This document shows, in pieces, positions 1 to 64,000 of a DNA stretch of 64,000 nucleotides. The position numbers and the translations under genes are program-made. The stretch is from a virus. Its lineage: Duplodnaviria; Caudoviricetes. The stretch lies in IMG/VR virus record IMGVR_UViG_3300013281_000008, positions 1 through 64,000 of that record. The stretch is one strand, 5' to 3'. The notes beneath the pieces are model-generated. The model was not told where the DNA came from. It made no database searches and worked only from the letters and a program-made list of their open reading frames with translations. Each line of letters begins with the position of its first letter. Positions within the stretch are counted from its first letter, which is position 1.

Positions 1-9
1 TTGTTTGGA

Positions 10-606
10 TCATATAATATTAAAAAATGAAATTAAAACTAATCGAGAATTAAATTGATTAGTACCAAATCCATTTATTGGGACTGATCGGTGAAATAGG
101 TCCGAACGTAGGATAAAAGCCCGATTAAAGGCCATCGGACAAAATCCTACTTTAATCCATTTCTCTGAGTTATTCGTATCTCGCTTCCAAATGTCGATTT
201 CCTCTTGAGTTTGAGGGTGGATTTTCATCCCTTCAATATGTTCTAAAATGTCTGTACCGCCCCGACAATCCTCATCCTTGTTTAAATACAACAAGAAAGT
301 ATAGTCTGCTATATTCTTATCGGTATGAGCTTGATGGGGAACATGTACACCTTCTTTAGACATCCGCATAAATGTCATTTTGGGCTGTATTTGACCTTGC
401 TCGAATTCGTCGAACTCGGACATCAAATACTCCAACTTTGTATGGATTTCCAATTTAATATGTTCTGGAATATCAATTGAGATATCTGGGTAGGTTACGC
501 CGTCCTGTGGGTTTACAGCGCCTTCATAAGAACGTTCTATAGCATACTGCCTAAATTCGTCAGCTCGTTCCAGAAAGTCGTCTACGATCAAGGAATGAAG
601 CTTCAT
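10..606 (-). CDS. 2OG-Fe(II) oxygenase-superfamily protein (DUF6445-like)
   Basis: HxD motif (HTD), LLYLN...GGT segment, distal His and Arg (FNR...LFHRS...RLV) typical of the double-stranded beta-helix oxygenases common in phages. Confidence 0.6.
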   Translation of the reverse strand: MKLHSLIVDDFLERADEFRQYAIERSYEGAVNPQDGVTYPDISIDIPEHIKLEIHTKLEYLMSEFDEFEQGQIQPKMTFMRMSKEGVHVPHQAHTDKNIADYTFLLYLNKDEDCRGGTDILEHIEGMKIHPQTQEEIDIWKRDTNNSEKWIKVGFCPMAFNRAFILRSDLFHRSVPINGFGTNQFNSRLVLISFFNII

Positions 607-812
607 TTATCCAACCGCACTGGCTTATCTCGCCATAAAGAATGATTCACATGGGCTCTGATTTCACTTTGTGGCAACCACCACAACTCTCCGCTTTCTA
701 AACACACCAAGTACAATGTATCGGATTCTGGACCATAATCCAACATAGCCCAAAGAACTCCTTCACCTTTCTTAGTAGTTACCCATCTAAGTTGCTGTAA
801 TTCATGGATCAT
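603..812 (-). CDS. hypothetical protein
   Basis: 69-aa ORF, 4-nt overlaps with both neighbours. Confidence 0.5.
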   Translation of the reverse strand: MIHELQQLRWVTTKKGEGVLWAMLDYGPESDTLYLVCLESGELWWLPQSEIRAHVNHSLWRDKPVRLDK

Positions 813-1117
813 TTCTTACTCTTCTCAAAATGTAGATATGGTGCCAAACTTTCTAATGCCGTTACAATGGCCTCTTCGATCTTTCCTGAAATTAGTCCGT
901 TAAGGCCACTTATATCTAGAACCGCATGGAATACTTCGTGAGATAGAACTTCATGTCGTTTTTTCTTCTCTAAAGTTTTGGTTATATATATTTTACCATC
1001 AATATATAATCCTATAGAATCCTTATCTTTAGCTAACTTCGAAATGACACTTTGTTCCACCAAATAGACAGGAACCATTTTTCCAAAGATTGAAAGTTGT
1101 TTCGGGATACTTCCCAT
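809..1117 (-). CDS. small HExxH metallopeptidase-like protein
   Basis: LSHEVFHAVL zincin-like motif. Confidence 0.5.
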   Translation of the reverse strand: MGSIPKQLSIFGKMVPVYLVEQSVISKLAKDKDSIGLYIDGKIYITKTLEKKKRHEVLSHEVFHAVLDISGLNGLISGKIEEAIVTALESLAPYLHFEKSKK

Positions 1118-1121
1118 AAAA

Positions 1122-1694
1122 TCAATTAAAATCTAGAATATAAACAAGGATATCCCCATTGTTCTGCTTAACTCCCGATAACATAAGATTACCGGCCCAA
1201 CAAACAGTTCCAGAACCCTTGTATTGTTTCACTTCTCCGGTCGCGTCATCAGAGGGAACCACGTTGTCGCAGTATTCGATAAGATTGTCTTCACATTGGG
1301 AATTGGGATAAACATCGAACACCTTACCATTATCAATGTTTTCTACCCAAAGACCATCCATCACTTTAGTACACTTATTTTTAGGGGCCAATACTTTAGT
1401 TAATTTTACAGCGTCTTTGCCATCAGCTCCGTCTTTGCCATCAGCTCCGTCTTTGCCATCAGCTCCGTCTTTGCCATCAGCTCCGTCTTTGCCAGCCGGA
1501 CCGGCCAGAAGATCAATAATAGATCCATCGGAACATTGAAGCTGACTTGCATTGATTTGCTTACAACTGAAAGACGACCCGTCTTTACCGTTACTACCGG
1601 AAGCGCCATCTTTTCCAGCTTGAATAAGTTCAACAGTTTCATTACCACAACCGAGTAACGTAATAGTTAAAATGACAGTATTAATTAATTTCAT
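1122..1694 (-). CDS. lipoprotein with collagen-like (GKD/GAD) repeats
   Basis: Likely start ATG 1694 with AAGGAG SD; hydrophobic signal ending LLGC (lipobox); G-X-Y repeats GKDGAD. Confidence 0.65.
   Translation of the reverse strand: MKLINTVILTITLLGCGNETVELIQAGKDGASGSNGKDGSSFSCKQINASQLQCSDGSIIDLLAGPAGKDGADGKDGADGKDGADGKDGADGKDAVKLTKVLAPKNKCTKVMDGLWVENIDNGKVFDVYPNSQCEDNLIEYCDNVVPSDDATGEVKQYKGSGTVCWAGNLMLSGVKQNNGDILVYILDFN
1413..1493. repeat. perfect 18-bp tandem repeat, 4.5 copies (encodes GKDGAD)
   Basis: gtctttgccatcagctcc at 1413, 1431, 1449, 1467 plus a partial copy at 1485. Confidence 0.95.
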
Positions 1695-1704
1695 ATTCTC
1701 TCCT

Positions 1705-2340
1705 TTAAAAATCAAATCCAATATTTAAGAATCCACTTTTATTACTAAACCCAGTAATACCAACGCTCCAAGTTTCCGTAACCAATCTTGAATAACCAAG
1801 CCCAAATACTGGACCATATTTCTGTTCAAATTTAGCATGTGTTTGTGTTAAAATTAGGTTTTTCAATCCATTGGGTCCGACACCACCGTGCACCATAACT
1901 CTATTCTTATTTTGAATCTTGACAACTTCTCTAACTGCTCGAATAGATACAGTATCGACTCTGCGATTGGACTTTAATTCTTTCGATACTGGTAGTTCTT
2001 CACCATAACTAACGAGAATAATTTGCTTTTGCTCAACTCCCTGATTCATTAGTTCTAATGATACCGATAAAGCTCTACGAGCACCCAATTCGATATTGTA
2101 CGATCTATCTCCACGACTATCCGCATTACCAATAACAATGACTTTAAGTTTTTGTTCTTTAATTACCTTAGCGTTCAATTCAATCTTAGGTTGTTCACTG
2201 GGTTTAATATTGGCTTTATCCGTATCAAAATACACGGATTCTAGCTTTTCACCCGTTTCTTCAAAATTACCAAGATATAAATCTTTTGCATTCAAATTAG
2301 TCGAAACCAGCATAACTATAAAACCGATATAATGTCGCAT
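1705..2340 (-). CDS. OmpA/Pal-like peptidoglycan-binding domain protein with C-terminal beta-strands
   Basis: Signal peptide; YFDTD...GNADSRG..YN.ELG.RRA...GE..P...NRRV OmpA_C motif; ends in GFDF (beta-barrel signal-like). Confidence 0.75.
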   Translation of the reverse strand: MRHYIGFIVMLVSTNLNAKDLYLGNFEETGEKLESVYFDTDKANIKPSEQPKIELNAKVIKEQKLKVIVIGNADSRGDRSYNIELGARRALSVSLELMNQGVEQKQIILVSYGEELPVSKELKSNRRVDTVSIRAVREVVKIQNKNRVMVHGGVGPNGLKNLILTQTHAKFEQKYGPVFGLGYSRLVTETWSVGITGFSNKSGFLNIGFDF

Positions 2341-2861
2341 TAAAAGTTTACTCCTAAGCCAATTGTTCCGTGGTTAACGTATCCATTCAATAGATAATTA
2401 TTCTCTAAAAACACTCTTTTGTCAAGAGGTATTTTAATACTAAATGTAGCCCCTCCCATAGGAATAACTTGTATTCCAGCCTTTTTAATGGAGAATAAAG
2501 GGAAATGCCGTTCTGGACGAACTAAAGTACCACCCACAACACCAACGCTAAATACTGATAAGAAGTCAATCTTGGGTCCTAGAAAGAATCCTCCAGAAGG
2601 ATCATTAATTGTATCTTTCATAAAGAATACACTATATTGCATATGCTTAGATTTATACGTTAAATTAACTTCTGGGTGCCAAGTCCAATCTGCATTCTTG
2701 TCTAGCTTTCTAGGAGCCAATGGAGCCAGTTCGGATTGACTTTTTCCATGAAAAGTGAGACCCAAGGGACTCAAAGATATTGAATCCGCTTGGGTCGTTT
2801 CAAAGGGAATTATCCAAAGACTTATAATTAATATAGCATATTTTAAATAATTGTCAAACAT
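2340..2861 (-). CDS. small outer-membrane beta-barrel-like protein
   Basis: Signal peptide, amphipathic beta-strands, C-terminal GLGVNF (terminal Phe). Confidence 0.55.
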   Translation of the reverse strand: MFDNYLKYAILIISLWIIPFETTQADSISLSPLGLTFHGKSQSELAPLAPRKLDKNADWTWHPEVNLTYKSKHMQYSVFFMKDTINDPSGGFFLGPKIDFLSVFSVGVVGGTLVRPERHFPLFSIKKAGIQVIPMGGATFSIKIPLDKRVFLENNYLLNGYVNHGTIGLGVNF

Positions 2862-3070
2862 TATTCACTTCTCTCCTTCAAATCTTCACTAAGCTGTCTC
2901 CAAAGCTGACTCTGAAGCTGACTCCAAAGCTGACTATAAAGCTGATCCCCAAGCTGACTCCAAAGCTGTCTATGAAGCTGACTCTCAAGCTGACTCCCAA
3001 GCTGACCCCTAAGCTGACTATAAAGCTGACTCTTAATATCTTCACCTAAAAAGTCTGAATTATTTTCCAC
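2861..3070 (-). CDS. xxQL-repeat cassette A (12 units)
   Basis: DFLGE head, 12-nt NNNNNNCAGCTT units, EDLKE tail. Confidence 0.8.
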   Translation of the reverse strand: MENNSDFLGEDIKSQLYSQLRGQLGSQLESQLHRQLWSQLGDQLYSQLWSQLQSQLWRQLSEDLKERSE

Positions 3071-3722
3071 CCGTTACTTCTCCGTTACAAAATGGAGGAT
3101 TCTTGAATACAGCGGAAGCTATTAATATAGCCGCCGCTTGATCTTCGTCCTCCCTAACCAAATTTAAATCATAAAGCTCATTTGCAGCCCTAATATAAGC
3201 ATCCTTCTTCGTAAATTTACGAAGCTTATTACCTTGCTCGTCTTTTCGAACGACCTTCTTTCCGGTCTTCTTCTTAAGACGATAGATCTTAGCATTATTG
3301 CTCTTTTCAGCTTTCGAGAATTGTGCTCCCATTAAACGCTTCCAAACTCCATCTCTAATATAAACAACATCTAGTTGGGTCTCGAATAATATATCTATAA
3401 CACAGAAATGAATAAATTCCAAGATCTTTTGAGAATAATTATTCTTGCTTCCAGTTGTTTCTTCTATTGCGATTATATCAATTTTACCATACTTTTGAGA
3501 TAAGTCTCTGATTCTCCTCATGATTTGCTCAGCCATCTCGATAGCAAATATACGATAACCCCAAGGATACCCTTCTTTTTTCTTCTTTTCCCTAAAGAAA
3601 TCAACTAGATGGATAACCCCACTAGTTAGGAGCTTTCCGTCCTGAACCAGAGCAAATCCAGTTTTAGTGCTTAAATCAAGCCCCAGAACTAACATTACTT
3701 TTACCATCCTTATATTCAACAT
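3060..3722 (-). CDS. RuvC-like Holliday junction resolvase
   Basis: LGLDLSTKTG (RuvC-I), IAIEE (RuvC-II), late D..AA.LIA; located at the end of the recombination operon; true start may be slightly downstream. Confidence 0.7.
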   Translation of the reverse strand: MLNIRMVKVMLVLGLDLSTKTGFALVQDGKLLTSGVIHLVDFFREKKKKEGYPWGYRIFAIEMAEQIMRRIRDLSQKYGKIDIIAIEETTGSKNNYSQKILEFIHFCVIDILFETQLDVVYIRDGVWKRLMGAQFSKAEKSNNAKIYRLKKKTGKKVVRKDEQGNKLRKFTKKDAYIRAANELYDLNLVREDEDQAAAILIASAVFKNPPFCNGEVTGGK

Positions 3723-5478
3723 GGACTATATTGTGGACTGAATTCTTAATTAGGCTATTATGTTCTACAATCAATGTAGACCCTTCCAGCTTTTCAAATA
3801 GCTTTAGAAAGCGATTCATCGAAAATTCGCTGAGATTGCTAAAGGGTTCATCGAAGATCCTGAATTGGAATCCATTCTTAATACAAACAATGCTATTTAG
3901 AGCTAAGCTAACTGCCAATTCCACCCGACGCATTTGGCCTCCTGAAAGAAGTCCAAGTGAAAGTTCTTTATCATTAATGTTTATCAATGTTTGAATCTTA
4001 GAAAGCTCGCCTTCCTCACCAAAGTTAGTAAATCTAATAGAAATAGGATGATCGAATAGGTCAACCAAAAGCTCATTTGTTTTAGCTGATAAGAACTCTA
4101 GAATTCCTTCAAATACATATTTCTTGATTTCCCTAAAACTTTCCTTAAGAGTCTCATACTTAGAGCTTAGTGATGTATTAGTTTCTCTTTGAGCGTGGTA
4201 TAAAGAAAGCTTTTCAGATTCTGCTTTGATATCAGATTCAAGCTTCTTAATCTTAGCATCTAAATCATTGACTGCTAAATTGGTAGAATTCTCTAGTTGC
4301 TTCTGGTGTTGTTGGATAAGGAATTCAGACTTCTCAATCTGAGCTTTAAGATTCTGTTCTCGCTTCTCTAACTGTTCGGCTTCGACAAGTTTAGCTCGTA
4401 ATTCTTCCAACTGTGTCTTAATTTCTAGATACTGAGTTTCATTCAATGAAGCAAGTTGTTCAGAAAGCTTTAAGATATTGGCTTCCCGTTCCTTAATTAC
4501 ATTTTGGAGTTGATCTATTTCCTTATTAATCTTGTCTCGGTTATGCACCATTTGACCACAGGTCGGACATTCGGAAGGGTTGTTTAATCCGTCTAACTTC
4601 TTCTTGTTATCAACGAGAGCATTACGAAGGGTATCGATCTTAAATTTCAAACTTTCAGCTGTCTTTTTAATGTCATAAGAAGAAAAGTATTTAGCTTCTA
4701 CTTTTCTAACTTCCAGTTTGAGTTCTTCTGCATTAGATTTAGCCGATTGTCCTTGTAGCCCTTGAAGTCTCTCCAGAATCTTCTTTTCCTCAGCAATCTT
4801 ATTCTGCAAATCTAGTTTGATGTATTCCGCTTGCTGCACAAGCTTGTCCTTAGACGCTTTAGTCTCCTGAAGATTATTATTATGAATCGTAATAATACGA
4901 GCTAGGCTATCAATCTGAGCATCTATCTGAACTGATGCAGTTTTAAGATCTCTAAGCTTCTCATGACAAAGTTTCCTAGCTTTGTCGAACTGAGAGAGAT
5001 TCTGAATCTCAGAAAGAATACGAGCCTTCTCTTCTTCGGAAGCTGTAATAAACTTACTAAAGTTATTCTGGGCAAAGTATACAGTTTGGCAATAGGTATC
5101 GAAATTGAAACCAATTAACTGCTCTATTAGTTTCTGGGTTTCTTTAGCATCCTTACCGAGTATAGGCTCAGATACTAGATTCTTATAGATACCTAGAAAA
5201 TTAGGATTTCTAGTTCGTCGGATTCGAATGCCATTCTTAAGGATAACTTCCACGTCGCAGGACTTCTCGCCATATCGGATAACCTCATCGATCTTTGTTT
5301 CCTTAGGCAGCTTGCCAAACAAGCACCAACTGACCGCATTGAAGATCGAACTCTTGCCACTACCTTCGCTCGTCTGGTCGGTTTCATTCCAACCAGTAAT
5401 TAAGGTAATACCATCTTTGACCTCGAACAGAAGTTCAGACCAAGAGAGGAAGTTCGTCGCTTTAACTCCTGCAATCAT
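3676..5478 (-). CDS. SbcC/Rad50/gp46-like recombination ATPase
   Basis: Walker A GSGKSS, long coiled coil with CPTC zinc hook, signature LSGGQ, Walker B FDEP. Confidence 0.92.
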   Translation of the reverse strand: MIAGVKATNFLSWSELLFEVKDGITLITGWNETDQTSEGSGKSSIFNAVSWCLFGKLPKETKIDEVIRYGEKSCDVEVILKNGIRIRRTRNPNFLGIYKNLVSEPILGKDAKETQKLIEQLIGFNFDTYCQTVYFAQNNFSKFITASEEEKARILSEIQNLSQFDKARKLCHEKLRDLKTASVQIDAQIDSLARIITIHNNNLQETKASKDKLVQQAEYIKLDLQNKIAEEKKILERLQGLQGQSAKSNAEELKLEVRKVEAKYFSSYDIKKTAESLKFKIDTLRNALVDNKKKLDGLNNPSECPTCGQMVHNRDKINKEIDQLQNVIKEREANILKLSEQLASLNETQYLEIKTQLEELRAKLVEAEQLEKREQNLKAQIEKSEFLIQQHQKQLENSTNLAVNDLDAKIKKLESDIKAESEKLSLYHAQRETNTSLSSKYETLKESFREIKKYVFEGILEFLSAKTNELLVDLFDHPISIRFTNFGEEGELSKIQTLININDKELSLGLLSGGQMRRVELAVSLALNSIVCIKNGFQFRIFDEPFSNLSEFSMNRFLKLFEKLEGSTLIVEHNSLIKNSVHNIVHVEYKDGKSNVSSGA

Positions 5479-6433
5479 TTAAAATGCTCAGTCCTAACTG
5501 TTTAGTTTCATCATCTAGCTTTTTGATATTAGAAGCCCAAGTGGTGAACTTAACTTCATTACTCTGGTCCTCTTGTATCTCTAGAGACTTTACCACAGAA
5601 GTGGGTTTTAAGACAAGCTTGACTGTCGGATACTGCTTAAATTTCCTAGCCCAAATATTGATATTCTCAGTAGACCCTTCTAAAACGACCCTATAGTAAT
5701 CCTTGGGATTTTCGTACATCTTCGGAGATTTCTCAATTAAATTATGGATCTCAGTTGCGTCTACATTATAATAATTGGTTATATGATGGGGGAAGTCCGT
5801 TGGTATAAGCTTTGTAATACCGTTATCTAGGTCCCCAATGCCTAGATATTTAATTGGCTCAGTCTCTCCAAAACTATGGCTAAACGGGGTTCCGAGATAG
5901 GTTATATTATCTTCCTTCTGATAGGAATGAAAGTGGCCACTGACCACCCATTTAAAACTGGCTAATTCTTTCCTGTCTATACCGTGTAAATCCTTGATTC
6001 CATTACCATAGTCAAAATGACGGATACTGGCATGACAAACTAAGCTAGTACCGTCATTTTTAAACACCCCTAGAAACTGCCTAAAATCCTCTAGATTGTG
6101 AATATAAGGCATGAATAGTATCTTACCTTTAACCATTGGCTTATCAACGATTGTGACGTGTTTTAGAGCGTTTAAAGTATGGAGGGAGTGTTCGGAGGTA
6201 TAATTATTGAACTGGTCGTGGTTACCTACCAAAATAGTCCATTCTAATTTGGAAGCTTTCAGATTGTCATAAATAGTATTAAGACAGCGGCCTCGAACAA
6301 TTTCCTTGGTGTCTAGTAGATCTCCTAAAAGGATAACTGGATTACCCAGATCCTCAATAATCCTGAATAGCTTATTAATCTTATCTAGATTATCTGGTTT
6401 AGCGTGAAGGTCGCCAACGAACGTATGGTTCAT
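5462..6433 (-). CDS. SbcD/Mre11/gp47-like metallophosphoesterase nuclease
   Basis: GDLH, GD, GNHD, GHFH motifs; adjacent to the SbcC-like gene. Confidence 0.92.
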   Translation of the reverse strand: MNHTFVGDLHAKPDNLDKINKLFRIIEDLGNPVILLGDLLDTKEIVRGRCLNTIYDNLKASKLEWTILVGNHDQFNNYTSEHSLHTLNALKHVTIVDKPMVKGKILFMPYIHNLEDFRQFLGVFKNDGTSLVCHASIRHFDYGNGIKDLHGIDRKELASFKWVVSGHFHSYQKEDNITYLGTPFSHSFGETEPIKYLGIGDLDNGITKLIPTDFPHHITNYYNVDATEIHNLIEKSPKMYENPKDYYRVVLEGSTENINIWARKFKQYPTVKLVLKPTSVVKSLEIQEDQSNEVKFTTWASNIKKLDDETKQLGLSILNDCRS

Positions 6434-6434
6434 A

Positions 6435-6620
6435 TCAACCTTCCCTAAGTTGCTTAATAAGCTTTGGAACTTCCTCTCTATCGTACTTAATGTATAAGTA
6501 TTCTCCTCCGACTCGAAGCTTCAATTTACCACCTTGTCCTTCATCAACAACCGCTTGAATTTGATCTGGTCTAATCCAGATTTTCTCACCGCTAATAAGC
6601 TGAAGTTCTAATAGGTTCAT
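6435..6620 (-). CDS. hypothetical protein
   Basis: 61-aa ORF in operon. Confidence 0.55.
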   Translation of the reverse strand: MNLLELQLISGEKIWIRPDQIQAVVDEGQGGKLKLRVGGEYLYIKYDREEVPKLIKQLREG

Positions 6621-6874
6621 TCTTCCTCCTCATCGGCTTCTTCCAAATATAAAGCGTCATATTGATCAGCCGTATAAACGTTTGATCCTCCAGAACCAAC
6701 GGCTTGGAAGCTTTCAATCAATTCAATAAAAGCATCTTCAAACTCTTCTCGGGCTTTATTGTCCCAGCCCTTTTCCCGGTGAAGAACATAATCTAATTCT
6801 AGAAAGATTTTCTTATTATTCATCACTTTCATCCTCTTCAGATTTGTTATTTGGTAAGATATTAATATGTGCAT
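6617..6874 (-). CDS. hypothetical acidic protein
   Basis: ORF in operon; true start probably internal. Confidence 0.45.
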   Translation of the reverse strand: MHILISYQITNLKRMKVMNNKKIFLELDYVLHREKGWDNKAREEFEDAFIELIESFQAVGSGGSNVYTADQYDALYLEEADEEEE

Positions 6875-7340
6875 CTTCTTTGAAATAAAGCACAGCCGCT
6901 TTATTATAAGCCAAAGCCGCCTCTTCTTCTGTTAAATAATATCCTAATGAAATAGTTTTATAATCTATAGTTATAGTTGCCTGATAACGCTTTTTTCTAT
7001 TTATCGGATGTACCCTTACGCCTTTATATTTTGATTGAGTATTCTTTCTCGGACGCTGATTTCTCATTTGTGTTTTTGGAGTCGCCCAACGCACATTTCC
7101 TGGTTCATAATTTCCATTAACATTTATTCTATCTATTTGGTGCTTATCTGAAGGACAATCTCCAACATCTGTACGAAACTGATTAAAACTATCTAACCAT
7201 GTTTTACAAACTTTTATGCCTCTACCTCCATATAATTCGTAGCCTGTCGATTTAGGATTTATACACCTTTGGCACATATTTTTCCAAATACGATATGTCT
7301 TTGAATAAGACATACCATGTACTTCTTCTTTACGTTTCAT
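6816..7340 (-). CDS. HNH-type homing endonuclease with C-terminal AP2 DNA-binding domain
   Basis: W..M..RC.....Y..YGGRGI.VC..W...IDRI..NGNYEP.NVRWAT, followed by AP2-like SKYKGV...LGYY.TEEEAA.AYN. Confidence 0.85.
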   Translation of the reverse strand: MKRKEEVHGMSYSKTYRIWKNMCQRCINPKSTGYELYGGRGIKVCKTWLDSFNQFRTDVGDCPSDKHQIDRINVNGNYEPGNVRWATPKTQMRNQRPRKNTQSKYKGVRVHPINRKKRYQATITIDYKTISLGYYLTEEEAALAYNKAAVLYFKEDAHINILPNNKSEEDESDE

Positions 7341-8193
7341 TCTTCTTACTCAGTGAAATTCCATCTTTCGTAATGTCTACAATCAGCTTGCGTCCTTGAA
7401 CCCCGGTGTCATCAAAAAGATGCCATTTATAAACTGTCCAAACCGATGTAATACCTTTAATCACTTCCTGACCTTTAGAAGTACCTTTAATATCTGCCAT
7501 TCTATTAACGTGCATAATAACGCTGGCGAAGAAATCTAGACCTTTACCGCCTGTTCTAGATTGTCCATGTGATCCTAGATTATCATATGTTTGATTAATC
7601 ACAAGCATATGAATCTGATCTTTTGCAAGTCTAGGAACTAAGCGTCTAAATCCTCTTTTTGAAGCTTTAGCCGCTGCACCGAGTTGCATTACGTCCTCAT
7701 TAGTGGTGTCCATTTCCTTGATAGACGGAGTATTACCCAATGAATCAATAACTACTAGAATCCTACAATCCGGGTCCGTATCTTTAAAATGTTCGATGTA
7801 TTCTTCGATCCCGTCAAACATTTCTTCTAAGAAATCAGGTTGAATAAGGCCGATCTTATCGGGATTAACTCCCCATGCTTCTAATCTTGTTTTTGTCGTT
7901 TTTTTCTCACTGTCGGCTAAAATAACAGCAACTCCTTGTTCCTGCGCTGCTTTCATGGCTTGAATGGAAAAACTAGTCTTACCTGAATTTTCCTTACCTG
8001 CCCATTCGAAGATATAACCAAAAGGAAGTCCTTTGATTTTAAAGGTTTCTTGAAACCAAGAAGGTAGTTCTATACAATTGTCTGGATTCTTAAGACTTGC
8101 GCCAGTATTAAAGATATCTGCCTTTTTCTTATCGTTTTTAAACTTAGCCTTAATCTTGGCAACAATCTTATCCATGTCAATTTTATCAGACAT
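7330..8193 (-). CDS. RecA/UvsX-like recombinase
   Basis: Walker A GKENSGKT, DSE, VIDSL, INQ, GGKGLDF.AS RecA motifs. Confidence 0.88.
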   Translation of the reverse strand: MSDKIDMDKIVAKIKAKFKNDKKKADIFNTGASLKNPDNCIELPSWFQETFKIKGLPFGYIFEWAGKENSGKTSFSIQAMKAAQEQGVAVILADSEKKTTKTRLEAWGVNPDKIGLIQPDFLEEMFDGIEEYIEHFKDTDPDCRILVVIDSLGNTPSIKEMDTTNEDVMQLGAAAKASKRGFRRLVPRLAKDQIHMLVINQTYDNLGSHGQSRTGGKGLDFFASVIMHVNRMADIKGTSKGQEVIKGITSVWTVYKWHLFDDTGVQGRKLIVDITKDGISLSKKNET

Positions 8194-8618
8194 TAAAATC
8201 CTTCCTTCAATCCACTTGCCATTTGACGGTACATAACGTGCCCATTCTTAAAGATATCTAGATAGGTTCTAACAACCCCCATCTTATTTTCAATTTCTTC
8301 AAACTTCTCTCTAACGTCGATATAATCGGGCATCGCTTCGGCATTAGCTTTTCTCTTAGTCGCATCGCTTCCTTCTGCTAAGTTAAGGGCTTTAGCATAC
8401 TCGACGTCTTTAAGACTAGAGAACTTAATAAGATCATTAGTTAAAGAGTGATGATAAGCTGCCAAATGTGACTGAGCAACCAAAAGTTCAGAAGCACGTC
8501 GCTGAGCTTCAGAGTCGGAAACCGCCCCTTCAGTTGGTAGCATCGAAATATACTTTTCAAGAAATTCATCAATATTCTCCATCCTTATTTTCTCCTTTTT
8601 AAAGGTATTTGCACGCAA
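8193..8618 (-). CDS. helical protein, possibly a UvsY-like recombination mediator
   Basis: Directly upstream of the recA-like gene; size and helical character similar; no diagnostic motif; start may be ATG 8582. Confidence 0.35.
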   Translation of the reverse strand: MRANTFKKEKIRMENIDEFLEKYISMLPTEGAVSDSEAQRRASELLVAQSHLAAYHHSLTNDLIKFSSLKDVEYAKALNLAEGSDATKRKANAEAMPDYIDVREKFEEIENKMGVVRTYLDIFKNGHVMYRQMASGLKEGF

Positions 8619-8674
8619 AATCCAGTTAATTCATTCTTCAAATTCTTTATAGCTGTTTGACATTCTATTTCAGT

Positions 8675-8704
8675 ATTATATCTCCCTAAACTATATATTG
8701 TCAA
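8675..8704 (-). promoter_or_regulatory. sigma70-type promoter TTGACA-N18-TATAAT
   Basis: Perfect consensus hexamers in the intergenic gap upstream of the recombination operon. Confidence 0.75.
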
Positions 8705-8754
8705 GTTAGATATATTATCTTGTGTCTTTACTAGAAATAAGAAAATCCATTCCA

Positions 8755-8946
8755 TCATTTCTTCTCCGGAGCTGAAGTATGTTCAAAAATTCCTCGAAAT
8801 AAAATGAGAGCGACGGTCTTGGCATCCTCAATATCTTTCATGACGATGGTCCCACCACCCCAATTCAATGTGAAATAGGATTGCGGCGAAATCATTAGAA
8901 CGGGCTCTGATTTTGTTTCTACAATTTTAAATACATCTTCACTCAC
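8755..8946 (-). CDS. hypothetical protein
   Basis: 63-aa ORF with GGAGGA SD. Confidence 0.5.
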   Translation of the reverse strand: MSEDVFKIVETKSEPVLMISPQSYFTLNWGGGTIVMKDIEDAKTVALILFRGIFEHTSAPEKK

Positions 8947-8966
8947 ACAGTCCTCCTAGCTGGGGG

Positions 8967-9152
8967 TCATCCAACTCTCTCCGTTTTTAGTTCCCCGGTT
9001 TCCTTATCAAAATCATAACGAACCACGATGAAACCATTGATAACCAGGTCTTCCATAAGTTTTTCAGAAAACTTAATTTTTGAGGCGATTTTCCTAATCA
9101 CCTCTTTGGCTTTTTGATCTTCAAAATATCCCTCATAGTCATCCTCACTCAT
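8967..9152 (-). CDS. hypothetical protein
   Basis: 61-aa ORF. Confidence 0.5.
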   Translation of the reverse strand: MSEDDYEGYFEDQKAKEVIRKIASKIKFSEKLMEDLVINGFIVVRYDFDKETGELKTERVG

Positions 9153-9530
9153 CCCTCACCGCCTCATAAGTCGCTTCGAATTTCTTAGCCCATGCGATGT
9201 CGAGCTTCTCAACCCGATACTTCTTCATCAACTCTGCTAGTTCTTTCAAAAACTCATTTCGAGACTTTTCTGATGAATAGGTAAAAGCTCCGTTCACTTC
9301 GCCAACTAACTCACTCATATAACCTCCACCACGACCGGCCTCTTGCGGTATTTCATAAATCTTCTGCTTTCCTACCTTTTTCGTACATGTATAATTGTGA
9401 AATCGTTATAGCAAGAGTTGCCACTCCAGACAAGAGTAAAGAACTCACCATATTATCAGGTCCTCCCGCCAAACCAACGCAGAAGCCAGAAACCATAACG
9501 CCCATATATCTAAGTAAGAAATCCATTTAA

Positions 9531-9713
9531 TTATCCTTGTTTAAGTTCTTCTAGTTTATCTTCTGAAATAATATCTAAACTAACATTTTGTTTACCTAAT
9601 TGCTTTTCTAAAGAGCTAAATAAATTAAACATAAAAATATAATCCGAATTATTATGTTCTTCTTCAAACCGATAAACAATCTCACTTGATTTAAATTTAA
9701 AATGAGCCAACAT
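9531..9713 (-). CDS. hypothetical protein
   Basis: 60-aa ORF. Confidence 0.45.
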   Translation of the reverse strand: MLAHFKFKSSEIVYRFEEEHNNSDYIFMFNLFSSLEKQLGKQNVSLDIISEDKLEELKQG

Positions 9714-9714
9714 A

Positions 9715-10164
9715 TTAGAATTCCATCCTCAAATAAGTACCGACTTTCGGATTGGCCAATTCAGCGTCCACTTCCGCACCAACCCACGAATTGAAAAATG
9801 GGAGTCTAAACTCGCCGCCAATACGAGGTACTAACTTCGAAGGGTCCTTGACAGCAACTGCAACACCGCCTTTAACTGCATAATGTTTCTTATCTCGGAT
9901 CTTTTCTAGTTCCTTCTCGTTCTTCTGTTCGTTGGTCTTACTGTCCTTTTCTTTATCTCGGGTGATTCGTTCAGTGAGCTTTCCGGTATTAGGATCAAAC
10001 TTCTCTACAACTTCTTTTTCTTTCTCCTTAACGACCTTTTCCTTTTCAACAATCTTTTCAACTTCTCGCACTTTGTCAGGTGCCATATAGTAACCCAAAC
10101 CGCTTCCGAGAACGAATATAACAACTCCAGCTAATGCCAATTTAAGATAGTTCATTATTTTCAT
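9715..10164 (-). CDS. membrane-anchored coiled-coil protein with beta-rich C-terminus
   Basis: N-terminal TM helix, EK-rich coil, ends in RMEF. Confidence 0.55.
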   Translation of the reverse strand: MKIMNYLKLALAGVVIFVLGSGLGYYMAPDKVREVEKIVEKEKVVKEKEKEVVEKFDPNTGKLTERITRDKEKDSKTNEQKNEKELEKIRDKKHYAVKGGVAVAVKDPSKLVPRIGGEFRLPFFNSWVGAEVDAELANPKVGTYLRMEF

Positions 10165-10324
10165 CCTTCAGATCTATAATCGTATTACTTTGTTGATTTA
10201 AAATGTCTGTATATAGTTTGCATCTAAGCTCATTATTATAATTTCCAAAATTATACCCTTCAACGTAAAGCGTATCTTTTAAAATAACAAAGAGAGAAAA
10301 TGCTTGTTGTTCTGTTAATCTCAT
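10142..10324 (-). CDS. hypothetical protein
   Basis: 60-aa ORF. Confidence 0.45.
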   Translation of the reverse strand: MRLTEQQAFSLFVILKDTLYVEGYNFGNYNNELRCKLYTDILNQQSNTIIDLKDENNELS

Positions 10325-10436
10325 TTTTATTCCTTATTGATCTAAATAACGACTATCGCCTTTATTGCAATCTGGGCAATATTCTTCTCCAGTATTATTC
10401 AAAGGTTCATCTCCGCAACTAGGGCATTCTTCTAAT

Positions 10437-11108
10437 TTATAAGATTCCATAGTTCCTTTTTAACACATTTTCAGCCGTTTGTAAAATCCTTTCTTCAAAT
10501 TCTTCTAATCCATCATTATTGCTAACGATTTTAGCATTCTTGGCTATTTCTTTAATTTCAAGCTCAGACGAATGTTCACCTGCTTTAGCTTCGGCTTCAT
10601 CTCGCTTAATATAGATTACATCGAATCCTAACTTGTCGTCAAGCATGGTCTTTAAAGTGTTGTATTCATTAAGGAATCTCAAATCAGTCACGACATAATT
10701 CTGGGACGTCTGAAACTGTATGCTTTCTATCATCTTGCGAATATGGATAGTTGGCTCTCGTTCTCTAAGAATCTCAGTACCAACGTACTGAAGAACCGCC
10801 CTAGGGGTCCAAAATCCAGCATTAAGGTGCTTCCTAAAATCCTGAGTTCTAAGCTTCAGTCCATACATCTCGTAAATCAAAGGTAGTGTGACCAGAGTCA
10901 AACGAAAAGCAGGGACTGCTGGATTTAAAGCCATTTCCTTAAAGTGTGGGTCTTCAAAATATTTAATGTCGGTTTCAAATACTATTGAGCACACTTCCTT
11001 TAAGTATTTAGCCAACTGAAGCTCAACAATATCAGGGTATTTAGCTTTAATAAAGTTAAATGCCGTTGTTTTGCCCGCTCCCTTATTTCCGGTCAAACCA
11101 ATAATCAT
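10437..11108 (-). CDS. deoxynucleoside monophosphate kinase
   Basis: IIGLTG.KGAGKTT P-loop, R.vLQ.vGTE, VTDLRF.NE, H.SE motifs. Confidence 0.88.
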   Translation of the reverse strand: MIIGLTGNKGAGKTTAFNFIKAKYPDIVELQLAKYLKEVCSIVFETDIKYFEDPHFKEMALNPAVPAFRLTLVTLPLIYEMYGLKLRTQDFRKHLNAGFWTPRAVLQYVGTEILREREPTIHIRKMIESIQFQTSQNYVVTDLRFLNEYNTLKTMLDDKLGFDVIYIKRDEAEAKAGEHSSELEIKEIAKNAKIVSNNDGLEEFEERILQTAENVLKRNYGIL

Positions 11109-13264
11109 AATACCAATACCTCTGCCAACTTAGCCTGGTTGCGCTTCAATTTATAATTAAGAAACAACGATTTTACATCGATGATATTATCAAATACTAG
11201 CGCAGTTTTATATAGTTTGTCAAGTAGCCTTTTAGGATCATAGTCACCAGCAAAATCTTCAATAAGCTTAATAGTACCATCTTCTTTAAAGTAGGCATGG
11301 ATCTTATCGCCTTCAAATACGGATTTATTCTCTATTGCGTCTTTAACCTTTTGCTCATTACTTCGGTGAGGATTGAGGATCTTCTCGGTTATGGTTTTTT
11401 TATATGCCCATCGATTCATGTCTTTAATATCGAAGATCTCCTTGACATATTTATGGTAAATGTCTACATAATTCGTGTGACCGTCAATCATTGCCTTTAG
11501 TATCTCTTGGATAAACTCAGCAAGTGCTGGTTCCTTCTGAGTAGCTTTAAGGGCTGAGCCTTTAGTCTTAATCTTCTTTCCATCATAAAGGAGATAGTTC
11601 TTAGCTTTAGCAATAACTACTCTAGGATAGTAGCCATCATCTTCCCATCTAATCTTCTCCGGGAATATGGAGTTAAGTTCTACTAGAAGATCTTTCTTTT
11701 CTTGGTCTGAGAAAGGAGATTGATCTTCTTTACAAACCATAATGGAATCAGTGTCGCCAGACGTAATGATAAACTTCTTAGATTCGGCCCAAGATATCGA
11801 TTTATTTAGAATCTCTCTGCCATTCCTTGTGACTTCAGCGGCACCATTTGGATAATTAAAACTAAGTCCAGTTGCACCCATAAAACCAAAGAAACTATTA
11901 ATTAGGATTTTCTGACTCTGTTCTAATCCTGAAAAATAGCCATCTTTAGTTTCTTTTGCTTTCTTCTTGTTCTTCAATCTCTCGGATGTAAAGTATTGGA
12001 GAATCTGTAGCATATTTTGATTTGGATCTTTAGCTTTATCGAAAATCTCATAATTGATCATGATTGAAGGATACAAGCTAGATGCATCCCACTTGACACA
12101 ATGTGAATAAATTCCAGAATGGCCAAATGAAATACCGCCTTCGAATTGTGCTGGAGGTGAGGCTTTCGGAATCGAATGACCTTCCTGTAGATAGCTTCTA
12201 ACCATCAAACCATTAATCTGGCTTCCAGTTGCTGATTCTATAATTGACTGATAAGAACGAGGAATAGATTGGGCCATATAAAAGAATACCGGGCTCATTA
12301 AATCGTAGAGGGCCAATGCATCATCCGCATCGTGTTCGGCATAATCCTTAATCTTCTGCCATTCCTCTTGAATCTGATAATTAGCATTGATTTTGCTAGC
12401 GTCGTAAAACTGTCGTCCTTCTACTTGGAGTCCTTCCTCGGCTATGATATTCTTAAGACTATAGCTTTTGTACTTTCTTCCTACATCGTACTTGAACGCC
12501 AAGAAAAGAGTATCAATTACTTCCCGACCAAAAATAGTAGCTCGATTGTAGTTATAGAACTGGGAGCCATCTTTCCTAAACTTCCTTTGGAATTGCTCAA
12601 ACTTAACCGATGTATTGTTACGTCCTAACTTTAGGAATGTCCGACTCATGTTAGCTACGTGTTGTAAATAGGGCAAGTCAAACATAAAGATATTATGTCC
12701 AACAATAATGGAAGGATCTATTTCTCTCACCCAATCGCACCATTTCTCTAGCATGTCCTTCTGGTTTCTGTACTGATCATAACAAAACATCTTGCGAGTA
12801 ATTTTTCCGTCAAAAGAACGATAAGTATTCGAGATAATCAATACCTTAGAATCGGGAGTATGCTTAATAGACGTCGTTTCAATATCGAAAGAAAGAATAG
12901 ATACTTGCTTATGGTTCATTCCTTTAAAATAGGTAAAGCCATCCTTAAGCATGGCTTGTTCTTTAGGATCATTGGGTGCCCAGACGTCTTCTTTACCAAG
13001 TTCGTAAAGCTTCTTCTCTTTACGGAATTCAAAATAATCATCATAAAGCTTTGCATACTTATAATGAAGATTACCATCAAGCTCTAGCCATCCTTTAGGT
13101 TCTAGGGGTTGTGGGGCTAAAACCCAGGCTTCATAAGGATAAGACAGAGTGGAAATTTCTCCATTCTTTTCAATAAATATCTGAAGTGTGTCCCTATTAT
13201 ACTCAATAGAAACAATATTTTCGGTTGGCTCTTTGCCGTGGACTATTTCAAGGATTTTAGTCAT
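11105..13264 (-). CDS. polB: family B DNA polymerase
   Basis: Exo motifs FDIET, GHNI..FD; pol motifs DASSLYPS, K.L.NS.FG, GDTDS; start ATG 13264 overlaps the primase stop (ATGACTAA). Confidence 0.95.
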   Translation of the reverse strand: MTKILEIVHGKEPTENIVSIEYNRDTLQIFIEKNGEISTLSYPYEAWVLAPQPLEPKGWLELDGNLHYKYAKLYDDYFEFRKEKKLYELGKEDVWAPNDPKEQAMLKDGFTYFKGMNHKQVSILSFDIETTSIKHTPDSKVLIISNTYRSFDGKITRKMFCYDQYRNQKDMLEKWCDWVREIDPSIIVGHNIFMFDLPYLQHVANMSRTFLKLGRNNTSVKFEQFQRKFRKDGSQFYNYNRATIFGREVIDTLFLAFKYDVGRKYKSYSLKNIIAEEGLQVEGRQFYDASKINANYQIQEEWQKIKDYAEHDADDALALYDLMSPVFFYMAQSIPRSYQSIIESATGSQINGLMVRSYLQEGHSIPKASPPAQFEGGISFGHSGIYSHCVKWDASSLYPSIMINYEIFDKAKDPNQNMLQILQYFTSERLKNKKKAKETKDGYFSGLEQSQKILINSFFGFMGATGLSFNYPNGAAEVTRNGREILNKSISWAESKKFIITSGDTDSIMVCKEDQSPFSDQEKKDLLVELNSIFPEKIRWEDDGYYPRVVIAKAKNYLLYDGKKIKTKGSALKATQKEPALAEFIQEILKAMIDGHTNYVDIYHKYVKEIFDIKDMNRWAYKKTITEKILNPHRSNEQKVKDAIENKSVFEGDKIHAYFKEDGTIKLIEDFAGDYDPKRLLDKLYKTALVFDNIIDVKSLFLNYKLKRNQAKLAEVLVL

Positions 13265-15275
13265 TAAACGGCTTCTTAACATCCTTGAACGATTTAATAC
13301 TTAAAATCTTAGTGTTAATAGGTTCATCTGATTCTTCAGCATCGTCCATTACTTCTTCCATGTCATACTGAGCTTCCAGATTCTGTTTCTTCTCAGTCAT
13401 CTTACGAATCATTTGAGCTTTCTTATGATAAGGAATAAAGATCTCGGATTTTTCATCTATTGTCATTGGGCGGAAATCCTTGCTAACTGAGTCTAGAACA
13501 AGGAGGCGCCAATCATACACCGTGATTCGGTCCCGATTCTCCTCGTCTTGCTCTCTGATCTTACAGTATTGGAATGAGGTCACTTTAAGATCAATCTCCT
13601 TCTGAACCCGTCTAAGTGGCTGCCACGCCGTGATGATGTAGTCACAATACCAATCAAAATGAGAAATCCCATAAGCCGCATTGCCTTCAATCGGAATATC
13701 ACCAACCCCAGACTTCGATTTAGTCGTTTGAGACTGAGCTATAATGAATACATCTAGTTCTTTGGCTAAGGTTTTGAGTTCAGCGCAAATCCGCTCAAGT
13801 GGCATACTCTTTTTAGAGTCAAATCCAAAGTCTGCATTATTGATCAGATTAAAATTAGGAATTTTAGTTGTATCGATGACTGGGCTAATCGCGGCAATAT
13901 GGTCAATAGTAATAGCCAGAACCTTCTTTCCGGTCACTTGCTCAGTATGACGCACTGTCCAGTAAATCTCTTGCAAACCTATACGAATCGGATTACCATC
14001 TTCGTCCTCATTACTAATGATGTACAGTCTATCATCAAAATCCTCATGAGCGACATTGCCTTTCTTCCATCTCTTAATCATTTGATGGGCTGGCATTTCC
14101 AAACTGAAGTACATGAGTAGTCCGTCGCCAGTATTATTGCGAGCAATATGCCGAAACATCGACAACGCTAGAGTTGACTTACCAATACCTTCCCCAGCAA
14201 TCAATCCAAGAACTTCAGTTCGCCTCCAACCGGAATGTGTTCGATCCATAAAGGACGGACCATATATTCTTTCACCCATTGTCGGGAGTTTGCCAGACAC
14301 AGTCATTGCTTTAACAGTCGATGCGACGTGAGTCGGACGCATCTTGAATACCTTATCGATAATACCAGTTACATAGTCTTCTGGATTGCCTTGGTATTCT
14401 CTGGCCTTCTTGGTGTGCATCAAAACCTGAAAAACTTCATTCTTATTGAAGAAGTGTTCAAATAGCTTGTTACAGAGGGCATAGTCGGCACTCGATCTAT
14501 CACCACTGGTTTCAATAGGATTCTCAAAAAGCCGACGTATGCCTTCCTCCTTCTTCATCAGTTTGATAAATTTCTCAGGTAAGATAGAGAAGTCAGGAGT
14601 TTGATCCATAATACTTTTATATGTACCATTAAGTCTGGATAATTTCAAGTCCAGTTTTATTCGATCTCTCTCAGATAACGGCTGGATGGTCTTCATTACA
14701 TCCTCAAATGTATAAGTCCCATCGTCCATATACTCGAACAATTCTTGGCACTTCTTTAACTCATTAAACTTCTTAGTATTAATAGTTCCTGGCAGTCTCA
14801 TAATACGAGAAGGATTCCAGATACTAGCATCACTCTTAAAATGAGCTATAAGCCTCAGTTGGCCTTCTAGAAACCTAGCTTGATCTAAGTCAGAGACTCT
14901 CCAGTAAACATGATAGCCATTTCCAGACGTTGTTACAGTTGTAGGAACTGGCTTAAACTTCTTAAGAGATTCCAAGAACTTTTCACCAGAACCGTAGTTA
15001 TCTTGAAGTTGTTTAGCATCAATGTCGATATAGATATATTGAAATACGTCTATATCTTTGTCCTGAATAGTTCCAGTGGGGGGTGTGCTTGGGTAATTTG
15101 GAAAGAAATAAACATTATAGCCCAGTTTATTCTTTTCCTCGATAAATCCATCAGATAGTTCTAGATCACCAATGACATCTGGTCCATCAATCTCTTGAAC
15201 GAAATCTTTATTGGATCTACCAGTAGCTTTACTGATGGGTTTAGCCCATTCTGGTTTTATAAGACGATAATACAT
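13257..15275 (-). CDS. bifunctional primase (RepB/AEP-like)-SF4 (DnaB-like) helicase
   Basis: DID, SGNGYHVYW, RIMRLPGT.N.K primase motifs; GEGIGKS Walker A, FSLEM, IDH, SQ helicase motifs. Confidence 0.88.
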   Translation of the reverse strand: MYYRLIKPEWAKPISKATGRSNKDFVQEIDGPDVIGDLELSDGFIEEKNKLGYNVYFFPNYPSTPPTGTIQDKDIDVFQYIYIDIDAKQLQDNYGSGEKFLESLKKFKPVPTTVTTSGNGYHVYWRVSDLDQARFLEGQLRLIAHFKSDASIWNPSRIMRLPGTINTKKFNELKKCQELFEYMDDGTYTFEDVMKTIQPLSERDRIKLDLKLSRLNGTYKSIMDQTPDFSILPEKFIKLMKKEEGIRRLFENPIETSGDRSSADYALCNKLFEHFFNKNEVFQVLMHTKKAREYQGNPEDYVTGIIDKVFKMRPTHVASTVKAMTVSGKLPTMGERIYGPSFMDRTHSGWRRTEVLGLIAGEGIGKSTLALSMFRHIARNNTGDGLLMYFSLEMPAHQMIKRWKKGNVAHEDFDDRLYIISNEDEDGNPIRIGLQEIYWTVRHTEQVTGKKVLAITIDHIAAISPVIDTTKIPNFNLINNADFGFDSKKSMPLERICAELKTLAKELDVFIIAQSQTTKSKSGVGDIPIEGNAAYGISHFDWYCDYIITAWQPLRRVQKEIDLKVTSFQYCKIREQDEENRDRITVYDWRLLVLDSVSKDFRPMTIDEKSEIFIPYHKKAQMIRKMTEKKQNLEAQYDMEEVMDDAEESDEPINTKILSIKSFKDVKKPFND

Positions 15276-15358
15276 TTCCTCTCCAAATGTAAATTATGAG
15301 CAGTTTATTGCGTCATGCTCAGGACGTCTTTTGCTTGCTTCACATGGGAGGAGAGGGG
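15276..15358 (-). promoter_or_regulatory. RBS-sequestering 5' leader of the primase-helicase gene
   Basis: CCUCUCC (15356-15350) complementary to SD GGAGAGG (15284-15278); AUGUGAA pairs with UUUACAU; inner UGAGCA/UGCUCA hairpin. Confidence 0.65.
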
Positions 15359-15760
15359 TTAACTGTCTTCTTCGACGGAGTATCCGTCAGAGTCTAAATC
15401 TGCTTCATCATTACCCCCAGTTGAAGCAGAGCCCTCGCCTTCCTCGATCAGTGTCGTGCAATTATCATTATTAAGATCAACTTTAAGATTGAACTCAAGA
15501 CCGTCAATTTCCTTCGACGGAGCGTTCAAATAAATGCTATTAACTCGATAAACATTGCCGGTGTTGGTATCCTTGAAAAGGAGCTGTCCTTCGGCTTTAA
15601 TCGTCTTTCCATCTTTGGTCTGACGATCCTTGTTATTAATAAAACAAGTGAATTGTCCGGTATTAAACTTTGACTTCCAAATGGAGCCAATCGTTCGATA
15701 GCCGCTATAGTCCTTTTGAGTCTTAGTTGGTGTCTTTGCTGTTTTGTTTCCGAATCCCAT
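15359..15760 (-). CDS. putative single-stranded DNA-binding protein
   Basis: Beta-rich core with acidic disordered C-terminal tail; located between SSAP and primase. Confidence 0.5.
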   Translation of the reverse strand: MGFGNKTAKTPTKTQKDYSGYRTIGSIWKSKFNTGQFTCFINNKDRQTKDGKTIKAEGQLLFKDTNTGNVYRVNSIYLNAPSKEIDGLEFNLKVDLNNDNCTTLIEEGEGSASTGGNDEADLDSDGYSVEEDS

Positions 15761-15762
15761 GT

Positions 15763-16137
15763 TTATTTCCTCCCAAATCCCGTTGGTTTAGTTGTTAGTG
15801 TAGAACCTTTAGACGTAAACGTTGATTGCGGAGCGTCGTCCATTTCTTCTTCGGAAGCAATAGCGCTGTCTGCACTATATCCAGCAAATGCCAACGCTCG
15901 ACCTACTGCAACCGATTCGGCTTTCTCAAGCGACTTGGGTTCATTGAGTTCGCTAACCAATGAATGCCCGGTTGAGAGAGTCTTTCCATCTACTGAAACC
16001 TCAGCACTAACGAGCGCTGCGTTAGATTCAGGGAAAAGGCTTACTCCAGTTTTGATTGTCAATTTGGTTCCATGTTCTTTTCGAGCTTCCATAACTCGAA
16101 CATTAACTGGAACGTATGTATCTTTAATTCGGCTCAT
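15763..16137 (-). CDS. Rad52/Sak-like single-strand annealing protein
   Basis: YVPV..R...SLEKAES.AVGRALA..G...IAS.EEM pattern. Confidence 0.65.
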   Translation of the reverse strand: MSRIKDTYVPVNVRVMEARKEHGTKLTIKTGVSLFPESNAALVSAEVSVDGKTLSTGHSLVSELNEPKSLEKAESVAVGRALAFAGYSADSAIASEEEMDDAPQSTFTSKGSTLTTKPTGFGRK

Positions 16138-16155
16138 ATAACTCCTTATTCTATA

Positions 16156-16184
16156 AGTCTACTTTTGTTTTTGTTATTTGTCAA
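16156..16184 (-). promoter_or_regulatory. sigma70-type promoter TTGACA-N17-TAGACT
   Basis: Consensus -35 and 17-nt spacer; points into the SSAP-SSB-primase-PolB operon. Confidence 0.65.
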
Positions 16185-16274
16185 GAACTTGTTTTAAATG
16201 TTTATTAAGATAAAGCATAAAGAAAAACGAACCTATCCTATGAAAGACTTTATAAATAAAGTAATAAATATGCT

Positions 16275-17072
16275 TCATGGCTTTACCTTTAAGGAAGCTT
16301 TCTTTTCAGCCGAGAATAGGTTATTTCGACCACGGACTTCGGCTCCACAACTAGCACAAGAATAACGTTGATATTTACCAACACTGGTATAGCAATAACC
16401 ATTTTTATGGAATTTCTCGCTTCCACAGCTACACACCATGGATTCTGTATCGGTATATAAGTTATAATTCAAACTTCCATCCCATGGTCTAAACTTCTTA
16501 TAAAGTTCCTCAAGGGCTAAGACGTCATGTTTATTATATAATTCCATCTCTTTCCATGCATCTTTATTACCCTTAAGACACTCGGTCCAAAGCTCATGTC
16601 CTGGATACTTCTTATGCTTAAGCTTTTTATACTTAGTATCAGTTACATTGGTCATGTATTCCAAACGATTGGAGGTAAAACCAAACTTCTTCTTAGCAAT
16701 CTTCTTAGTGTCAATGGATTTATATGAACTCGGGGGATTATAACCATTGATTAAAAATCGAGCATTTAGTTTCTTTAAATCGAACTGGTCTCCATTTTGT
16801 GTGATAATAACCTGGGCTTCATTCATAAGTTCCCAAATCCCAGAAAGGAGCTTTTTATCACTACCCATATCTTTTGAATTTCGAAGATCTTGGTAGAACA
16901 ATTTGGGTTCATCTAACCATTTAGCACACCAGGCTATGATATTCCAATCTTTCTTAATCTGATTCAATCCAACATCTTGATTCCAGATACTCCATACATT
17001 AGCTAGGATCGGAGCGGTCTCTATATCCAGTAGGAGTATACGAACTCCTTTATTTTTGCTTGATTTACTCAT
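16275..17072 (-). CDS. RNase H-like (DEDD) exonuclease with C-terminal zinc ribbon
   Basis: LLDIETAP, QNG..FD, YN.HDV..L; CxC...C..C tail. Confidence 0.8.
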   Translation of the reverse strand: MSKSSKNKGVRILLLDIETAPILANVWSIWNQDVGLNQIKKDWNIIAWCAKWLDEPKLFYQDLRNSKDMGSDKKLLSGIWELMNEAQVIITQNGDQFDLKKLNARFLINGYNPPSSYKSIDTKKIAKKKFGFTSNRLEYMTNVTDTKYKKLKHKKYPGHELWTECLKGNKDAWKEMELYNKHDVLALEELYKKFRPWDGSLNYNLYTDTESMVCSCGSEKFHKNGYCYTSVGKYQRYSCASCGAEVRGRNNLFSAEKKASLKVKP

Positions 17073-17304
17073 AATACTTTATAACCGTCTTTCCTCCGTG
17101 TGAATGAATAGCTTCCAATTCTTTCATATTATCAAATATAGTGATTGTATGGTGTTGTGTGAGCCAAGATAGAACAACTCGTCCAGTACTCAGTTCAACC
17201 CCCTCAGCAACATATCCTTCACCCGAAACACCATGAACATCTTGCAAACGTTCTAGGTAAAACATCCTCATACCTGGCTTTGGTTTCTTAGATTTCTTTG
17301 GCAT
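17065..17304 (-). CDS. conserved small phage protein
   Basis: FYL.R..DV.GVSG.G.VAEGV..HGG.T pattern. Confidence 0.55.
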   Translation of the reverse strand: MPKKSKKPKPGMRMFYLERLQDVHGVSGEGYVAEGVELSTGRVVLSWLTQHHTITIFDNMKELEAIHSHGGKTVIKYYE

Positions 17305-17306
17305 AC

Positions 17307-17540
17307 TTATTCCAAATCGTTAGTCAGTTCATTAAACTTTCTGCGGATAGTTTCAATCACTTCTAATTCTCTATTAGAGTGCATTGTTTTATCTTCCATT
17401 AGAGATACTTCATATTTTAAAGCAGATCTAAGCCAATTGTCAAATTCATCACAAGCAAATCTTAAGGAAGCGCCTTCTCGGGCTAATTTGAAGTCTTCTG
17501 ATTCTTCAGGCAAATTAAATTCTAAAATAGATTTCGGCAT
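17307..17540 (-). CDS. hypothetical protein
   Basis: 77-aa ORF in operon. Confidence 0.55.
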   Translation of the reverse strand: MPKSILEFNLPEESEDFKLAREGASLRFACDEFDNWLRSALKYEVSLMEDKTMHSNRELEVIETIRRKFNELTNDLE

Positions 17541-17542
17541 AA

Positions 17543-17941
17543 TTATTTGAGAACTTTAACCATGTTAGTCATCTGTTGATCCGTTTTAATAAACCCCTTG
17601 GCTTCAAGTCTCTCCATAAGCTTAGGATGTAGAATTGAAGTCACTATATACTTTTTACCCTTTAATTTGGATAATGTCAAGAGATTATCAATTAACTCCT
17701 CTAAAGCCTTAGCTCTTTCCTCTTTAGTGGTCTCAGGGTCTGCAATAATCCATTCCATCCATCCGGTCAAACTATTAGAAGTATAAAGAAATCCAGCACA
17801 TACGTCTTTGTCATCTATTGACACTATAATACCCAGATCTGGAAGCATATCCTGCGGAACCGGTGTCCATTTCTGCTTAGTCCACCATTCTTGGATCTTT
17901 TCATAATCTTCAGGCCTGTACATTTTGTGCTTGATATTCAT
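17543..17941 (-). CDS. GNAT-fold acetyltransferase-like protein
   Basis: Size and secondary-structure pattern ending L...GF. Confidence 0.5.
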   Translation of the reverse strand: MNIKHKMYRPEDYEKIQEWWTKQKWTPVPQDMLPDLGIIVSIDDKDVCAGFLYTSNSLTGWMEWIIADPETTKEERAKALEELIDNLLTLSKLKGKKYIVTSILHPKLMERLEAKGFIKTDQQMTNMVKVLK

Positions 17942-18031
17942 AATAAATCTTCACCGGGGACAAGATTCGAACCTGTAATAGGTAAATTAACAGTTTACTG
18001 CGTTGCCAATTTCGCCACCCCGGTGAACATC

Positions 18032-18475
18032 CTACCTTCCACTCGAACCAAAAGAACCCTCACCTCGCTCAGTTGTAGACAACTCATCTACTTCTTCTAG
18101 CTCCACAATTGGATATGGCATAACAATCAACTGAGCTATCTTATCTCCTTTTTGATAAGCAGGGAACTCTGCATTATAAATGCAACGAAATCGAGCCTTT
18201 ATACTCCCTCTAAATGAGGCATCCAATACACCAACTGCATTGACAAGCATCATATTAGTATTGGAGATACTAGATCTTGAGAACAACAAACCAACGTAGC
18301 CTTCTGGAATCTCCATAGCAATGCCCGTGTCGTATTCCCATACTGAATACTCTTTACAACGAACTGGCTCACTGGCTGCAAAAAGATCCAACCCGGCAGA
18401 CCCCATGTCTGCACGAGTTGGTATCCTTGCGTTCGACGTGAGCTTTTTAAACTTTATCTTTAAGAAGTTTTGCAT
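18032..18475 (-). CDS. dut: trimeric dUTPase
   Basis: AGLDL, TGIA, SRSS, GVLDASFRG, AQL, RG.G.FGSSG motifs; start ATG 18475. Confidence 0.95.
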   Translation of the reverse strand: MQNFLKIKFKKLTSNARIPTRADMGSAGLDLFAASEPVRCKEYSVWEYDTGIAMEIPEGYVGLLFSRSSISNTNMMLVNAVGVLDASFRGSIKARFRCIYNAEFPAYQKGDKIAQLIVMPYPIVELEEVDELSTTERGEGSFGSSGR

Positions 18476-18707
18476 TGATATACTCAATATAATCTTGTAG
18501 TAAGACCGATACAACCGAGTCTTGTGAAATCTTTAGAGATTTAGACAGTCGCTTTAGTAGCTTATCTGCTTTTGAATCTATACCAAATTCAATCTCCACA
18601 AGGTTCTTATAATGATTATTACGCAGCTGTTCTTCTGCTAACATTTTAACTATCTGTTGTTCAGATATCTTAAGTTTCTTAGCAAGTTTTGTTAGCGTCG
18701 GATTCAT
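18447..18707 (-). CDS. hypothetical protein (possible DNA-binding)
   Basis: 86-aa ORF with helical repeat character. Confidence 0.45.
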   Translation of the reverse strand: MNPTLTKLAKKLKISEQQIVKMLAEEQLRNNHYKNLVEIEFGIDSKADKLLKRLSKSLKISQDSVVSVLLQDYIEYINAKLLKDKV

Positions 18708-19168
18708 TTCTGTAAGTCCTTCAATAGCTGTTTTACTTCTTTCACTTTACCAAGTTCTTTAGCGATATCCATAACTAATTCTAGTTCGTCTTCGTAAATA
18801 GTACGAAGCTTACGAGGTAAAGTCCCAGTGTCTTCTAACTGCTCTCTTAAGTCAAGTACCAGATCTAACTTATCAGCGAGCTTACCGAGACGAGCTTCCT
18901 TAGCATCTTCAAATTGGGGTCGCATCGCTTCGAACTTATCCAAACCACTCATCTTTTTCTTCGCTGGGCTCGGAATATCTCCAGTTTCTGCCTCCTCTAA
19001 ATCGTGTCCAGCTGCAGCAATTAGCTCCTTACCACCAAGATATGCATAAATAAAAAATACACGGAAAGAATGTTCCGCAACTGATTTCGGTTGCTGTAAT
19101 CTATGGGTCTGAAAACGTTGTACGTTATGGAGGTTCATTGCGAGTTTCAATTGCTCTAAGTTAATCAT
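18704..19168 (-). CDS. HD-domain phosphohydrolase (YfbR/DatZ-like)
   Basis: RF...SVAEHS...HD..EA.TGDIPSP.K...K.AD. Confidence 0.8.
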   Translation of the reverse strand: MINLEQLKLAMNLHNVQRFQTHRLQQPKSVAEHSFRVFFIYAYLGGKELIAAAGHDLEEAETGDIPSPAKKKMSGLDKFEAMRPQFEDAKEARLGKLADKLDLVLDLREQLEDTGTLPRKLRTIYEDELELVMDIAKELGKVKEVKQLLKDLQK

Positions 19169-19553
19169 TCTTTATACTCCCAAATCTCTCTTCGAGATCC
19201 ATTACGATCTCTTCCATGAGTTCATGAAAGTCTTTAGTTGTTACTACTCCCATTTCTTTCATTTCAAGTGAAGCGGAAAGAAGAAAGTTTATTACGTTAC
19301 CTTGATTCTGAATTAGTTGATCACCATACTCAATAATATTCATCTCTTCCTTGTCGATGTCGCCATAACAAGCATCAGACATATACGCAACTGAAATAAC
19401 TTTAGCAACTATTTCTAATCCCTTTTTAGTAATAGTATATGCTTTTTCACCATCTAAAACGGTCGGCTCTAGCCAACCCTCATCAATTGTAAATCCTACT
19501 TCTTGACGAACCTTTCGATCCATGAAATCATTCATGTCGGTTACTTTAGTCAT
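19161..19553 (-). CDS. hypothetical protein
   Basis: 130-aa ORF in operon. Confidence 0.6.
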   Translation of the reverse strand: MTKVTDMNDFMDRKVRQEVGFTIDEGWLEPTVLDGEKAYTITKKGLEIVAKVISVAYMSDACYGDIDKEEMNIIEYGDQLIQNQGNVINFLLSASLEMKEMGVVTTKDFHELMEEIVMDLEERFGSIKND

Positions 19554-20280
19554 CTTTCTTCTTATCCAATTCTTCTTTAACTTCTTTGATTGCTTCGTCT
19601 AATTCCGCCACACGACTGTTACGTTGAGAAGGTGTACCATGCCAAGATAATTCCCAAAACACGCCATAAAGAATGTGGAAAAGGGAATAATGAACTTCAT
19701 CATATTCTAGTAGAACTTTACCCGGAGTTACTTCCACTTTATGGTGTTCTTCATCGTAAACCGTTCCCTTTTGACCGAGCTTTAAGGGTAAATTAATCAA
19801 TTCGTTAGCCGGAGTCAATGAAATGGCATAACCGCCTTTGGTTCCTTCTTTGATAAATTCATCAGCAAGCCAAGTTCCCCAGCCATGAAACTGAGGAAAG
19901 AGACCTCCAGAAAGAATTCTAGGAACTTCTAAGAACTTATCTTCCTTTTCACTGAACTCTTGGGTAATTCGAAGATCCCAATATAGTTCTAGATGATCAA
20001 TCTCGGAAGCTTTCTTCTCCGTTGGAACATGAAGACCTTCGTGAACAAGCTCATTGAATCCTCTCGGCATAATAAGAGAAAGGAAAGCTTCGTGTTTTTC
20101 TGCCAGAAGAAACAAATCTCGTAGGATTACATCATTATCAAGATAACAGTTACTAGTGAGAAGCTTGGAAAGCTTAGACGTTTTATTCTCAGTGTAGAAT
20201 TCACCAGCTTCAGAATTCCAGACGGTCATCATTATTTCACCACCTTTGGTTATCTTGATATCTCCATCACCCAAGTTCAC
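19546..20280 (-). CDS. hypothetical protein
   Basis: 244-aa ORF, GTG start, SD supplied by cassette B. Confidence 0.7.
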   Translation of the reverse strand: MNLGDGDIKITKGGEIMMTVWNSEAGEFYTENKTSKLSKLLTSNCYLDNDVILRDLFLLAEKHEAFLSLIMPRGFNELVHEGLHVPTEKKASEIDHLELYWDLRITQEFSEKEDKFLEVPRILSGGLFPQFHGWGTWLADEFIKEGTKGGYAISLTPANELINLPLKLGQKGTVYDEEHHKVEVTPGKVLLEYDEVHYSLFHILYGVFWELSWHGTPSQRNSRVAELDEAIKEVKEELDKKKDD

Positions 20281-20396
20281 TTATTACTCTCCTTCAAATC
20301 CTCAGTAAGCTGATTCCCAAGCTGACTCATAAGCTGACTCTCAAGCTGACTCCTAAGCTGACCCTTCAACTCTTCACCTAGGAAATCAGAGTTCAT
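20277..20396 (-). CDS. xxQL-repeat cassette B (5 units, 39 aa; not in ORF track)
   Basis: Translates as MNSDFLGEELKGQLRSQLESQLMSQLGNQLTEDLKESNK*. Confidence 0.8.
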   Translation of the reverse strand: MNSDFLGEELKGQLRSQLESQLMSQLGNQLTEDLKESNK

Positions 20397-21867
20397 ATTC
20401 TCTAACTTCTCCCGCAAAATGATCTTTGTATATCATAACACGTTTTCTAAGATGTTGTCCAAGAAATCTAGTATTTAGGAAATCAAAATCATAAATATAA
20501 GCCTTTTCCTTACCCGGATATAGTCTTACTGCGCGGCCTACAGATTGGACGAGCTTAATCTCCGACTTTCCGCCTCCTCCAATAATCAAGTGCTTTGTGG
20601 AGCGTATGTCTATACCTTCCCCGATGACAGTCGTGCCTATAAGTATATTATACTTCAATTCATTAAACCCGTCAATGGCCTCTTTAATGGCTTCTTTCTT
20701 ATCATCTCCAGAAATATATTTGTTAGCATAACCCATATCAGTAAGCCAATCACTGATAAGATTACCAGCTTTATCTTTTCTGTCAACTAAAATAAGTATT
20801 TGTTCTCCCATTGGAATTGTTTTTACAATATCGGCTATTGTGTTTAAAAGCACCATGCCGCCGCAATAATTTAAATCATACTCTCTTTGATAATTTGGAT
20901 GGGCTCTACCTGGAACTTTACAAATAATGTATTCTGTTGGAGTTATAAAACCGTCTTCAACTGCTTTTTTTGGAGGATACTCATATATTACATTTGATAT
21001 AAAGCCATGTAACTCTAAAATTCTGGAATCATTTCTTAAAAAGGTCCCACTAAAGCCATACTTGTAGTATATATTATTAAAATCTTTGGCCAATTCAGTT
21101 GCTGTAAAAGCTCCCCAATGGTGGATTTCGTCCGCAATAACCATATCTACATCGCTAATAAGTTTATCTAAATGACCCTTTTTTTGAAGGGATACCAAAG
21201 TCTGAATGTTTACAATTCTTATTGGGGGTAACTTGTTCTTAGTCTTTAAACCGGCTGTCCTAACCATTTTAACTTTTGGTCCAAATGCCAAAAACAATTC
21301 ATCGTAAATCTGCTGTAAAAGGGCTAAAGAAGGCACTATAACCAACGTATTCACTTCTTTTTGCTTTATAAGCTCAACAATACACCTGGTCTTACCAGAT
21401 GCCACGGAAGCTGATATAACTCCCTTGGAATACTTATCAGTTTGCTCTAGAATTTCCTCTTGGTAATAGCGTAAAGCAGGAGGCTTATTACGCCATTTTA
21501 GTGTCAAGTAAGGGTTGGGCCTCACCCTAGTGTTGATCTCTTCATATAAGTCAAATTTGTGCGTTTTAAGGGTATTCTTAACACGGTATAACAACCCGGC
21601 CATGAAAGTATTGTTTTCGTTGAGTAAACAGACTACATCTTGGGGTAGTTCCGATAGCCTTTTTTTCAAAGCAAAGAAATACTTATGGTTCTTATACCGC
21701 TTAGCCCTCTCCATTTCGGAGTATATACGCTTACGTTCAAACTGGGTTTCTTCATTCCTATAGGATAAATCCTTGGAAATGGCATCCATGATGTCTTTTG
21801 GGAACCCCTTAAGTTCACAAAAGGAATTGCCGATAATTATCTTGGCTTTAGTTGAAGGTTGGATCAT
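20386..21867 (-). CDS. superfamily 2 helicase (UvsW-like)
   Basis: LRYYQ, ASGKT, DEIHH, SGT, EGIDI, Q.VGRAVR motifs. Confidence 0.9.
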   Translation of the reverse strand: MIQPSTKAKIIIGNSFCELKGFPKDIMDAISKDLSYRNEETQFERKRIYSEMERAKRYKNHKYFFALKKRLSELPQDVVCLLNENNTFMAGLLYRVKNTLKTHKFDLYEEINTRVRPNPYLTLKWRNKPPALRYYQEEILEQTDKYSKGVISASVASGKTRCIVELIKQKEVNTLVIVPSLALLQQIYDELFLAFGPKVKMVRTAGLKTKNKLPPIRIVNIQTLVSLQKKGHLDKLISDVDMVIADEIHHWGAFTATELAKDFNNIYYKYGFSGTFLRNDSRILELHGFISNVIYEYPPKKAVEDGFITPTEYIICKVPGRAHPNYQREYDLNYCGGMVLLNTIADIVKTIPMGEQILILVDRKDKAGNLISDWLTDMGYANKYISGDDKKEAIKEAIDGFNELKYNILIGTTVIGEGIDIRSTKHLIIGGGGKSEIKLVQSVGRAVRLYPGKEKAYIYDFDFLNTRFLGQHLRKRVMIYKDHFAGEVREYEL

Positions 21868-22366
21868 CGCCTTTAGGTTTCTTAGGGAAAGGAACTAACT
21901 GACCTTTTGGTTTATTATCTTCAATAAGCTGATCTAAATCGTTCAAAAAGGATTCAGGCTCCATTTGAACAACGCCTTGGATTAGCTCAAAGTATTCTTC
22001 TTTAGCTTGCTCCCCATACAGGATCTCTCCGGTTTTATGGCTATGGTGGAAATAAGAGCCAACTAGGAAGTCTGGGAACTGTTTACGCACAGTATCGATA
22101 AACTCCATAACTTCAATTCCTTTGGAAAGGAATGAACAACTAACCACAACTCTATCTTCTTGAGCTTCTATGATAAAATCTACGCCACCCAAAGGAGGAG
22201 TTTTAATACAAATAGCGTAATGAGGGTTTTCTTTGGCTTCTGACTGGTCTTCAACCATCAAAAGATTATCTGGAACGAATTCTTTTAGTTCTTTAAGAAT
22301 TGTTTCCATTTTAAAAACTAAGCTTTTTGAAAGCATGAATACAGCATAGCCTACTGGAGTCTTCAT
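21848..22366 (-). CDS. hypothetical protein
   Basis: 172-aa ORF. Confidence 0.65.
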   Translation of the reverse strand: MKTPVGYAVFMLSKSLVFKMETILKELKEFVPDNLLMVEDQSEAKENPHYAICIKTPPLGGVDFIIEAQEDRVVVSCSFLSKGIEVMEFIDTVRKQFPDFLVGSYFHHSHKTGEILYGEQAKEEYFELIQGVVQMEPESFLNDLDQLIEDNKPKGQLVPFPKKPKGDDPTFN

Positions 22367-22660
22367 GTCAATAGCTAATAAGTAAAGCTTTTCAATAGCC
22401 TATAGCCTACTGGACTAGCAGTACATAGCTATATTTATTCTCTAGAACCCTAAGCCTACTGTAGTCTTTCCAATACAGACCCTTCTCTCCATGTTCTATA
22501 TGAAAGCTATCTGTAGGACTTATTAGCTTATAGTAATAGCAGTATATTGAGTAGCTATTACGTAGGCTAAGACTTACAGTAAGCTATAAGCTAATGTATT
22601 GCTTAATAGCTATAATAAATCCTACTTATTACAAACTGAGCTTATTACACTGTTCTTGTC
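22340..22660. repeat. AGCT/TAGC-rich low-complexity tract with AGCCTACTG direct repeats (candidate origin)
   Basis: tagcctactgga at 22347 and 22403, aagcctactgta at 22452, and numerous AGCT/TAGC motifs; no long ORF. Confidence 0.5.
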
Positions 22661-23185
22661 CCAAAACAATTAAGGAACATGGAGTCGGGAAGTGAACTAC
22701 CTAACCGAACCGGGGTCTTGCAACAGTGCTTTTACCCATATGTTACAAAGTCATAGAATAACTGAAGGTTGGTCGTCTGACTAGGGTAGTTCAACCGGAG
22801 GGCCTCCCAATACCGCGACATAAGCTACTAGCTATCTAGAGCTAGGACTTTACATACTGAAAAGAAGAAAATAGGAATAGAACTCCTAAGATCGTGCTTT
22901 TGTTTTTTTCAGTTAGGCTTATGGTTTGGTACCTTACGCCCGCAGTTTCAGCTATCTTAATTACTATGTGGCTATAACCGCCGTTTTGTTGATTTGGCAG
23001 CAAACTCCAATTGCGGCATAAACGCTGCCCCTTAGAAAGAGTGTTTGGTGTAACTACTCCCAAGTTCCTGCGCTCTAAGAGAGTATTTCATCCCGTCGAT
23101 ACGATTAGGTCAAGTAGTCCACTCAGACTTCGGTAACTTAAATTTTCCAATCCATCATGTGAAGCAAGCAAAAGACGTTCTGTTC
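22660..23185 (-). ncRNA. candidate structured non-coding RNA (~500 nt)
   Basis: Begins just downstream of the TTAATAAGTAT motif; helices 22693-22701/22785-22793 (9 bp), 22996-23001/23024-23029 and 23031-23036/23074-23079; 5' end antisense to the primase leader. Confidence 0.55.
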
Positions 23186-23190
23186 TATAA

Positions 23191-23201
23191 ATACTTATTA
23201 A
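23191..23201 (-). promoter_or_regulatory. TTAATAAGTAT motif (only minus-strand copy seen)
   Basis: TTAATAAGTATTTATAGAACA identical to the copy at 52871(+). Confidence 0.7.
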
Positions 23202-23227
23202 CTTTTCGTTGTGAAAGACCTTTAATT

Positions 23228-23443
23228 TCATAAAACATTTGTTTCCTTTAAATCTTCAATAAGAAGATTTAGCTGACTCACAAGCTGATCCCTAAGCTGA
23301 TCCCTAAGCTGACCCCTAAGCTGAATCCCAAGCTGATCATCAAGCTGACTCCAAAGCTGACTCCAAAGCTGATCCTCAAGCTGACTCCAAAGCGGTCTCC
23401 CAAGCTGACCTTTAATATCTTCTCCTAGAAAGTCTGCTTTCAT
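23228..23443 (-). CDS. xxQL-repeat cassette C (12 units)
   Basis: Family head, units and tail present. Confidence 0.8.
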   Translation of the reverse strand: MKADFLGEDIKGQLGRPLWSQLEDQLWSQLWSQLDDQLGIQLRGQLRDQLRDQLVSQLNLLIEDLKETNVL

Positions 23444-24387
23444 TTGCGCTTCTTCCTAAACTTATTTAGCATAGACTTTTGGAAACCATATGGATCTTCA
23501 TCGTCTTCACTATCTTCATATGGATCGTATTCATCATTTTCAGCGTCTAGATGAGCTTCCATCATTTGCCTAGCTTTCAGAATAGCATCTTCAAACTTAA
23601 TACCAATACAAAGGACGCTAATAATAAGATCTTTAATATGGTCAATTGTAAAACCCTCGGTTTGCCGAACCCAGTATTCTACATCAATCTCATCTTTCAC
23701 TTTAGCTTTAAGGAACTCCCTTCTAGCATTAGCATCTGGAGTAGGAACTTCAATCACAAGAGCAAATCTAGAAGGTCTATTTCGAATACGAGGAGGAATC
23801 CTATCTAAATAATTAGTTGTAGCGATGTAAAGAACATTCTGAATCTGCATCTCACCATCTAGTAGGGAGAGGAAAGAGCCTTCGTCTCGCTCAAGCAACT
23901 TGTCCAGTTCTTCAAAGATAACTAGAATTCTTCTTTCTTGCTTCTCAATACTTCTGATAATATCCACAGCTTCAGTAAGTAGGCTGGGAGATGGACAGAA
24001 GAATACAATACTTCCGTTATTAACTTCTTTCTCAATTACTTTCGAAACTATACTAGTTTTTCCCGTCCCAGGTAAACCCCAAAGTAGAATTCCACGCTTG
24101 TAAACCATCCCATACTTAGCATAACGACTCTTAACATCTTCCGACCAAAACTGCTCAATCTCACTGATAATTGTAGAACCAACGAAACTGGGAAGTTCAA
24201 CTAGGTCATCAGTCATACTGGACATATTCTTAAAGAACATCTCTCCAGACATATCTCGATGAATTTGATAAATACCAGCTGGGAACTCTTTTTTTCCAGG
24301 ATAGTTCTTTCTTTTGAAATAGACTACTTCTCCGTTAGTGAGAAAGCCATCGTATTCCTTCTCAATTTTGTTTATAATTTTAGGCAT
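23440..24387 (-). CDS. AAA+ ATPase
   Basis: GILLWGLPGTGKT, FEELD, TTNY, NRPSRF (second region of homology). Confidence 0.9.
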   Translation of the reverse strand: MPKIINKIEKEYDGFLTNGEVVYFKRKNYPGKKEFPAGIYQIHRDMSGEMFFKNMSSMTDDLVELPSFVGSTIISEIEQFWSEDVKSRYAKYGMVYKRGILLWGLPGTGKTSIVSKVIEKEVNNGSIVFFCPSPSLLTEAVDIIRSIEKQERRILVIFEELDKLLERDEGSFLSLLDGEMQIQNVLYIATTNYLDRIPPRIRNRPSRFALVIEVPTPDANARREFLKAKVKDEIDVEYWVRQTEGFTIDHIKDLIISVLCIGIKFEDAILKARQMMEAHLDAENDEYDPYEDSEDDEDPYGFQKSMLNKFRKKRK

Positions 24388-24616
24388 TCTTCTTCTCCTT
24401 CAAATCCTCAATAAGCTGACTCCTAAGCTGATTCCCAAGCTGATCCCTAAGCTGTCTCCAAAGCTGACTCATAAGCTGATCATAAAGCTGACTCCTAAGC
24501 TGATCCCAAAGCTGACTCATAAGCTGATCCCAAAGCTGACTCAAAAGCTGACTCCTAAGCTGACTCCTAAGCTGATAGTTCAAATCTTCACCTAGGAAAT
24601 CCTGATTAGCTTTCAT
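24380..24616 (-). CDS. xxQL-repeat cassette D (14 units)
   Basis: Family head, units and tail present. Confidence 0.8.
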   Translation of the reverse strand: MKANQDFLGEDLNYQLRSQLRSQLLSQLWDQLMSQLWDQLRSQLYDQLMSQLWRQLRDQLGNQLRSQLIEDLKEKKNA

Positions 24617-25308
24617 GGAAGCCTCCAGTAGATAGTATCTTGTTTATTCTTTTTTAGAAATTCATTTACTTTAGAGAAGTGTTTACACCAAAAGAATCCC
24701 TTATGAGCAGACATCGGACTAGGATGTGCTGCTTCCAGTATTAAATGATTCGAATTGGTAATTAAATGCTTTTTCTGCTGAGCTAGTTTACCCCACAATA
24801 CCCAGACAATAGGCTGTTTTAAATCATTTACAATACGAACAACCTCGTCAGTGAATGTTTCCCATCCTAGATTCTTATGACTGAGAGGCTTTCCTTTCTC
24901 AACGGTTAGAATTGTATTAAGTAGGAATACTCCCTGAATGGCCCAGTAAGAAAGATCCCCACTTTTGTTTTCAATACCAGAATCAATCTTCAAGGCTCTA
25001 AAGATATTTGTTAAAGACTTAGGATGTTTTGCTGAATCTCTAACGGAAAAAGCTAATCCGGTAGCCGATCCGTCGTGATAAGGATCTTGACCAAGAATAA
25101 CAACCTTGATATTCCAGGGAGGACAAAGATCAAAAGCTTTAAATACATCAAAGCTCATTGGATAGATTGTTGTCCCATTAAATCTCATTTCTTTAATCCT
25201 ATTTTGCATTTCAATAAAGTAGGGTTTTTCAAACTCCACTCTAAGAAGATAATTCCAATTATTCTCCATCATTTTGTACATCTTGTAAACTTCTCTGTCT
25301 TTAACCAA
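24613..25308 (-). CDS. ung: uracil-DNA glycosylase, family 1
   Basis: GQDPYH, GLAFSV, LLNT.LTV, HPSP motifs. Confidence 0.95.
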   Translation of the reverse strand: MVKDREVYKMYKMMENNWNYLLRVEFEKPYFIEMQNRIKEMRFNGTTIYPMSFDVFKAFDLCPPWNIKVVILGQDPYHDGSATGLAFSVRDSAKHPKSLTNIFRALKIDSGIENKSGDLSYWAIQGVFLLNTILTVEKGKPLSHKNLGWETFTDEVVRIVNDLKQPIVWVLWGKLAQQKKHLITNSNHLILEAAHPSPMSAHKGFFWCKHFSKVNEFLKKNKQDTIYWRLP

Positions 25309-25425
25309 TCAAGCTTTAAACTAATTACGTTTACCGTTCCACCAATAAAATAGCCTAAAACTAAACAAAGTACAAACATGCAAATTACAGGCCAAGGAAA
25401 CACTTTAAACATATTGCTTTAAAAA

Positions 25426-25533
25426 TTATATAGACCCAGACCAAGACCAAGACCTAGACCCAGACCCAGACCTAGACCCAGACCCAGACCAATATTCTTT
25501 TCTGTATTTATTCTTTTGACTTCTTGGTAACAT
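25426..25533 (-). CDS. 35-aa Ser-Gly/Trp/Arg dipeptide-repeat peptide (not in ORF track)
   Basis: Translates as MLPRSQKNKYRKEYWSGSGSRSGSGSRSWSWSGSI*; starts 1 nt after the Sm-like gene stop. Confidence 0.6.
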   Translation of the reverse strand: MLPRSQKNKYRKEYWSGSGSRSGSGSRSWSWSGSI

Positions 25534-25534
25534 A

Positions 25535-25810
25535 TTAAAGTTTTGCTTTCAATAAAGTAAAACTTTCAATAGTATTAATCATTACATAAACGTCATTTGG
25601 GAGCTTTTGAGCATCCTTAAAACTTGAATCATTAAATGACCCAGTTTCGTAAATAATTGCAGCATTGTTTAGCTTTACACATTTTTCATTTACTCCTTCA
25701 AGAGTTCCTGAGTAAATATAATTCAAGCAAAACAACGTCACTTGCTTCCCGAGTAATGCAATTAGTCCTTCGTTATCCACTTCAATTACTGCCGTTGGTA
25801 GTTTTTTCAT
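25535..25810 (-). CDS. Sm/LSm-fold-like protein
   Basis: L.LLGK.V.L....Y.G.L.GV....V.L.NA Sm1-like motif and VYV....IESF Sm2-like motif. Confidence 0.55.
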   Translation of the reverse strand: MKKLPTAVIEVDNEGLIALLGKQVTLFCLNYIYSGTLEGVNEKCVKLNNAAIIYETGSFNDSSFKDAQKLPNDVYVMINTIESFTLLKAKL

Positions 25811-26066
25811 ACTTATTCCCTTTCTTAATTAATTTAGATCGATTTTATCGTAGTCATCCTCATCACAGTTTGGGCAAATTCCGTCATCATCATTTACATA
25901 GCCCAGATAGTGGCAGCATCGATCTCTAAACATATCAGCTAACCACTCTCTATCGCAGCTTTGGCATTTATGGGCTACTTTCTCTGAATTTTGAATGTTA
26001 TATTTCATACTTTTAGCTTACTTCAAATCCTCATAAGTTTCAATTAGTCTATCTAAATTATTGAGA

Positions 26067-26387
26067 TTATTCATCTTTTAGTGCTTCATACCTAAGAGAT
26101 AGAAGATTATGTTCCAGGCTTAGTCGTTTAGAATAGTTAATTCTGGCTATCCGTCTCAGAACATTCTTCGTAATATCCTCCCCAGTTTGATGTTCGATAA
26201 CCTTAATTTGCATTCCTTCTTTTAAGAGATTGGTTATTTCAGTCAAGTTAATATAAGACCTTCGGTACTTTCGTTTGGCCGTTGGTGTCAAGTAAGTATC
26301 CTTCTCATAACCTTTTGCCCAATACTTTCGATTAGGATATCTCTTGATAACAATTGTATTCATGATTTCTTTCCATGAACTAGGCAA
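26067..26387 (-). CDS. PhaR-type (PHA accumulation regulator) DNA-binding domain protein
   Basis: IKRYPNRK...SYINL.EI..L.KEG..I.V....TGEDIT..VL motif; start may be ATG 26363. Confidence 0.75.
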   Translation of the reverse strand: MPSSWKEIMNTIVIKRYPNRKYWAKGYEKDTYLTPTAKRKYRRSYINLTEITNLLKEGMQIKVIEHQTGEDITKNVLRRIARINYSKRLSLEHNLLSLRYEALKDE

Positions 26388-26560
26388 CCGAATTCACACT
26401 TAATAAAAGGTTGTTGTCTCATAGCAGCTTCTTCTCTTTTTCTAGCGAAGAACTTTTTCCAATCTTTATCTCGCATTTCTCGCTTAATCGTTAATAGCCC
26501 TTTTTTCTTCTTTAAAAAGCGTTTAGATCGTATTAGTTCCATCGACTTTTCCTCCTTCAA
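26360..26560 (-). CDS. hypothetical basic protein
   Basis: 66-aa ORF. Confidence 0.45.
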   Translation of the reverse strand: MKEEKSMELIRSKRFLKKKKGLLTIKREMRDKDWKKFFARKREEAAMRQQPFIKCEFGCLVHGKKS

Positions 26561-26750
26561 TAACCTTAAGCATAGGCTCTACGATACACCATCCAAGTCT
26601 CGCCGTCTTATAAAAGGGCATCATAACTTCTTTTATTTCAATTGAGAAAGAATAAGCTTCTCTTTCGTTTTTGAAAGTAAGACTTCTTTCTTCTTGGATA
26701 TCTAAATCAACATAGAAGATTTTATATGTTACTCGCCAAATCTGATTCAT
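26523..26750 (-). CDS. hypothetical protein
   Basis: 75-aa ORF, SD supplied by cassette E. Confidence 0.55.
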   Translation of the reverse strand: MNQIWRVTYKIFYVDLDIQEERSLTFKNEREAYSFSIEIKEVMMPFYKTARLGWCIVEPMLKVIEGGKVDGTNTI

Positions 26751-26884
26751 TTATTTCTCTCCTTTAAATCTTCGTTAAGCTGACTCCAAAGCTGACTCAT
26801 AAGCTGACCCCCAAGCTGATCCCTAAGCTGTCTCGCAAGCTGATCCTTCAATTCTTCACCTAGGAAATCCTGATTAGCTTTCAT
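26747..26884 (-). CDS. xxQL-repeat cassette E (6 units, 45 aa; not in ORF track)
   Basis: Translates as MKANQDFLGEELKDQLARQLRDQLGGQLMSQLWSQLNEDLKERNK*; ATGA overlaps at both ends. Confidence 0.8.
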   Translation of the reverse strand: MKANQDFLGEELKDQLARQLRDQLGGQLMSQLWSQLNEDLKERNK

Positions 26885-27066
26885 AAAAACCTATAAATAA
26901 AGTGAATGATAGTTACAACTACTAGTAATTTAATAATGTCATCGAGAATTTCATTAGTCGATTCCAATCGCTTAATTGAATTTCTAATTTCCTTGATTTT
27001 TTTATCAAACTTTCTTTGCTCGATCTTTTCTCGAAATTCATAACAATCGACTTTAATATGTTCCAT
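26881..27066 (-). CDS. small protein with C-terminal TM helix
   Basis: Coiled coil followed by a hydrophobic tail. Confidence 0.5.
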   Translation of the reverse strand: MEHIKVDCYEFREKIEQRKFDKKIKEIRNSIKRLESTNEILDDIIKLLVVVTIIHFIYRFL

Positions 27067-27350
27067 TATAAATCCCTCTTTATAGTTTTTACGATCTCTT
27101 GAAACTTAACATATTGAATACGATTCATTAAATGCAGAGCAATAAAATGAAGCTCATTTAATTCTTTAAGCATGTGTTTTTTAATGTTAGTACAAGCCTG
27201 TAGTCTTTCCATCGTTCTATGTAAACTACCAGTCTCTATTTCCTTTTCAGCTTCTTTTAGACGTTTAAAACGAGCGGTAAATGCTCTGAATCTATCAGCA
27301 AAGACTGCTTTCTGTTCATCATTAATTTGCATGTTAGATTTGGTTTTCAC
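27066..27350 (-). CDS. hypothetical protein
   Basis: 94-aa ORF, GTG start after the cassette F SD. Confidence 0.55.
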   Translation of the reverse strand: MKTKSNMQINDEQKAVFADRFRAFTARFKRLKEAEKEIETGSLHRTMERLQACTNIKKHMLKELNELHFIALHLMNRIQYVKFQEIVKTIKRDL

Positions 27351-27450
27351 TTTTCTCCTTCAAATCCTCAATAAGCTGACTCCTAAGCTGATTCCCAAGC
27401 TGATTACTAAGCTGACCCTTCAACTCTTCACCTAGAAAGTCAGAGTTCAT
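27334..27450 (-). CDS. xxQL-repeat cassette F (4 units, 38 aa; not in ORF track)
   Basis: Translates as MNSDFLGEELKGQLSNQLGNQLRSQLIEDLKEKSENQI*. Confidence 0.78.
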   Translation of the reverse strand: MNSDFLGEELKGQLSNQLGNQLRSQLIEDLKEKSENQI

Positions 27451-27737
27451 TTAATATCCTTCAAATCCTCAATAAGCTGATCCCAAAGCTGATCCCTAAG
27501 CTGACTCCCAAGCTCTTTCCCAAGCTGATCCTCAAGCTGACTCCCAAGCTCTTTCCCAAGCTGATCCTCAAGCTGACTCCAAAGCGGTCTCCCAAGCTGA
27601 ATCTTAAGCGGACCCTCAAGCTGACTCCAAAGCTGACTCCAAAGCTGATCCTCAAGCTGACTCCAAAGCGGTCTCCCAAGCTGACTCCAAAGCTGATAGT
27701 TCAAATCTTCACCTAGGAAATCCTGATTAGCTTTCAT
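27447..27737 (-). CDS. xxQL-repeat cassette G (19 units)
   Basis: Family head, units and tail present; tandem with F. Confidence 0.8.
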   Translation of the reverse strand: MKANQDFLGEDLNYQLWSQLGRPLWSQLEDQLWSQLWSQLEGPLKIQLGRPLWSQLEDQLGKELGSQLEDQLGKELGSQLRDQLWDQLIEDLKDIK

Positions 27738-28132
27738 TTAATATCTCCGAAGAATTCTTCGATAATCCGCTTTGAAACTTTGATAATCTGACTATTTCTC
27801 ATATAAACTAGATAAGCTTCATATATCTTTTGAGTATTTTGGCTCATATCACCAAGTATAACTGCAAACCCTCTTACTTTTGATTGCTTTCTAGAGTCTC
27901 TCCAGTGAACTCGACTTACAACTCCATCTAAAGCAAGCTTTCCAAGATCTCCTGGTAGTATAACGTCTACTCTACACCATTCTTTAGGTGTTGGTAACTC
28001 CCCATTTGTTTCAAAGAACATTCCTTTATTACTTAGATCTTTTAACTTCAAATCTCCAGATGATGTTTCCCAAGCAACTGACAGTCTATCATTCACAATT
28101 GGGATTCGAATGTCTGATCTCTTTTCTTTCAT
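27734..28132 (-). CDS. PilZ-domain protein
   Basis: RxxxR (RSDIR) and DxSxxG (DLSNKG) c-di-GMP motifs; G.V.R...GFAV beta-barrel pattern. Confidence 0.8.
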   Translation of the reverse strand: MKEKRSDIRIPIVNDRLSVAWETSSGDLKLKDLSNKGMFFETNGELPTPKEWCRVDVILPGDLGKLALDGVVSRVHWRDSRKQSKVRGFAVILGDMSQNTQKIYEAYLVYMRNSQIIKVSKRIIEEFFGDIK

Positions 28133-28133
28133 T

Positions 28134-28526
28134 TTACTTCTCTAAGTAATAGTAGGTCTTCGAGTCTGGATCAAAAGTATAGTCCTTATCTATAATAGTC
28201 TCTTTACAATTAGTGCCTTTAAATTGGCCTGCATATTTGTAAGTCCCATCTTGAAACAAAAAATAAGCATTTCGAAAACCGTCTAATTTTAAAGCACATT
28301 CTTGGGTGAAATCTTTAAGGAATTGAATAATTTGATCGTCGCAACCGCCAATTGCAATTAAACTATCCTCATGGACGCCTTTAAAACAACCGGATACGTC
28401 CTTAACTTGAAATCCATCGTTAAGTAAGTATTTTCGGCCATTTTCATGGGCTTTTAGATTAGTAGCTTCACAATTCTGCGCGTTATATGCACTAATAATA
28501 TAAGTAACTGGATAAAATGGTCTCAC
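28134..28526 (-). CDS. DUF3293/SAM-lyase-like small protein
   Basis: ISAYN...N...GF...V.G.FKG..E.S....F.QEC.L pattern. Confidence 0.4.
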   Translation of the reverse strand: MRPFYPVTYIISAYNAQNCEATNLKAHENGRKYLLNDGFQVKDVSGCFKGVHEDSLIAIGGCDDQIIQFLKDFTQECALKLDGFRNAYFLFQDGTYKYAGQFKGTNCKETIIDKDYTFDPDSKTYYYLEK

Positions 28527-28551
28527 GTCGTACTCCTCCCATCGTTTTAAT

Positions 28552-28941
28552 TTAGTCTACTACAGGACGGATCATCTCGTCAAACATGCCCTTCTCACGG
28601 ACCTGTCCAATTCGATAATCTCCCACTGGAACTGGCACTTTATCGTGTTCATTATGTACAAGGTTTGTTTCCTTGAACACTCGCAAATAGGTTACATTTG
28701 AAGTAGGATCTCGAAATACCATAAAATTCCGTGAATCCTTATTCTTTTCAGGCGCTCCATGAACTTTAGCCATTTGGTCGACATTTTCACCTTCATCTAC
28801 AAGTCGGTGTGCATGTCCCGTATGCTCACCATGAGCCAATACATAGTTCCTAGGATCTTCTACAACTCCGCTTGGGATTGCATCGATCTTATAGATTAGT
28901 ACATCGCCTTGTTCTCTGATTTCTCGTGCTTCATCTGACAT
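28552..28941 (-). CDS. conserved partner protein (QGDV / GExTGHxH / HxEH motifs)
   Basis: EQGDV, LAHGEHTGHAH, LVHNEH, G.Y.I.QVRE; start ATG 28941. Confidence 0.65.
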   Translation of the reverse strand: MSDEAREIREQGDVLIYKIDAIPSGVVEDPRNYVLAHGEHTGHAHRLVDEGENVDQMAKVHGAPEKNKDSRNFMVFRDPTSNVTYLRVFKETNLVHNEHDKVPVPVGDYRIGQVREKGMFDEMIRPVVD

Positions 28942-28955
28942 TTTAGTTCTCCTTT

Positions 28956-29837
28956 TTAAGTTAAAATTATAGGTTCCAAATAGTTCGGCAGATTCATTCT
29001 CCACGCAAGCGCCGCCTTGCAAGTCTCAATTGTGTCTTCCACTCTCTCATAATGATAGGTGTTAGTCAAGCTGGGATTCTTCATACATAAGACCTTCCTA
29101 ACGACTCCATCTCCAAAGTCCATTGAATAGAGTTTGTAGTCGCACCAAGCTTTTCTATCGTCTTTCCATTCATCTAGTAACTTAGAATTAGTATCCTTTA
29201 AAAGCCGTTCTACTGGAATAAGCTTTAATGCTTCTCGTCTGATATCGACATTCTGCTCACCAAGAATCTTCTTTACGTCGAGCTTTTCTTTAGGAGTTTC
29301 AATAACATAAGCTGGCACTCGAATACCATTTAAAGCATAGATACCCCAGCCATCACGGTATTTAATAGCCATCTTTCCCTCATTATGTAGCCGTCCGTCT
29401 TTCATTGAGACAAACTCCGGTCTATCGCAAATAATGGCAGCTTTTTCATAGAAATAGACCCAACCGCAACTTTTAGCTAGTTTGGACCATTGTTCTAGTA
29501 ATTTACTTTGATCTTTGGTATACTTCACGCCAATTTGCTCGCAAAATTGATAGAAAGCAATCCAATAGTTATCTTGTTGACCCCAGAAATAAGTCCCATT
29601 GTAAACAGCGGCCTTATTTCCTTTGGCTTTATTTATCAATTTTTCAGCTTCTAGAGGCGATGAAACCTTGATAATTTCAGGCTCGGGTTTTTCTAACCGT
29701 CTATAGAATTCTTTGATAATTCTTTCAGCCACTTCGAAATTGGCGGGTTCTGTCGATAGACCAACTTCAAGTGCCTTTTGTCTGAATTCAATTAGATCTT
29801 GTTCCTGTTGTTTTGTTAATGATTCAATTTTCTTCAT
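28956..29837 (-). CDS. DUF6745-like protein
   Basis: LT..Q......ST.P.....SP..A...GQ.D.YW..FY...CGW...ICDRP.....GRLH.E...A..Y.DGW..YA.NG.RVP. Confidence 0.65.
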   Translation of the reverse strand: MKKIESLTKQQEQDLIEFRQKALEVGLSTEPANFEVAERIIKEFYRRLEKPEPEIIKVSSPLEAEKLINKAKGNKAAVYNGTYFWGQQDNYWIAFYQFCEQIGVKYTKDQSKLLEQWSKLAKSCGWVYFYEKAAIICDRPEFVSMKDGRLHNEGKMAIKYRDGWGIYALNGIRVPAYVIETPKEKLDVKKILGEQNVDIRREALKLIPVERLLKDTNSKLLDEWKDDRKAWCDYKLYSMDFGDGVVRKVLCMKNPSLTNTYHYERVEDTIETCKAALAWRMNLPNYLEPIILT

Positions 29838-30048
29838 TTTCTTTCTCCTTCAAATCTTCTTCAAACTGATTCCTAAGCTGCCACCCAAGCTGACTCCCAA
29901 GCTGATTCCCAAGCTGACTCCCAAGCTGATTCCCAAGCTGACTCCCAAGCTCTTTCCCAAGCTGATTCACAAGCTGACTCCCAAGCTGAATCTTAAGCTG
30001 ACTCACAAGCTGACCCTTCAATTCTCCACCTAGAAAGTCAGAGTTCAT
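29824..30048 (-). CDS. xxQL-repeat cassette H (13 units)
   Basis: Family head, units and tail present; supplies the SD of the DUF6745-like gene. Confidence 0.8.
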   Translation of the reverse strand: MNSDFLGGELKGQLVSQLKIQLGSQLVNQLGKELGSQLGNQLGSQLGNQLGSQLGWQLRNQFEEDLKEKENEEN

Positions 30049-30362
30049 TTAATATCCTTCAAATCCTCAATAAGCTGATTCCCAAGCTGACTCCCAAGTT
30101 GACTCCCAAGCTGATCCCTAAGCTGACTCCCAAGCTCTTTCCCAAGCTGATCCTCAAGCTGACTCCAAAGCTGATCCTCAATCTGACTCCAAAGCGGTCT
30201 CCCAAGCTGAATCTTAAGCGGACCCTCAAGCTGACTCCAAAGCTGACTCCAAAGCTGATCCTCAAGCTGACTCCAAAGCGGTCTCCCAAGCTGACTCCAA
30301 AGCTGACTCTTCAATTCTTCACCTAGGAAATCCTCTTTTTTCAATCGGCTTGCTTTCGGCAT
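30045..30362 (-). CDS. xxQL-repeat cassette I (20 units)
   Basis: Family core and tail present; tandem with H. Confidence 0.78.
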   Translation of the reverse strand: MPKASRLKKEDFLGEELKSQLWSQLGRPLWSQLEDQLWSQLWSQLEGPLKIQLGRPLWSQIEDQLWSQLEDQLGKELGSQLRDQLGSQLGSQLGNQLIEDLKDIK

Positions 30363-30568
30363 ATTTGAACCCTCACAATTCCGGGTGTGTTAAGAGCCTT
30401 CTTGATCGTATGTCTCATTATAACATCAAACGTGGCAGTCTCAGGATCAAAAAACAACGTAATGCTATTCTCCCGATCTACTTCACATGAGCTTACCACA
30501 TGCACGCTCTTTCGATAAGCTACATCATAAATTTCAATTGGAGCAACTGGCGGCATATCAAATATCAT
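30341..30568 (-). CDS. hypothetical protein
   Basis: 75-aa ORF with GGAGG SD. Confidence 0.5.
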   Translation of the reverse strand: MIFDMPPVAPIEIYDVAYRKSVHVVSSCEVDRENSITLFFDPETATFDVIMRHTIKKALNTPGIVRVQICRKQAD

Positions 30569-30731
30569 TTTTCATTCCTCCATTTCATAGCTTCAATGTT
30601 ATATTCCATTTGCCTAATCATATATTCAAAGTCTAGCATGAATTCTTCTAAAGCGATAGAGGCCCTAATATGATTTTCTTTAACTCTGTCTTGATAATCC
30701 TTAATAAGTTCTGGATATTCTTTAATGATTT

Positions 30732-31025
30732 TCATAGTTTAATATCCTTCAAATCCTCAATAAGCTGATCCCTAAGCTGACTCCCAAGCTGACTCCCAAG
30801 CTGACTCACAAGCTGACTCCAAAGCTGACTCCTAAGCTGACTCACAAGCTGACTCCCAAGCTGATTCCCAAGCTGATCCCTAAGCTGTCTCCAAAGCTGA
30901 CTCATAAGCTGATCATAAAGCTGACCTCTAAGCTGATTCCCAAGCTGACTCACAAGCTGACCTCTAAGCTGATCCCAAAGCTGACCCTTCAATTCTCCAC
31001 CTAGGAAATCCTGATTAGTTTTCAT
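30732..31025 (-). CDS. xxQL-repeat cassette J (19 units)
   Basis: Family head, units and tail present. Confidence 0.8.
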   Translation of the reverse strand: MKTNQDFLGGELKGQLWDQLRGQLVSQLGNQLRGQLYDQLMSQLWRQLRDQLGNQLGSQLVSQLRSQLWSQLVSQLGSQLGSQLRDQLIEDLKDIKL

Positions 31026-31241
31026 TTAATCTCCCATAAAGTCAGCAGCCGAAATCTGCCGGTCCATCCAAGCTTCGTACAATACATCTTCGCAACTCTC
31101 TTGAAGCTCGTCCAGCTCTTCATCAGTCAAATCTACCATATTATCAGTATAAAACCCACTGCTAAAGTAAATATCCTCCATCTCACGAGAATTACTATCG
31201 AATTCCACTTCAATCTCTCGACCTTTAAATTTCATTAGCAT
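31026..31241 (-). CDS. small acidic protein
   Basis: 71 aa, D/E-rich, strong AAGGAGG SD. Confidence 0.6.
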   Translation of the reverse strand: MLMKFKGREIEVEFDSNSREMEDIYFSSGFYTDNMVDLTDEELDELQESCEDVLYEAWMDRQISAADFMGD

Positions 31242-31330
31242 TAGATCCTCCTTGACTTACAACTCCATTATAGATTGACTACAAATATCTAACAACTACC
31301 ACTAATAACTTTGTCTTTCATATAAATAAA

Positions 31331-31879
31331 TTATATAGCCGGTATATCAACTAAGGATACATCCCCATATATATTAACACACACTACCGGCGGATAAACA
31401 CGGGATTCTCCAATATATGCATTGATAATTGCCGCCCGTTCTTCAATAGTACTATATTCAGTCCCACTAGCTATCGGTTCGATTTGATTATAATTATTTG
31501 ACCAAAAAATATTGCCGGTGTCGGCGTCGATACCGATGAATTCCCCCATTAATACCACGAAGCGCTCATTTTTAACGTCAAGGGTAATAAAGCCTTCAGC
31601 GATTAAATAACGTTCTAATTGCTCAATATTACCATGACTTAATAGCTTCACGTCAACGCAGGTCCATTTATATAATATACCCTGTTCGTTCAATCCATAC
31701 TCTCTTGTATTTTCGAGTGATTCTAAAGCTTGAATTAAGTTTAAATCTTCTATGAATACCTTATTCCATTCATCTTCAAGTTTTTGTTGTATTGGCATCA
31801 GTTGGGTATTCTTTTCAACAACGGCCTTTCTCATTTCCATTTCCAACCCCTTAATTTTCATTTTCTGTAATGCCTTCAT
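31331..31879 (-). CDS. hypothetical protein
   Basis: 182-aa ORF. Confidence 0.65.
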   Translation of the reverse strand: MKALQKMKIKGLEMEMRKAVVEKNTQLMPIQQKLEDEWNKVFIEDLNLIQALESLENTREYGLNEQGILYKWTCVDVKLLSHGNIEQLERYLIAEGFITLDVKNERFVVLMGEFIGIDADTGNIFWSNNYNQIEPIASGTEYSTIEERAAIINAYIGESRVYPPVVCVNIYGDVSLVDIPAI

Positions 31880-32082
31880 TATTTCTTGCCTCCTTCGATA
31901 ACCTTCAATTTAAAGTCTACACCAGATTTATAAGAATTGTCTAGATCAGCCATAAGTTGTTGAATTTCCAGTCCTATTTTATCTAGCAAAAATACATTAT
32001 CTTGCACTTCCCCGGCGAACATTAATAACATATTGATTTTGTTATTGATTTCGGTAACTTCCTTATTAGTTAAGATATTCAT
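31879..32082 (-). CDS. hypothetical protein
   Basis: 67-aa ORF ending KVIEGGKK, which encodes the SD of the next gene. Confidence 0.55.
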   Translation of the reverse strand: MNILTNKEVTEINNKINMLLMFAGEVQDNVFLLDKIGLEIQQLMADLDNSYKSGVDFKLKVIEGGKK

Positions 32083-32276
32083 TACTTCTTTCCTTTCAGA
32101 AAGCGAACTCGGTAAGCCTTACTTTCCAAGGTTTTTCCATCTAAAACGTCATTACCAGCAACTTCTAAGTTATAGGTATTACTGATGATATCAGCCAATA
32201 ATACAGCATCGTTAGCCCCAACTTCATCCATTCCAACCACTTCAGCATCTTTATATCTAATTAAAGCTTTATACAT
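32082..32276 (-). CDS. hypothetical protein
   Basis: 64-aa ORF with GGAGG SD. Confidence 0.55.
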   Translation of the reverse strand: MYKALIRYKDAEVVGMDEVGANDAVLLADIISNTYNLEVAGNDVLDGKTLESKAYRVRFLKGKK

Positions 32277-32547
32277 AATCCCTCCGATTAAGCGAACATT
32301 CCGAAGCTAGCACCCACTCTAAATACGATACCAGCTTTTTCTAGCTTTAGGAACTGTTCCCAACCAACCAAAACGTCTTTAAATAAAGGAATCTTATAGT
32401 TCCCTTCCCGTTGATACATCTTAACTCTAACGTAACTTTCCATATTATACTCCGTCCATCCAATCAACCAAAGCTTCCCCGATCCTAATCACCAGAATCA
32501 CCGGCAGTGCAATCAATCCTATCACATAATCCATATTCAAATACTCT

Positions 32548-32564
32548 TGCAAATCCCATACCAA
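32548..32564 (-). promoter_or_regulatory. sigma54 -24/-12 site TTGGTATGGGATTTGCA
   Basis: GG-N10-GC with TT flanks, directly ahead of the first leftward early ORFs. Confidence 0.6.
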
Positions 32565-32762
32565 CTCTCTTATTCCCTCCCCATTATAAACATTCCCAAT
32601 CATTCTAACCTCTTATGTATAAAATCCCTCTAATCCCAATAAACATACCCCTTACAATAAATGCTCATATTAAACAATACATGTCTAATATAGACCAATA
32701 ATTGCCGTACTACATAAGATTACATTGGTTTAGATCTAGGATTGGTCATTGAATGATGGATT

Positions 32763-32890
32763 GGCTTTTGAAAAGCCCATACTTATAGTTTCCATAGCCT
32801 TCGAAATTGCATTCCCTAGCTATCGAAAAAGCCCATACTTATAGCTTCCTAAACTACCGAAAAAGCATACTTTTCGAAGAAAAGCCCCAT
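32763..32890. repeat. 18-bp direct repeat AAAAGCCCATACTTATAG and palindrome GGCTTTTGAAAAGCC
   Basis: Copies at 32771-32788 and 32827-32844; degenerate copies near 32858 and 32879. Confidence 0.75.
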
Positions 32891-33092
32891 CTGCCACCTT
32901 CCCCGCTTCCACCCGACCTGCTCGGTAACGCTCTAATAGCCCCGCCATTCAACTTTGGCCGTTCCTTGCACCCAAGGTATCCCCCCGCTCCTAATCTTTC
33001 AATATAGGGCATCCTGCTGCGTTCTAATCCCGCTACAACTTGCATACCTATAGCCCACTATGCAATCCGGTCAAGCTTCCCTCGGCTCCCCC

Positions 33093-33353
33093 TGCAAGTT
33101 CTATGCCAACAAACCTGCTAATCCGCCCGCTTACTTTGGCACACTTCTTGCACCCCCCTGGTCAGCTAGACTTGGCACGAATCTTGCATCTCTCAACTGC
33201 TCCCCTACTCTGCATAAAATGCATACCCACGCCTTCTCTCTGCATTATATACATATTCGCATCCTAGCACGATTCTTGCACCCCCTGCAATTTCCATACC
33301 AAGAGACCCCCTTGCTGGGGACAAGCCACCTCCCATGTTGGCACAGTTATTGC
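33093..33353. promoter_or_regulatory. cluster of sigma54 -24/-12 sites on both strands
   Basis: (+) 33136 TTGGCACACTTCTTGCA, 33172 TTGGCACGAATCTTGCA, 33337 TTGGCACAGTTATTGCT; (-) 33093-33109 TTGGCATAGAACTTGCA, 33286-33302 TTGGTATGGAAATTGCA; variant at 33264. Confidence 0.7.
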
Positions 33354-33703
33354 TATATATGAGAGCACACCAACTTACTTTCCTGTATAATTATTAAAAC
33401 CTCCAGCCATCCATCTTTCCCCTAAACTACCCCCCTACCAAATGGTCGATTTAACCCCTTATAAGCCACCTGGGAGCAAAATTATTTCCCTAATTTTCGA
33501 TAATTATAGGCACCTAGAAAGCAGCCAACTGGTACTTTATAATGTGCCACTCCTTGAATCCCTTACCTCCCGAAAATGTAGGTCTGGGGTGGCACCAGTT
33601 GGGCGGTTTCAAGGCTCTGGGCTAACCCTGCTTTAAACATTATTTTTCCTTTTAATTTTCCTGCAATTATTACTCCATTGCCGATAATATAAGATTTCTA
33701 GAT

Positions 33704-34261
33704 TTAGGCAACTTTTATTTTATCCAAAAGGTGGCAAAAGAATAGGAAGGTATTTATAGCATCATCTTTCGAGCTATGTTTCTGACCTTGGAACTTCAGT
33801 CCCATCTTTTTCATGCTATTAGCCAGACCGCCTTTACCCATAAAGCCGTTGGTTAAGCAATAACCAATATAGATCGTTTTAACGTCAATCCAGCGGCGTC
33901 CAAAACACCACTTAAAATCAGCCCCAGATGCTTTAAGTTGCTCGCCTAGGAACTGAGTATCTCCGCCGCCCCAAGTGAGGCAATTAATAAAGCTACCAAA
34001 TGCTATATGAGTAGATCTCAGCTTCTCATATTGAACCAATAAGGGTTGACCCTCGTTGGCTAACTTCTCGTCCGTTATACCAGTCAGCTCAATTATAGGC
34101 TCGGTAAGTGGTTCATCAATCAATACAAACAGATCATCGGAAGCTAGAATTTCCCGGGTTTTTATGTTCCCGATACAATAGCCAATACTTATGATTTTAT
34201 TACTAGGTTGCGCTAGTTCTAGATCTATGGTCGTAAAGATCTCAGTCTGTTTAGGATTCAT
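33704..34261 (-). CDS. DEDDh (DnaQ-like) 3'-5' exonuclease
   Basis: IDLEL, WG..D, DVKT, H...DDA.NT motifs. Confidence 0.8.
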   Translation of the reverse strand: MNPKQTEIFTTIDLELAQPSNKIISIGYCIGNIKTREILASDDLFVLIDEPLTEPIIELTGITDEKLANEGQPLLVQYEKLRSTHIAFGSFINCLTWGGGDTQFLGEQLKASGADFKWCFGRRWIDVKTIYIGYCLTNGFMGKGGLANSMKKMGLKFQGQKHSSKDDAINTFLFFCHLLDKIKVA

Positions 34262-34267
34262 TATTTA

Positions 34268-34576
34268 TTATTCTTGATTCTTATTAATTTTTAAATTATT
34301 TGCCCAATTTGCTACCCAATTATCATAATCTTTAGGAACTGGATAAAAATTGTCTTTAAAAGTATTATCTTCATTTTTGAACTCAAAATCTTCCATCCAT
34401 CTTTCCGACCAATCACCAACATTAGTTGCGAACCATGGTTTATTTTCCCAAGGATATTTAATCCAATCCCAAATAATAATTTTAGTTGGCTTCTCAAGAG
34501 TTCCATCTAAAAGCTGAAAAACTGATCCATTTTTACCTGATTTTAGGCTAGCAATTAATGCATCTTTTAAGTTCAT
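34268..34576 (-). CDS. hypothetical Trp-rich protein
   Basis: 102-aa ORF. Confidence 0.55.
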   Translation of the reverse strand: MNLKDALIASLKSGKNGSVFQLLDGTLEKPTKIIIWDWIKYPWENKPWFATNVGDWSERWMEDFEFKNEDNTFKDNFYPVPKDYDNWVANWANNLKINKNQE

Positions 34577-34833
34577 TATTTAAGCTTTAACCCCCTCTTA
34601 AAGATATACTTTAGATCGTCCAGATCCTGCTCCATAGCCCCGATTCTACCCTCCAAAGTATCCTGCAGGGCGTTGGTAGAGCCGTTACAGAATTCGATAG
34701 TTCGGGTATTAATTTCTAGAACGGAAGCAATGATCTCATTGTCCTTTTCCTTCATTTCCACGATTGTGACCCCTTGGCCGGTAACTATTCCACCAAGTAC
34801 TAAGATAGCAATTAAGTATAGTGCGTCTTTCAT
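34576..34833 (-). CDS. small membrane-anchored coiled-coil protein
   Basis: N-terminal TM helix. Confidence 0.5.
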   Translation of the reverse strand: MKDALYLIAILVLGGIVTGQGVTIVEMKEKDNEIIASVLEINTRTIEFCNGSTNALQDTLEGRIGAMEQDLDDLKYIFKRGLKLK

Positions 34834-34967
34834 AATTATCCTTTCCTCAGCAGGCTTTTCACAGCCGCTACGTTAATTACCAACATTGTTACAAAGATAA
34901 GCGGAATGTTAAGAAGTTGGATAATTTGCAAGGTTTCTACGTGTTCCAATAAGAATGCCATCATATG

Positions 34968-35423
34968 CTATTTTACCTCCAGTTCGTAAGTTATTTCCAT
35001 ATCGTCCATATTAGTTTCCAAGAATCCAAGTTTCTCATGAAGATGTATGGATTTCACATTGTCGTGCTTTACGTAAGCTATAATTTTCTTGATGCCTAAA
35101 TTTTTAGCCTCTTTTAAAGCTAAATCCAACATATCATTAGCTAAGCCTTTTCCTCTAAAATCTTTATCCAAGTGAAAGCCCCAGATCTTAACGTCTGGAT
35201 CATCTGACTTAATATCGTTCCTAAACTCAACGAATCCTATAATCTGATTAGATTCTCCGTCAATATAACAAAGCTTAGGATAATCAGTATGTTTAAAGAT
35301 TCCCACATGCTCAGCCCAAGTAATAGGGGCTTTAGCCTGAGCGAAGTAGCAAACCTCCTGATCATTTCTAAGCCGAAATGTATCTTTCAGGTCGCCTTTA
35401 GCCATTTTTCTTAGATAATTCAT
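34968..35423 (-). CDS. GNAT N-acetyltransferase
   Basis: FRGKGLA acetyl-CoA motif; N..SI.L.EKLGF. Confidence 0.85.
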   Translation of the reverse strand: MNYLRKMAKGDLKDTFRLRNDQEVCYFAQAKAPITWAEHVGIFKHTDYPKLCYIDGESNQIIGFVEFRNDIKSDDPDVKIWGFHLDKDFRGKGLANDMLDLALKEAKNLGIKKIIAYVKHDNVKSIHLHEKLGFLETNMDDMEITYELEVK

Positions 35424-35717
35424 AGAATTTTATTAAAAATCCAAATAATTAATTCAACGGCTATATCGGCAAATAATATAGCTGTAAATAAGGATAGCCA
35501 TTCTAATATGGCTTTTTTTCGTTTCTTGGAAGTTTTAACCAATTTCTTGGGCTTAAATTTTAAAACAGTTGCCATACTTTGCTATTCTTCCGGAAATAAT
35601 AACCAATATAAAAGAGACCGTTCTAATACATATTCTATTGCTTCTTCGGAATAATTATAATATTCCAGAAAACTATTAGCCCACTTACAATAATTCACAT
35701 TAATACCTTCGCACATA

Positions 35718-36083
35718 TTAAAAATGAATAAAAAAGCTTAGTTCGCTATTTAGGTGACTATAGATTTGCTTGCCCTTTTTCCCAAGAGATTTCGAGCGTT
35801 TTTTAGCCTCTTTAATAATATCTTCTAGTTCTTCAATATGAACATCCACCGAGACGTGGGGTGTTCCGGTTTTCTTATTAATTTTAGTATAGGAAGTCCT
35901 AGAAATATTCTTCTTATCTTTTAGAATATATTCTGCGTCATTTGGAAGCTCTTTACCCCGCCTATCGTGCAGAATGTAGTACCCATCTTCCATGTCAAGA
36001 AACTTAAACTTTCCCAGTTTCTTCTTTCCAGACATTTTCCAATAAATATTTTGGAATTGTTTTACTAGATCTTTCATTCCCAT
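35718..36083 (-). CDS. hypothetical basic protein
   Basis: 121-aa ORF. Confidence 0.55.
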   Translation of the reverse strand: MGMKDLVKQFQNIYWKMSGKKKLGKFKFLDMEDGYYILHDRRGKELPNDAEYILKDKKNISRTSYTKINKKTGTPHVSVDVHIEELEDIIKEAKKRSKSLGKKGKQIYSHLNSELSFFIHF

Positions 36084-36265
36084 TCCTTGAATTTCTTTAA
36101 AACTTTATCTTCATAGGGACGAATGGGAGTTGCTTTCTCGTATTCTTCAAGCGCTTCTGCCATTTCCTTAATTAGTGATAAAGCTTGATCTATATCCATT
36201 CCGAGCTGTCCGCGAAAGGACTCTGTGTTCTTAGAAAGCCGTTCATATCCGTTAGGGAGTTTCAT
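36074..36265 (-). CDS. hypothetical protein
   Basis: 63-aa ORF. Confidence 0.5.
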   Translation of the reverse strand: MKLPNGYERLSKNTESFRGQLGMDIDQALSLIKEMAEALEEYEKATPIRPYEDKVLKKFKEWE

Positions 36266-36543
36266 TACATCATTCCTGCTTTTTGTGCTAAAGTCTTAAC
36301 TATGTGGTTGATATCATTCTGATTTAGAACAAATCGTTCAAATAATGTTCGAACTTCTTGTGATCTAAGAATCTCGTCTTGGATTCTTTTAGACATTAGA
36401 TTGAAATCAGCATCAGATTGTTCATAACGCGCCAAATTACTTTCTAGTTTCTCAATCCGGGTCTTTAGATCCGCAACCAGATCTTGCAACTCTCCGAGTT
36501 TATTACAATGCATTATTATTCTCCGTATCTTCCGACTTAGCAT
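36265..36543 (-). CDS. coiled-coil hypothetical protein
   Basis: 92-aa ORF. Confidence 0.5.
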   Translation of the reverse strand: MLSRKIRRIIMHCNKLGELQDLVADLKTRIEKLESNLARYEQSDADFNLMSKRIQDEILRSQEVRTLFERFVLNQNDINHIVKTLAQKAGMM

Positions 36544-36688
36544 TAATAATTACTTGAGTTCTACCAGTATCGGGATTCTTAATTAGTTGAAATAACTGAA
36601 CTTTCTCTTCAATCCAAAAACCTTGCGAGTCTTTATAACGAAGATAATCTTCATTATCTTTTCTCGTTACAATCATCTGATAGCTCAT
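36503..36688 (-). CDS. hypothetical protein
   Basis: 61-aa ORF. Confidence 0.45.
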   Translation of the reverse strand: MSYQMIVTRKDNEDYLRYKDSQGFWIEEKVQLFQLIKNPDTGRTQVIINAKSEDTENNNAL

Positions 36689-36689
36689 A

Positions 36690-36908
36690 TTAATTACCAG
36701 AAGCGGCTTGCAATTCAGAAGTCGTTGAGTTCAACGTAGCGACATTGCCGACTAGACGGCCTTTAACAACAATCACGTTAAGACCTTTAGCCGTCAGATC
36801 TTGAACAGTAGTTGCCAATTCAGCTTCCCCGCGCACTTCTCGCGCAACTGGAGAATTACCATTAACCGTAACAACTGTGAAATAAATACTACCCTTCGTT
36901 CGTGCCAT
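36690..36908 (-). CDS. small hypothetical protein
   Basis: 72 aa, AGGAG SD, high-expression-like codon use. Confidence 0.6.
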   Translation of the reverse strand: MARTKGSIYFTVVTVNGNSPVAREVRGEAELATTVQDLTAKGLNVIVVKGRLVGNVATLNSTTSELQAASGN

Positions 36909-36978
36909 ATAAAAACTCCTATATAAAATTAATAATAAAATACTATTAATTGGAGTTTATAATAATTATGAAATTAAG

Positions 36979-37293
36979 TCAAGCAGTCTTTTGCTTTTGT
37001 CTGGAAGATTTGACTTTTGGAAGCTTTTCAATCTTCTTCTCAAGGAAGTCGTAGCTAAGTCCTTGATCTGACAGCTCTTTTTGATGACGACGGATATGTT
37101 CTACAAAAGACTTATATTGAGGATCAGAAGTCTCAATAATGCCCTTGTTTAAACAATCCATCAGATGTAGAGTATGACTTTCGATATGAGATGCGTGATC
37201 ATCCAAAGGACAATAGGAGACGTGATTACCGCGAACGGTGGTAATATTCTCCTTTCTAGCCCTAGCGAACGTTATTTGAATAATCTTTTGCAT
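36979..37293 (-). CDS. hypothetical protein
   Basis: 104-aa ORF. Confidence 0.5.
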   Translation of the reverse strand: MQKIIQITFARARKENITTVRGNHVSYCPLDDHASHIESHTLHLMDCLNKGIIETSDPQYKSFVEHIRRHQKELSDQGLSYDFLEKKIEKLPKVKSSRQKQKTA

Positions 37294-37459
37294 CTAAAAT
37301 ACTTATTAGATTTCCACTAGTTGAAGCAATCCGCTCTTCAAAATAATGTCCATTATCACATTTATAAGAATGGAATATAATCTTTTGTTCTGGTATATTA
37401 TCGACTTCCCAGCTAATAACTAAATGAACAGGTTTATCGCAATGTCTACAACCATACAT
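37262..37459 (-). CDS. small zinc-ribbon protein
   Basis: CxxC ... CxxxH. Confidence 0.5.
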   Translation of the reverse strand: MYGCRHCDKPVHLVISWEVDNIPEQKIIFHSYKCDNGHYFEERIASTSGNLISILDAKDYSNNVR

Positions 37460-37503
37460 ATATAACGAGTCTAGCAGAATCCTTTATTCTTAGCAAGTAA
37501 TTA

Positions 37504-37514
37504 TTAATAAGTAT
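37504..37514 (+). promoter_or_regulatory. TTAATAAGTAT candidate late promoter
   Basis: Intergenic, at the start of the plus-strand arm. Confidence 0.7.
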
Positions 37515-37537
37515 TTATAGACACTTAGAGAGGATTT

Positions 37538-37807
37538 ATGGCAGATTACGGAGATCAGTCAGATACACTTGACGAAGGGCAGATATTTAGGGCTATCTAT
37601 GATAAGCCTAAAGTCGCCATTCGTACTCTAGCTTTTAATTCCCTAGTTCCTGAAGATTATGATGAAATTACTTTAGCGTATATAACGTCGGGTAACGGTA
37701 CTGGAGAAATAGGAACTGTTTTATATAAAAAGGCTTCAGTAACTGTTGCTGCCTTATCTTTAACCTATGATAGTTCAAATCGTCTAATCGATGTATTAAG
37801 AGTTTAA
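37538..37807 (+). CDS. small virion-associated protein (putative)
   Basis: First gene of the structural arm. Confidence 0.55.
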   Translation: MADYGDQSDTLDEGQIFRAIYDKPKVAIRTLAFNSLVPEDYDEITLAYITSGNGTGEIGTVLYKKASVTVAALSLTYDSSNRLIDVLRV

Positions 37808-37808
37808 T

Positions 37809-38021
37809 ATGGCATTAAAAATAGTATTTAATCCATTTACTAATAATTTTGATTTCGTCGATGATACCGGAAGTGTAAGCTCTGATAATGTTTTAATTAA
37901 AAGAGCTATTACACAAGACTTTACCATTCCAAGTGGTTATACAATGCTGGGGAGAGACACTGTTATTGATTCTGGAATTACTTTAACAATCGACACCGAT
38001 GGTGAACTATTAGAATTATAA
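37809..38021 (+). CDS. small virion-associated protein (putative)
   Basis: FNPFT.NFD N-terminal motif typical of fibre-associated genes. Confidence 0.55.
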   Translation: MALKIVFNPFTNNFDFVDDTGSVSSDNVLIKRAITQDFTIPSGYTMLGRDTVIDSGITLTIDTDGELLEL

Positions 38022-38030
38022 GGATTTAAT

Positions 38031-39587
38031 ATGTCTAAAATTAATCTAAAAGAAGGAAATTCACCATCAACACCCCCAAGTGGCGAAGTCTCCGTGTATG
38101 TAAAAACTGATAAAGAACTTTATATTAAAAATGATTTAGGTGTTGAAACACCACTCACTAATGATAACGAAGTTAAGGTTTCGGCGACTGATACAACTTC
38201 TGATTTCTTAAATCCTAAAATTACAGCAGGAACGGGCATCAGTAAAACAATATTAAATCCAGCAGCTAATGAACAATTAGAATTAAGTGTAAACGAAGCA
38301 GCTCTCACATTAGATAATATTGGAGGCACTTTAAGTATTTCTAAAGGCGGTACTGGTCAAACGTCGGCGCTTGCTGCTTTTGACGCTCTTTCTCCTTTAA
38401 CAACTAAAGGTGATATTTTATCTAGAGACAATACTAATAATGTTCGAGTTCCAGTTGGTACAGATGGGCAGATTTTAACAGCAGATAGCGGACAACCATC
38501 TGGACTTAATTGGACAACCGCAGGAGCCGGAAGCGTAACTTCTGTCGCAATGACTGTTCCTTCTTTTCTCTCAGTTGCTGGAAGTCCTATTACATCCAGT
38601 GGAACTTTAGCTGTTTCTCTCGTTTCTCAAACCCAAAATCTAGTATTTGCTTCCCCAGATGGCGCTCCTGGAAATCCAACATTTAGAGCCCTTCTTAATA
38701 ATGATCTTCCTACTGTTTCAATAGCTAAGGGTGGTACTGGTCAGACGACTCAGACGGCTGCATTTAATGCGCTTTCACCAAACACAACAAAGGGAGATGT
38801 AATTGTTCATAATGGAACGAATAATGTTCGACAGGCCGTTGGTACAAATGGGCAAGTATTAGTTGCTGATAGTACTCAAACAACCGGAGTGAGATGGGGA
38901 AATTCTTTTGAACCAGCTAATGAAACTAGCTTTTTTGACGAATTCATTGGTTCAGATCAAGTAAGTTTAGCAGCTGCTGCTAGAGAGATTTCTAGAGGAT
39001 GGCGAGTAGACAATCCAGGTGGAGCGTCAACGACTAATTATTCCTCAGCAGTTTTAAGTGGAAATCATCCTGGTATAATTATTGTTACTAGTGGTTCTGC
39101 GGGTGGAAATTATTGTAATCTTTCTTTAGCAAGCAACGTTGCATTGGTATTAGGTGGTGGTCAAATACAATTTGAATTTCTTATTCATATACCAGTTCTT
39201 TCTAACGCAACTAATGAATACATTCAACGTTGGGGGTTTGGCGATACATCAGGTGCAAATCAAGCAAATGGTGTTTATTTTTCATACGATAGAGCATCTA
39301 GTGGTAACTTCTTTAGAATTGTTACAGCAAATGCTAGCACTAGAACAACAACTGTTACAGGGACTGCGGTTGCTGCGGGGACTTGGTATAAATTAAGAGC
39401 AGTTATTAACGCAGCTGGAACTAGCGTTGAATATTTTATTAATGGGATATCTGTTGGTACAATCGCGACAAATATTCCAACACTTCCAATAAGTCCATTT
39501 ATGCATTCTATTAGAAGTGCTGGCGGTCCGAGTTCGTTTTATATTGATTATTTTTATATGCAACAAACATTTACAACTCCGAGATAA
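38031..39587 (+). CDS. tail fibre/spike protein
   Basis: Two GGTG.T...AF.AL.P.TTKGD...VGT.GQ.L.ADS repeats; C-terminal lectin-like beta-sandwich. Confidence 0.7.
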   Translation: MSKINLKEGNSPSTPPSGEVSVYVKTDKELYIKNDLGVETPLTNDNEVKVSATDTTSDFLNPKITAGTGISKTILNPAANEQLELSVNEAALTLDNIGGTLSISKGGTGQTSALAAFDALSPLTTKGDILSRDNTNNVRVPVGTDGQILTADSGQPSGLNWTTAGAGSVTSVAMTVPSFLSVAGSPITSSGTLAVSLVSQTQNLVFASPDGAPGNPTFRALLNNDLPTVSIAKGGTGQTTQTAAFNALSPNTTKGDVIVHNGTNNVRQAVGTNGQVLVADSTQTTGVRWGNSFEPANETSFFDEFIGSDQVSLAAAAREISRGWRVDNPGGASTTNYSSAVLSGNHPGIIIVTSGSAGGNYCNLSLASNVALVLGGGQIQFEFLIHIPVLSNATNEYIQRWGFGDTSGANQANGVYFSYDRASSGNFFRIVTANASTRTTTVTGTAVAAGTWYKLRAVINAAGTSVEYFINGISVGTIATNIPTLPISPFMHSIRSAGGPSSFYIDYFYMQQTFTTPR

Positions 39588-39590
39588 TCA

Positions 39591-40109
39591 ATGTACGCTG
39601 TTAGATTATATAAATCGGTTCTAGATAAACCGATTGGCATACCAGACGAATGGCCTGCTGAAGTTGCAGATATAGGAGAAGCTTTAGAACTTCCTCCTGA
39701 ATATTTAGCATCTAAAGGTTGGATGCTAATGTCTCAAGAGGACCTTGATACCCAAAAGGCAACTAATAGAGCTAAGTATAATAATTGGTTTAATGACTAT
39801 AAGAAATTATCTAATAAAACAGTTCCAATTCAAACTATTGTAGAGCGTAAAATAATTAATGCCCAAGTTTTTGGTAATTCTATTATATTAGAATTTGCAG
39901 CTGAGAATGTTCTACTTGGATATGATTTAACAGATATTAAAAATATTATAGTCTTAACGTCTAAAGTTCTAGCTGCACTTCAAACCGGGAGTCTTTATGT
40001 CGCATTGGATGAATTAGAGTTGGTTGAAGAAAATGCTTATATTTCCCAAGAACGAAAGACTAAATATCGTAACAAACTTCAATCTTATTTAGGAATTCCT
40101 TTAACATAA
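39591..40109 (+). CDS. fibre-associated protein (putative chaperone)
   Basis: Follows the fibre gene; 172 aa. Confidence 0.4.
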   Translation: MYAVRLYKSVLDKPIGIPDEWPAEVADIGEALELPPEYLASKGWMLMSQEDLDTQKATNRAKYNNWFNDYKKLSNKTVPIQTIVERKIINAQVFGNSIILEFAAENVLLGYDLTDIKNIIVLTSKVLAALQTGSLYVALDELELVEENAYISQERKTKYRNKLQSYLGIPLT

Positions 40110-40110
40110 T

Positions 40111-40623
40111 ATGAAAACAATATATATTGGATTTTCTAAACCTAAATCGTGGTTTGTTCCACTTTCTTGGGCTATTCGTAAGATTGAAGGAGTCCCTTTC
40201 TCCCATGTATATATTCGATTTAAATCAGATTCGTTAGATCGGGATATTATTTATCATGCCAGTAAAACTATGGTCCATTTTATGGGCAAAGAACGGTTTG
40301 ATAAAGAAGCTATAATTGTTGAAGAATATGAGTTTAAAATTCCAGATGCTATTTATAAACACATGTTACAATATGCTATAGATAAGGCCGGTATTTCATA
40401 TGGGTCAATTGCATTAATTGGCTTAGGATTTGTTAAATTAGCCCGTTTTTTCGGGTTTAAAATAAGAAATCCCTTTAGTGATAAAGACGGATCTTATATA
40501 TGCTTGGAACTTATAGGTAGCTTATTGTGGTATTCTGGTGCAATAGATGAGATTCAAGAGCTTGAATCTATTGGTCTTTTAGAATTTAATGATATCATAA
40601 AAGACATCCAAATCGATTTTTAA
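40111..40623 (+). CDS. permuted papain-like amidase (YiiX/YaeF, NlpC/P60-like)
   Basis: FSHV (His) early and YICLEL (Cys) late: permuted catalytic order. Confidence 0.65.
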   Translation: MKTIYIGFSKPKSWFVPLSWAIRKIEGVPFSHVYIRFKSDSLDRDIIYHASKTMVHFMGKERFDKEAIIVEEYEFKIPDAIYKHMLQYAIDKAGISYGSIALIGLGFVKLARFFGFKIRNPFSDKDGSYICLELIGSLLWYSGAIDEIQELESIGLLEFNDIIKDIQIDF

Positions 40624-40630
40624 TAAGTAT
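40620..40630 (+). promoter_or_regulatory. TTAATAAGTAT candidate late promoter
   Basis: Overlaps the amidase stop; ahead of the packaging operon. Confidence 0.7.
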
Positions 40631-40705
40631 TTATAGAGACAGGTTTACCTAAAAAGATAACCTGACTAATAACTATCGCGTTGCGACGTTAGAAGGAGTA
40701 CTTAA

Positions 40706-40969
40706 ATGTCCAATAAAATTGTCACCTATACTGCCGAAGAACAACAAGATCTTACATCTCTAGCTGGAACTGAACGAGTACTTAAGAATACTCTTTCTCT
40801 TCTTCAAAATGGTATGTTTGTCGGAAATGCATCTTTGGCTGTTTTGGAATGTTCTCAATTTGTCGAATCGCTCGTCAAACAAACGACTGAGCAACGCGAG
40901 CGTATTGAAAAGGCAGCTAAAGCTCGTTCTGAAGCGTCAGAAGAGCCGAAGCTCGCTAAGGCTAATTAA
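40706..40969 (+). CDS. hypothetical protein
   Basis: 87 aa, AAGGAG SD. Confidence 0.6.
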   Translation: MSNKIVTYTAEEQQDLTSLAGTERVLKNTLSLLQNGMFVGNASLAVLECSQFVESLVKQTTEQRERIEKAAKARSEASEEPKLAKAN

Positions 40970-41172
40970 TGGAAACAATCGCTGATATATTTATAGCAAT
41001 AGCTTTAATTATTGTTACTGCTTCTTGCGTTTTCTTTATTATCGGCGATTTAAGGAGACCAACTAAATGGCAATCAAGAAACGCCCGACGAAACAAGAAC
41101 AATCTAATTTACCTCAACAACCATCGAAAGAGCCAAAAGCCCCAGCAGAATCAAACTTTGAAGCCCCAGTAA
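40969..41172 (+). CDS. small TM protein (holin/spanin-like?)
   Basis: N-terminal TM helix, basic tail. Confidence 0.35.
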   Translation: METIADIFIAIALIIVTASCVFFIIGDLRRPTKWQSRNARRNKNNLIYLNNHRKSQKPQQNQTLKPQ

Positions 41173-41339
41173 TCGAATCATATACTTTGGTTCGACGAGG
41201 TGGCGGATGGTCCGTTGCTGCGATTAAAACTCAAGGCGACAAAGTTCTTTCCACTGAGTATTCTGAGCCAGATCTTAAAAATGTTGCAAAAGAACGATTT
41301 GCTGTTACTTTTTCGCAAAAAGTATTGATGAAAGATTAA
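41067..41339 (+). CDS. hypothetical protein
   Basis: 90-aa ORF. Confidence 0.55.
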   Translation: MAIKKRPTKQEQSNLPQQPSKEPKAPAESNFEAPVIESYTLVRRGGGWSVAAIKTQGDKVLSTEYSEPDLKNVAKERFAVTFSQKVLMKD

Positions 41340-41340
41340 C

Positions 41341-41652
41341 ATGAAAGCTTATCTTTTTAAGGCGGCAGACTTTTTCCGACTAATTGATGAAACCAATAAG
41401 GTTTCCATTACCAATGTAGCAGTTTGGGTTGTGCTCGTTAAGATAGCTACCACCCAAGACTTCAATTTGGTAGACGCTGGAGCCCTTTTTGTGTCTCTTC
41501 TCAATTATTCCGGTAAAAAGCTCATGAGAAAGATCAAAGATCCTTCGGAAAAGAAAGAAGATGTTTCTAAGTATGAAGAAAAGCTGAAGGAGCTTCAAGA
41601 TAAAGTTAATTCCGTTATGGTTACCTCTGGAATTAAACGCACGGTCTTGTAA
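41341..41652 (+). CDS. two-TM membrane protein (holin-like)
   Basis: Two short hydrophobic helices and a charged C-terminus. Confidence 0.4.
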   Translation: MKAYLFKAADFFRLIDETNKVSITNVAVWVVLVKIATTQDFNLVDAGALFVSLLNYSGKKLMRKIKDPSEKKEDVSKYEEKLKELQDKVNSVMVTSGIKRTVL

Positions 41653-41894
41653 TGTCTCAGCTTAAATCCATGATTGAGTCTATTCTTATAACCGAAATTA
41701 AGCGGTTATACGAAATGGCAGCAACTCCGACCGGACTTACTAATGAAGAGACTAAGAAATTAGAAACGTTCTGTAAGATTCTTCATATTTTCGATGATCT
41801 TCACGACACGCCTAAAAAGTCTAAGCCAATACAAGCGTCAATGGAAGAACTAATACGTTTAGCTAAGACGCCTACGGATAAAGATGTCAAATAA
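41652..41894 (+). CDS. putative terminase small subunit
   Basis: Position immediately before TerL only. Confidence 0.35.
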   Translation: MSQLKSMIESILITEIKRLYEMAATPTGLTNEETKKLETFCKILHIFDDLHDTPKKSKPIQASMEELIRLAKTPTDKDVK

Positions 41895-43407
41895 TGATGA
41901 CATTGTATATCTTCAGCCGGAAGATAATGATGGGCAACCTGAAACGCCCATTCAATTAACTCCAGAAGGGGCTAGGGCTTATCTTTGGACAACTGGAAGC
42001 TTAGATTGGAAGCTTTATGATTCCCAAAAAGAGATATATAACGTTTGGCGTGATTATACAGGGCAGAAGTTTATCCTTAACTGTTCAAGGCGTTTTGGCA
42101 AATCATTCATGTTGTGTTTAATCGCAATTGAATATGCACTTAAACACCCTAAAAGTCGTATTTGCTACGCAGCCCCCACGGCAAAGATGGTTAAGAAGAT
42201 TATTGCTCCGATCTTCAAGGATATTCTTGAGGATTGTCCTAGAGAACTAAGACCGGTTTGGAAAGCTCAGGATCAAATCTACCTTTTTCATAACCAATCA
42301 GAAATCCATATAGCAGGTACTGACGCTGAACGCGCCGAAGCGCTTCGAGGTCAGTCTATGCATCTTGGTATTGTAGATGAAGCTGGGTTTATGAGCCAAA
42401 TGGACTACGTGGTGTCTGACATTCTTATGCCCCAGACACTTACAACGGATGGTAAAATCATTATCGCTTCCACTCCACCTAAAACACCGGCTCACGACTT
42501 CACCCAGTATGCCATTGACGCCGCCATACGTGGAAATTATATCAAACGGACCATTTATGACAATCATACCTTGTCAAAAACACGTATAATTCGAACCATG
42601 ATGGAAACTCAGCCTTCTTTAACTAAAGAACAGGCTGAAGAATACTATATGCAACGCTCTGGGCCTAAAAACTCCACCTGGCTCAGAGAATATATGGCTG
42701 AATTTGTCACAGATGAAGCCTATTCTGTCATACCAGAGTTTACTGAAGAATGGTCTAAGGAATTAGTCCAAGAATGTAATAAACCCCCATTTTTCGACTG
42801 TTATGTCAGTATGGACGTCGGATATAATGATTTTACCGCCGTTTTGTTTGGATATTGGGACTTTTTCGAAGCTAAGCTTATTATCGAAGACGAAATAGTC
42901 ATGAATCGCATGACTTCTGCAACTTTAGCTAACGAAATTAAGAATAAAGAGCTATTCCTATGGAATGGTAAGAAACCATACGTTAGAGTCTCCGATACTG
43001 ATCTAATTGTGCTCTCAGATCTCCAACGAACCCATGGAGTTAATTTCGTCCCAACCCCCAAGGACAATAAAGAAGCGGCCATCAACAAAGTTCGTATGAT
43101 GATTGCCGATAAGAAGATATTAATTAATCCACGATGTAAGAATCTTATTAATCATCTTAAATTTGCAGTTTGGAATAAGCAAAAAACCCAGTTCGAACGG
43201 TCTGGAGACTATGGTCACTTTGACCTTGTGGATGCCCTTGTTTATATGGTGCGGAATATACAAACTAATAGAAATCCTGTCCCCCCTGGACATGGTTTAA
43301 ATATAGCTACTCAGTTTGTTCCACCCCAAACCAAGAAATCTTACTCAGAAATCCAGATGGGTAAGCTTTTAAATTTAAAGAAGTATTTCAAAGACTGGAA
43401 TAAATAA
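41884..43407 (+). CDS. terL: terminase large subunit
   Basis: SRRFGKS Walker A, LRG, DEAG, STP motif III, RNase H-like domain MDVG...H.DLVDAL.Y. Confidence 0.92.
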   Translation: MSNNDDIVYLQPEDNDGQPETPIQLTPEGARAYLWTTGSLDWKLYDSQKEIYNVWRDYTGQKFILNCSRRFGKSFMLCLIAIEYALKHPKSRICYAAPTAKMVKKIIAPIFKDILEDCPRELRPVWKAQDQIYLFHNQSEIHIAGTDAERAEALRGQSMHLGIVDEAGFMSQMDYVVSDILMPQTLTTDGKIIIASTPPKTPAHDFTQYAIDAAIRGNYIKRTIYDNHTLSKTRIIRTMMETQPSLTKEQAEEYYMQRSGPKNSTWLREYMAEFVTDEAYSVIPEFTEEWSKELVQECNKPPFFDCYVSMDVGYNDFTAVLFGYWDFFEAKLIIEDEIVMNRMTSATLANEIKNKELFLWNGKKPYVRVSDTDLIVLSDLQRTHGVNFVPTPKDNKEAAINKVRMMIADKKILINPRCKNLINHLKFAVWNKQKTQFERSGDYGHFDLVDALVYMVRNIQTNRNPVPPGHGLNIATQFVPPQTKKSYSEIQMGKLLNLKKYFKDWNK

Positions 43408-43418
43408 TTAATAAGTAT
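43408..43418 (+). promoter_or_regulatory. TTAATAAGTAT candidate late promoter
   Basis: In the 24-nt gap before the portal gene. Confidence 0.7.
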
Positions 43419-43431
43419 ATTTGAGGTCAAT

Positions 43432-45462
43432 ATGTCATCAAAAGATACCTATTTCGCAGCTCTTCCGTCCGATGAGATCGGTCCAGAATTAATGCGAAAA
43501 GTCAATGATTGGTACACCCACATATCTGCTTCTGGCATATTTGGCCGGATGAAAAAGTCCTATTATTCTTATTATGGCTACAGCGATACCACTGGTGGTA
43601 CTTCTGCCGATATTCTTAAAGGTGGCTCCCAAGGTGAATTAGCTTTAATGAAGGTTAATCACTTCCGCAACCTCATACAGCACATTCTCGTAATGACTAC
43701 CAGTAATAGACCTGCCATGGAAGCCAGAGCGATTAACACAGACCATCGGTCAATGGCTCAAACTATTCTGGCTAATGGTATTCTTGATTATTATATGCGC
43801 GAAAAGACGCTTGAAGAGTACCTCAAACAATCTGCTGAATTTGCTCTAGTATTTGGTGAAGGTTACGTAACTCTTGAATGGGATGCCTCTCAAGGTGATG
43901 AATATGCCGCCGATCCAGACACTGGTAGAATCATCCACAGCGGAGATCTTCGATTTAATGCATTAAATCCAATTGATGTTGTTAAAGATGTTTATGAATC
44001 TGAAGTGGATAATCCTAACTGGCGTATTGTACGGAAGTTCCTTAATAAATATGATTTAGCTGCTAAATATCCTGAGCTATCTGAAAAGATTATTTCAGCG
44101 CCTTCTAAATATGATGCTGAAAAAAGCATGATGTTTGAATTTACTAATCCTTATAAGGAAAATAGCGACCTCGTTGCTGTTTATGAATTCTATCATCGAA
44201 GATCAGATTCACTTCCTTCTGGACGCTTGGTATCCTTCATCGACGACGAGGTAGTACTTTATGATGGACCTCTCCCTTACAAGAATGTGCCTATTTATCG
44301 CATTGCGCCTGGTAATTTCATTGGCACTGTTTATGGGTATTCTCCTGCTTTTGACCTCCTAGGTCTTCAAGAAGCTGTAGACGCCCTCTATTCCGTTATT
44401 GTAACGAATCAGACTACATTTGGTGTCCAAAACATTCTTATTCCTTCTGGACACAATATTGCTGTTAGTCAACTTGCTGGCGGTATGAATGTTATCGAAT
44501 ATGATAGCCAGCTTGGTAAACCAGAAGCCCTTAACCTAACGGCTACTCCTCCCGAAATCTTTAATTTTATTGATAAGATCGAACGAACGATGGAAACTAT
44601 CTCCGGTGTTAATCAAGTCGCTAGAGGTGATCCGGCTGCCAATCTTCGTTCTGGTAACGCGTTGGCGCTTATTCAATCGATGGCCATCCAATTCAATAGT
44701 GGGCTTCAGAATTCGTATGCTCGCTTAATTGAAAATATTGGTACTGGAATTATCAATACACTTAAAGAGTTCGCAGAAGCTCCGCGTATTATTATGATCA
44801 CTGGTCGGCATAATATGTCTTATGCTAAGGAATTTAAAGGATCTGATCTAGATAAGATCAATCGTGTTATTGTCGATATCGCAAACCCACTTAGTCGTAC
44901 AATGGCGGGTAAGGTTGAAATCGCAGATAACCTACTTAAGATGGGTCTGGTTAATCCTCAGCAATATATCAACCTAATTAAGACCGGAAATCTAGATGTA
45001 ATGCTCGAAGGACAAGAATCTGAATTGATGCTTGTCAAACAAGAAAATGAAGAGCTTTCCGAAGGAAGAGATGTAATAGCAGTCGTCACAGATGCTCACG
45101 CTCTTCATATCCAAGAACATAAGTCAGTTTTGGCCTCTCCAGATGTTCGCAAAGACCCCACGATAGTCCAGGCAGCTATCAAACATATCGAAGAACATAT
45201 TGAACTTCTCCGTTCTACCGATCCTGGACTTCTCGCAGTACTGGGGCAGCAAGCAATACCTCCTGTCGGGCAACAGCCTGGGGCACCTGCCGAAGGCGGG
45301 CTACCACCAGGCGGAGAGTCACCTCTCGCTGGAGCAGGCCAAACTATTCCAGAAACGTTAGAAGCACAAATGCAACCCGGTGAAGAAATGCCTTCGTTAC
45401 CAAGTCCAGCTACTAATCCACTCAGTGGAAATAAGTGGAATCCCGAGACAGGCGGTTTATAA
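43432..45462 (+). CDS. portal protein (podovirus/P22-like)
   Basis: Follows TerL; 676 aa; ISGV..V.RG....SG.AL pattern; disordered C-terminus. Confidence 0.85.
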   Translation: MSSKDTYFAALPSDEIGPELMRKVNDWYTHISASGIFGRMKKSYYSYYGYSDTTGGTSADILKGGSQGELALMKVNHFRNLIQHILVMTTSNRPAMEARAINTDHRSMAQTILANGILDYYMREKTLEEYLKQSAEFALVFGEGYVTLEWDASQGDEYAADPDTGRIIHSGDLRFNALNPIDVVKDVYESEVDNPNWRIVRKFLNKYDLAAKYPELSEKIISAPSKYDAEKSMMFEFTNPYKENSDLVAVYEFYHRRSDSLPSGRLVSFIDDEVVLYDGPLPYKNVPIYRIAPGNFIGTVYGYSPAFDLLGLQEAVDALYSVIVTNQTTFGVQNILIPSGHNIAVSQLAGGMNVIEYDSQLGKPEALNLTATPPEIFNFIDKIERTMETISGVNQVARGDPAANLRSGNALALIQSMAIQFNSGLQNSYARLIENIGTGIINTLKEFAEAPRIIMITGRHNMSYAKEFKGSDLDKINRVIVDIANPLSRTMAGKVEIADNLLKMGLVNPQQYINLIKTGNLDVMLEGQESELMLVKQENEELSEGRDVIAVVTDAHALHIQEHKSVLASPDVRKDPTIVQAAIKHIEEHIELLRSTDPGLLAVLGQQAIPPVGQQPGAPAEGGLPPGGESPLAGAGQTIPETLEAQMQPGEEMPSLPSPATNPLSGNKWNPETGGL

Positions 45463-45471
45463 GGAATAATT

Positions 45472-45807
45472 ATGAAAGAGAATCTATTTAACATTCTAGT
45501 TATTACAAACGGAGATATGTCCGGTAATTTGACCTCATCGATTGTGGATGTATCTAAAATCAATGCCGTTGTATTCTACGCCAAATGGACAGGAACTCCA
45601 ACTGGTTCTATTAAACTTCAAGTATCGATTGATGATGTAAACTGGGTGGATCTACCTAGTTCTTCCCAAGCAACTGGTGGCGCCGCTGGTGATTTTATGT
45701 GGAACGTTACTGATACTAATTATGACAAAATTAAATTAGTTTATACATTCTCATCTGGATCTGGGACATTAAATGTTCAAGCCAATGGTAAGGGTTCGAA
45801 GGTCTAA
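45472..45807 (+). CDS. virion protein, paralog of 55055-55390
   Basis: NLFNI..ITNGDMSGN...SGSGTLNVQ shared with the paralog. Confidence 0.65.
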   Translation: MKENLFNILVITNGDMSGNLTSSIVDVSKINAVVFYAKWTGTPTGSIKLQVSIDDVNWVDLPSSSQATGGAAGDFMWNVTDTNYDKIKLVYTFSSGSGTLNVQANGKGSKV

Positions 45808-45809
45808 TT

Positions 45810-47783
45810 ATGACAAGTGGTTATATAAAATTACCGGTTTCTGGCGGCGGTGGTGGAGCAGTTGACTCTGTTAATGGGCAAACTGGCGTTGTTGTTCTCA
45901 CAGCTAGTGATATCGGCGGCGGCACTGCCAATACTTTTGCCGGATTTGATGGAAGTGGAGATTTTCAATCTATCCCAGGATTTTCTCTATCGACGGATGT
46001 AAATGGATTTTTAATTGCTAAACCAATTCAGCCAGATAATGATTCTGGATTTTTTAACGTTCATAGTTATAATGGCACGTTTAATCCTCTTCAAAATAGT
46101 CCAAACGAAACTTGGTCATATCACAATACTTTTTTAGAGCTAGATACTGGAGACTCTGGATTTACATTTGGCACATCAGGGAACGCACTAACTGCATACA
46201 ATGTCACGATTAAACACTATGGTACCGGGGAATCTGGTTCACTATCGTTGTTTAGTAATAATTTTGATATAGGAAATGGAACAGATCCTGTCGCCGTTAG
46301 AGGACTTGGTTATTCTTTTGGATTTGGGACAGTTAATGCTAATGCGACTATTAAAAATGGAATTCAAGGTTATGGATTTCAATTAAATGTTAATGCCAGT
46401 GCTACACTAGATTCGGCTACCTCATATACGAATGCCTTTTACGATTTTGCCAACTACGCAACAGCTAGTAATAGTTATGTTTCATATACAGCCAGTCCAA
46501 TAATCGAAGAAATACGAAATAATAATGGGTATAGCGGTTTAAATATAAATCCAACAATAGACACATTTACTGGAAATGCCGGTTTTACTGGCGTTGGTAT
46601 TGCTGGGGATTTAGGCACATTTGGTACTGGAGGATTTAACGGATTAAATGTAAACCCGAATATTGATTTAATTAATACCACCGCGTACGGCATATTTGTA
46701 TCAATGGATAACGTTACTCTATATGCTGGCGCTCAATCATCTCTGGTTGAACAAGATATTACATATACTTGGATTCAAGCTGGTGATAATGATGTTTATA
46801 CTTTGGAATATGTTGACGATACCACAGCCGGTAATGAATCTGTTACAATTGCAGGAACCGATGTAACAGTTCATATCGAATCTGGCGTATCAACTGCCAC
46901 TCAAGTTAAAACGGCTTGGGATGCGTCTCAAGCGGCGTCGGCAGTTAATGCAGTTATTACTGGAACTGCTGGAGACGCGCAAGTTGCATTTGGTCCAACT
47001 AATTTTACTGGTGGTGAAAATCCCGGTACTAAAAAAGCAGCTTATCTGGATGGAGACGTAGAAATTACTGGGTCTTTACAATTCGGCGGTGCTTTATCAA
47101 TTGGACAACTCAATGCTTTTTATTCGGCCCCACTTGTTAGTAGTCCTGGACAACCTACGTCTACTCATTTACTCATTTCTGCCCCAACAGTTGCTGCAAA
47201 CGCTACGGTATCTAGTGCTGACTTTTTAGGCGTTAATACGGCATGTTTGATGCAATTTGGAGATAATAGTACAGTAACAACTGATTTTCTTGGAGTTGCA
47301 GCTTTAGGTCTTCCAGCTGTCGCTAGTTTTGGCACAGGTGCAACAGTGGACCGGGTATCCGGCGCAACATTTGCTTTAAGTTTAGATGCTTCTTCAACTG
47401 GCGGAACTATTGATCGATTAGCACTTTGCCGTGCAATATCGATTCCAAACGGAATAACAGCTGTAACTCGTCAATATGGTTATGCTTTTGATCTTCCATT
47501 TGGAGATCCAGCAACAACTACTTGGGGTGTGTACATTTCTCCTGATTGTAATAACTTCTTAAAAGGAAGTTTAAAAATTGGCGGGATTGTTGATTCCACC
47601 GACGTTGTAACTAACGACAGCGTTGCGTTAGAAGTTGAATCCACAACTAAAGCCGTTGTATTCTCTCGTATGACAACTACTGAACGGGATGCACTTACTG
47701 CCATAAACGGAATGGTTATTTATAATACCACAGATGACAAGCTCCAAGTTAGAGCAGCAGGCTCATGGGTAGATTTACATTAA
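45810..47783 (+). CDS. fibre/spike-like structural protein
   Basis: SVNGQTG.V.L N-terminal motif; G/T/N-rich beta; C-terminal MTTT.R.A...GM.IYN.T...Q. Confidence 0.65.
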   Translation: MTSGYIKLPVSGGGGGAVDSVNGQTGVVVLTASDIGGGTANTFAGFDGSGDFQSIPGFSLSTDVNGFLIAKPIQPDNDSGFFNVHSYNGTFNPLQNSPNETWSYHNTFLELDTGDSGFTFGTSGNALTAYNVTIKHYGTGESGSLSLFSNNFDIGNGTDPVAVRGLGYSFGFGTVNANATIKNGIQGYGFQLNVNASATLDSATSYTNAFYDFANYATASNSYVSYTASPIIEEIRNNNGYSGLNINPTIDTFTGNAGFTGVGIAGDLGTFGTGGFNGLNVNPNIDLINTTAYGIFVSMDNVTLYAGAQSSLVEQDITYTWIQAGDNDVYTLEYVDDTTAGNESVTIAGTDVTVHIESGVSTATQVKTAWDASQAASAVNAVITGTAGDAQVAFGPTNFTGGENPGTKKAAYLDGDVEITGSLQFGGALSIGQLNAFYSAPLVSSPGQPTSTHLLISAPTVAANATVSSADFLGVNTACLMQFGDNSTVTTDFLGVAALGLPAVASFGTGATVDRVSGATFALSLDASSTGGTIDRLALCRAISIPNGITAVTRQYGYAFDLPFGDPATTTWGVYISPDCNNFLKGSLKIGGIVDSTDVVTNDSVALEVESTTKAVVFSRMTTTERDALTAINGMVIYNTTDDKLQVRAAGSWVDLH

Positions 47784-48004
47784 GAGGATTTTATGACTAG
47801 AGAACAAGCTAAAACAATTGTAGACGAACTTTCTGATAAAAAGAATTTATCATCTTTAGAACGTAAACAACTAATAGACGCACTTAAGATATTAGCCAAC
47901 AAATGGTCAATGCCTAGTTAAATGATTTTGATTACTACCCAATAGTTGGGCGTAATAACCAAATAAACTATCCCTTAATTGGGACGTATTAAAGGAGATA
48001 TAAA

Positions 48005-48961
48005 ATGTCAGACACTCAAACCCCCGCTCCACAGGAATCTGTTGGAGAAATTGCAAATCAACAAGCCAATGAAGGTTCTATTACAGAAGCCGTTTCCGAG
48101 GCGACAACCCCGGCGCAGAACGCTGTTTCCCAACTTCAAGAAAGTGGAGTTGATGTAAAAGAATCTGCAAACTCAACGCCTGAAAATAAGAAATACAAAG
48201 TTAAGATCGATGGTAAAGAAGTAGAAGTTACGGAAGATGAACTTCTAAAGGGTTACCAAAGTTCTAAATCGGCAAGCAAACGCTTCAATGAAGCTGCTAA
48301 AATGCGTAAAGAAGCCGATCAGCTTATTGAGTTTATGAAGACTCAACCTGTTCAAGTTATTGAACAACTTGGTCATAATTTCCGAGAAATCGCTGAACAA
48401 TACTTAATTCAAAAGCTTGAAGAAGAAAGCATGGACCCTAAAGATCGCGAACTTCTAGATGCTAAGCGTAAGCTTCAAGAATATGAAGAACGAGAAAAAC
48501 AACTTGCCCAACAACGTGAACAAGAAGAATACGCTAAAATGAAGTCTTCTTATGAAGAGCAAATTGATACTCAAATCTCTGATACTCTTCAAAAATCAGG
48601 CCTCCCCAAGACTCCCTACACAGTTAAAAGAATGGCTCAATATCTTTCTCGTGCTCTTGAGAATAACCTAGAACTCGCACCAAACGATGTAGTTGAACTT
48701 GTTAGAAAAGACTACTACAACGATCTTACATCTTATCTTGGTGGATATGATGGAGATAAACTCCTGGAAGTAATGCCTAAAGACGTGGTTGAAAAGATCC
48801 GTAAGGCTGAACTAGCCAAGGTTAAAGCTAAAACTGCTCCTACTCCTACGAAAGTAGAAGAAGTGGCTAAGCCTAAATCTGAAGATGCTGATAAGAAAAA
48901 TAAGAAGAAAATGAGCATGGCTTCTTTTCGTGAATGGGCAGATAAAGCGTCAAGAGAGTAG
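48005..48961 (+). CDS. capsid scaffolding protein
   Basis: KYKVKIDGKEVEVT.DEL.KGYQ motif; coiled coil; lies between portal and MCP. Confidence 0.85.
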   Translation: MSDTQTPAPQESVGEIANQQANEGSITEAVSEATTPAQNAVSQLQESGVDVKESANSTPENKKYKVKIDGKEVEVTEDELLKGYQSSKSASKRFNEAAKMRKEADQLIEFMKTQPVQVIEQLGHNFREIAEQYLIQKLEEESMDPKDRELLDAKRKLQEYEEREKQLAQQREQEEYAKMKSSYEEQIDTQISDTLQKSGLPKTPYTVKRMAQYLSRALENNLELAPNDVVELVRKDYYNDLTSYLGGYDGDKLLEVMPKDVVEKIRKAELAKVKAKTAPTPTKVEEVAKPKSEDADKKNKKKMSMASFREWADKASRE

Positions 48962-48969
48962 TATTAAGA

Positions 48970-48999
48970 GGGGACAGATTAGTCTGTCCCCATTTTTTT
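48970..48999 (+). terminator. intrinsic terminator
   Basis: GGGGACAGA-ttag-TCTGTCCCC followed by ATTTTTTT. Confidence 0.85.
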
Positions 49000-49001
49000 A
49001 T

Positions 49002-49570
49002 ATGAAACCATATGGAATTATCTATAAAGTTACTAATAAATCCAATGGAAAGGTCTACATCGGGCAGACTGTTCAAGGTCTGAAACAACGTAAAAACAAA
49101 CATATTTATACTTCTAAACGACAGATAACAAATTTGCATTACATCATGCTATAAATAAATATGGAAAAGAAAGCTTTGATTTTGAGACTATTTGTTCTTG
49201 CTTTGACATTGATGAGCTAAATAAACAAGAACAACATTTTATCGAACAATACAAATGTATCGCACCCAATGGCTATAACTTGAAAAATGGTGGCTATAAT
49301 AAAAAGTATAGTGAAACGACCATTCGTAAAATGAAAGAAATAGCGAGTAAACGAGGCCCTAATCATCCATCGACTTTAGCTCTTTTAGATAGAAGTAAAA
49401 ACTATCAAAAACAAAAAGGTTGTATTGGTAATGTTAGACGTTTTATTCAAGCCGAAGATGGGACGATTTATACAGGTGTTACTGAATTAGCTAAAAAGCT
49501 CGACACAACGGCTTCTTCAATACATAATTCTATTAAAAAAAGAGGCAAATATATTTGCCTATTATTTTAA
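49002..49570 (+). pseudogene. GIY-YIG homing endonuclease with a -1 frameshift near 49120
   Basis: GIIYKVTN..NGKVYIGQT in the first frame; ...AINKYG.E.F...E.HFI..Y....PNGYNL..GG continues in the -1 frame from 49121. Confidence 0.8.
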
Positions 49571-49577
49571 TAAGTAT
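49567..49577 (+). promoter_or_regulatory. TTAATAAGTAT candidate late promoter
   Basis: Ahead of the MCP leader. Confidence 0.7.
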
Positions 49578-49762
49578 ATATGGAAACATAGGTTTAGCTC
49601 CAAACGCTAAATCTTTTGAACGTTCAAAAGACTATTCAAAAGGTATTTAGGGTTAGGACACTAGATAAATGTTCTGTAGGGTTTATCCGTTCTGGACAAC
49701 TCTAAATAATCATTAAAACTAGTATTTTAACATTTAACCTAAATCAAAGGATATACAATAAT

Positions 49763-51310
49763 ATGTCAGGTGCAAATATTGTCAGCACGCTGTCTGGTCT
49801 GTTCAAAGAACAGTACAGTGACAAGCTCATGGATCTAGTTCCAGATGGCGTCAAGATGCTTCGAATGGTTCCATTCGTAGAATCTAGTAAAGAAATCGGT
49901 AATTTTTACCATCAGCCTTCTGTTTAAGCATAGGGCCCCTTATTAGAAATGATAAGGTAAACACTCTTTGAATTGCTGGAAACTCCAAAATAGGGACAAT
50001 CAGCAGCCAAGCTGTAGAAATACAGAAGGTTCAACGACTAGGTCATATGACCGTACCGTCAAGCGACGGGAAGTGGAGAGCATCCGAAAGGATGAAGAGA
50101 TAGTCTAATCTTGCAGGTAACTGCAAGCTGCTCGAAAGAGCGGACAAGATGTAGCGAATCTTGTTGAATATAAATGGTGCTTTTGGCACAAGAACACGGA
50201 CTCACGTACGCCCCGGCGAACGGAACGGCCTTCTCCCTAGGAGATGCCATTGCTGCTCGTCTTCAAGATGCTCAAATCGCTGGCGCTCAACTTCTGTTGC
50301 GCTCCTCGATCAGCTATGAAGCCGCTGCCCGTGCGTCGAACGATAAGAAAGCTTTCGTGAAAGCGACCAGCCTTCTTGTCGAAAACATGCTCAACTCAAT
50401 CAGCAAGCGATTGGAAATCTCGCTTCTCTACGGACAATCAGGCCTTGCCTCGTCTGTAGCGACGACTAACCAATCTGCTACTTCTACCCGTCTGGAAGTT
50501 CCTGCGGCTTCTTGGGCCCCTGGAATCTGGTCTGGATCGGAAAACGCTGTTTTGGTTGCGTACAACGGTACAACCCGTCTGAACGCTGCGGATACCGCTG
50601 GTTACACGGTTACTTCGGTTGATCTTCTCAACCGATATGTATTCGTGTCTGCATCTAGTGCTGATATTACGGCGATTGACGCTGCTTCTGGTAGCATCAC
50701 GCTGTACTTCCTCAGTTCAGTGGTTGGTTCCGGTGGAGGTCAAACCTTTAACGAAATGGCCGGTCTTGATAAGATCATTACGAACACTGGCTCGCTCTTC
50801 AACATCAACGCTTCTACGTATGCGTTGTGGAAAGGTAACTCCTACAGCGCCGGATCTGCGTCACTTAGCTTGACAAAGATCTTGAACGCCGTGGCGTTTG
50901 CCGTGGAACGTGGTCTTGATGAAGATGTAGTTTGCATGATGTCTGCAAAGACGTGGGCAAACATTGCTTCTGATCAAGCTGCTCTTCGTATCTATGATCA
51001 AAGCTACAAGCCCTCGAAGCTTGAAAACGGTGCTTCTGAGTTCGTGTTCAACGGACAAAATGGTCGCATCGAAATCCACACTTCAATCTACGTCAAAGAA
51101 GGTGAAGCATTCGTGTTTCCTCTTAAGAGACTTAAGAGAATTGGAGCTATGGATGTTAGCTTTAAAATGCCTGGTCGTAGCCAACAAGAAGACTTCTTCT
51201 TGGAGCTATCTAATGCTGCTGGGTACGAGCTCAGATGTTATACTGATCAAGCAATCTTCTGTGATTCGCCTGCGAAACTCGTGAAGATTACGAACATCGT
51301 TAATAGCTAA
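49763..51310 (+). CDS. major capsid protein, spliced: exon 1 49763-49918, exon 2 50177-51310 (429 aa)
   Basis: Exon 1 MSGANIVSTLSGLFKEQY...FYHQP joins in frame to VLLAQEHG...; follows the scaffold gene; high-expression codon bias. Confidence 0.85.
49919..50176 (+). mobile_element. group I intron (IA-like, 258 nt, ORF-less)
   Basis: P AAUUGCUGGAAA, Q AAUCAGCAG, R GUUCAACGACUA, S AAGAGAUAGUC; P1 GCCU|U:AGGGC with U.G; P10 AAGCAU:GUGCUU; terminal omega-G at 50176; P7.1/P7.2 hairpins. Confidence 0.92.
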
Positions 51311-51339
51311 TCAAAAGGCTACTTTTAGTGGCTTTTATT

Positions 51340-51366
51340 GGGGGTCCTTTTTGGACCCCCTTTTTT
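51340..51366 (+). terminator. intrinsic terminator after MCP
   Basis: GGGGGTCC-ttttt-GGACCCCC followed by TTTTTT. Confidence 0.85.
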
Positions 51367-51412
51367 ATTTATTTCACTTGACGGTCTTTAACATAGATGA
51401 TAATCTATGTGA

Positions 51413-52849
51413 ATGAAAGAATGTTCTAAATGCAAGCAGATTTTAGCTTTTGAAGAGTTTGCTAAATGTAAAGCCAATAGAGATGGTTATCAATATCAAT
51501 GTCGAAAGTGTAAGAAACTTGCAGTTGAACAAATTAAACTCCTTCACGTAGATGGAAATTATAGTGACAATATAAGTAATAAGCAATGTTCTAGATGTCA
51601 CAATCTTCTTCCTAAAGACGCTTTTACAAAGAATTCATGTCAGAAAGACGGCCTTCATAATGAATGTAAAGGATGTATGTCATTAAGGGCTAAATTACGT
51701 TATTCAAATAACAAGGATAAAATTAAAGCCCAACAGGCTAATTATTATAAGAATAATAAACATGTTAAAAATACTTATTGGCAAAAACGAATAAAAACCG
51801 ATGTACAATTTAAGATAAAAGTGGGATTAAGAAGACGTCTAAAATTAGCATTAACCAATAATTATAAGAAAGGGATGGTTATAAAGAATCTTGGCTGTAG
51901 TGTTGAGGAGTTTAAGTGCTATTTCGAGTCTAAGTTTCAACCCGGAATGACTTGGAAAGACTTTCTTAAAGGTAAAATACATGTTGACCATATTAAACCA
52001 TTATCTGCTTTTAATTTGACAGATCCTGAACAAATTAAAGAAGCTTGTCATTATACTAATTTACAACCTCTTTGGTGTGAAGATAACATTAAAAAGGGTT
52101 CGAAGTATATTAATACATTCTATGAAGATGATAATTTAAAAGTAAATATTATACCCATATCTGTTTTAGTTGGGATGGATAGACATCATTTATCTAAAGA
52201 GGTTCAAAAAACGAATAAAAGGCTTGTACAATTCTTTGATTTTGAATTGGTAGAAAGAGGATTTCAAATAACAAGCTTTGTAAAATCGGCTAGTGGACAA
52301 AATAAAAATAAGGTATTTGCTAGAAAATGTGAAATTAAAGAAGTTTCCCAAGACGATGCTAAAGGCTTTTTAGATAAATATCATATTCTAGGTGGCTCAT
52401 TAAATTTTAGATTAGCATTGGGTTTATTCCATAAAGATGATTTAATAGCTTTAGCGACATTTGGAGCACACCATAGGAATCATACTAAGAATGTATTAAG
52501 TCGTTTTGTGACTAAAATAGACTGGAATGTAATAGGTGGCTTGTCGCGACTTTCTAAAGCTGCTTATGATCAATTGGGTGAGATTTATACGTGGATTGAT
52601 TTACGCATGTCAAATGGGGATAATTGGATTAAAGCCGGTTGGATATTCGAAGAAAAGCTGAATCCCGACTATTTTTATTATAATTTCAAAGCCAATAAAG
52701 TAATTAAAAAGCAATCTCGACAAAAATCCCTGGTAAACACCCCAGACCATATGACTGAATTTGAACACGCCAAGCGAGATGGTCTAATCCGTATATTTGA
52801 TTGTGGTAAGATACGGTTAAAGTTTGACCCCAAAAAAGAATCTAAATAA
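51413..52849 (+). CDS. HNH endonuclease with Zn-finger repeats fused to a GNAT/Mom-like (Hef-like) domain
   Basis: Two CxxC..DG....CxxC repeats; HVDHI.P...HYTNLQPLW..DN..KG HNH; C-terminal ARKC.I.E...FL..YH..G...SRF...GG.SRL...D.R.S.G..W...G. Confidence 0.75.
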   Translation: MKECSKCKQILAFEEFAKCKANRDGYQYQCRKCKKLAVEQIKLLHVDGNYSDNISNKQCSRCHNLLPKDAFTKNSCQKDGLHNECKGCMSLRAKLRYSNNKDKIKAQQANYYKNNKHVKNTYWQKRIKTDVQFKIKVGLRRRLKLALTNNYKKGMVIKNLGCSVEEFKCYFESKFQPGMTWKDFLKGKIHVDHIKPLSAFNLTDPEQIKEACHYTNLQPLWCEDNIKKGSKYINTFYEDDNLKVNIIPISVLVGMDRHHLSKEVQKTNKRLVQFFDFELVERGFQITSFVKSASGQNKNKVFARKCEIKEVSQDDAKGFLDKYHILGGSLNFRLALGLFHKDDLIALATFGAHHRNHTKNVLSRFVTKIDWNVIGGLSRLSKAAYDQLGEIYTWIDLRMSNGDNWIKAGWIFEEKLNPDYFYYNFKANKVIKKQSRQKSLVNTPDHMTEFEHAKRDGLIRIFDCGKIRLKFDPKKESK

Positions 52850-52870
52850 TTCCTCAATCATTCCAATAAT

Positions 52871-52881
52871 TTAATAAGTAT
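52871..52881 (+). promoter_or_regulatory. TTAATAAGTAT candidate late promoter
   Basis: Intergenic; followed by a hairpin-rich leader. Confidence 0.7.
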
Positions 52882-52972
52882 TTATAGAACAACATTCAAC
52901 TTGTACTCCCTATACGGTATAGGGTTGCCTCTCTCCTTGAGGTCCTGTTGAATCAAAGGAGTGTAAATACTT

Positions 52973-53542
52973 ATGTCTTCACACACAATAATTATGTTTA
53001 AAACGGGCAACGATGTTGCTCAACAACGTCAATTGACTGAGTCTGTTGGTAACCCCAAAGTTTCTGGTCACAAGTTGGCCAACTTTGTTCGCGGATTACT
53101 TGGTGGTGCCAGATCTGCAGTTATGGAAATGGGTTCTGTTGATAACAGTGCTGAGCCGGTAGCTGCTTCTAAAGTTGCTACGTTTTCAGCAGCCCCGGCT
53201 GCTTCTGAAACGATTTCGATCAATGGCGTTGCTATTACATTTGTAGACGGCGTTGCTGGTAACAATCAAGTTAAACGAGACGATTCTCCTTCTAACTCGA
53301 CACTTGCCACACGATTGGCAGCTGCAATTAATAACAGTACGTCGGATGCCTTGGCCGGAGTTGTAAAAGCTGAAGCATCTAGTGCAAACGTGACGGTCTC
53401 TTGTTTGATTCCTGGTGTCATCGGAAACAGTATCGTTTTAGCAGACGCCGCTGCTGGTGTTGCTTGGGCAGGCGCAGCAACTGCACTTTCGGGTGGAGTT
53501 GGACGTTTACCTTCGTTGAATCAGTACAAATTTTCTCGCTAA
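52973..53542 (+). CDS. putative head decoration/structural protein
   Basis: Ala-rich beta protein after MCP; own promoter motif and terminator. Confidence 0.5.
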   Translation: MSSHTIIMFKTGNDVAQQRQLTESVGNPKVSGHKLANFVRGLLGGARSAVMEMGSVDNSAEPVAASKVATFSAAPAASETISINGVAITFVDGVAGNNQVKRDDSPSNSTLATRLAAAINNSTSDALAGVVKAEASSANVTVSCLIPGVIGNSIVLADAAAGVAWAGAATALSGGVGRLPSLNQYKFSR

Positions 53543-53552
53543 TTGAATGTTG

Positions 53553-53575
53553 GGGCCGGTTTAAACCGGCCCTTT
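53553..53575 (+). terminator. probable intrinsic terminator
   Basis: GGGCCGGTTT/AAACCGGCCC followed by TTT. Confidence 0.65.
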
Positions 53576-53612
53576 AACTCTCCAGGCAGGACGGAGAGAT
53601 TGGAGAGTCCTA

Positions 53613-55055
53613 GTGTCAATTTCTTTGAATATCAATGGCATAGTTTATCCTTTTCCTGTCGAAGGTGAAGAAAACTGGGGCCCAGATGTAACTAATTGGG
53701 CTCAGGCAATCACACAAGGTGCCCTACTTAAAGGAACTGGAGTACTGGGTGCTACTCAAGTTTTCACATTAACTGGGGACGTGGACTTCGGGGCCACGTA
53801 TGGTCTTCGAGTTGCTTACCTCAGATCTAGAACAGCAACTGCAGCAACTAGTGGATTAGTTAGGCTAGCCAATGCCGAAGAAATCAATTGGCGCAATCAA
53901 GCCAATAGCGCTAACCTTCCTTTAAGAGTCAGTACGGCTAACTGGCTTCAATTTAATTCTATCGATCTAGTAGATGTATCTACTGCGCAAAACTTAAGTA
54001 ATAAAGTGTTTGGATCACATTTACTTCCAACTGCGAGTAATACATATGATTTAGGATCAACTGGAACTCGTTGGAAAGATGGATGGTTTCAAGGTAATTT
54101 AACAGTTGCAGGAAGTCTCAGTGCTGGATCTGTAACATTTGCAGATTTTACTGCTACTGGAAATATAACATTAGGTGATGCAACTTCTGACACCGTCAAT
54201 GTTATTGCCAGATTTGTAAGTAATTTGATACCAAGCTCAAGTACTACTTATGATTTAGGAAGTAGTTCTTTAGTTTGGAATAATAGTTACTCAAATAGAG
54301 TATTGGTTGGTAACGGATCGACGGCAACACCATCAATTGCGTTTATTAGTGAAACTGGATTAGGCACATATAGAGATGCAAGTGGTTCAATCACTTTAGG
54401 TGCAAACACTGGCTCTCTTGCCCGATTAATTATTCGTTCGAACGATTTAAACGCAGCAACGGTTGTTCTATTAAATTCAAATGGCGGCGGTTCTGGGGAT
54501 CAATTGATCTCTTTTTGTGAAGCATCATCTTCAACTGGAGCATGGTCTGTTGGACGACACGATAGTGATTCAAGTGCTTTTAAAATTTCACAGGGATTAG
54601 TTACTTTAGGTACAAATGATTATTTTAGAGTGACTACTTCTGGTGAATTGACGCTTGGCGCAATAAGTAGTGTTCAAACACACACTATTATTGGCAATGC
54701 AGTTGCAAGACAGAATTCTTTGGGCGTTACAGTTACTGAGGATTCTTTATCAACAGTCACATTGAATGATAACCAGGCTTCTGCGACCAATGCCTTTACT
54801 TATACCGCAGCTGGTAATGAACATATTGTTCTAGATTATTCTATTTCACGAAGCACGGCTAGAGAAACTGGAACCATTCTTATTGGACAAAATGGCACCG
54901 ATGTTGAATTTAATCGCGTACACGGTGGTACTGGTGATACAGGAATCACCTTTAGTGTGGATATTAGTGGTGGTTTAGTGCGATTACGTTATACCAGTAC
55001 GAGTACTGGCTCCAGTGCAACAATGCGAGCCATTGCTCGTCGTTGGGGTTCATAA
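53613..55055 (+). CDS. fibre-like structural protein
   Basis: P...YDLGS repeats; C-terminal domain shared with the next fibre genes. Confidence 0.65.
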   Translation: MSISLNINGIVYPFPVEGEENWGPDVTNWAQAITQGALLKGTGVLGATQVFTLTGDVDFGATYGLRVAYLRSRTATAATSGLVRLANAEEINWRNQANSANLPLRVSTANWLQFNSIDLVDVSTAQNLSNKVFGSHLLPTASNTYDLGSTGTRWKDGWFQGNLTVAGSLSAGSVTFADFTATGNITLGDATSDTVNVIARFVSNLIPSSSTTYDLGSSSLVWNNSYSNRVLVGNGSTATPSIAFISETGLGTYRDASGSITLGANTGSLARLIIRSNDLNAATVVLLNSNGGGSGDQLISFCEASSSTGAWSVGRHDSDSSAFKISQGLVTLGTNDYFRVTTSGELTLGAISSVQTHTIIGNAVARQNSLGVTVTEDSLSTVTLNDNQASATNAFTYTAAGNEHIVLDYSISRSTARETGTILIGQNGTDVEFNRVHGGTGDTGITFSVDISGGLVRLRYTSTSTGSSATMRAIARRWGS

Positions 55056-55390
55056 TGGCACAGAATTTATTCAATATTAAGATTATTACCAATGGTGATA
55101 TGTCTGGTAATATTACTTCAGATGAAATCGATCTTTCCAAAGTCGATGGATATGCAATTCAAGCTGATTATACCGGATCTCCAACTGGAGATATTAAAAT
55201 TCAATGTTCAGTAAATGGATCGACTTGGGCAGATTATCCGTCTTCTGAAGTTGCAATTCCAACTGCGACTAGTCCTATTCTTTGGGAAATAACTACAGCT
55301 TTTTACGATAAGGTCAGAGTAATTTATACCGCGTCTTCTGGCTCTGGAACTCTCAATGTCCAAATTAATGTAAAAGGAACTGAGGATTAA
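55055..55390 (+). CDS. virion protein, paralog of 45472-45807
   Basis: Likely start ATG 55055; NLFNI..ITNGDMSGN motif. Confidence 0.65.
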   Translation: MAQNLFNIKIITNGDMSGNITSDEIDLSKVDGYAIQADYTGSPTGDIKIQCSVNGSTWADYPSSEVAIPTATSPILWEITTAFYDKVRVIYTASSGSGTLNVQINVKGTED

Positions 55391-56004
55391 TGTCCTATTT
55401 CGTTAAATTAGGCGATGGCGGAGCGGTCACTTGGAAAGAACCCTCGGCAACGGTTGGAGATTTACCCCCAACTGGAAATCAAGTTGGTGATGCTAGAATT
55501 GTTATTAGCCCAGCCTCTGTCTATGTTTGGGATGGAAGTTCCTGGCAGAATGTATCTTCTGGCGGCGGAGGATCTCCTGGGGGTGTTTCAGGAACCGTCC
55601 AATTTAATGATTCTGGGAACTTTGACGGCGATAGCCAATTTCAATGGAATGAGACCAATAAATTCATTAATTTGAATGGATTGGCAATTAAAGCACTTAG
55701 TGCCTCAACCAGTTTAGTTGACGCCCAAGCTTCACCTGTAACTGCTTTTTCATATAGTGCTACTAGTTATAATTTTACGATTATCGAATACTCAATAACA
55801 AGAAATACATCCAAACAGGTTGGGATGTTGTTTGTTTCAAATGACGCGTCTTCTGCCGCTTTAAGTAATGGATTTGCAAATTTATCAGATGTTGGGGTTG
55901 AACTATCAGCCAGCGTTTCAGCTGGAAATGTAAATATTCAGTATACAACTACTGCTACTGGATTTAATGCATTTCTTAAATATGCAATAAGACAATGGAT
56001 CTAG
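55390..56004 (+). CDS. fibre-like structural protein
   Basis: GDAR....VYVWDG.SW, PGG..G.VQFN..G.F.G motifs; shared C-terminal domain. Confidence 0.65.
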   Translation: MSYFVKLGDGGAVTWKEPSATVGDLPPTGNQVGDARIVISPASVYVWDGSSWQNVSSGGGGSPGGVSGTVQFNDSGNFDGDSQFQWNETNKFINLNGLAIKALSASTSLVDAQASPVTAFSYSATSYNFTIIEYSITRNTSKQVGMLFVSNDASSAALSNGFANLSDVGVELSASVSAGNVNIQYTTTATGFNAFLKYAIRQWI

Positions 56005-56007
56005 AAA

Positions 56008-56018
56008 TTAATAAGTAT
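56008..56018 (+). promoter_or_regulatory. TTAATAAGTAT candidate late promoter
   Basis: Intergenic. Confidence 0.7.
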
Positions 56019-56055
56019 TAATGGTATTAACACAGAGTATTAAAAGGGGTACATA

Positions 56056-58347
56056 ATGGGAAATAATCAATGGAAACTTCAGGGCGCGCTTCGGTTTGGT
56101 AACCTTTCTGGTGACCCAACGCCGACATCAGCTGGCCTTTCTTACTTTTCAACATCGGTTAATAAGCTTCGCCTTTACAACGGCTCGGCTTGGGTTAGTT
56201 TGGCTAACCTTTCCGAATTAGCCTCTACTACAGACGGGTCTGCTGGTGCTGATTTAGTTGGTGGTGAGAATAAGTCGTATACCAATATTTCTGGCCTTAC
56301 GACCTATACCGTCCAAGATTTCATTGATCGAATCGATGTAGCCCTCGGTGTCTCTGGTGGAAGTACCTTTAACGATAACGTATTTCGTATTTATGACAAC
56401 GGCGATAATACTAAACAAATCGCTTTTCAAGCTTCTGGTATTTCTACGGCAACGACTCGTACGATTACAATGCCGGATGCCGACGTTGATCTTGGAAACC
56501 TTACGAATTCTAATATTTCAGCGTCTGCCGCCATTGTGTATAGCAAACTTAATTTAACGGGAAGTATTGTAAATGCGGATATTAATGCCTCTGCTGCTAT
56601 CGCTTATAGTAAGCTAAGCTTAACCAATAGCATTGTTAATGCTGATATCAACGCTTCTGCGGCTATTGCTTATAGCAAATTAAACCTTGCTAATAGTATT
56701 GTTAATGCAGACATAGCTACTGGAGCAGCCATTGATGCTGCTAAAATCCACGATGGATCGGTAAGTAACACAGAATTTGGTTACTTAGATGGTGTCACTT
56801 CTTCGATTCAAACCCAATTGGACGCTAAAGCCGATGATGCTGATGTTATTAAGAAAGATGGATCGGTTGCGTTCACTGGTGACCAATCGATGGGTGGATT
56901 TAAACTCACATCTCTTGGTGCCCCAACATCTGGAACAGATGCTGCAACAAAACAATATGTTGATAACGTAGCTGAAGGACTTAAACCCAAAGCCGCCGTT
57001 AGAGCAGCCACAACTGCTGATATTACACTGGCTAATGAGCAAACTATCGATGATGTTGCTCTAGTTGCCGGTGACCGAGTTCTTGTTAAAGATCAAACCG
57101 ATGACGAAGACAACGGTATTTATAACGTTGTGGACGCGGGTGCATGGACTAGATCTTCTGATTTTGACTCACTTACTCCTATTGATGAAGTCAATGGTGC
57201 ATATGTTGCAGTTCAAGAAGGTACAGTTAATGCCGGTAAAATCTATGTTCAACAAGGTGAAGTAACCGCGATTGGTACAGATCCAATTATCTTTGTATTC
57301 TTCAACTCCTCAGCCTCTCTTGTTGGTGGAGATGGTATCACTGTTTCTGGTAATAATATCAGTGTTGATCACGACGGTGAAGGTCTTACGTTTGTTGCCA
57401 CACAGTTGGCACTTGAACTTGACGGATCTACACTTTCTAAATCAGCTTCTGGTCTTAAAGTTGCAGATGGTGGTATTACCAATACTCAAGTTAATGCTTC
57501 TGCGGCTATTGCTTATAGCAAGTTAAATCTATCAAATAGTATTGTTAATGCAGATATTAACGCGTCTGCAGCTATCGCATATAGTAAGCTAAGCTTAACC
57601 AATAGCATTGTCAATGCTGATATTAACTCAGCAGCCGCCATTGCTTATAGCAAGTTAAACTTGTCAGCAAGTATTGTGAATGCTGATATAGCAGCAGCTG
57701 CAGCGATTGCTCTTAATAAACTTGCCGCAGTGACAGCTAACCGAGCGTTGGCTTCAGATGGATCTGGCTTTATTGTAGCTACTTCTGTCACGGATACTGA
57801 ACTTGGATATCTCTCGGGTGTTACATCTGCCATCCAAACTCAACTGGACGCTAAAGTAACTGGACCGGCTTCTGCAACGGACGAAGCACTTGCTCGATTC
57901 GATGGAACAACCGGCAAGCTTGTTCAAAACAGCTCAACCAACCTGTCGGATTCTGGAGCACTCACTATCGCCGATGTATTCAAACGCGGTGATGGTGGTT
58001 TAACAAACTTTATTGAAGAAGAGTACATTTACAACCAGAGCTTAACTGCTTCCACTACGGCAGTTTTGGCGGCTCTTACTTTCGATAGTAAGGTTTATAA
58101 GGCGATCCATGTTGAATATCAAGTTCGAAATGGTAATAACCGCCGAACTGGTAAACTCTATGTCGTATGTGACAACGCCGATGGCGTTGCCGCAACTAAC
58201 GTATCCATTGTAGACAACTCTACAGAAACGGCAGAAATCAACCTTTCTTGGTCTGCCGCAATGAACGGGGATAACGTAGAAATCAGTTATACGACGAGTT
58301 CTGGAACTTATTCAATAAACATGGATACTAAACGTTTTAAGAGCTAA
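56056..58347 (+). CDS. long tail-fibre-like protein with 22-aa repeats
   Basis: NADINASAAIAYSKL.L.NSIV repeats in two blocks; central AATK.YVD...GDRVLVKDQ...NGIY domain. Confidence 0.75.
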   Translation: MGNNQWKLQGALRFGNLSGDPTPTSAGLSYFSTSVNKLRLYNGSAWVSLANLSELASTTDGSAGADLVGGENKSYTNISGLTTYTVQDFIDRIDVALGVSGGSTFNDNVFRIYDNGDNTKQIAFQASGISTATTRTITMPDADVDLGNLTNSNISASAAIVYSKLNLTGSIVNADINASAAIAYSKLSLTNSIVNADINASAAIAYSKLNLANSIVNADIATGAAIDAAKIHDGSVSNTEFGYLDGVTSSIQTQLDAKADDADVIKKDGSVAFTGDQSMGGFKLTSLGAPTSGTDAATKQYVDNVAEGLKPKAAVRAATTADITLANEQTIDDVALVAGDRVLVKDQTDDEDNGIYNVVDAGAWTRSSDFDSLTPIDEVNGAYVAVQEGTVNAGKIYVQQGEVTAIGTDPIIFVFFNSSASLVGGDGITVSGNNISVDHDGEGLTFVATQLALELDGSTLSKSASGLKVADGGITNTQVNASAAIAYSKLNLSNSIVNADINASAAIAYSKLSLTNSIVNADINSAAAIAYSKLNLSASIVNADIAAAAAIALNKLAAVTANRALASDGSGFIVATSVTDTELGYLSGVTSAIQTQLDAKVTGPASATDEALARFDGTTGKLVQNSSTNLSDSGALTIADVFKRGDGGLTNFIEEEYIYNQSLTASTTAVLAALTFDSKVYKAIHVEYQVRNGNNRRTGKLYVVCDNADGVAATNVSIVDNSTETAEINLSWSAAMNGDNVEISYTTSSGTYSINMDTKRFKS

Positions 58348-58348
58348 T

Positions 58349-58359
58349 TTAATAAGTAT
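58349..58359 (+). promoter_or_regulatory. TTAATAAGTAT candidate late promoter
   Basis: Intergenic. Confidence 0.7.
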
Positions 58360-58437
58360 TATGTAAGGTATATGGGGTCTATTATGACCCCATCTGCCTC
58401 TTTAAATGGATAGTTTGGAAAGTTAAAGAGGATATTA

Positions 58438-59841
58438 ATGTCGTTGGACTTCTTCAGGATCTCAAAAGGGATTAGATTAACACCCCAGTCGGGAGCGCCT
58501 TCTTCTCCACAAGAAGGTGATTTATACTTTGACAACTCCCTTGTAAAACTCAGGGTGTATCAAAATGGAACTTGGGTTAATATCACCGATTCTGACGGAA
58601 CTGTACTTCTAGCTGACGGATCGGCTGCTTCCCCATCTTTAGCTTTTGCTTCTTCCGGGAATGAAAATACTGGTCTTTATTTATTTGGAACTGATAGTCT
58701 TGGTTTTTCCGCCAACGGAACTTCTGTTGGTAACTATTCAGCAGCTGGTCTTTGGACCATTGGAGCAACTAGCGGCACGCAAACCCATGCAGTAAATGGT
58801 CAGATGGCTATTACTAGCCGTCTCGCAGTAGGAACGACTGATTCTTCAGCTACGGCACTAAACGGTGCCGGCTCTGTCACAAGCGGTGCTTCTCAATCTG
58901 GTATATCGTCAGATTGGACTTATAGCTCTGCGGCCACCACACAAGCGTTGGGTATTGTTTCAAGAATTAATACTCAAGCTGCTTCATTTACTTTACCATT
59001 TGGTGCTGCTTTTAATGCGACAGCGCCTATTATTGGAGCAGGTTCAACTATTACTAGGAGTATTGGTTTACGTTTTAGTGGTACTTGGACAGGTGGTACT
59101 AATAATGCTTATATTGCTGATAATACTTCGTTCACCGGCAACTACTTTATTAACTCGACAAGTACAAATCCATCGGTTTTAAGTGGAAGATTAGATATTA
59201 ATTCAGGCGGAACCACCTCCACATCTATTTTAAGAGTTGGTGGAACAGCAACTATTTTAACTGGTACTGATCAACAAGGTATTTATACAAACTCGGCAAT
59301 GTCATCTGCGGCAACAAGTTCTATTGCCGGTATTAGAATTCAAGTCGAAACACCTAATACAACATTTACAACAGCAATAGCTGCTTCTTTACGAACGACG
59401 AGCTTTGTAAAAGGCGCTTCTCATACAATTACAAGATACGCTCAATTACTCATTGATGGAACTATTCCAACTACGGCAACCGGATCAGCTTACATAGCTG
59501 ACAACACAACATTCACCGGCAACTACTTCATCCATTCCACAAGCACTTCAGAATCTTTAATATCTGGTGATTTAAGAATTAATACGGCAGGTAAAGGCCT
59601 CCTTGTAAAAGAAGGATCTAATGCTAAAATGGGAGTTGCTACGCTAGTTGCTGGTACTGTTACGGTTAATACGACGGCAGTTACTGCAAATAGCCGTATT
59701 TTTCTAACTCATCAAAATAATAGTGGAACTGTGGGATTTGTGACAGTAAGTGCAAGAACCGCATCAACTAGTTTTACGATTCTCTCCAGCAATGCAGCAG
59801 ACACTAGTAATATCGCTTGGATGATAGTAGAACCGGCATAA
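58438..59841 (+). CDS. fibre/spike-like structural protein
   Basis: DGSAASPSLAF..D.NTGLY motif; internal duplication YIADNT.FTGNYFI.STST; C-terminal G.ATLVAGTVTV.TTAV domain. Confidence 0.7.
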   Translation: MSLDFFRISKGIRLTPQSGAPSSPQEGDLYFDNSLVKLRVYQNGTWVNITDSDGTVLLADGSAASPSLAFASSGNENTGLYLFGTDSLGFSANGTSVGNYSAAGLWTIGATSGTQTHAVNGQMAITSRLAVGTTDSSATALNGAGSVTSGASQSGISSDWTYSSAATTQALGIVSRINTQAASFTLPFGAAFNATAPIIGAGSTITRSIGLRFSGTWTGGTNNAYIADNTSFTGNYFINSTSTNPSVLSGRLDINSGGTTSTSILRVGGTATILTGTDQQGIYTNSAMSSAATSSIAGIRIQVETPNTTFTTAIAASLRTTSFVKGASHTITRYAQLLIDGTIPTTATGSAYIADNTTFTGNYFIHSTSTSESLISGDLRINTAGKGLLVKEGSNAKMGVATLVAGTVTVNTTAVTANSRIFLTHQNNSGTVGFVTVSARTASTSFTILSSNAADTSNIAWMIVEPA

Positions 59842-59877
59842 TAAAGTTTAATATTAATTTAAGGAGCAAATAATAAC

Positions 59878-60201
59878 ATGGCAGATCAAATGAACGCAAA
59901 ACAGCAAGCTAAGAAGGAACTCCTTCAAGAGCTTATCGATATGATGAATCAAGAAATGGATTATTCTCTTCCCGGTATGGAACGTCCAGAAATGGATATG
60001 GAAATGCCCGAGGAAGTTGAATTGGAAGTAGACATGGAAGCACCCAAGGCACCCAAAGTGGAAATGCCTGAAGAGGGTATGGAAGAGATTGAAATGTCTC
60101 AACCTCCGATGTCTGATGAAGATCAAATGGATCAAGATTTGATGGAATTGGCCAGCAAGAAATCCATAAAGGACGAAGAAGAGGATAAAGAAGAGGCTTA
60201 A
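59878..60201 (+). CDS. acidic Met/Glu-rich hypothetical protein
   Basis: 107 aa, low complexity. Confidence 0.6.
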   Translation: MADQMNAKQQAKKELLQELIDMMNQEMDYSLPGMERPEMDMEMPEEVELEVDMEAPKAPKVEMPEEGMEEIEMSQPPMSDEDQMDQDLMELASKKSIKDEEEDKEEA

Positions 60202-60203
60202 TT

Positions 60204-60515
60204 ATGCCCTTTGATTATAAGCAAGAAGCTTTAAAAGATCTCATGAGACAGATCGAGGAAGGACGTCTTCAAGAATCTGATCTTATGACTCAACTTGAAC
60301 AGAAACCGTCTGATCAAGAAGCTTCTGATGCTATCTCTCGTTTTCTTGCTTCACAAGATCCAAAAGAAGCCGTTCCTCCAGTTCAACCAGGTCCTCCAAT
60401 GGAACAACCTAGTGCTCAACGTGACCTTAACGTTTTAGAAAAGCCCTTTTATGAAGGCTTAGAAGAACGTAAGCGTCAAGAACGAGAATTGGAAGAATAC
60501 TTCAAAAATAGATAA
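60204..60515 (+). CDS. hypothetical protein
   Basis: 103-aa ORF. Confidence 0.6.
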   Translation: MPFDYKQEALKDLMRQIEEGRLQESDLMTQLEQKPSDQEASDAISRFLASQDPKEAVPPVQPGPPMEQPSAQRDLNVLEKPFYEGLEERKRQERELEEYFKNR

Positions 60516-60526
60516 AGGGGTTCCTA

Positions 60527-61459
60527 GTGCCCAGCTACACAACCACCCAATTGGTTAATACGATTAAGACCAAAGGTCTTGTTCCTACTAACCAGTTAAC
60601 ATTTACAACGGATCAAATTCTTCAGATTGCAGATGAAGAAATGCAGACTGGTGTTGTTCCACTCATTATGACTGCCAGAGAGGAATACTTTGTCAAGTTT
60701 GAAGACTTCACTATTAATTCTGGTCAATCTGAATATGAACTACCTTATCGCTCAATTGGCTCCAAATTGCGCGAAATTACGGTTGTAAACGGCGAATCTG
60801 AGTATAAGATTCCTCTTTTTCAAGCTGATCAAATTGCCGATAGAAACGATCCATTTGGATTTAATGCCGGGACTGTTGCATATCTAAGAGCTAATAAGGT
60901 GGTTCTTAGTCCCGGCCCTGTACCTTCTCTCGGTCAAACCCTTCGAATGTATTATTTTAATCGAAGAAATACTTTGGTTCAAGAAACAGCAGCCGGGCGT
61001 ATTGATGCGATAGATACCAATACCAATACTATTACTCTATCTAACGTTCCAACAACCTTTAGTATTTCTAGCCAATATGACTTCATTAAATCTAAGCCAG
61101 GTTTTGAGAATCTAGCAGAAGATCGCACACCTACTGCAATTAATGGGACTTTATTTACTTTTGCAAGTCTTCCATCTGGTTTGGTGGTTGGTGATTATTT
61201 GGCGTTATCTGGAGAATCCCCGATTGTACAGATACCCGTAGAATTCCAGCCAGTTTTAGCCCAGCGTGTAATTGTACGTATTTTAGAAGCAATTGGCGAT
61301 ACCACTGGGGTTCAAGTTGCTAGAACAAAGTTAGTTGAATTAGAAAAGAATACTTTGGATCTTATTTCTCCACGAGTTGATGGAAATCCAAAGAAGATTG
61401 TTAATATTTATGGTCCGCTTAATGCGGGAGGACGTTTTTCTAGATGGTGGCGTTCCTAG
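60527..61459 (+). CDS. head-tail adaptor / tail tubular protein A-like
   Basis: YTT..L...IK...T..QIL..A.EE helical N-terminus; Y.LP; IP.EF...L...V; precedes a tubular-B-like gene. Confidence 0.6.
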   Translation: MPSYTTTQLVNTIKTKGLVPTNQLTFTTDQILQIADEEMQTGVVPLIMTAREEYFVKFEDFTINSGQSEYELPYRSIGSKLREITVVNGESEYKIPLFQADQIADRNDPFGFNAGTVAYLRANKVVLSPGPVPSLGQTLRMYYFNRRNTLVQETAAGRIDAIDTNTNTITLSNVPTTFSISSQYDFIKSKPGFENLAEDRTPTAINGTLFTFASLPSGLVVGDYLALSGESPIVQIPVEFQPVLAQRVIVRILEAIGDTTGVQVARTKLVELEKNTLDLISPRVDGNPKKIVNIYGPLNAGGRFSRWWRS

Positions 61460-61483
61460 AACAAACGAATTGGTTAATTAAAA

Positions 61484-64000
61484 ATGAGTCAGCAATTAAC
61501 AATTCGAACTCAAGGTCTTTATCGCAATACTAACGAACTCTCTGAAACACCAGAAGGTTCTTTACTTACTGCAGATAATATCGTAATTGATAAAGACAGC
61601 ATTATTGAACCACGTCGTGGTTTAGATTCACTTGCCTATAAATTTCGTGATGCTTCCGACCGTGCTATAAATCTATTCTTCTACAAAGATGCTTTATTGG
61701 CTCATAATAGCACGGACTTAATGAGCCGTTATGATTCAACCGGAGTTGCAGTTACTGGCGACTTTACATCTAGCACGAATATAATTACGTCCATTGCGCC
61801 AAATACCGATGATTTATCAGTCGGCCAAACTGTTGTCGGAACCTACGTATTTGAATTAACAGCGGTTGCCGACGTAGCCGGAAGCTTAGCTGGTAAATAC
61901 TTTCTATTTAATGCCGCTCAAAATAGTACTAGATACTATGGTTGGTTTCAAGTTTCTGGTTCTGGAATAAATCCAAACGTACCAAATAGAACCGGTGTTC
62001 AAATTAACATATCGACAAACGACACCGCAAATACTGTAGCCTCGGCAATTAACACGCAAGTGAACGCTTTGACCGATTTTAATTCTAGTGTTCTAGGTGC
62101 TATCGTAACTGTTACGAATGCAAATGTTGGAGATTCTGATATTGCAAGAAACGCCCCGGGCGTAGACTCTCCAGGATTTACATTTAATAATATTGGTACT
62201 GGTGTTCCAGAGGGAACCGTTATTGACAGTATCGATAGCGCTTCCCAAGTAACTGTGTCCCAAAACTTCACCGAAACTCGAACTGGTGGTAATATAGCCT
62301 TTGCCGGATGGCGTAATTATAATGGAACTTATACCGCTCCCGGTGCCGCTTATACTAGAATTAGGGCATCTACCTCTAATCAGAACTTCTATTTTGTTTC
62401 CAATACTGGAGTTAAAAAGCTTGATAGCTTAGACGGTACTATTATTAATTCCGGCGGAATAAAAGCCATTGATGGGGCTGGAACTACGACCGGATCTTCT
62501 GGTTTTTTAGCCAACAATTTTAAAGTCGCATATAGGATTGTTTGGGGTTATAAAGACACCAACAATAACTTAATTTTAGGAGTCCCAAGCGAGCGCATCG
62601 TTGTCAATAATACGAGCGGCGGAACCAGAGATGTAGAATTAACTATTTATATTCCAGATGGTATTACTGTCGATTATTTCTATCAAATCTATCGTTCCGA
62701 ACAAGCTGATGTAAATGGAGAAGGTCCTTCAGACGAGCTTAGGCTTGTATATGAGGATAATCCAACATCTGCTGAATTGACTGACGAAGAAATCGTATTA
62801 ACTGAAAATACTCCAGAAGATCTTAGAGATGGAGCTCTCATTTACACAGCGCCGTCTCAAGAAACCATTCTTCAAGCGAATGAAATACCGCCATATGCGC
62901 AAGATATAGACGTATTTCAAAATTGCATGTTCTATGCGAATACTCGAACACGTCAACAGCTTCCTTTGACATTGTTAGCCGTTGGGGCTCCAACTGGATT
63001 GAATTATATAGTTCAGGACGCAACCTATGTAAATGCTACAACATTCACGGTTGTATCGGCGTCTGGTATTGCAGTTGGAATGCTTATTACTGGTCCTGGG
63101 GCTAATATTCCATCTGGATTGAGTGTTTCAAACGTCAATGGTACTACCATTACGGTGACTGGTGGGACTCTTACCGCTTGGGGTGGAACTATCTCTGTCC
63201 AATTTAGAGATGGTATAACAATCAATGGTGTGCAGTACATATCTAATAATTTGACAGAATATGATAATACTGTTACGTTTACGGCGGCTTCTCCAGGTAA
63301 GGTTAATTGGACAGCTCACGGATTAACTGCTAATTCAACCATTGTCTTTTCAACAACTGGGACACTTCCAACTGGATTAGTTGCAGGAACCACCTATTAT
63401 GTAAATAATCCAGGCGCCAACGATTTTGAGATTGCAGCCACTCAAGAAGGCACAAGTATTAACTTAATTGATACTGGAACTGGTGTTCATACGGCAATTG
63501 CCAACCAAAGACGTTTTCAAGTCTATACTGGCGGATCTCCGGCCCAAAATGTTGACACCACAGCCAGACAAATAATTCGAGTCGTAAATACAACATCTTT
63601 GAATACTACGGTCTATGGATATTATTTATCAGGTCCAGAAGATCTTCCAGGACAAATGTTAATAGAGGCGCGAACTGTTTCAGTTGCTCAATTTTTTACA
63701 ACAGCAACTTCTCACGGAAGTGCATTTAATCCAGTTCTTCCAACATCTGGTACTTCTGTTGCTTCCATTAATGATGAATTTAAAAATGGTCTTTATTTTA
63801 GTAAACCTCTTCAACCAGAAGCCGTTCCATCTGGAAACTTCTTAAGAATTGGTGATGCTGACGAAGAAATCCTTCGTATAAAACGACTTCGAGATGCTCT
63901 TTTCATATTTAAAAAGGATGGAATCTTTCGAGTAATCGGGGATGATCCTACTACATTTAGGGCGGATCTTTTGGATAATACGGCAACTATCGTTGCTCCA
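61484..64000 (+). CDS. tail tubular protein B / P22 gp10-like nozzle protein, truncated at the window end (not in ORF track)
   Basis: ATG 61484: MSQQLTIRTQGLYRN.NELSETPEGSLLTADNIVID....EPRRG; frame not translated codon by codon to the end, but no plus-strand ORF interrupts it. Confidence 0.65.
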   Translation, partial: MSQQLTIRTQGLYRNTNELSETPEGSLLTADNIVIDKDSIIEPRRGLDSLAYKFRDASDRAINLFFYKDALLAHNSTDLMSRYDSTGVAVTGDFTSSTNIITSIAPNTDDLSVGQTVVGTYVFELTAVADVAGSLAGKYFLFNAAQNSTRYYGWFQVSGSGINPNVPNRTGVQINISTNDTANTVASAINTQVNALTDFNSSVLGAIVTVTNANVGDSDIARNAPGVDSPGFTFNNIGTGVPEGTVIDSIDSASQVTVSQNFTETRTGGNIAFAGWRNYNGTYTAPGAAYTRIRASTSNQNFYFVSNTGVKKLDSLDGTIINSGGIKAIDGAGTTTGSSGFLANNFKVAYRIVWGYKDTNNNLILGVPSERIVVNNTSGGTRDVELTIYIPDGITVDYFYQIYRSEQADVNGEGPSDELRLVYEDNPTSAELTDEEIVLTENTPEDLRDGALIYTAPSQETILQANEIPPYAQDIDVFQNCMFYANTRTRQQLPLTLLAVGAPTGLNYIVQDATYVNATTFTVVSASGIAVGMLITGPGANIPSGLSVSNVNGTTITVTGGTLTAWGGTISVQFRDGITINGVQYISNNLTEYDNTVTFTAASPGKVNWTAHGLTANSTIVFSTTGTLPTGLVAGTTYYVNNPGANDFEIAATQEGTSINLIDTGTGVHTAIANQRRFQVYTGGSPAQNVDTTARQIIRVVNTTSLNTTVYGYYLSGPEDLPGQMLIEARTVSVAQFFTTATSHGSAFNPVLPTSGTSVASINDEFKNGLYFSKPLQPEAVPSGNFLRIGDADEEILRIKRLRDALFIFKKDGIFRVIGDDPTTFRADLLDNTATIVAP

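Follow-up and report, generated by a model that had tools for sequence, protein, structure and literature searches.

Ten small genes of an uncultured phage are, as we consider rather likely, detached and diversified copies of the repeat tract of DUF6745 proteins, of which at least one probably docks back onto a DUF6745 protein and which may set specificity in phage–host conflict. The phage record (83,142 bp) comes from a bioreactor sludge metagenome, and the window, i.e., the whole stretch of DNA analyzed here, is its first 64 kb. According to this explanation, the ten ORFs would be real early genes and free-standing copies of the tetrapeptide tract that is internal to DUF6745. The tract would have detached from DUF6745 in this lineage and would then have been amplified into a paralogous family, whose members differ in length (4–20 units) and in two variable residues per unit. 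The kind of repeat was already known from DUF6745 and from the mycobacteriophage protein Tweety gp54; our literature search found no paper on detached tetrapeptide-repeat mini-genes.

Organization and coding status of the ten mini-genes

An earlier note on this DNA had claimed ten minus-strand copies, and all were present as ORFs of 38–105 aa, with 12-nt arrays detected by TRF at each site. Each ORF consisted of a head (DFLG-E/G-E/D-L/I), 4–20 xxQL units, and a tail (EDLK). Counting only what lies between the head (DFLGxxL) and the tail (xEDL) gave a total of exactly 124 units, as the note had estimated. No 11th copy was found in the 83,142-bp record by whole-genome tblastn.

All copies lie on the minus strand. 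Copy 1 (2861–3070; 69 aa, 12 units) starts with GTG and overlaps a RuvC-like gene upstream, and its stop codon overlaps the ATG of the next gene. Copy 2 (20277–20396; 5 units) follows a helicase gene and encodes 39 aa from ATG 20396, which has a Shine-Dalgarno site and gives the same MNSDFLG start as in copies 6 and 8; a TTG at 20417 is a further possible start, and the JGI gene call is likewise 39 aa. Copy 3 (23228–23443; 71 aa) has 12 units and an irregular NLL. Copy 4 (24380–24616; 78 aa, 14 units) is located between UDG and AAA-ATPase genes, and copy 5 (26747–26884; 45 aa, 6 units) follows. Copy 7 (27447–27737; 96 aa, 19 units) and copy 6 (27334–27450; 38 aa, 4 units) form a tandem in which copy 6 is the second gene. 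A further tandem begins with copy 9 (30045–30362; 105 aa, 20 units) and continues with copy 8 (29824–30048; 74 aa, 13 units), which overlaps the start of a DUF6745 gene by 14 nt. Copy 10 spans 30732–31025 (97 aa, 19 units). The copies are scattered across 28 kb, where unrelated early genes meet, and all ten overlap or abut their neighbors. The claim that every array is a whole multiple of 12 nt held except for copy 3, whose head-to-tail distance is not a multiple of four residues because the 3-residue NLL precedes the tail.

The constant half of the unit was CAGCTT in 109 of 130 units by a looser count, with Q replaced by P in seven units and by E in about ten. Over the 124 units, entropy was 1.0–1.6 bits at nucleotides 1, 2, 4, and 5, ~0.6 bits at nucleotides 3 and 6, and at most 0.3 bits at nucleotides 7–12. 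In 1497 nt of array, the xxQL frame contained no stop codon, as had been claimed, and the other same-strand frames contained 13 and 43. Independence of the unit positions would lead one to expect 7.8 stops, with a probability of ~4e-4 of observing none, a rough value since the units are copies of each other. The four units starting with TA all use TAT and never TAG, although the third position of the unit is otherwise a near-fixed G. Furthermore, the DFLG and EDLK codons showed only synonymous differences across the ten copies. The synonymous-only changes of head and tail, together with the avoidance of stops, indicate that selection acts on the protein. Starts and stops were coupled to neighboring genes (ATGA-type overlaps), and head and tail were conserved, in 10/10 copies. 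Judged from these sequence patterns, the mini-genes are coding and under purifying selection on head and tail codons, which agrees with the earlier proposal of a translatable small-protein family of variable length.

These observations also bear on the idea that the arrays are artefacts of assembly, or else satellite DNA that is non-coding and happens to have open frames. Short-read unitigs break within the arrays, and flanks of different copies are connected in the assembly graph, as an artefact would predict; the exact unit numbers of copies 7, 9, and 10 (19, 20, and 19) come from the long contigs alone because of these breaks. An antisense frame, reading as "PKL", is also nearly open (1 stop, compared with 115 and 29 in the other antisense frames over the same 1497 nt). 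However, two long contigs agree, as a second JGI contig (L033) differs from the window by 2 mismatches in 20.9 kb, and an independent ENA contig (L035) carries copy 8 exactly. In addition to the conserved heads and tails and the coupling to neighbors, many other phage contigs hold homologous families of mini-genes, and we regard an artefactual or satellite origin as very improbable.

Relationship to the tract inside DUF6745 proteins

The ORF at 28956–29837 (minus strand, 293 aa), directly downstream of copy 8, matched DUF6745 (PF20530; E 8.1e-20, 71.4 bits vs a cut-off of 27) and phrog_31813 (E 5e-16), and contains no internal tetrapeptide tract. The earlier reading had missed this gene. DUF6745 is a widespread phage family without a known function or solved fold: the literature search for it found no paper and no function, and structure comparison with the AF2 model of the window protein (pLDDT 94) found no similar solved fold. 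The next gene is a conserved partner (28552–28941, minus strand; 129 aa, GExTGHxH motif, phrog_27831), homologues of which adjoin DUF6745 in the loci L002 and L022. Together with a SAM-lyase-like gene and a weakly PilZ-like gene (27734–28526, minus strand; Pfam matches), these form a four-gene block with one of the duplicated mini-gene tandems on either side.

Most DUF6745 (PF20530) phage proteins contain a [G/W/R/E][S/D/N/G]-Q-[L/V] tract. In approximately 23 of 65 homologues of the window DUF6745, 5–47 units ([W/R/G/E][S/D/N/G/A]-Q-[V/L]) are present at a single site that separates the N-terminal helical subdomain from the core; gp38 of the Mycobacterium prophage prophiGD102-1 (MW584211) has ~47 internal xxQL units. 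The mini-gene arrays share with this internal tract the 12-nt unit (two of its four residues variable, two constant), the residue set ([G/W/R/E][S/D/N/G], then Q-L or Q-V), the nearly fixed third codon positions, a variable unit number (5–47 or more), and a neighborhood with the DUF6745 core and the GExTGHxH partner gene. The supposition of the earlier note that the element is undescribed was not supported, since the tract is internal to most DUF6745 proteins and its design fits that of Tweety gp54 (PMC2884959, PMC9262239). The difference is that the window has ten ORFs outside any DUF6745 protein, each of which has a start codon, an acidic head, and a tail. We call the mini-genes a detached variant rather than a member of the family, because the tracts are separate ORFs and the window DUF6745 is tract-less. 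None of the mini-proteins reached a Pfam cut-off (best 19.7 bits vs 24.8), and their PHROG matches were all at E ≥ 0.009, to unnamed families. Pentapeptide and coiled-coil repeats were considered and rejected, as the period is 4 residues rather than 5 or 3.5 and no significant match was found.

Other detached families were found in IMG/VR loci (L022, L024, L048/L050, L066, L069, L074, L080, L092, and L111) and Logan contigs (L002 and L040). They are small ORFs consisting almost wholly of xxQL, xxQV, xxAL, xxSV, or xxSL units, with 1 to ~45 copies per locus beside a repeat-less DUF6745. Heads and tails are lineage-specific, and the tail often has an EDL or DLK motif (QL-K-EDL in L074 and L092, W-EDL in L022, Q-DLK in L048/L050). 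These families are mostly tandem and adjoin DUF6745, in contrast to the present one, which is spread over 28 kb. A repeat-less DUF6745 was also present in all three other IMG/VR records that have detached xxQL genes.

We then surveyed 94 non-redundant DUF6745 loci for a detached array within 10 kb. Arrays outside the gene were present at 18 of 27 repeat-less loci vs 4 of 67 repeat-bearing ones (Fisher p = 2e-9). A conservative recount, limited to loci found through core motifs, gave 10/19 vs 3/46 (p = 9e-5). The fused and detached states are complementary in distribution, and the detached genes usually adjoin DUF6745 directly, in many unrelated phages; the tracts of the two states are related as a family. 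On a quick tree of array-stripped DUF6745 cores, the two states interleave; 17 state changes are needed, and well-supported branches require at least 7 of them. The repeat is not obligatory, since nine of the 27 repeat-less loci had no detached array within 10 kb and Ma-LMM01 gp174 has a non-repeat linker at the insertion site.

Probable exchange among the copies

Exact blocks of 52–124 nt were distributed among the copies as a mosaic: 124 nt common to copies 7 and 9, 70 nt common to copies 3, 7, and 9, and, for copy 4, 68 nt shared with copy 10 and 52 nt with copy 6. Over 376 nt, the tandems 7+6 and 9+8 share 86% identity, including an identical 53-nt junction, and they lie as direct repeats around the four-gene block. 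The copies would diversify by slippage of units and by exchange with one another through recombination or gene conversion. A target of a diversity-generating retroelement was also considered and rejected, as no RVT_1 match was obtained in the 83-kb record while controls matched.

Such repeats and mosaic blocks would also be expected if the arrays acted mainly as DNA or RNA, in recombination, module shuffling, or as ribosome-binding sites, so that the peptides matter little. Moreover, every tail places AAGGAG, AAGGAT, or AAGGAA 5–12 nt before the downstream start codon (10/10 copies). A ribosome-binding site within the 3′ end of the upstream gene is, however, usual in packed operons, and these sites are ordinary translational coupling. 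Of the earlier suggestion of a mobile expression linker, this coupling stood, whereas no sign of mobility was seen. A nucleic acid role also fits poorly with head and tail changes that are only synonymous, with the avoidance of stops, and with the retention of one residue pattern although the genomes differ markedly in codon usage (CAGCTT in the window vs CAGCTC in the mycobacterial prophage). As no conservation of DNA was found outside the ORFs among the ten copies, we consider a mainly nucleic acid role distinctly improbable.

Predicted docking and the analogy with Tweety gp54

The ESM Atlas model of copy 10 was a long helix (pLDDT 0.81), in line with the helical proteins suggested previously. 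Each mini-protein would probably be a long Leu-striped helical rod with acidic head and tail caps. G, S, N, and D, all poor helix formers, are abundant in the units, and the AF2 pLDDT of the tract inside a fused homologue was only 50–69. Docking was run with copy 8, for which the complex model with the repeat-less DUF6745 scored 0.71, compared with 0.01 for the best control; three runs showed at least 91% contact agreement, with partner pLDDT of at least 72. Of 80 solved complexes, 58 attained the docking mark, compared with 2 of 110 mismatched pairs. Because the pair resembles a split gene in two halves, the model may have passed it by remembering fused homologues. Predicted contacts fell on DUF6745 residues 77–117 and 129–133, around the insertion site. 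Hence at least copy 8 probably docks next to the position of the insert in relatives, and, with a repeat-less DUF6745 in the window, the repeat is probably an exchangeable part. If docking back occurs as predicted, one core could take alternative inserts.

Tweety gp54 is, with Che8 gp57 and PMC gp51 (phrog_3416), a tetrapeptide-repeat protein (PMC2884959), and of the studied systems it is the nearest analogue of the mini-genes. It counters the defences of Phrann gp29/gp30 and of the MichelleMyBell prophage, and this activity is mutationally tunable by changes in repeat number (PMC9262239, PMC8549241); how repeat number does so "remains obscure" (PMC8549241). Its 12-nt unit likewise pairs a variable half of the NGG-RRY type with an invariant half, varying at first and second codon positions with the third fixed (PMC2884959), so that variation at unit nucleotides 1, 2, 4, and 5 is common to the window, gp38, and Tweety gp54. 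The first residue of a unit is likewise often G or W and the second often S, and copy number varies between relatives (48, 26, and 15 units). However, the constant dipeptide of Tweety gp54 is AA instead of QL, its single gene per genome has the tract between N- and C-terminal domains, and its function was shown genetically, whereas the mini-genes are known from sequence and models. Tweety gp54 had no Pfam match, the DUF6745 profile aligned to it with an hhalign probability of 0.1%, and neither the mini-proteins nor the window DUF6745 matched phrog_3416 in the PHROG search. The transfer of function is by analogy only, because the flanking domains are unrelated to DUF6745. By this analogy, the module may set the specificity of host takeover or counter-defence, and we infer a role of the mini-proteins in phage–host conflict. 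It has been proposed in the literature that the repeat acts as a spacer that fixes the distance between its two flanking domains, which cannot hold for a repeat that stands alone and has no such domains. Since free-standing repeats that take the place of the internal DUF6745 tract occur in many phage lineages, we argue that such tracts are themselves active, in binding or structurally.

The same point can be read differently, in that a rod with no flanking domains to space must have its own activity as an independent small protein. Such a family would work without DUF6745, as self-associating rods, decoys, or scaffolds binding host proteins, and its link to DUF6745 would be no more than a common evolutionary origin of the repeat. 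Five of the ten copies are far from DUF6745, among unrelated replication and repair genes, and the tract is portable between contexts, since the same design serves the unrelated Tweety gp54. The complementary fused and detached states, the adjacency of detached genes to DUF6745, and the docking result over controls nevertheless make this alternative unlikely. Under the DUF6745 explanation, copies 1–5 need not all serve DUF6745, because they are 2–26 kb away, between unrelated genes. A detached, multi-copy, rapidly diversifying partner is a strong hint that DUF6745 takes part in an arms race. A bolder version, which we put forward tentatively and hold to be doubtful, is that many uncultured phages, among them the present one, keep a standing hypervariable micro-protein library that plugs in trans into the DUF6745 core and its GExTGHxH partner. 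If true, one DUF6745 core would have many alternative specificities, forming a combinatorial, fast-evolving counter-defence or host-targeting system, and the Tweety-type repeat would be an active binding element and not a passive spacer. One core with ten natural inserts of 4–20 units provides simple pairs for testing the activity of the repeat.

Architecture and coding status of the mini-genes

ORF listing and Tandem Repeats Finder analysis recovered the ten minus-strand ORFs, each carrying a 12-nt array, that the earlier note had described (copies 1 to 10; 2861-3070, 20277-20396, 23228-23443, 24380-24616, 26747-26884, 27334-27450, 27447-27737, 29824-30048, 30045-30362 and 30732-31025). Each ORF kept the order head (M..DFLG-E/G-E/D-L/I), xxQL units and tail (x-EDLK-E/D..), and counting from head end to tail start gave 12, 5, 12, 14, 6, 4, 19, 13, 20 and 19 units for copies 1 to 10, a total of 124 where about 124 had been claimed. 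Every array had been said to be a whole multiple of 12 nt; this was true of nine copies, and in copy 3 (23228-23443, minus strand) the last unit is followed by an extra three-residue NLL, which puts the tail off the four-residue register. All ten copies lay within the minus-strand early and replication arm and none in the structural arm, as claimed, and tblastn with copy 10 detected no further copies in the whole 83,142-bp record, whose initial 64 kb make up the window. The same arm contained a second, distinct coding micro-repeat, in which a 6-nt unit (AGACCC, 9.8 copies, 25432-25490) underlies the GS/RS/WS dipeptide run ending a 35-aa ORF (25426-25533, minus strand).

The reported lack of in-frame stops was then verified. 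The xxQL frame contained no stop in 1497 nt of array, where 7.8 would be expected under independently varying unit positions, and the other frames contained 13 and 43 stops on the same strand and 1, 115 and 29 on the antisense strand. All four units starting with TA read TAT in place of the otherwise near-fixed G at the third position, indicating that TAG is avoided. The DFLG codons of the head and the EDLK codons of the tail differed among copies only synonymously, and DNA similarity between copies ended at the ORF borders. All ten mini-genes overlapped or abutted neighboring genes (ATGA, TAATG and similar), most had an upstream Shine-Dalgarno site, and the JGI gene callers likewise predicted these ORFs. 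The suggestion of an expression linker stood insofar as the tail DNA of all ten copies held AAGGAG, AAGGAT or AAGGAA 5-12 nt before the next start codon; this arrangement is ordinary translational coupling. A promoter and terminator scan gave results at chance level.

Sequence exchange among copies

Within the unit, variability was concentrated at nucleotides 1, 2, 4 and 5 (1.0-1.6 bits), with ~0.6 bits at the third position of either variable codon and an almost invariant CAGCTT half. The first variable residue was G, W, R, K or E, and the second was S, D, G or N. Exact blocks recurred in a mosaic manner: copies 7 and 9 shared 124 nt, copy 3 shared 70 nt with both of these, and copy 4 had 68 nt in common with copy 10 and 52 nt with copy 6, indicating that the copies swap sequence. 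A diversity-generating retroelement was excluded, since no reverse transcriptase was found in the genome. Furthermore, copies 7 and 6 (27334-27737) and copies 9 and 8 (29824-30362) form two tandems with 86% identity over 376 nt and an identical 53-nt junction. These are direct repeats around a four-gene block encoding a DUF6745 protein, a partner protein, a SAM-lyase-like protein and a weakly PilZ-like protein, and recombination between them would delete or relocate the block.

In near-identical contigs from other samples, the unit number did not vary; these contigs were either identical to the window or broken at the arrays. Logan contigs from four runs of one bioreactor-sludge study showed nothing beyond breaks in the unitigs and joins between copies in the graph. 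The polymerase-primase region had no blastn match among cultured phages, and no close relative of the helicase was found in IMG/VR.

Relationship of the mini-genes to the DUF6745 tract

When the ten mini-proteins were scanned against Pfam and PHROGs, only sub-threshold matches appeared, and a codon-level pattern of the head retrieved four proteins from IMG/VR, all unrelated. A phmmer search of 5.8 billion proteins with copy 4 found no match, not even the query; as the HMMER composition correction suppresses such repeats, this result is no measure of rarity. By tblastn against cultured phages, a single record was matched, the Mycobacterium prophage prophiGD102-1, whose gp38 consists of an N-terminal region, ~47 [W/R/G][G/D]QL units and a C-terminal DUF6745 domain. 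Directly downstream of copy 8, the window has a DUF6745 gene of its own (28956-29837, minus strand), which scored 71 bits where the cut-off is 27. Its product could be aligned to the gp38 regions flanking the tetrapeptide tract and itself has no tract, and ~23 of its 65 database homologues carried 5-47 [W/R/G/E][S/D/N/G/A]-Q-[V/L] units at the same site. A literature search found no paper on DUF6745 or on typical repeat strings.

A scan of IMG/VR with copy 10 yielded 28 loci, of which ~24 were DUF6745 genes that hold a tract internally. Multi-copy genes of the free-standing kind occurred among them only in L022 and L024/L028, each also with a repeat-less DUF6745. The pattern recurred at the closest homologues of the window's DUF6745: in the Logan contig L002, xxSL mini-genes flank the gene and are followed by the partner gene; in another, L040, three mini-genes follow DUF6745, and locus L039 has one degenerate mini-gene. 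We then fetched 80 further DUF6745 loci by two core motifs independent of the tract, located DUF6745 by HMM and period-12 arrays by TRF, and collapsed cores at ≥80% identity, leaving 94 loci. An internal tract was present in 67 loci, and only 4 of these had any array outside the gene, whereas 18 of the 27 tract-less loci had outside arrays within 10 kb (Fisher p = 2e-9). In a conservative recount restricted to motif-found loci, with doubtful cases counted against the hypothesis, the outside arrays numbered 3/46 for tract-bearing and 10/19 for tract-less loci (p = 9e-5). These results make it very probable that the ten genes represent the tetrapeptide tract of DUF6745 in a form that has been detached and amplified and is diversifying.

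The detached genes of the surveyed loci mostly adjoined DUF6745, and many were multi-copy: nine or ten mini-genes (xxAL) in L048/L050, six in L074 and eight (xxSV) in L066, all from IMG/VR. The largest library among the loci examined was that of a 368,758-bp jumbo-phage contig (L111, IMGVR_UViG_3300025162_000016), in which ~45 head-to-tail xxQV mini-genes, with heads like MNNKLINDQV and tails like QLESHE, flank a repeat-less DUF6745 over ~13 kb (7000-19900). Several detached families had a tail motif like that of the window (QL-K-EDL, W-EDL, Q-DLK), and the L048/L050 heads resembled LGExL, as in the window. In a FastTree phylogeny of array-stripped cores, which is only indicative, fused and detached forms interleaved. 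The tree required 17 changes, and well-supported branches forced no fewer than 7 of these; the window grouped with L002. Dispersal of the copies is particular to the window's family. Copies 1-5 (2861-26884) are interspersed with RuvC-like, helicase, AAA-ATPase and UDG genes at distances of 2-26 kb from DUF6745; therefore, some copies may function independently, or shuffling of gene blocks may be a further effect of the repeats.

The conserved partner gene of DUF6745 (28552-28941, minus strand) matched phrog_27831 and encodes a GExTGHxH motif; its homologues adjoin DUF6745 in L002 and L022. An ESM Atlas structure search placed its product near a 366-aa DUF6745 cluster (TM 0.63), so the two may be fused elsewhere, and a search of PDB gave no sequence relative. 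The cultured cyanophage Ma-LMM01 of Microcystis (NC_008562) encodes a DUF6745-like protein, gp174 (6644-7780), in which a linker without repeats occupies the site of the tract. A gene for a uracil-DNA glycosylase adjoins it, as in the arm of the window.

Predicted binding and possible role

The AlphaFold model of the window's DUF6745 was confident (pLDDT 94, pTM 0.83). It was assigned no fold, since no solved structure was similar (Foldseek E ≥ 0.3, VIA-align Z ≤ 4.5). For the tract of a fused homologue, helices were modeled with low confidence (pLDDT 50-69). Copy 10 was a long helix in its ESM Atlas model (pLDDT 0.81), which lay nearest to clusters of small viral hypothetical proteins and to a DUF6745 cluster. 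When copy 8 was modeled with the repeat-less DUF6745, the complex scored 0.71, against 0.01 for the best of three controls. Of 80 solved complexes, 58 reached this mark, as did 2 of 110 mismatched pairs, counts that are only rough because our own alignment was used for the complex model. Three runs agreed in at least 91% of contacts, with a pLDDT of at least 72 for the docked partner. The predicted contacts involve DUF6745 residues 77-117 and 129-133, around the tract site of its relatives, and the copy 8 head is placed against residues 129-131. The modeled docking supports binding of copy 8 to DUF6745, although it may reflect the model's knowledge of fused homologues. We lean only slightly toward the mini-proteins binding DUF6745 in trans.

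A similar design is known from mycobacteriophage Tweety, whose gp54 has 48 [G/W/Q][S/Y]AA units between unique N- and C-terminal regions, the first and second codon positions varying and the third being fixed (PMC2884959); our nucleotide counts on the Tweety record agreed with this pattern. As described in two reviews, mutants escaping Phrann gp29/gp30 or MichelleMyBell prophage defenses had gained or lost repeats, such changes 'tuning' gp54 as a counter-defense (PMC9262239, PMC8549241). However, Tweety gp54 belongs to a different family (phrog_3416); it lacks a Pfam domain, and a relation to DUF6745 was not detectable. By this analogy, and from a neighborhood including the SAM-lyase-like gene, a role of the mini-genes in counter-defense or host takeover can be suggested tentatively, as a rather unlikely possibility.

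Other repeats in the window were a perfect 18-nt tandem repeat (1412-1494; 4.6 copies, 100% matches) and 66-nt (22-residue) tandem repeats at 56566-56708 and 57491-57711, in one or more late-arm genes that probably encode a fiber-like or adhesin-like structural protein. A single tRNA-Asn (GTT) gene was located at 17951-18025 on the minus strand.

Follow-up and report, generated by a model that had tools for sequence, protein, structure and literature searches.

A predicted clamp on the ribosome-binding site of a phage primase-helicase gene encloses a widespread intercistronic pseudoknot

The leader of the primase-helicase gene in a 64,000-nucleotide stretch of DNA from a virus of the Caudoviricetes (positions 1 to 64,000 of IMG/VR record IMGVR_UViG_3300013281_000008; hereafter the window) is a variation on known schemes of ribosome-binding-site (RBS) sequestration, and it is centred on a pseudoknot (Table 1). 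In the reading that we favour, which we put a little short of an even chance, this leader would clamp translation in cis, its helices enclosing a conserved pseudoknot between the two cistrons, and would be opened by ribosomes that terminate on the gene upstream. If the clamp works in this way, then RNA alone would set the ratio of an abundant upstream protein to the primase-helicase/polymerase set. The pseudoknot itself, ~32 nt in size, varies hardly at all among phages and the prophage-like regions of bacteria from many phyla; it has no match in Rfam 15 and is apparently both undescribed and very widespread.

Table 1. Positions of the leader elements, the neighbouring genes and the candidate trigger and promoter-like sequences in the window.
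Feature	Position	Strand	Basis or remark
Leader, 83 nt	15358-15276	minus	between UAA of the 133-aa ORF and the primase-helicase AUG
UAA stop of the 133-aa ORF	15361-15359	minus	2 nt 5' of the anti-SD
Anti-SD CCUCUCC, 5' arm of outer helix	15356-15350	minus	sequence, RNAfold, ensemble
AUGUGAA, 5' arm of second helix	15345-15339	minus	pairs with UUUACAU, one G-U pair
A-rich spacer GCAAGCAAAAGAC (the proposed 'toehold')	15338-15326	minus	predicted P(unpaired) 0.16 to 0.98 along its length
H-type pseudoknot GUCCUGAGCAUGAC-N-AAACUGCUCA	15297..15326	minus	covariance model, covariation
Pseudoknot stem S1, CGUC with GACG	15326-15323 with 15314-15311	minus	
Pseudoknot stem S2, UGAGCA with UGCUCA	15321-15316 with 15302-15297	minus	13-nt loop between
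UUUACAU, 3' arm of second helix	15293-15287	minus	RNAfold
Shine-Dalgarno (SD) GGAGAGG of the primase-helicase gene	15284-15278	minus	sequence, fold
AUG of the primase-helicase gene	15275-15273	minus	sequence
Upstream ORF, 133 aa, acidic C-terminal tail	15359..15760	minus	ORF list
Primase / DnaB-like helicase gene, 672 aa	13257..15275	minus	family match; PolB and dNMP kinase next
Sigma70-like TTGACA-17-TAGACT, upstream of a 124-aa ORF	16184-16156	minus	pattern match; candidate early promoter
27-nt sequence, candidate trans or same-transcript trigger	23182-23156	minus	RNA complementary 26/27 to leader 15346-15320
17-nt motif TTAATAAGTATTTATAG, exact copy	23201-23185	minus	ends 2 nt before the 27-mer
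Late-motif copies TTAATAAGTATTTATAG, exact	37504, 40620, 52871	plus	late-gene spacers
Late-motif copies, two changes	49567, 56008	plus	late-gene spacers

On the 3' side of the leader the primase / DnaB-like helicase gene is followed by genes for a family B polymerase (PolB) and a dNMP kinase. These genes overlap just as had been described from the sequence alone: the PolB start overlaps the primase stop as ATGACTAA, and the dNMP kinase start overlaps the PolB stop as ATGA. The start position of the primase gene is correct because the N-terminus MYYRLIKPEW fits the family consensus. The 133-aa ORF on the 5' side had been taken for SSB; it has no Pfam, PHROG or PDB match, its acidic C-terminal tail being the one feature that pointed that way, and the identification is not supported. 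A sigma70-type promoter had also been proposed further upstream. A 10/12 match to the pattern is present at that place, but the region holds no more such matches than shuffled sequences do.

The minus-strand leader agrees exactly with the sequence as first written out, and the proposal that its SD is locked by CCUCUCC, with AUGUGAA paired to UUUACAU, held up on folding. In particular, RNAfold places both outer helices (CCUCUCC:GGAGAGG and AUGUGAA:UUUACAU) in the minimum free energy (MFE) structure and in the centroid of the 83-nt leader. The MFE of -23.1 kcal/mol compares with -15.05 +/- 2.92 kcal/mol for dinucleotide shuffles (z -2.76; 3 of 200 shuffles were as good), and the fold is retained within a 201-nt context. 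In the ensemble the SD is predicted to be inaccessible, with a probability of 0.014 of being unpaired, and the computed cost of opening the RBS of the free leader is 14.75 kcal/mol. Moreover, the duplex between the SD and upstream sequence reaches -14.1 kcal/mol, compared with -8.6 +/- 1.8 kcal/mol (p 0.007). (Note that the folding used a nearest-neighbour model, by which the pseudoknot is not modelled.) The A-rich segment that the sequence-only reading described as an exposed toehold is indeed partly unpaired, but the predicted probability falls as low as 0.16 in places.

How might such a clamp be opened? As we picture it, the two outer helices would enclose the pseudoknot and bury the SD of the primase-helicase gene, such that a free 30S subunit would hardly initiate. 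The mRNA channel of a terminating ribosome covers nucleotides 3-9 past the stop codon, and a footprint of this kind was used for modelling. When a footprint is imposed to 10 nt past the stop codon, the cost of opening the RBS falls from 14.75 to 5.88 kcal/mol and the probability that the SD is unpaired rises from 0.014 to 0.69. Because the anti-SD occupies nucleotides 3-9 past the UAA, and would thus lie within the channel of a terminating ribosome, such a ribosome should open the clamp without any other factor. Every termination at the 133-aa ORF would then melt the outer helix and leave the SD briefly free, and the freed 3' arm could refold into a weak hairpin with the SD shown in its loop; an alternative pairing, UACAUUU:AAAUGUA, forms a hairpin of -4.3 kcal/mol that displays the SD in this manner. 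Synthesis of the primase-helicase would in this way depend on translation of the gene upstream and stay below its level, and synthesis of PolB and the dNMP kinase would follow by way of the ATGA-type overlaps. Coupling of this kind needs no extra component and is consistent with the overlapping genes downstream. We infer both a limiting effect of the clamp on translation in vivo and its opening by terminating ribosomes. The earlier proposal of replisome genes kept silent until they are unlocked in trans finds no support here; the footprint model opens the clamp without a further factor. Three observations stand against coupling: one relative alone (L003, described below) keeps the same clamp; footprint melting cannot explain all relatives because their C/U boxes lie 0 to 30 nt past the stop codon; and a cis-acting clamp leaves unexplained the 26/27 antisense copy of part of the leader that is found elsewhere in the window.

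Translational coupling through a sequestered downstream RBS is known from the long-range pairing between coat and replicase sequences in MS2 and from E. coli rpmI-rplT. The leader is like these systems in that the SD of the second cistron is masked by sequence at the end of the first, translation of the first cistron would be expected to unwind this pairing, and the genes downstream of the leader continue with overlapping start and stop codons. It differs from them in that the pairing partner is outside the ORF, just past its stop codon, a conserved pseudoknot occupies the loop between the arms, and coupling is here a prediction.

The covariation that follows indicates that the inner hairpin of the leader is half of a predicted H-type pseudoknot. 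The small CGUC/GACG hairpin found by RNAfold corresponds to stem 1, and the UGAGCA(13 nt)UGCUCA hairpin, whose pairing had been noticed from the start, is stem 2 of the conserved pseudoknot, which had been missed. Loop 3 (L3) of the window's copy is CAAUAAAC. The motif has the general form GUCCUGAGCAUGAC-N(1-10)-AAA(C/A)(U/G)GCUC, and the block common to the leaders of L003 and the window is TCCTGRGCATGAC-N4-TAAACTGC. We aligned 137 distinct copies for a covariation analysis, with the window's own row included in the seed. Across these copies stem 1 has the form nGUC/GACn, its middle pair being UA in 125, AU in 4 and CG in 4, and its flanking pair occurring as six pair types. Pairing in stem 2 amounts to 86.7%, GC/GU/AU and AU/GC exchanges occur there, and 83.9% of cells are paired over the pseudoknot as a whole. 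The covariation of the whole structure is 0.206 as against 0.109, a value exceeded by none of 500 shuffles, and all slid registers collapse. The covariance model finds the window's copy at 15331-15292 with 42.1 bits (E 1.2e-9), a score that is slightly favoured because the copy's own row is in the seed. No second copy was found in the window with the covariance model, nor in the 83-kb genome by a pattern search.

Searches of Rfam 15 with the window and 18 other loci gave no match at the gathering score, a search of 15200-15450 at E<=10 gave just two chance snoRNA hits, and literature searches by sequence and by keyword returned no description of the motif. In its size (~30-36 nt) and its two short stems the pseudoknot resembles the preQ1-I riboswitch, type III antitoxin RNAs (ToxI, TenpI; PMC12283969) and the 5' half of the pistol ribozyme, and its A-rich third loop should, as in those RNAs, occupy the stem 1 groove. 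It differs from preQ1-I and pistol in having no Rfam match even at E<=10, and from a type III antitoxin RNA in being a single copy rather than a tandem array, the next gene encoding a primase-helicase and not a toxin. Two other identities were tried and rejected: complementarity to the 5' end of 16S rRNA amounts to about one 8-mer in some phyla, which is at chance level, and a cobalamin riboswitch upstream of bacterial copies, suggested by a GCCACUG-like word, is not found by Rfam, the stretch concerned being a tiny coding ORF.

A scan of IMG/VR with the block common to L003 and the window returned 24 contigs with at least six unrelated flanks. The first 14 bases of the block occur in at least 118 viral contigs, nearly all of those listed continuing with AAACUGCUC or AAAAGGCUC, and a gapped pattern occurs in at least 120 bacterial contigs from many phyla. 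Among the matches listed, the bacterial carriers include Saccharibacteria, Bacillus, Paenibacillus, Clostridia, Selenomonadales, Geobacter, Streptomyces, Synechococcus, Bacteroidota and Verrucomicrobiota. The copies that we examined in Bacillus, Paenibacillus and Companilactobacillus lie 5' of phage scaffold/capsid-like genes, recognized by the likeness of their N-termini to a scaffold protein that is confirmed in L009, and these bacterial copies are therefore probably prophage copies. The motif is also present, in unannotated spacers, in the cultured Synechococcus phage S-EIV1 (between PolA and SSB) and Nostoc phage NMeng1, and likewise in Enterococcus phiFL4A, Lactobacillus CV244 and crAss-like phages. 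Its presence in cultured phages (S-EIV1, NMeng1, phiFL4A and CV244) makes its function open to study at the bench.

The placement of the motif was tabulated for 288 distinct copies (L003-L297). In these the motif is on the gene strand, almost never begins less than 5-6 nt from the upstream stop codon (the distance peaks at 6-9 nt) and lies 20-40 nt ahead of the next start codon. The window's copy, 33 nt past the UAA and 21 nt ahead of the AUG, fits this placement rule. Frameshift and readthrough pseudoknots that act at the ribosome entry channel sit at a similar spacing from the stop codon. The motif also occupies spacers between tRNA genes in tRNA arrays, and the genes downstream of its copies are functionally unrelated to one another. 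At about 18 bacterial loci, a Cys-containing ORF of 20-26 aa ends in frame at a UGA inside the motif. The spacing from stop and start codons, the placement on the gene strand, the tRNA spacers and these tiny ORFs together point to an RNA-level intercistronic element that needs to stay folded during termination upstream. Our guess is that the pseudoknot serves as RNA punctuation between cistrons, for processing, stability or insulation.

The tiny ORFs form a family of their own, 18-26 aa long with the pattern M[KR][RW]F..P[RH].AHC..GC...S, each with a strong SD (L185, L196, L199, L249, L261, L297, L242, L221, L251, L255, L275, L277, L287, L253, L201, L211, L235 and L207). They stop at the UGA in the pseudoknot or at a UAG one codon earlier, usually with a terminator next, and synonymous changes at their His, Cys and Gly codons indicate that they are really coding; a search of NCBIfam assigned them to no family.

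No close relatives of the window's phage turned up when the phage collection and IMG/VR were searched at the DNA and protein levels, and the relatives used here came from the protein database and from pattern and profile scans. The nearest, L003, has a syntenic primase gene whose product is 53% identical. Its leader retains a 7-bp anti-SD:SD helix, UCUCUCC:GGAGAGA, with a compensatory exchange of C-G to U-A relative to the window, and it retains the pseudoknot with a change of A-U to G-C; the spacer between the conserved parts is 10 nt shorter and the intervening sequence has diverged. The fold of the L003 leader itself has a z-score of just -1.2. In L300 the SD pairs with a different upstream segment. 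Flank-to-flank pairing over 285 motif copies is no better than in shuffles (mean z -0.13), which rules it out as a general property of the motif; among these copies the window ranks 5th (z -3.0) and L003 11th (z -2.2). As regards covariation in related phages, one relative (L003) shows a compensatory change, but a family-wide duplex test is null: when the pairing of the SD to any upstream segment was assessed in 58 leaders of the primase family, the result was negative (Fisher p 0.61). SD sequestration as a rule in all primase leaders was rejected on this null result, an exact-hexamer version of the test being too brittle. Taken together, these comparisons of sequence argue that the SD clamp is a real, lineage-specific addition to the motif.

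There are weak hints that the habit of clamping extends beyond the lineage of the window and L003. In 41 loci of primase relatives, all six further hits of the covariance model fall in the primase leader, and a C/U box lies between the stop codon and the motif in six of the seven motif-bearing primase leaders. Among 84 unique primase leaders we counted 30 C/U boxes where 20.6 were expected (p 0.015; p 2.5e-4 in comparison with coding windows). The primase leaders of L309 and L354 have a four-segment organization, with CCCUCC, AGGGAGG, CCUCCCU plus a U-run, and the SD GGGGAG in that order, an arrangement like that of a terminator/antiterminator attenuator.

The antisense copy referred to above is part of the longest inverted repeat in the window (15346-15320 / 23156-23182, 26/27), whose two arms are ~8 kb apart. 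Within the genome the 27-mer gives a BLAST E of 5e-7; no such match occurred in 100 shuffles, and control windows of 130 nt reached at most 19 nt. Both sites lie among minus-strand genes, which would make their RNAs complementary to each other. In the leader the complementarity extends from the inner arm across the spacer into the pseudoknot, of which it takes in 6 nt, and it reaches just five of the seven anti-SD bases. Besides the copy of TTAATAAGTATTTATAG next to the 27-mer, the window holds five other good copies, all of them in spacers of the block of terminase, portal, scaffold, capsid and tail genes and all oriented with the genes. Like the promoters of single-subunit phage RNA polymerases, the motif ends in TATAG. 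A search with Pfam and PHROGs, which covered the larger ORFs of the window (64 kb of the 83-kb genome), found no RNA polymerase gene among them. In IMG/VR the 17-mer gave 21 single hits, about chance for an A/T-rich word, and no relatives. A 720-nt ORF-poor stretch (22367-23087) lies past the 27-mer; we considered it as a structured RNA and set this aside (z only -0.71, and no Rfam match).

The repeat raises the prospect that a minus-strand transcript of 23182-23156, made more strongly late from the promoter-like motif at 23201-23185, unlocks the SD in trans or within the same transcript, an explanation that we regard as doubtful but plausible. Such an RNA would pair with the spacer, displace AUGUGAA and six bases at the start of the pseudoknot, partly invade the anti-SD and so free the SD; the arrangement would be the natural equivalent of anti-antisense activation or of a toehold switch. 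The repeat is unmatched in shuffles and control windows and sits 2 nt past an exact copy of the motif from late-gene spacers; its duplex is worth -41.9 kcal/mol against opening costs of 10.0 and ~4.8; the SD has lost its pairing with the anti-SD in the cofold MFE structure (-59.8); and the 47-aa ORF that overlaps the 27-mer has no homologue among 5.8 billion proteins. However, both the role of the 17-nt motif as a promoter and the accumulation of the RNA are putative, and blocking the 27 target nucleotides alone leaves the anti-SD:SD helix in place (P unpaired 0.002, opening cost 10.8 kcal/mol). Nor is there comparative support for the pairing: a 23-mer from the repeat has no other copy in IMG/VR, the loci of six testable relatives with long flanks contain no analogous antisense pair, and further assemblies of this phage, at 99.7-100% identity, are too similar to be informative. 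The fullest form of the proposal, a natural toehold-type riboregulator in which an RNA that starts at the late-gene promoter motif (23201-23185) opens with the 27 nt, invades the leader through the A-rich spacer, unfolds the pseudoknot and helices and turns on translation of the overlapping replisome genes, we think unlikely. Were it true, the supply of replication enzymes would be linked to late transcription or to transcription through the nearby iteron-bearing control region, and a real 27-nt trigger would amount to a natural strand-displacement riboregulator in a phage. The same repeat may instead be incidental or act at the level of DNA, being a recent inverted micro-duplication or a site for a double-stranded DNA-binding protein at which the strand is irrelevant, while the flank pairing is merely tolerated and constitutively lowers primase translation and the pseudoknot acts as it does in other phages. 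This too we hold to be improbable. That most motif copies are without pairing flanks, that the family-wide test of SD pairing is null, that the 27-mer is private to the window's phage and that its copy at 23 kb sits where one would expect an operator downstream of a promoter all fit such an account. Yet chance is unlikely to have produced a perfect 7-nt anti-SD along with another helix of 7 bp (p 0.007), the pairing has been kept through a compensatory change at 53% protein identity while the intervening sequence diverged, and a neutral duplication would have had to land at two functionally suggestive sites.

Two further explanations would dispense with ribosome-driven melting as the means by which the SD is exposed. 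The pseudoknot could be a processing site, self-cleaving or recognized by a conserved host RNase, at which a cut separates the anti-SD from the SD and activates the primase gene irreversibly. The occurrence of the motif between tRNA genes in tRNA arrays, its position 6-9 nt past stops and 20-40 nt ahead of starts in hundreds of unrelated operons, and the near invariance of its sequence across phyla, at a level seen in ribozymes, are what one might expect of a processing site; but cleavage is pure inference from the contexts of the motif, which resembles no Rfam ribozyme, and the 14 bp of the outer helices could hold the cut pieces together for a time. To our knowledge, moreover, ~32 nt is below the size of every natural self-cleaving class, and on balance we consider cleavage highly unlikely. 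A T4-type temporal bypass, in which a late promoter inside the leader would give a shorter transcript without the anti-SD, we regard as barely credible. In T4, RBS hairpins on early transcripts (e, soc) are relieved by late promoters, and the leader shares with them a phage SD that is buried in a hairpin on a long transcript. The analogy with T4 had been drawn in the sequence-only reading, and analogy is what speaks for a bypass here, together with the sole promoter-like match in the leader, TTTACA-18-TATCGT (9/12). Because the -10 element of that match lies in coding sequence, however, its transcript would start past the AUG. Between the two arms a pattern search found neither a late-motif copy nor a credible sigma70 site, and thus no promoter by which the anti-SD would be bypassed; the defining feature of the T4 system, a late promoter between the arms, is missing.

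If the 27-nt sequence does act as an RNA, the nearest parallels are the small RNAs that activate by an anti-antisense mechanism (DsrA/RprA-rpoS, RNAIII-hla and GlmZ-glmS) and the synthetic toehold switches. As in those, the SD is concealed by a stem in cis, and the inhibitory strand of that stem, together with unpaired sequence next to it, has its complement in another RNA. The leader differs from them in that the inner arm and spacer are covered but just five of the seven anti-SD bases, the 'toehold' is inside the loop and not at the 5' end, and the trigger RNA is putative. The c4 antisense RNA of P1/P7, which RNase P releases, represses the icd-ant mRNA by covering its RBS region. The likeness lies in a phage-encoded antisense sequence, possibly on the transcript of its target further downstream, and in control at the level of translation. 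The site of pairing here is different, being 36-62 nt upstream of the SD, which suggests activation rather than repression of the c4 kind.

Several other features of the window are worth recording. At 22348-22468 and 22343-22371 (minus), three iteron-like repeats AGCCTACTGGAGTCTT, ~50 nt apart, overlap a sigma70-like TTGACA-17-TATGCT; this region, at the end of the 720-nt ORF-poor stretch, is a candidate operator or origin. A 23-nt inverted repeat (22/23; 15036-15058 / 62901-62923) joins the 5' part of the primase gene to a plus-strand structural ORF, and its two arms read alike in the two mRNAs. A plus-strand leader (52888-52972) behind the 52871 copy of the late motif carries CCUCUCUCC and a CAUUCAAC/GUUGAAU pairing that abuts the SD, and it may be a second structured RBS. 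About nine paralogous small genes on the minus strand (2855-3094, 20283, 23246-23449, 24389-24664, 26753, 27349-27761, 29839-30287 and 30738-31033) consist of 12-nt tandem repeats, encoding four residues of a G-x-S-L-like form, and share a C-terminal ...LIEDLKE... sequence. Five copies of an 18-nt tandem repeat, CGTCTTTGCCATCAGCTC, lie inside a minus-strand ORF at 1394-1501, and a tRNA-Asn (GUU) gene (17951-18025, minus) lies within the early/replication block. In the gene table of L478 (the same phage), two genes of the early block, at ~17065-17304 and ~28134-28526 (minus) in the window, have precomputed Pfam hits that name an Acb5-family protein and an S-adenosylmethionine lyase, and these are candidate counter-defence genes. 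A group I intron (49909-50127, plus; 94.8 bits in Rfam) lies just upstream of the ORF for the major head protein (50174-51310), which is itself followed by a gene resembling those for HNH / endonuclease VII homing endonucleases (51413-52849).

Follow-up and report, generated by a model that had tools for sequence, protein, structure and literature searches.

A candidate phage non-coding RNA gene shares the 5' domain of a pseudoknotted RNA family found upstream of UvsW/XPB-like helicase genes

Introduction

Large bacterial and phage RNAs that contain several covarying pseudoknots and invariant loop bases are mostly ribozymes, RNP cores or RNA-only assemblies, and, to our knowledge, new classes of large multi-pseudoknot RNAs are rare. 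The pRNA of phage phi29 (~120-174 nt) acts in packaging; we take it to be a structured phage RNA that works with an ATPase motor. It is not homologous to the element described here, which neighbours genes for an AAA ATPase and a helicase. ColE1 RNA II and the T4 origin transcripts prime replication through RNA-DNA hybrids. Our locus resembles ColE1 RNA II and the T4 oriF/oriG middle-promoter transcripts in that a putative promoter-driven RNA of a few hundred nucleotides has an A+T-rich tract directly downstream and a UvsW-like helicase gene adjacent to it. In a further respect it resembles DsrA and RprA acting on rpoS, and toehold switches: a predicted single-stranded segment at the 5' end is complementary to one arm, the upstream one, of a hairpin in a leader, and the Shine-Dalgarno sequence is in the other arm. 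Unlike in DsrA and RprA, the predicted pairing goes far beyond typical seeds, the RNA body is 4-5 times larger, and the 5' segment is not conserved in relatives.

Among phage-borne RNAs, the closest described systems are GOLLD (RF02032) and ROOL (RF03087; structures in bioRxiv 10.1101/2024.12.08.627333), 'ornate' ncRNAs of unknown function that are linked to phages and prophages. Like these, the family that we describe is several hundred nucleotides long and has many covarying helices and pseudoknots; unlike these, it has no match in Rfam 15, is smaller (~330 nt), and is fixed in the replication module rather than beside tRNA genes. Candidate structured RNAs from IMG/VR, described as 29-151 nt long (Fremin et al. 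2023, PMC10690425), come from the same source as our family and rest on the same kind of evidence, namely intergenic covariation in uncultured phages. Going by the lengths given there, our family is set apart from these candidates, one of which may nevertheless overlap a fragment of it.

Results

A gene-free gap in the replication arm of an uncultured phage

We analysed a stretch of DNA (the window) that makes up the first 64 kb of the 83,142-bp record of an uncultured virus. Near-identical contigs have bioreactor sludge as their source, and the phage was also detected in wastewater. Minus-strand genes up to ~37 kb are early and replication genes, and this replication arm codes for a UDG, an AAA ATPase, an SF2 helicase, an RNase H-fold protein, a DnaB-like primase-helicase and a family-B polymerase; the plus-strand arm codes for terminase, portal, scaffold, major head and other virion proteins. 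We found no close cultured phage, and the best match of the terminase is only 30% identical. Within the replication arm, minus-strand genes flank a gene-free gap of 861 bp (22367-23227, minus strand). Upstream of the gap are the AAA ATPase gene and a 71-aa repeat minigene (23228-23443, minus strand), and downstream are a 172-aa ORF and then the SF2 helicase gene, whose product has T4 UvsW (2OCA, E 2e-11) and XPB among its solved-structure matches. The gap is 100% identical in contigs of three further samples while the adjacent minigene varies; since these contigs are invariant across the RNA, they provide no covariation information. Two wastewater 'RNA-Seq' runs, probably DNA, cover only 23073-23520, and do so thinly.

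A previous reading of this DNA, made from the sequence alone, had described the region as about 860 bp without a credible ORF. The gap is real and was non-coding by every test that we ran, but it does contain a 47-aa ORF (23231-23091), which JGI called as a gene and whose start overlaps the minigene stop as ATGA. The frame of this ORF stays open to 22842, a length of 129 codons, save for one TGA. The two open pieces have codon scores of 0.03 and -0.05 bits per codon, below those of every long gene (0.35 +/- 0.12), and searches of Pfam and PHROG gave no match for the 47-aa ORF, the 81-codon open frame or the TGA read-through version. In relatives, the core of the RNA family described below has 2-13 stops in every frame and lacks 3-base periodicity. 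On these sequence data, the gap would best be explained as an ncRNA gene read from the minus strand rather than as a protein gene.

The sequence-only reading had proposed a new, multi-domain structured RNA on the basis of three helices, all of which exist, and all on the minus strand. Two of them did not hold up as evidence. Of dinucleotide shuffles, 17% contain an inverted repeat of 9 perfect bp within 120 nt, so that the 9-bp helix singled out there is not special, and 6-bp repeats are at the shuffle mean; neither the 9-bp helix nor CUUAGA/UCUAAG has comparative support. The third, GGCAGC/GCUGCC, is equally ordinary as a 6-bp repeat but proved to be a conserved, covarying stem of a pseudoknot (stem A, below). 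The minimum free energy of 22640-23185 is no better than that of shuffles on the minus strand (z = -0.7) or the plus strand (z = -0.6). An Rfam scan, which the same reading had proposed as a check, bore out its failure to recognise a tRNA, tmRNA, RNase P or intron core: cmscan of window positions 22200-23500 with Rfam 15 returned nothing at the gathering threshold or at E up to 10, and hence no match to RNase P, tmRNA, group I/II introns, 6S, GOLLD, ROOL, HEARO or riboswitches. The tRNA/tmRNA negative in the gap rests on the Rfam models. Across five relatives' loci, at E up to 1, the scan gave only isrG (E 0.14), a chance match outside the gap.

Related phages keep a pseudoknotted RNA at the same place

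Relatives were traced to contigs through homologues of the AAA ATPase (50-60% identity) and the helicase; the contigs fetched represent part of the ~300 AAA-ATPase and helicase homologues listed. Searching for related loci with single proteins yielded no AAA ATPase relative and one weak, partial helicase match, and searching with an AAA alignment yielded mostly unrelated ATPases. In every fetched relative except one (L190), a gene-free gap of 390-830 nt is found on the same strand upstream of the helicase operon. Its length is 400-550 nt in phages with 50-57% identity in the AAA ATPase and 39-53% in the helicase. The gaps could be aligned as DNA for L011, L014, L012/L013 and L016, and for loci from pattern scans (L139, L177, L153, L178-L183 and L191); those of L011 and L014, for example, share 70% identity over 430 nt. 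The proteins flanking these alignable gaps are only ~40-57% identical to those of the window. In a blastn search, neither the window's gap nor either of two family members matched a GenBank phage, and we found no occurrence of the family's conserved strings in the literature that we searched. A separate pattern scan of IMG/VR for the window-like 5' domain gave a single match, within a coding region, which we took as chance.

We built an alignment of nine sequences from seven lineages (A7), on which we tested the helices predicted by RNAalifold together with three crossing helices read from the alignment. The resulting RNA of ~330 nt has 73 pairs in 13 helices with three pseudoknots, and 94.6% of cells in A7 are paired. 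Changes on both sides were observed in 38 of the 73 pairs, as compared with 2-11 when partners were slid by 1-3 columns, and none of 500 shuffles reached the observed values. Thus, the gaps of related phages carry covarying RNA structure, as the sequence-only reading had suggested that a search of homologues might reveal, and its proposal of a new structured ncRNA is supported by this covariation. It is because of the covariation in homologues, and not because of helices seen by eye, that a structured ncRNA is the best reading of the locus. We conclude that related uncultured phages very probably keep a previously undescribed, heavily pseudoknotted ncRNA just upstream of the UvsW/XPB-like helicase gene, a conclusion that their aligned sequences support well.

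At the 5' end of the family RNA is an H-type pseudoknot in which stem A forms a hairpin and the loop of that hairpin pairs with the 3' flank to give stem B. Stem B is followed by a conserved, single-stranded motif, GGUNAUAG. Helices 3 and 4 come with a conserved UGAAAYUG in the helix-4 loop. Helices 5 and 6 enclose an invariant hairpin (helix 7), helices 8 and 9, which carry an invariant UUGGUU...UGCCU, and a long hairpin (helix 10). The long-range helix 11 (GGUSAAA/UUUSACC) shows G-C to C-G swaps and crosses helices 5 and 6, and the loop of helix 4 is connected to the 3' end by helix 12. Because G-U pairs are invariant, we place the RNA on the gene-sense strand. The relative nearest to the window by helicase identity (L015, 53%) has a 3' domain that, in our reading of its sequence and of an alignment to the 3' covariance model (R2), appears to have diverged almost beyond recognition by that model, with helices 7, 8, 9, 11 and 12 kept by compensatory change.

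The window shares the 5' pseudoknot domain

To compare the window with the family we used two covariance models, the 5'-domain model R1, built without the window or L015, and the 3' model R2. R1 was searched against 170 kb comprising the window, L015 and nine other relatives' loci. It matched the window at 23029-22901 (minus strand) with 19.8 bits, at E 0.025 for 170 kb or 0.02 for 139 kb, a modest score whose calibration is rough. L015 scored 35.1 bits (E 3e-6), and family members scored 108-135 bits. The window and L015 were the only two new matches of R1, and both are at the syntenic place on the expected strand: in the window, the genes on either side have the same strand as the element, which occupies the gap that precedes the SF2 helicase operon. 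The features of the window's copy are listed in Table 1.

Table 1. Features in and around the gap, in the order of the predicted RNA, followed by the site complementary to its 5' end
Feature	Position	Strand	Evidence or content
Late-type promoter motif, 17 nt	23185..23201	-	Motif recurrence in genome
Predicted 5'-terminal 27 nt (head)	23156..23182	-	26/27 complementary to 15346-15320
Window-specific leader/linker	23030..23155	-	CUUAGA/UCUAAG helix (23079-23074 / 23036-23031) and most of the 47-aa ORF
5' pseudoknot domain	22901..23029	-	Stem A, stem B, GGUUAUAG motif (22979-72), UGAAACUG motif (22950-43)
Imperfect 16-bp A/U-rich hairpin (candidate)	22856..22913	-	Inverted repeat, 88% complementary; MFE fold
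Helix 7 and helix 8-like module	22768..22807	-	GGAG-loop-CUCC, G, 4-bp stem (GUUG/CAAC) enclosing 20 nt
9-bp perfect helix enclosing 83 nt	22793-22785 / 22701-22693	-	Inverted repeat; chance rate 17%
3' tail, then A+T-rich, AGCT- and repeat-dense tract before 172-aa gene	22367..22692	-	G+C, repeats
Putative target of the head	15320..15346	-	Leader of DnaB-like primase-helicase gene (13257-15275), then family-B DNA polymerase

Stem A has 7 bp in the window (23029-23023 / 23002-22996) and is the GGCAGC/GCUGCC helix; stem B has 5 bp (23017-13 / 22981-77). The window has both family motifs, GGUNAUAG (22979-72) and UGAAAYUG (22950-43), correctly ordered and spaced. A model-guided alignment (A10) shows stem A paired in each of the nine sequences, through five different pair sets, and all five of its pairs have changed on both sides; stem B is 89% paired and covaries across the window, L015 and the family. 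Of the 24 pairs in A10, 20 have changed on both sides, as compared with 3-7 in controls. When the window is aligned to R1, 3 of 10 positions in helix 4 are mismatched, and helix 3 is deleted. Reading from the sequence, we identified an alternative candidate for helix 4, of 7 bp (22960-54 / 22892-86). These data support membership of the window in the putative RNA family, specifically for its 5' domain.

The 3' half is different. R2 found no match in window positions 22660-22900, nor, with default filters, in L015, and the invariant 3' motifs UUGGUU and UGCCU were not found in the window. For both reasons, the RNA body of the window may be only partly functional, and the description of the element as multi-domain, which is true of the relatives, did not extend to the window, whose 3' half has no match to the family's 3' model. 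The module at 22807-22768 is laid out as in L015, which we put forward as a possible resemblance only. The 9-bp helix, which competes with the 4-bp stem of that module, may be an analogue of the family's long-range helix 11. Beyond it, G+C falls to 0.33-0.36, compared with 0.40-0.44 in the RNA body, and direct and inverted repeats are dense; this tract could hold promoters, protein-binding sites or an unwinding element. A TAGGCTAT-like word of window positions 22367-22660 is found again in L011, L014 and L181, there too downstream of the RNA element, and could be a promoter or a protein-binding site. We did not find an intrinsic terminator on the minus strand of the window, and the RNA may for this reason run on into the helicase operon. 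At the other end, relatives lack the linker, and their element starts at stem A. The linker is not structured beyond chance (fold z = +1.3).

A late-type promoter motif and an antisense 5' end

The element follows a 17-nt motif (23201-23185) that the sequence-only reading had described as a late-type promoter and as the only copy on the minus strand. Both descriptions agree with the distribution of the motif: this is the only perfect minus-strand copy in the 83-kb genome, and every other copy, four perfect and two near-perfect, is on the plus strand of the structural arm and precedes terminase, portal, head or other virion genes. Allowing up to 3 mismatches, the genome has 7 matches, compared with 1.0 expected. 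The copy at 37504 has a Shine-Dalgarno sequence and an ATG no more than 18 nt beyond it, which places the expected start of transcription immediately downstream of the motif; on this basis, the RNA probably starts at about 23184-23178. In the record of the L012 lineage, we found no recurrence of the promoter motif beyond the copy itself. A motif resembling that of the window directly precedes stem A in L011, and a sigma-70-like promoter precedes the element in L139.

The RNA predicted from this start would open with the head, and the proposal in the sequence-only reading of an antisense or guide segment at the 5' end is borne out to the extent that 26 of its 27 positions show complementarity to the primase-helicase leader, which belongs to a different transcript of the phage. 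A DNA search of the phage's own genome retrieved this match as an inverted repeat of 27 nt with 96% identity (E 1.4e-6). The centroid fold leaves most of the head unpaired. The target is 45-71 nt upstream of the primase-helicase start codon. In the predicted fold of the leader (15262-15372, minus strand; z = -2.1), the Shine-Dalgarno sequence GGAGAGG is paired with a CCUCUCC further upstream, and bases adjacent to the Shine-Dalgarno sequence are paired with part of the target. In the 9-13 kb loci of relatives we found no antisense match comparable to the head; this, and the lack of head and linker in relatives, indicates that trans pairing is not a family trait. A possible alternative reading of the 27-bp inverted repeat in the DNA is a protein-binding site that has been duplicated.

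Discussion

We propose that the gap contains a late-promoter-driven ncRNA gene whose product would act in trans, and that this RNA would consist of an antisense head, a linker and a pseudoknotted body that belongs to a new family of phage RNAs. We hold this reading with roughly equal measures of belief and doubt. Transcription would start just downstream of the late-gene promoter motif, at ~23184-23178, and the RNA would begin with a 27-nt single-stranded head complementary to the leader of the primase-helicase/DNA polymerase operon, 7.8 kb away. A linker of ~125 nt would follow, and then the structured body, which over its first ~130 nt (23029-22901) shares homology with the 5' pseudoknot domain of the family. 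In late infection, pairing of the head in trans with the replication-operon leader would alter the translation or stability of that leader, in either direction: binding might unfold the leader or generate a site for RNase III. The role of the conserved body with its pseudoknots would be that of a folded module, either to bind a partner or to protect the RNA. A bolder form of this proposal, which we consider doubtful, is that the family is a new class of large triple-pseudoknot RNA, a ribozyme or a replication-linked RNP core restricted to a clade of uncultured 70-85 kb phages, and that it is fused here to a guide-like head as a natural two-module RNA, such that a programmable antisense segment and a conserved, folded effector or scaffold act on the replisome operon.

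The most serious alternative is that promoter, structured RNA and A+T-rich repeat tract together form an origin of replication. The transcript would form an R-loop that primes the leading strand, as do ColE1 RNA II or the T4 oriF/oriG transcripts, and the UvsW-like helicase would later remove the hybrid. The location within the replication module, next to an SF2 helicase gene with structure matches to T4 UvsW and XPB, fits an origin, as do the A+T-rich, repeat-dense tract after the element in the window, the tandem repeats of varying copy number after the element in L139 and L182, and the presence of RNase H-fold and family-B polymerase genes in the phage. Nonetheless, we think an origin unlikely. 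The helicase start codon of L012 and L181 is only ~60 nt beyond the RNA, too close to accommodate an unwinding element; three covarying pseudoknots with invariant loop bases, a feature that ColE1 RNA II and the T4 origin RNAs are not known to have, exceed the known needs of a primer; and the promoter in the window is late-type, whereas origin firing would be expected early or in mid-infection.

The element might also act in cis, as a 5' leader of the helicase operon in which a riboswitch-like structure or a protein-binding operator controls read-through or translation downstream. It is always upstream of the helicase operon and on the same strand, and in L012 and L181 it is directly upstream, with no terminator in the ~60 nt between; the window, too, has none that we could find. 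We nevertheless regard a cis-acting leader as quite unlikely, given that terminator hairpins follow the element in L011 and L139, that promoter-like sites are present between it and the next gene in L181, L014 and L011, and that one to three unrelated small genes intervene before the helicase gene in several phages; more generally, relatives carry repeats or promoter-like sites after the element. Moreover, known leaders do not resemble an RNA of ~330 nt that has three pseudoknots but lacks an expression platform, and no Rfam riboswitch was matched.

A decaying remnant would account for the failure of R2 in the window: only the 5' domain would have been kept, the rest of the gap would be spacer with promoters and repeats, and the 27-nt match would be a duplicated site or a recombination scar. 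In keeping with decay, the gap of the window is about twice as long as those of relatives, its fold energy and the helices picked out by eye are at chance, and the locus turns over, since L184/L017, L186 and L188 have unrelated sequence there and L190 has no gap. However, compensatory changes have kept both pseudoknot stems in perfect pairing, which points to selection that continues; L015 suggests that very divergent 3' domains can keep the architecture; and the region is 100% identical in contigs of three further samples in which the minigene varies. Weighing these points, we judge decay to be improbable, to much the same degree as a cis-acting leader. Finally, we give almost no credence to a protein-coding gap, in which the 47-aa ORF is translationally coupled to the minigene and possibly extended to ~129 aa by TGA read-through: the ATGA overlap, the JGI call and the long open frame favour it, but codon scores and family searches do not, the frame crosses covarying RNA stems, the neighbouring gene uses TGA as its stop, and relatives lack an ORF at the same place.

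If the late-promoter-driven, trans-acting RNA that we favour is correct, the head would be a natural phage example of a long antisense 'key' that opens or cuts a self-closed replisome leader. The promoter motif predicts when the RNA would be expressed, and the 27-nt match predicts its target. For the family as a whole, the covariation is strong and comes from only seven lineages, and the fixed address in the replication module, beside the UvsW/XPB-like helicase gene, provides a concrete place to seek a putative partner.

The position before the helicase gene holds different non-coding sequence in several relatives (L184 10684-11384, L017 8967-9796, L186 8006-8445 and L188 3506-3919). The sequences of L184 and L017 have 73% in common over 139 nt, and that of L188 has a GGUAUAG...ACGUG stretch reminiscent of the RNA family; these may be further RNA elements, either unrelated or very divergent. 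L139 (8387-8600) and L182 (reverse strand) belong to nearly identical phages that differ in the copy number of tandem repeats after the element, which consist of CTGTTAA / CTGTATA units between the RNA element and a terminator hairpin. Genes for RNA repair and translation rescue are found near the helicase gene in L015 (9713-10633), L188 (7555-10190) and L190 (3066-4217 and 9500-10687); they encode a T4-type RNA ligase, a PNKP-like kinase/phosphatase, RtcB, PTH2 peptidyl-tRNA hydrolase and ribosome recycling factor. One family member, L191 (contig CAZNER010000025.1, 26 kb; 99.5% identical to L179), is binned into a MAG labelled Candidatus Saccharibacteria, which hints at the host unless the phage contig was mis-binned; in view of that possibility, we do not treat the bin as host evidence.

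In the phage itself, the minigene next to the gap is one of a set built of 12-bp repeats, with more copies at 24380-31025, and these minigenes hold almost all differences between the phage and the near-identical contigs of other samples. The replication arm includes a tRNA gene (window 17952-18024, minus strand; 60.6 bits). In the structural arm, a group I intron (RF00028, 94.8 bits) is located at 49909-50127 (plus strand), just upstream of the major head ORF (50174-51310), with a variant of the late promoter motif nearby at 49567-49583. A gene for a 478-aa HNH-type homing endonuclease (51413-52849) is also near the major head ORF, and the capsid gene may be split by the group I intron.

Follow-up and report, generated by a model that had tools for sequence, protein, structure and literature searches.

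We find that the genome of an uncultured lytic phage holds, 7.8 kb apart, two stretches whose minus-strand RNAs would pair with each other almost perfectly: a segment of the primase-helicase leader (site A), in which a predicted hairpin hides the ribosome-binding site, and a segment directly behind a late-promoter-like motif (site B). We put the probability that this pair constitutes a functional antisense riboregulator, one that leans towards unlocking the leader, at roughly 40%.

The genome is an 83,142-bp IMG/VR virus record, estimated complete, and the window analysed here is its first 64 kb. Minus-strand genes run from position 1 to ~37 kb and include those for a family B DNA polymerase, a primase-helicase, an exonuclease, a DEAD/SNF2-type helicase and an AAA ATPase; from 37.5 kb the plus strand carries the structural genes, including those for the terminase, portal, major head protein and tail proteins. 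A tRNA-Asn gene lies at 17951-18025. The major head protein ORF has a group I intron (94.8 bits) directly upstream, at 49909-50127, and a gene for an HNH/endonuclease VII-type homing endonuclease downstream, at 51413-52849. Over the whole window at gathering score, Rfam returned nothing beyond one tRNA and one group I intron. About ten dispersed mini-genes on the minus strand, between 2861 and 31025, carry 12-nt CAGCTT-containing repeats that encode xxQL units. The features around the two sites are as follows:

11105-13282, minus strand: family B DNA polymerase gene
13257-15275, minus strand: primase-helicase gene, 672 aa, its end overlapped by the polymerase gene
15276-15358, minus strand: primase-helicase leader, 83 nt, between the 133-aa gene and the start at 15275
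15278-15284, minus strand: Shine-Dalgarno (SD) sequence of the leader
15287-15293 and 15339-15345, minus strand: arms of the leader's upper stem
15350-15356, minus strand: anti-SD of the leader
15297-15326, minus strand: H-type pseudoknot core, with stem P1 (CGUC/GACG) and loop UGAGCA pairing with downstream UGCUCA
15320-15346, minus strand: site A, the target segment in the leader
15359-15760, minus strand: 133-aa gene upstream of the leader, its product ending in an acidic C-terminal tail
22367-23087, minus strand: stretch of ~720 nt behind site B that has no credible ORF, with a core shared with phiL098 (22972-23031) and CTAG-rich short repeats
23088-23231, minus strand: 47-codon ORF containing the motif and site B, probably non-coding
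23156-23182, minus strand: site B, 27 nt; its minus-strand RNA would be complementary to site A at 26 of 27 positions, 23 of them in one exact run
23181-23204, minus strand: late-promoter-like motif, with core TTAATAAGTAT at 23191-23201

On the plus strand, 15324-15346 is the exact reverse complement of 23156-23178. This 23-nt match lengthens to 26 of 27 positions over 15320-15346 and 23156-23182, with a C against a T as the sole difference, and similarity then breaks off sharply at both ends. The exact match, its extension and its abrupt ends had all been described in the original prediction, and all were reproduced from the sequence. No longer inverted match exists in the genome, and this one is beyond chance: in 60 simulated order-3 Markov genomes of 83 kb, the longest inverted exact match ran to 15-20 nt (median 16), and 20 nt was reached in only one. 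As the genes here are all on the minus strand, the minus-strand RNAs of the two sites are mutually complementary. Direct reading of the 23-mer reveals neither dyad symmetry nor a hairpin. Searches with 18- and 20-mer cores returned only three unrelated coding matches in IMG/VR, none of them in relatives, and zero matches in JGI metagenome contigs and GTDB genomes, so there is no detectable host-gene or CRISPR-spacer origin. A second exact inverted match, of 20 nt, links 15039-15058 in the primase-helicase gene with 62901-62920 in a 1164-aa late gene, and both stretches encode DIDVFQ in frame.

The leader that contains site A is predicted to fold at -23.1 kcal/mol (z = -3.2), with CCUCUCC paired to the SD GGAGAGG and AUGUGAA paired to UUUACAU, which reproduces the structure proposed earlier. 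Pairing of its SD exceeds 98% in the ensemble (unpaired probability at most 0.014 at each base), and the ribosome-binding site is thus held in a predicted hairpin, as it is in a toehold switch. A comparable lock is found in two relatives, the closest informative ones. In L010, whose primase is 53% identical, UCUCUCC pairs with GGAGAGA through a compensating change, and in L011 CUCCC pairs with GGGAG; no key, that is, no antisense partner, is detectable in either. In the window phage the stop codon of the 133-aa gene occupies 15359-15361, 2 nt ahead of the anti-SD, and across the window, L010 and L011 the anti-SD starts 0-7 nt past the stop codon of the preceding gene, which means that the lock can probably be opened by translational coupling. 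Judging from the size of the ribosome footprint, a ribosome terminating on the upstream gene probably melts the anti-SD. With this built-in cis key, the lock does not need a trans RNA, and its presence alone in relatives suggests that the lock is older than the key. The 133-aa gene has no family match, and its label as a single-stranded DNA-binding protein (SSB) is putative. In both G005 (80440-80520, minus strand) and phiL098 (contig L098, 20955-21030) the primase-helicase leader is separated from the upstream gene by a tRNA-like sequence, and G005 does not have the anti-SD lock.

The leader also contains a pseudoknot, in which AAACUGCUCA comes after the hairpin CGUC-CUGAGCAU-GACG and the loop bases UGAGCA pair with UGCUCA. 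The motif consists of a 4-bp P1 that is free in sequence, a conserved 8-nt loop (consensus CUGRGYAU), an A-rich linker and a tail (AAACUGCYCA) that pairs with the loop to form a 6-bp P2. The window phage, L010 and G005 all fit it and L011 has a tail variant, in the same place in all; P1 shows compensating changes, to AGUC/GACU in L010, ACAC/GUGU in G005 and GGAC/GUCC in L011. A pattern scan located the pseudoknot in at least 119 IMG/VR contigs (L100-L218), often in several copies per contig and standing before genes or tRNAs, and this phage group has a single copy, always ahead of the primase-helicase gene. Over 70 sequences, 95.7% of cells are paired, compared with 79.8% in shuffled controls and 23-40% with slid partners, and there are 117 double-sided changes. 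Neither the pseudoknot nor the leader has a match in Rfam, and a literature search for the motif strings returned only unrelated primer matches. The covariation is strong, and the pseudoknot is a widespread, uncatalogued phage motif of which the leader core is a member. A reading of the motif as a sigma-54 site was rejected, as the spacing is wrong and the covariation, which includes U-G pairs possible on one strand only, points to RNA. The leader shares the stems, loop and tail of this motif, which forms the context of the target and is not the antisense pair itself.

Site A starts one base ahead of the upper stem and runs through the 5' arm AUGUGAA and the A-rich linker GCAAGCAAAAGA into the pseudoknot, where it takes in the 5' strand of P1 and the first loop bases. 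The 27-bp duplex with the RNA of site B is predicted at -41.9 kcal/mol and opening costs 10.0 kcal/mol for the leader and 4.7 kcal/mol for the RNA, giving a net binding of about -27 kcal/mol. The 12-nt linker has a mean unpaired probability of 0.67 and opens for 2.0 kcal/mol. A single-stranded site beside the stem is therefore present, as an internal linker and not as a 5' terminal toehold. The proposed target is borne out, in that the RNA would bind strongly and its pairing would take in both the accessible 12-nt linker and the upper stem's 5' arm. Should both RNAs coexist, their pairing would be physically hard to avoid. A duplex of 27 bp also suffices in length for RNase III. RNAduplex was uninformative on long regions, where any long pair scores high.

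Whether such binding would free the SD is less certain. The original prediction had the RNA displace the stem in the manner of a toehold switch; the locked ribosome-binding site, the open linker and the strong binding agree with it, but the strand that holds the SD lies outside the match, which stops 3 nt before the anti-SD. When site A is blocked in the model, the anti-SD/SD stem persists (-13.0 kcal/mol, versus -9.1 kcal/mol without the stem). The dimer model does open the SD: GGAUUGG of the RNA forms five additional, discontinuous pairs with the anti-SD, which make the open state ~5 kcal/mol better, and it is on these pairs that SD release depends. As the cofold program cannot represent a state in which the lower stem persists, and the stem does persist in the blocked-site model, release is possible and not guaranteed.

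Directly ahead of site B lies the motif that would drive the RNA. The core TTAATAAGTAT has nine exact copies on the plus strand, each directly ahead of a late structural gene and together preceding terminase-side, portal, capsid and tail genes, and the minus strand, which carries the early genes, holds only one, at 23191-23201, as originally noted. The listed copies fall at, or overlap, the stop codon of the preceding gene:

37504, 40620, 43408, 49567, 52871, 56008 and 58349 of the window, and 65595 of the genome: copies of TTAATAAGTAT, also present in G005 and L219

The same motif stands ahead of orthologous late genes in phiL098 and in G005, an 84.9-kb relative whose conserved genes are only ~65% identical in DNA. 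A signal that is strand-specific, conserved and tied to late genes is most simply a late promoter. The earlier suggestion of a phage-specific promoter is thus supported by the strand specificity of the motif, its position ahead of late genes and its conservation in two relatives, but the promoter would be of the late type, which has no obvious fit with 'activating the replisome'. Two motif copies have an SD only 4-5 nt behind them, so the 5' end of the RNA must sit at the 3' edge of the motif. The 24 bases at 23181-23204 match the copy at 52868-52891 at 23 positions, and site B begins where the motif ends, with an overlap of 2 nt; 23156-23204 is thus a mosaic, in which an inverted, near-identical copy of the promoter leads into one of the leader segment in antisense. 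Both lie within the 47-codon ORF, which has no family match and a coding score of 0.06, compared with 0.005 for a spurious ORF and 0.3-0.5 for real genes; it scores like a spurious ORF and is probably non-coding. One of the repeat mini-genes (23228-23443) lies immediately upstream of site B.

Downstream of site B, Rfam found no match at 22200-23300 even up to E 10, and folding of 22640-23185 as a whole gave no global thermodynamic signal (z = -0.71). No intrinsic terminator was found on the minus strand over the 800 nt behind site B and beyond, and no convincing one between 23.2 and 15.3 kb, so although a promoter-like motif is present, a transcript from it would probably not be a discrete small RNA with its own promoter and terminator. 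Gene order is conserved in phiL098 (UDG, AAA ATPase, gap, small gene, helicase), and window 22972-23031 on the minus strand has the exact blocks TTTATGCCGC and AAAACGGCGGTTATAG in common with phiL098 9100-9156; in both genomes these blocks lie between the AAA ATPase and helicase genes. The helix that flanks these blocks covaries (GGCAGC/GCUGCC versus AGGUAU/AUACCU), and the segment 22972-23031 may represent either a conserved RNA or DNA resembling an origin. The repeat mini-gene, the motif and site B are all missing from phiL098 between its AAA ATPase gene and this core, which argues that the arrangement in the window is a recent, lineage-specific addition next to a conserved non-coding element of greater age. 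The other border of the phiL098 gap, at 9536-9546 (minus strand), has a one-mismatch late motif, TTAATAAGAAT, for which we estimate a chance probability of about 0.05; it points antisense to the early genes, the opposite way to the motif in the window. CTAG- and TAGCT-rich short repeats at 22340-22640 of the window, directly upstream of and into a 172-aa gene, include CCAGTAGGCTA-like units at ~22356, 22412 and 22461, the third reading ACAGTAGGCTTA, and look like operators or iterons. The 172-aa gene is an orphan for which a homologue search gave no relatives.

Neither megablast nor blastn against the phage collection found close relatives, the nearest primase being 53% identical. The contigs that hold the identical primase, four of them from other samples, match the DNA of the window phage at 100% identity, and among these near-identical contigs the site pair shows no variation. 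No counterpart of the pair was found in L010, L011, L016, L082, L098/L083, L099 or G005: the longest runs of Watson-Crick or G-U pairs are 13-16 nt in L098, L099, L011 and G005, and no exact match of at least 12 nt occurs in L010, L011, L016, L082 or G005. The pair thus appears, in this comparison, to be unique to this phage. An independent contig, L007 (SRR2082607), spans both sites and is collinear with the window, and none of four related contigs has the inverted form. A Hin/Gin/Cin-type inversion system is improbable, given the lack of dyad symmetry in the 23-mer and the collinearity of L007. Some relatives carry RNA-repair genes (Ro60/TROVE, RtcB and RNA ligase; L082 2187-6111, L098 11804-12724 and 16958-18145) that were not seen among the window ORFs scanned.

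For a functional RNA speak the two donors, both regulatory and non-coding, the orientation from promoter into antisense, the exact junction and the accessible linker in the target; against it stand the lack of conservation or variation, the late timing, the relatives' lock without a key and the short-range shuffling. Of the proposed toehold activator of the replisome, the complementarity, the promoter-like motif and the accessible target hold up, whereas the match does not reach the anti-SD, the promoter is late-type and the lock occurs in relatives without the key. We envisage a young, lineage-specific element in which a copy of the late motif (23204-23181, minus strand) was joined to an inverted 27-nt copy of the leader (23182-23156). 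Late in infection, an RNA transcribed or processed at the motif would have its 5' end within a few bases of 23185-23190, and its first ~35 nt would nucleate on the open 12-nt linker of the leader. The 27 bp would then zip up, and the upper stem would melt along with the conserved pseudoknot's 5' half. The lock could open by strand displacement, aided by the weak extra pairs to the anti-SD, or an RNase III-type enzyme could cut the 27-bp duplex and thereby detach the anti-SD from the SD. The primase-helicase and polymerase would then be translated late in infection independently of the upstream gene. The analysis establishes the two sequences, the predicted fold, the promoter-like character of the motif and the predicted binding energies; the existence of this RNA, its presence in the cell together with the leader and the sign of its effect are our inference. 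If the pair is functional, unlocking is slightly better than an even bet, favoured by the RNA pairing with the upstream arm of the inhibitory structure and not with the SD or AUG; repression or decay is a more tentative outcome. The late timing of such an antisense RNA has no obvious logic. We consider it rather unlikely that every step holds, namely that a lytic phage recently built a trans RNA from a promoter copy and an inverted leader copy, that by strand displacement or directed cleavage this RNA frees a ribosome site gated by a hairpin, and that replisome translation thereby switches from coupling-dependent to late-promoter-dependent.

The same mosaic could be neutral patchwork, an alternative that we regard as doubtful: template switching or illegitimate recombination in a cassette-rich arm of the genome would have pasted 24 nt from the 52.87-kb late promoter and 27 nt from the leader side by side, both inverted, and the resulting RNA pairing would have no selected role. 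Such an origin accords with a single mismatch in each patch and with their 2-nt overlap, as in microhomology-mediated switching, with the absence of the whole insert (mini-gene, motif and site B) from phiL098, with the ten dispersed repeat cassettes, one of them directly upstream, and with the lack of the pair in every relative. The genome also holds another improbable inverted match, that of 20 nt between 15039 and 62901, which has no regulatory logic. However, with more than 90% of the genome coding, donors picked at random would be unlikely to yield two regulatory non-coding pieces, with a promoter that reads into the antisense across an exact junction, and if the promoter copy fires, the model suggests that a net pairing of about -27 kcal/mol would be hard to avoid.

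Two further explanations fare worse than the riboregulator. The 23-27-bp copies might act as DNA, as binding, priming or recombination sites on opposite strands, for example single-strand initiation sites for a RepB'-like primase domain or crossover sites that invert the 7.8-kb segment. RSF1010 RepB' works with inverted ssi sites, and the N-terminus of the primase here weakly matches RepB_primase (E = 0.0011); site B adjoins the 720-nt non-coding, repeat-rich region, which could be an origin, and the opposite-pointing late motif of phiL098 fits transcription-activated DNA better than an RNA gene. We nevertheless judge a DNA-level role improbable: the 23-mer has neither dyad symmetry nor a hairpin, 7.8 kb separates the sites, L007 is collinear and the inverted form appears in none of the four related contigs, no recombinase turned up among the ORFs scanned, and 23 identical bp exceeds what a protein site needs. 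Less probable still is pairing in cis, in which a late transcript runs the 7.8 kb and its own 5' end pairs with the leader downstream, protecting that end or creating an RNase III processing site. Every intervening gene lies on the same strand and no convincing minus-strand terminator interrupts 23.2 to 15.3 kb, but excision of tRNA-Asn (17951-18025) would cut such a transcript, pairing across 7.8 kb during transcription is kinetically unfavourable and comparative support is lacking.

As a candidate riboregulator, the pair has partial parallels among known systems. Toehold switches and loop-targeted pairs of cis-repressed and trans-activating RNAs combine a hairpin-locked ribosome-binding site, single-stranded nucleation and a long, perfect trigger that acts by strand displacement. 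The arrangement here shares the locked site, the single-stranded nucleation site and the long trigger, but nucleation would occur at an internal linker and not at a 5' toehold, the SD-holding strand is not displaced, and the 7-bp anti-SD stem can persist in the model. The c4 antisense RNA of phages P1 and P7 (Rfam C4) acts on the icd-ant message, where it blocks the ribosome-binding site and represses. There too a phage encodes antisense RNA and target on the same strand and in the same direction at separate, non-overlapping loci; the target here, by contrast, lies 35 nt upstream of the SD within an inhibitory fold, and membership of Rfam C4 was rejected after no match was found at 22200-23300 up to E 10. 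Natural activators that open an inhibitory loop of a 5' UTR are DsrA, RprA and ArcZ, which act on rpoS; as described in PMC3783183, a separate RNA pairs with the upstream arm and not with the ribosome-binding site, itself paired in the 5' UTR, and the same geometry is seen here. Unlike the short, imperfect seeds of those RNAs, the complementarity in this phage is 23-27 nt long and near-perfect; it covers the upper stem and linker and not the anti-SD strand, and the putative RNA is phage-encoded, with a late-type promoter and no terminator.

The near-perfect complementarity makes the proposal directly testable in a two-plasmid reporter, for which the host is not needed, and an RNA able to unfold a widespread pseudoknot would offer a natural handle for studying that structure. 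Even a mere recombination scar would still document short templated patches in phage genomes. If the riboregulator is real, it would be a rare case of a lytic phage controlling its own replication genes by a separately encoded antisense RNA; it would show that such regulators can arise when a promoter copy is fused to the target sequence in inverted form, and it would represent a natural counterpart of engineered trigger and switch pairs, caught at birth.
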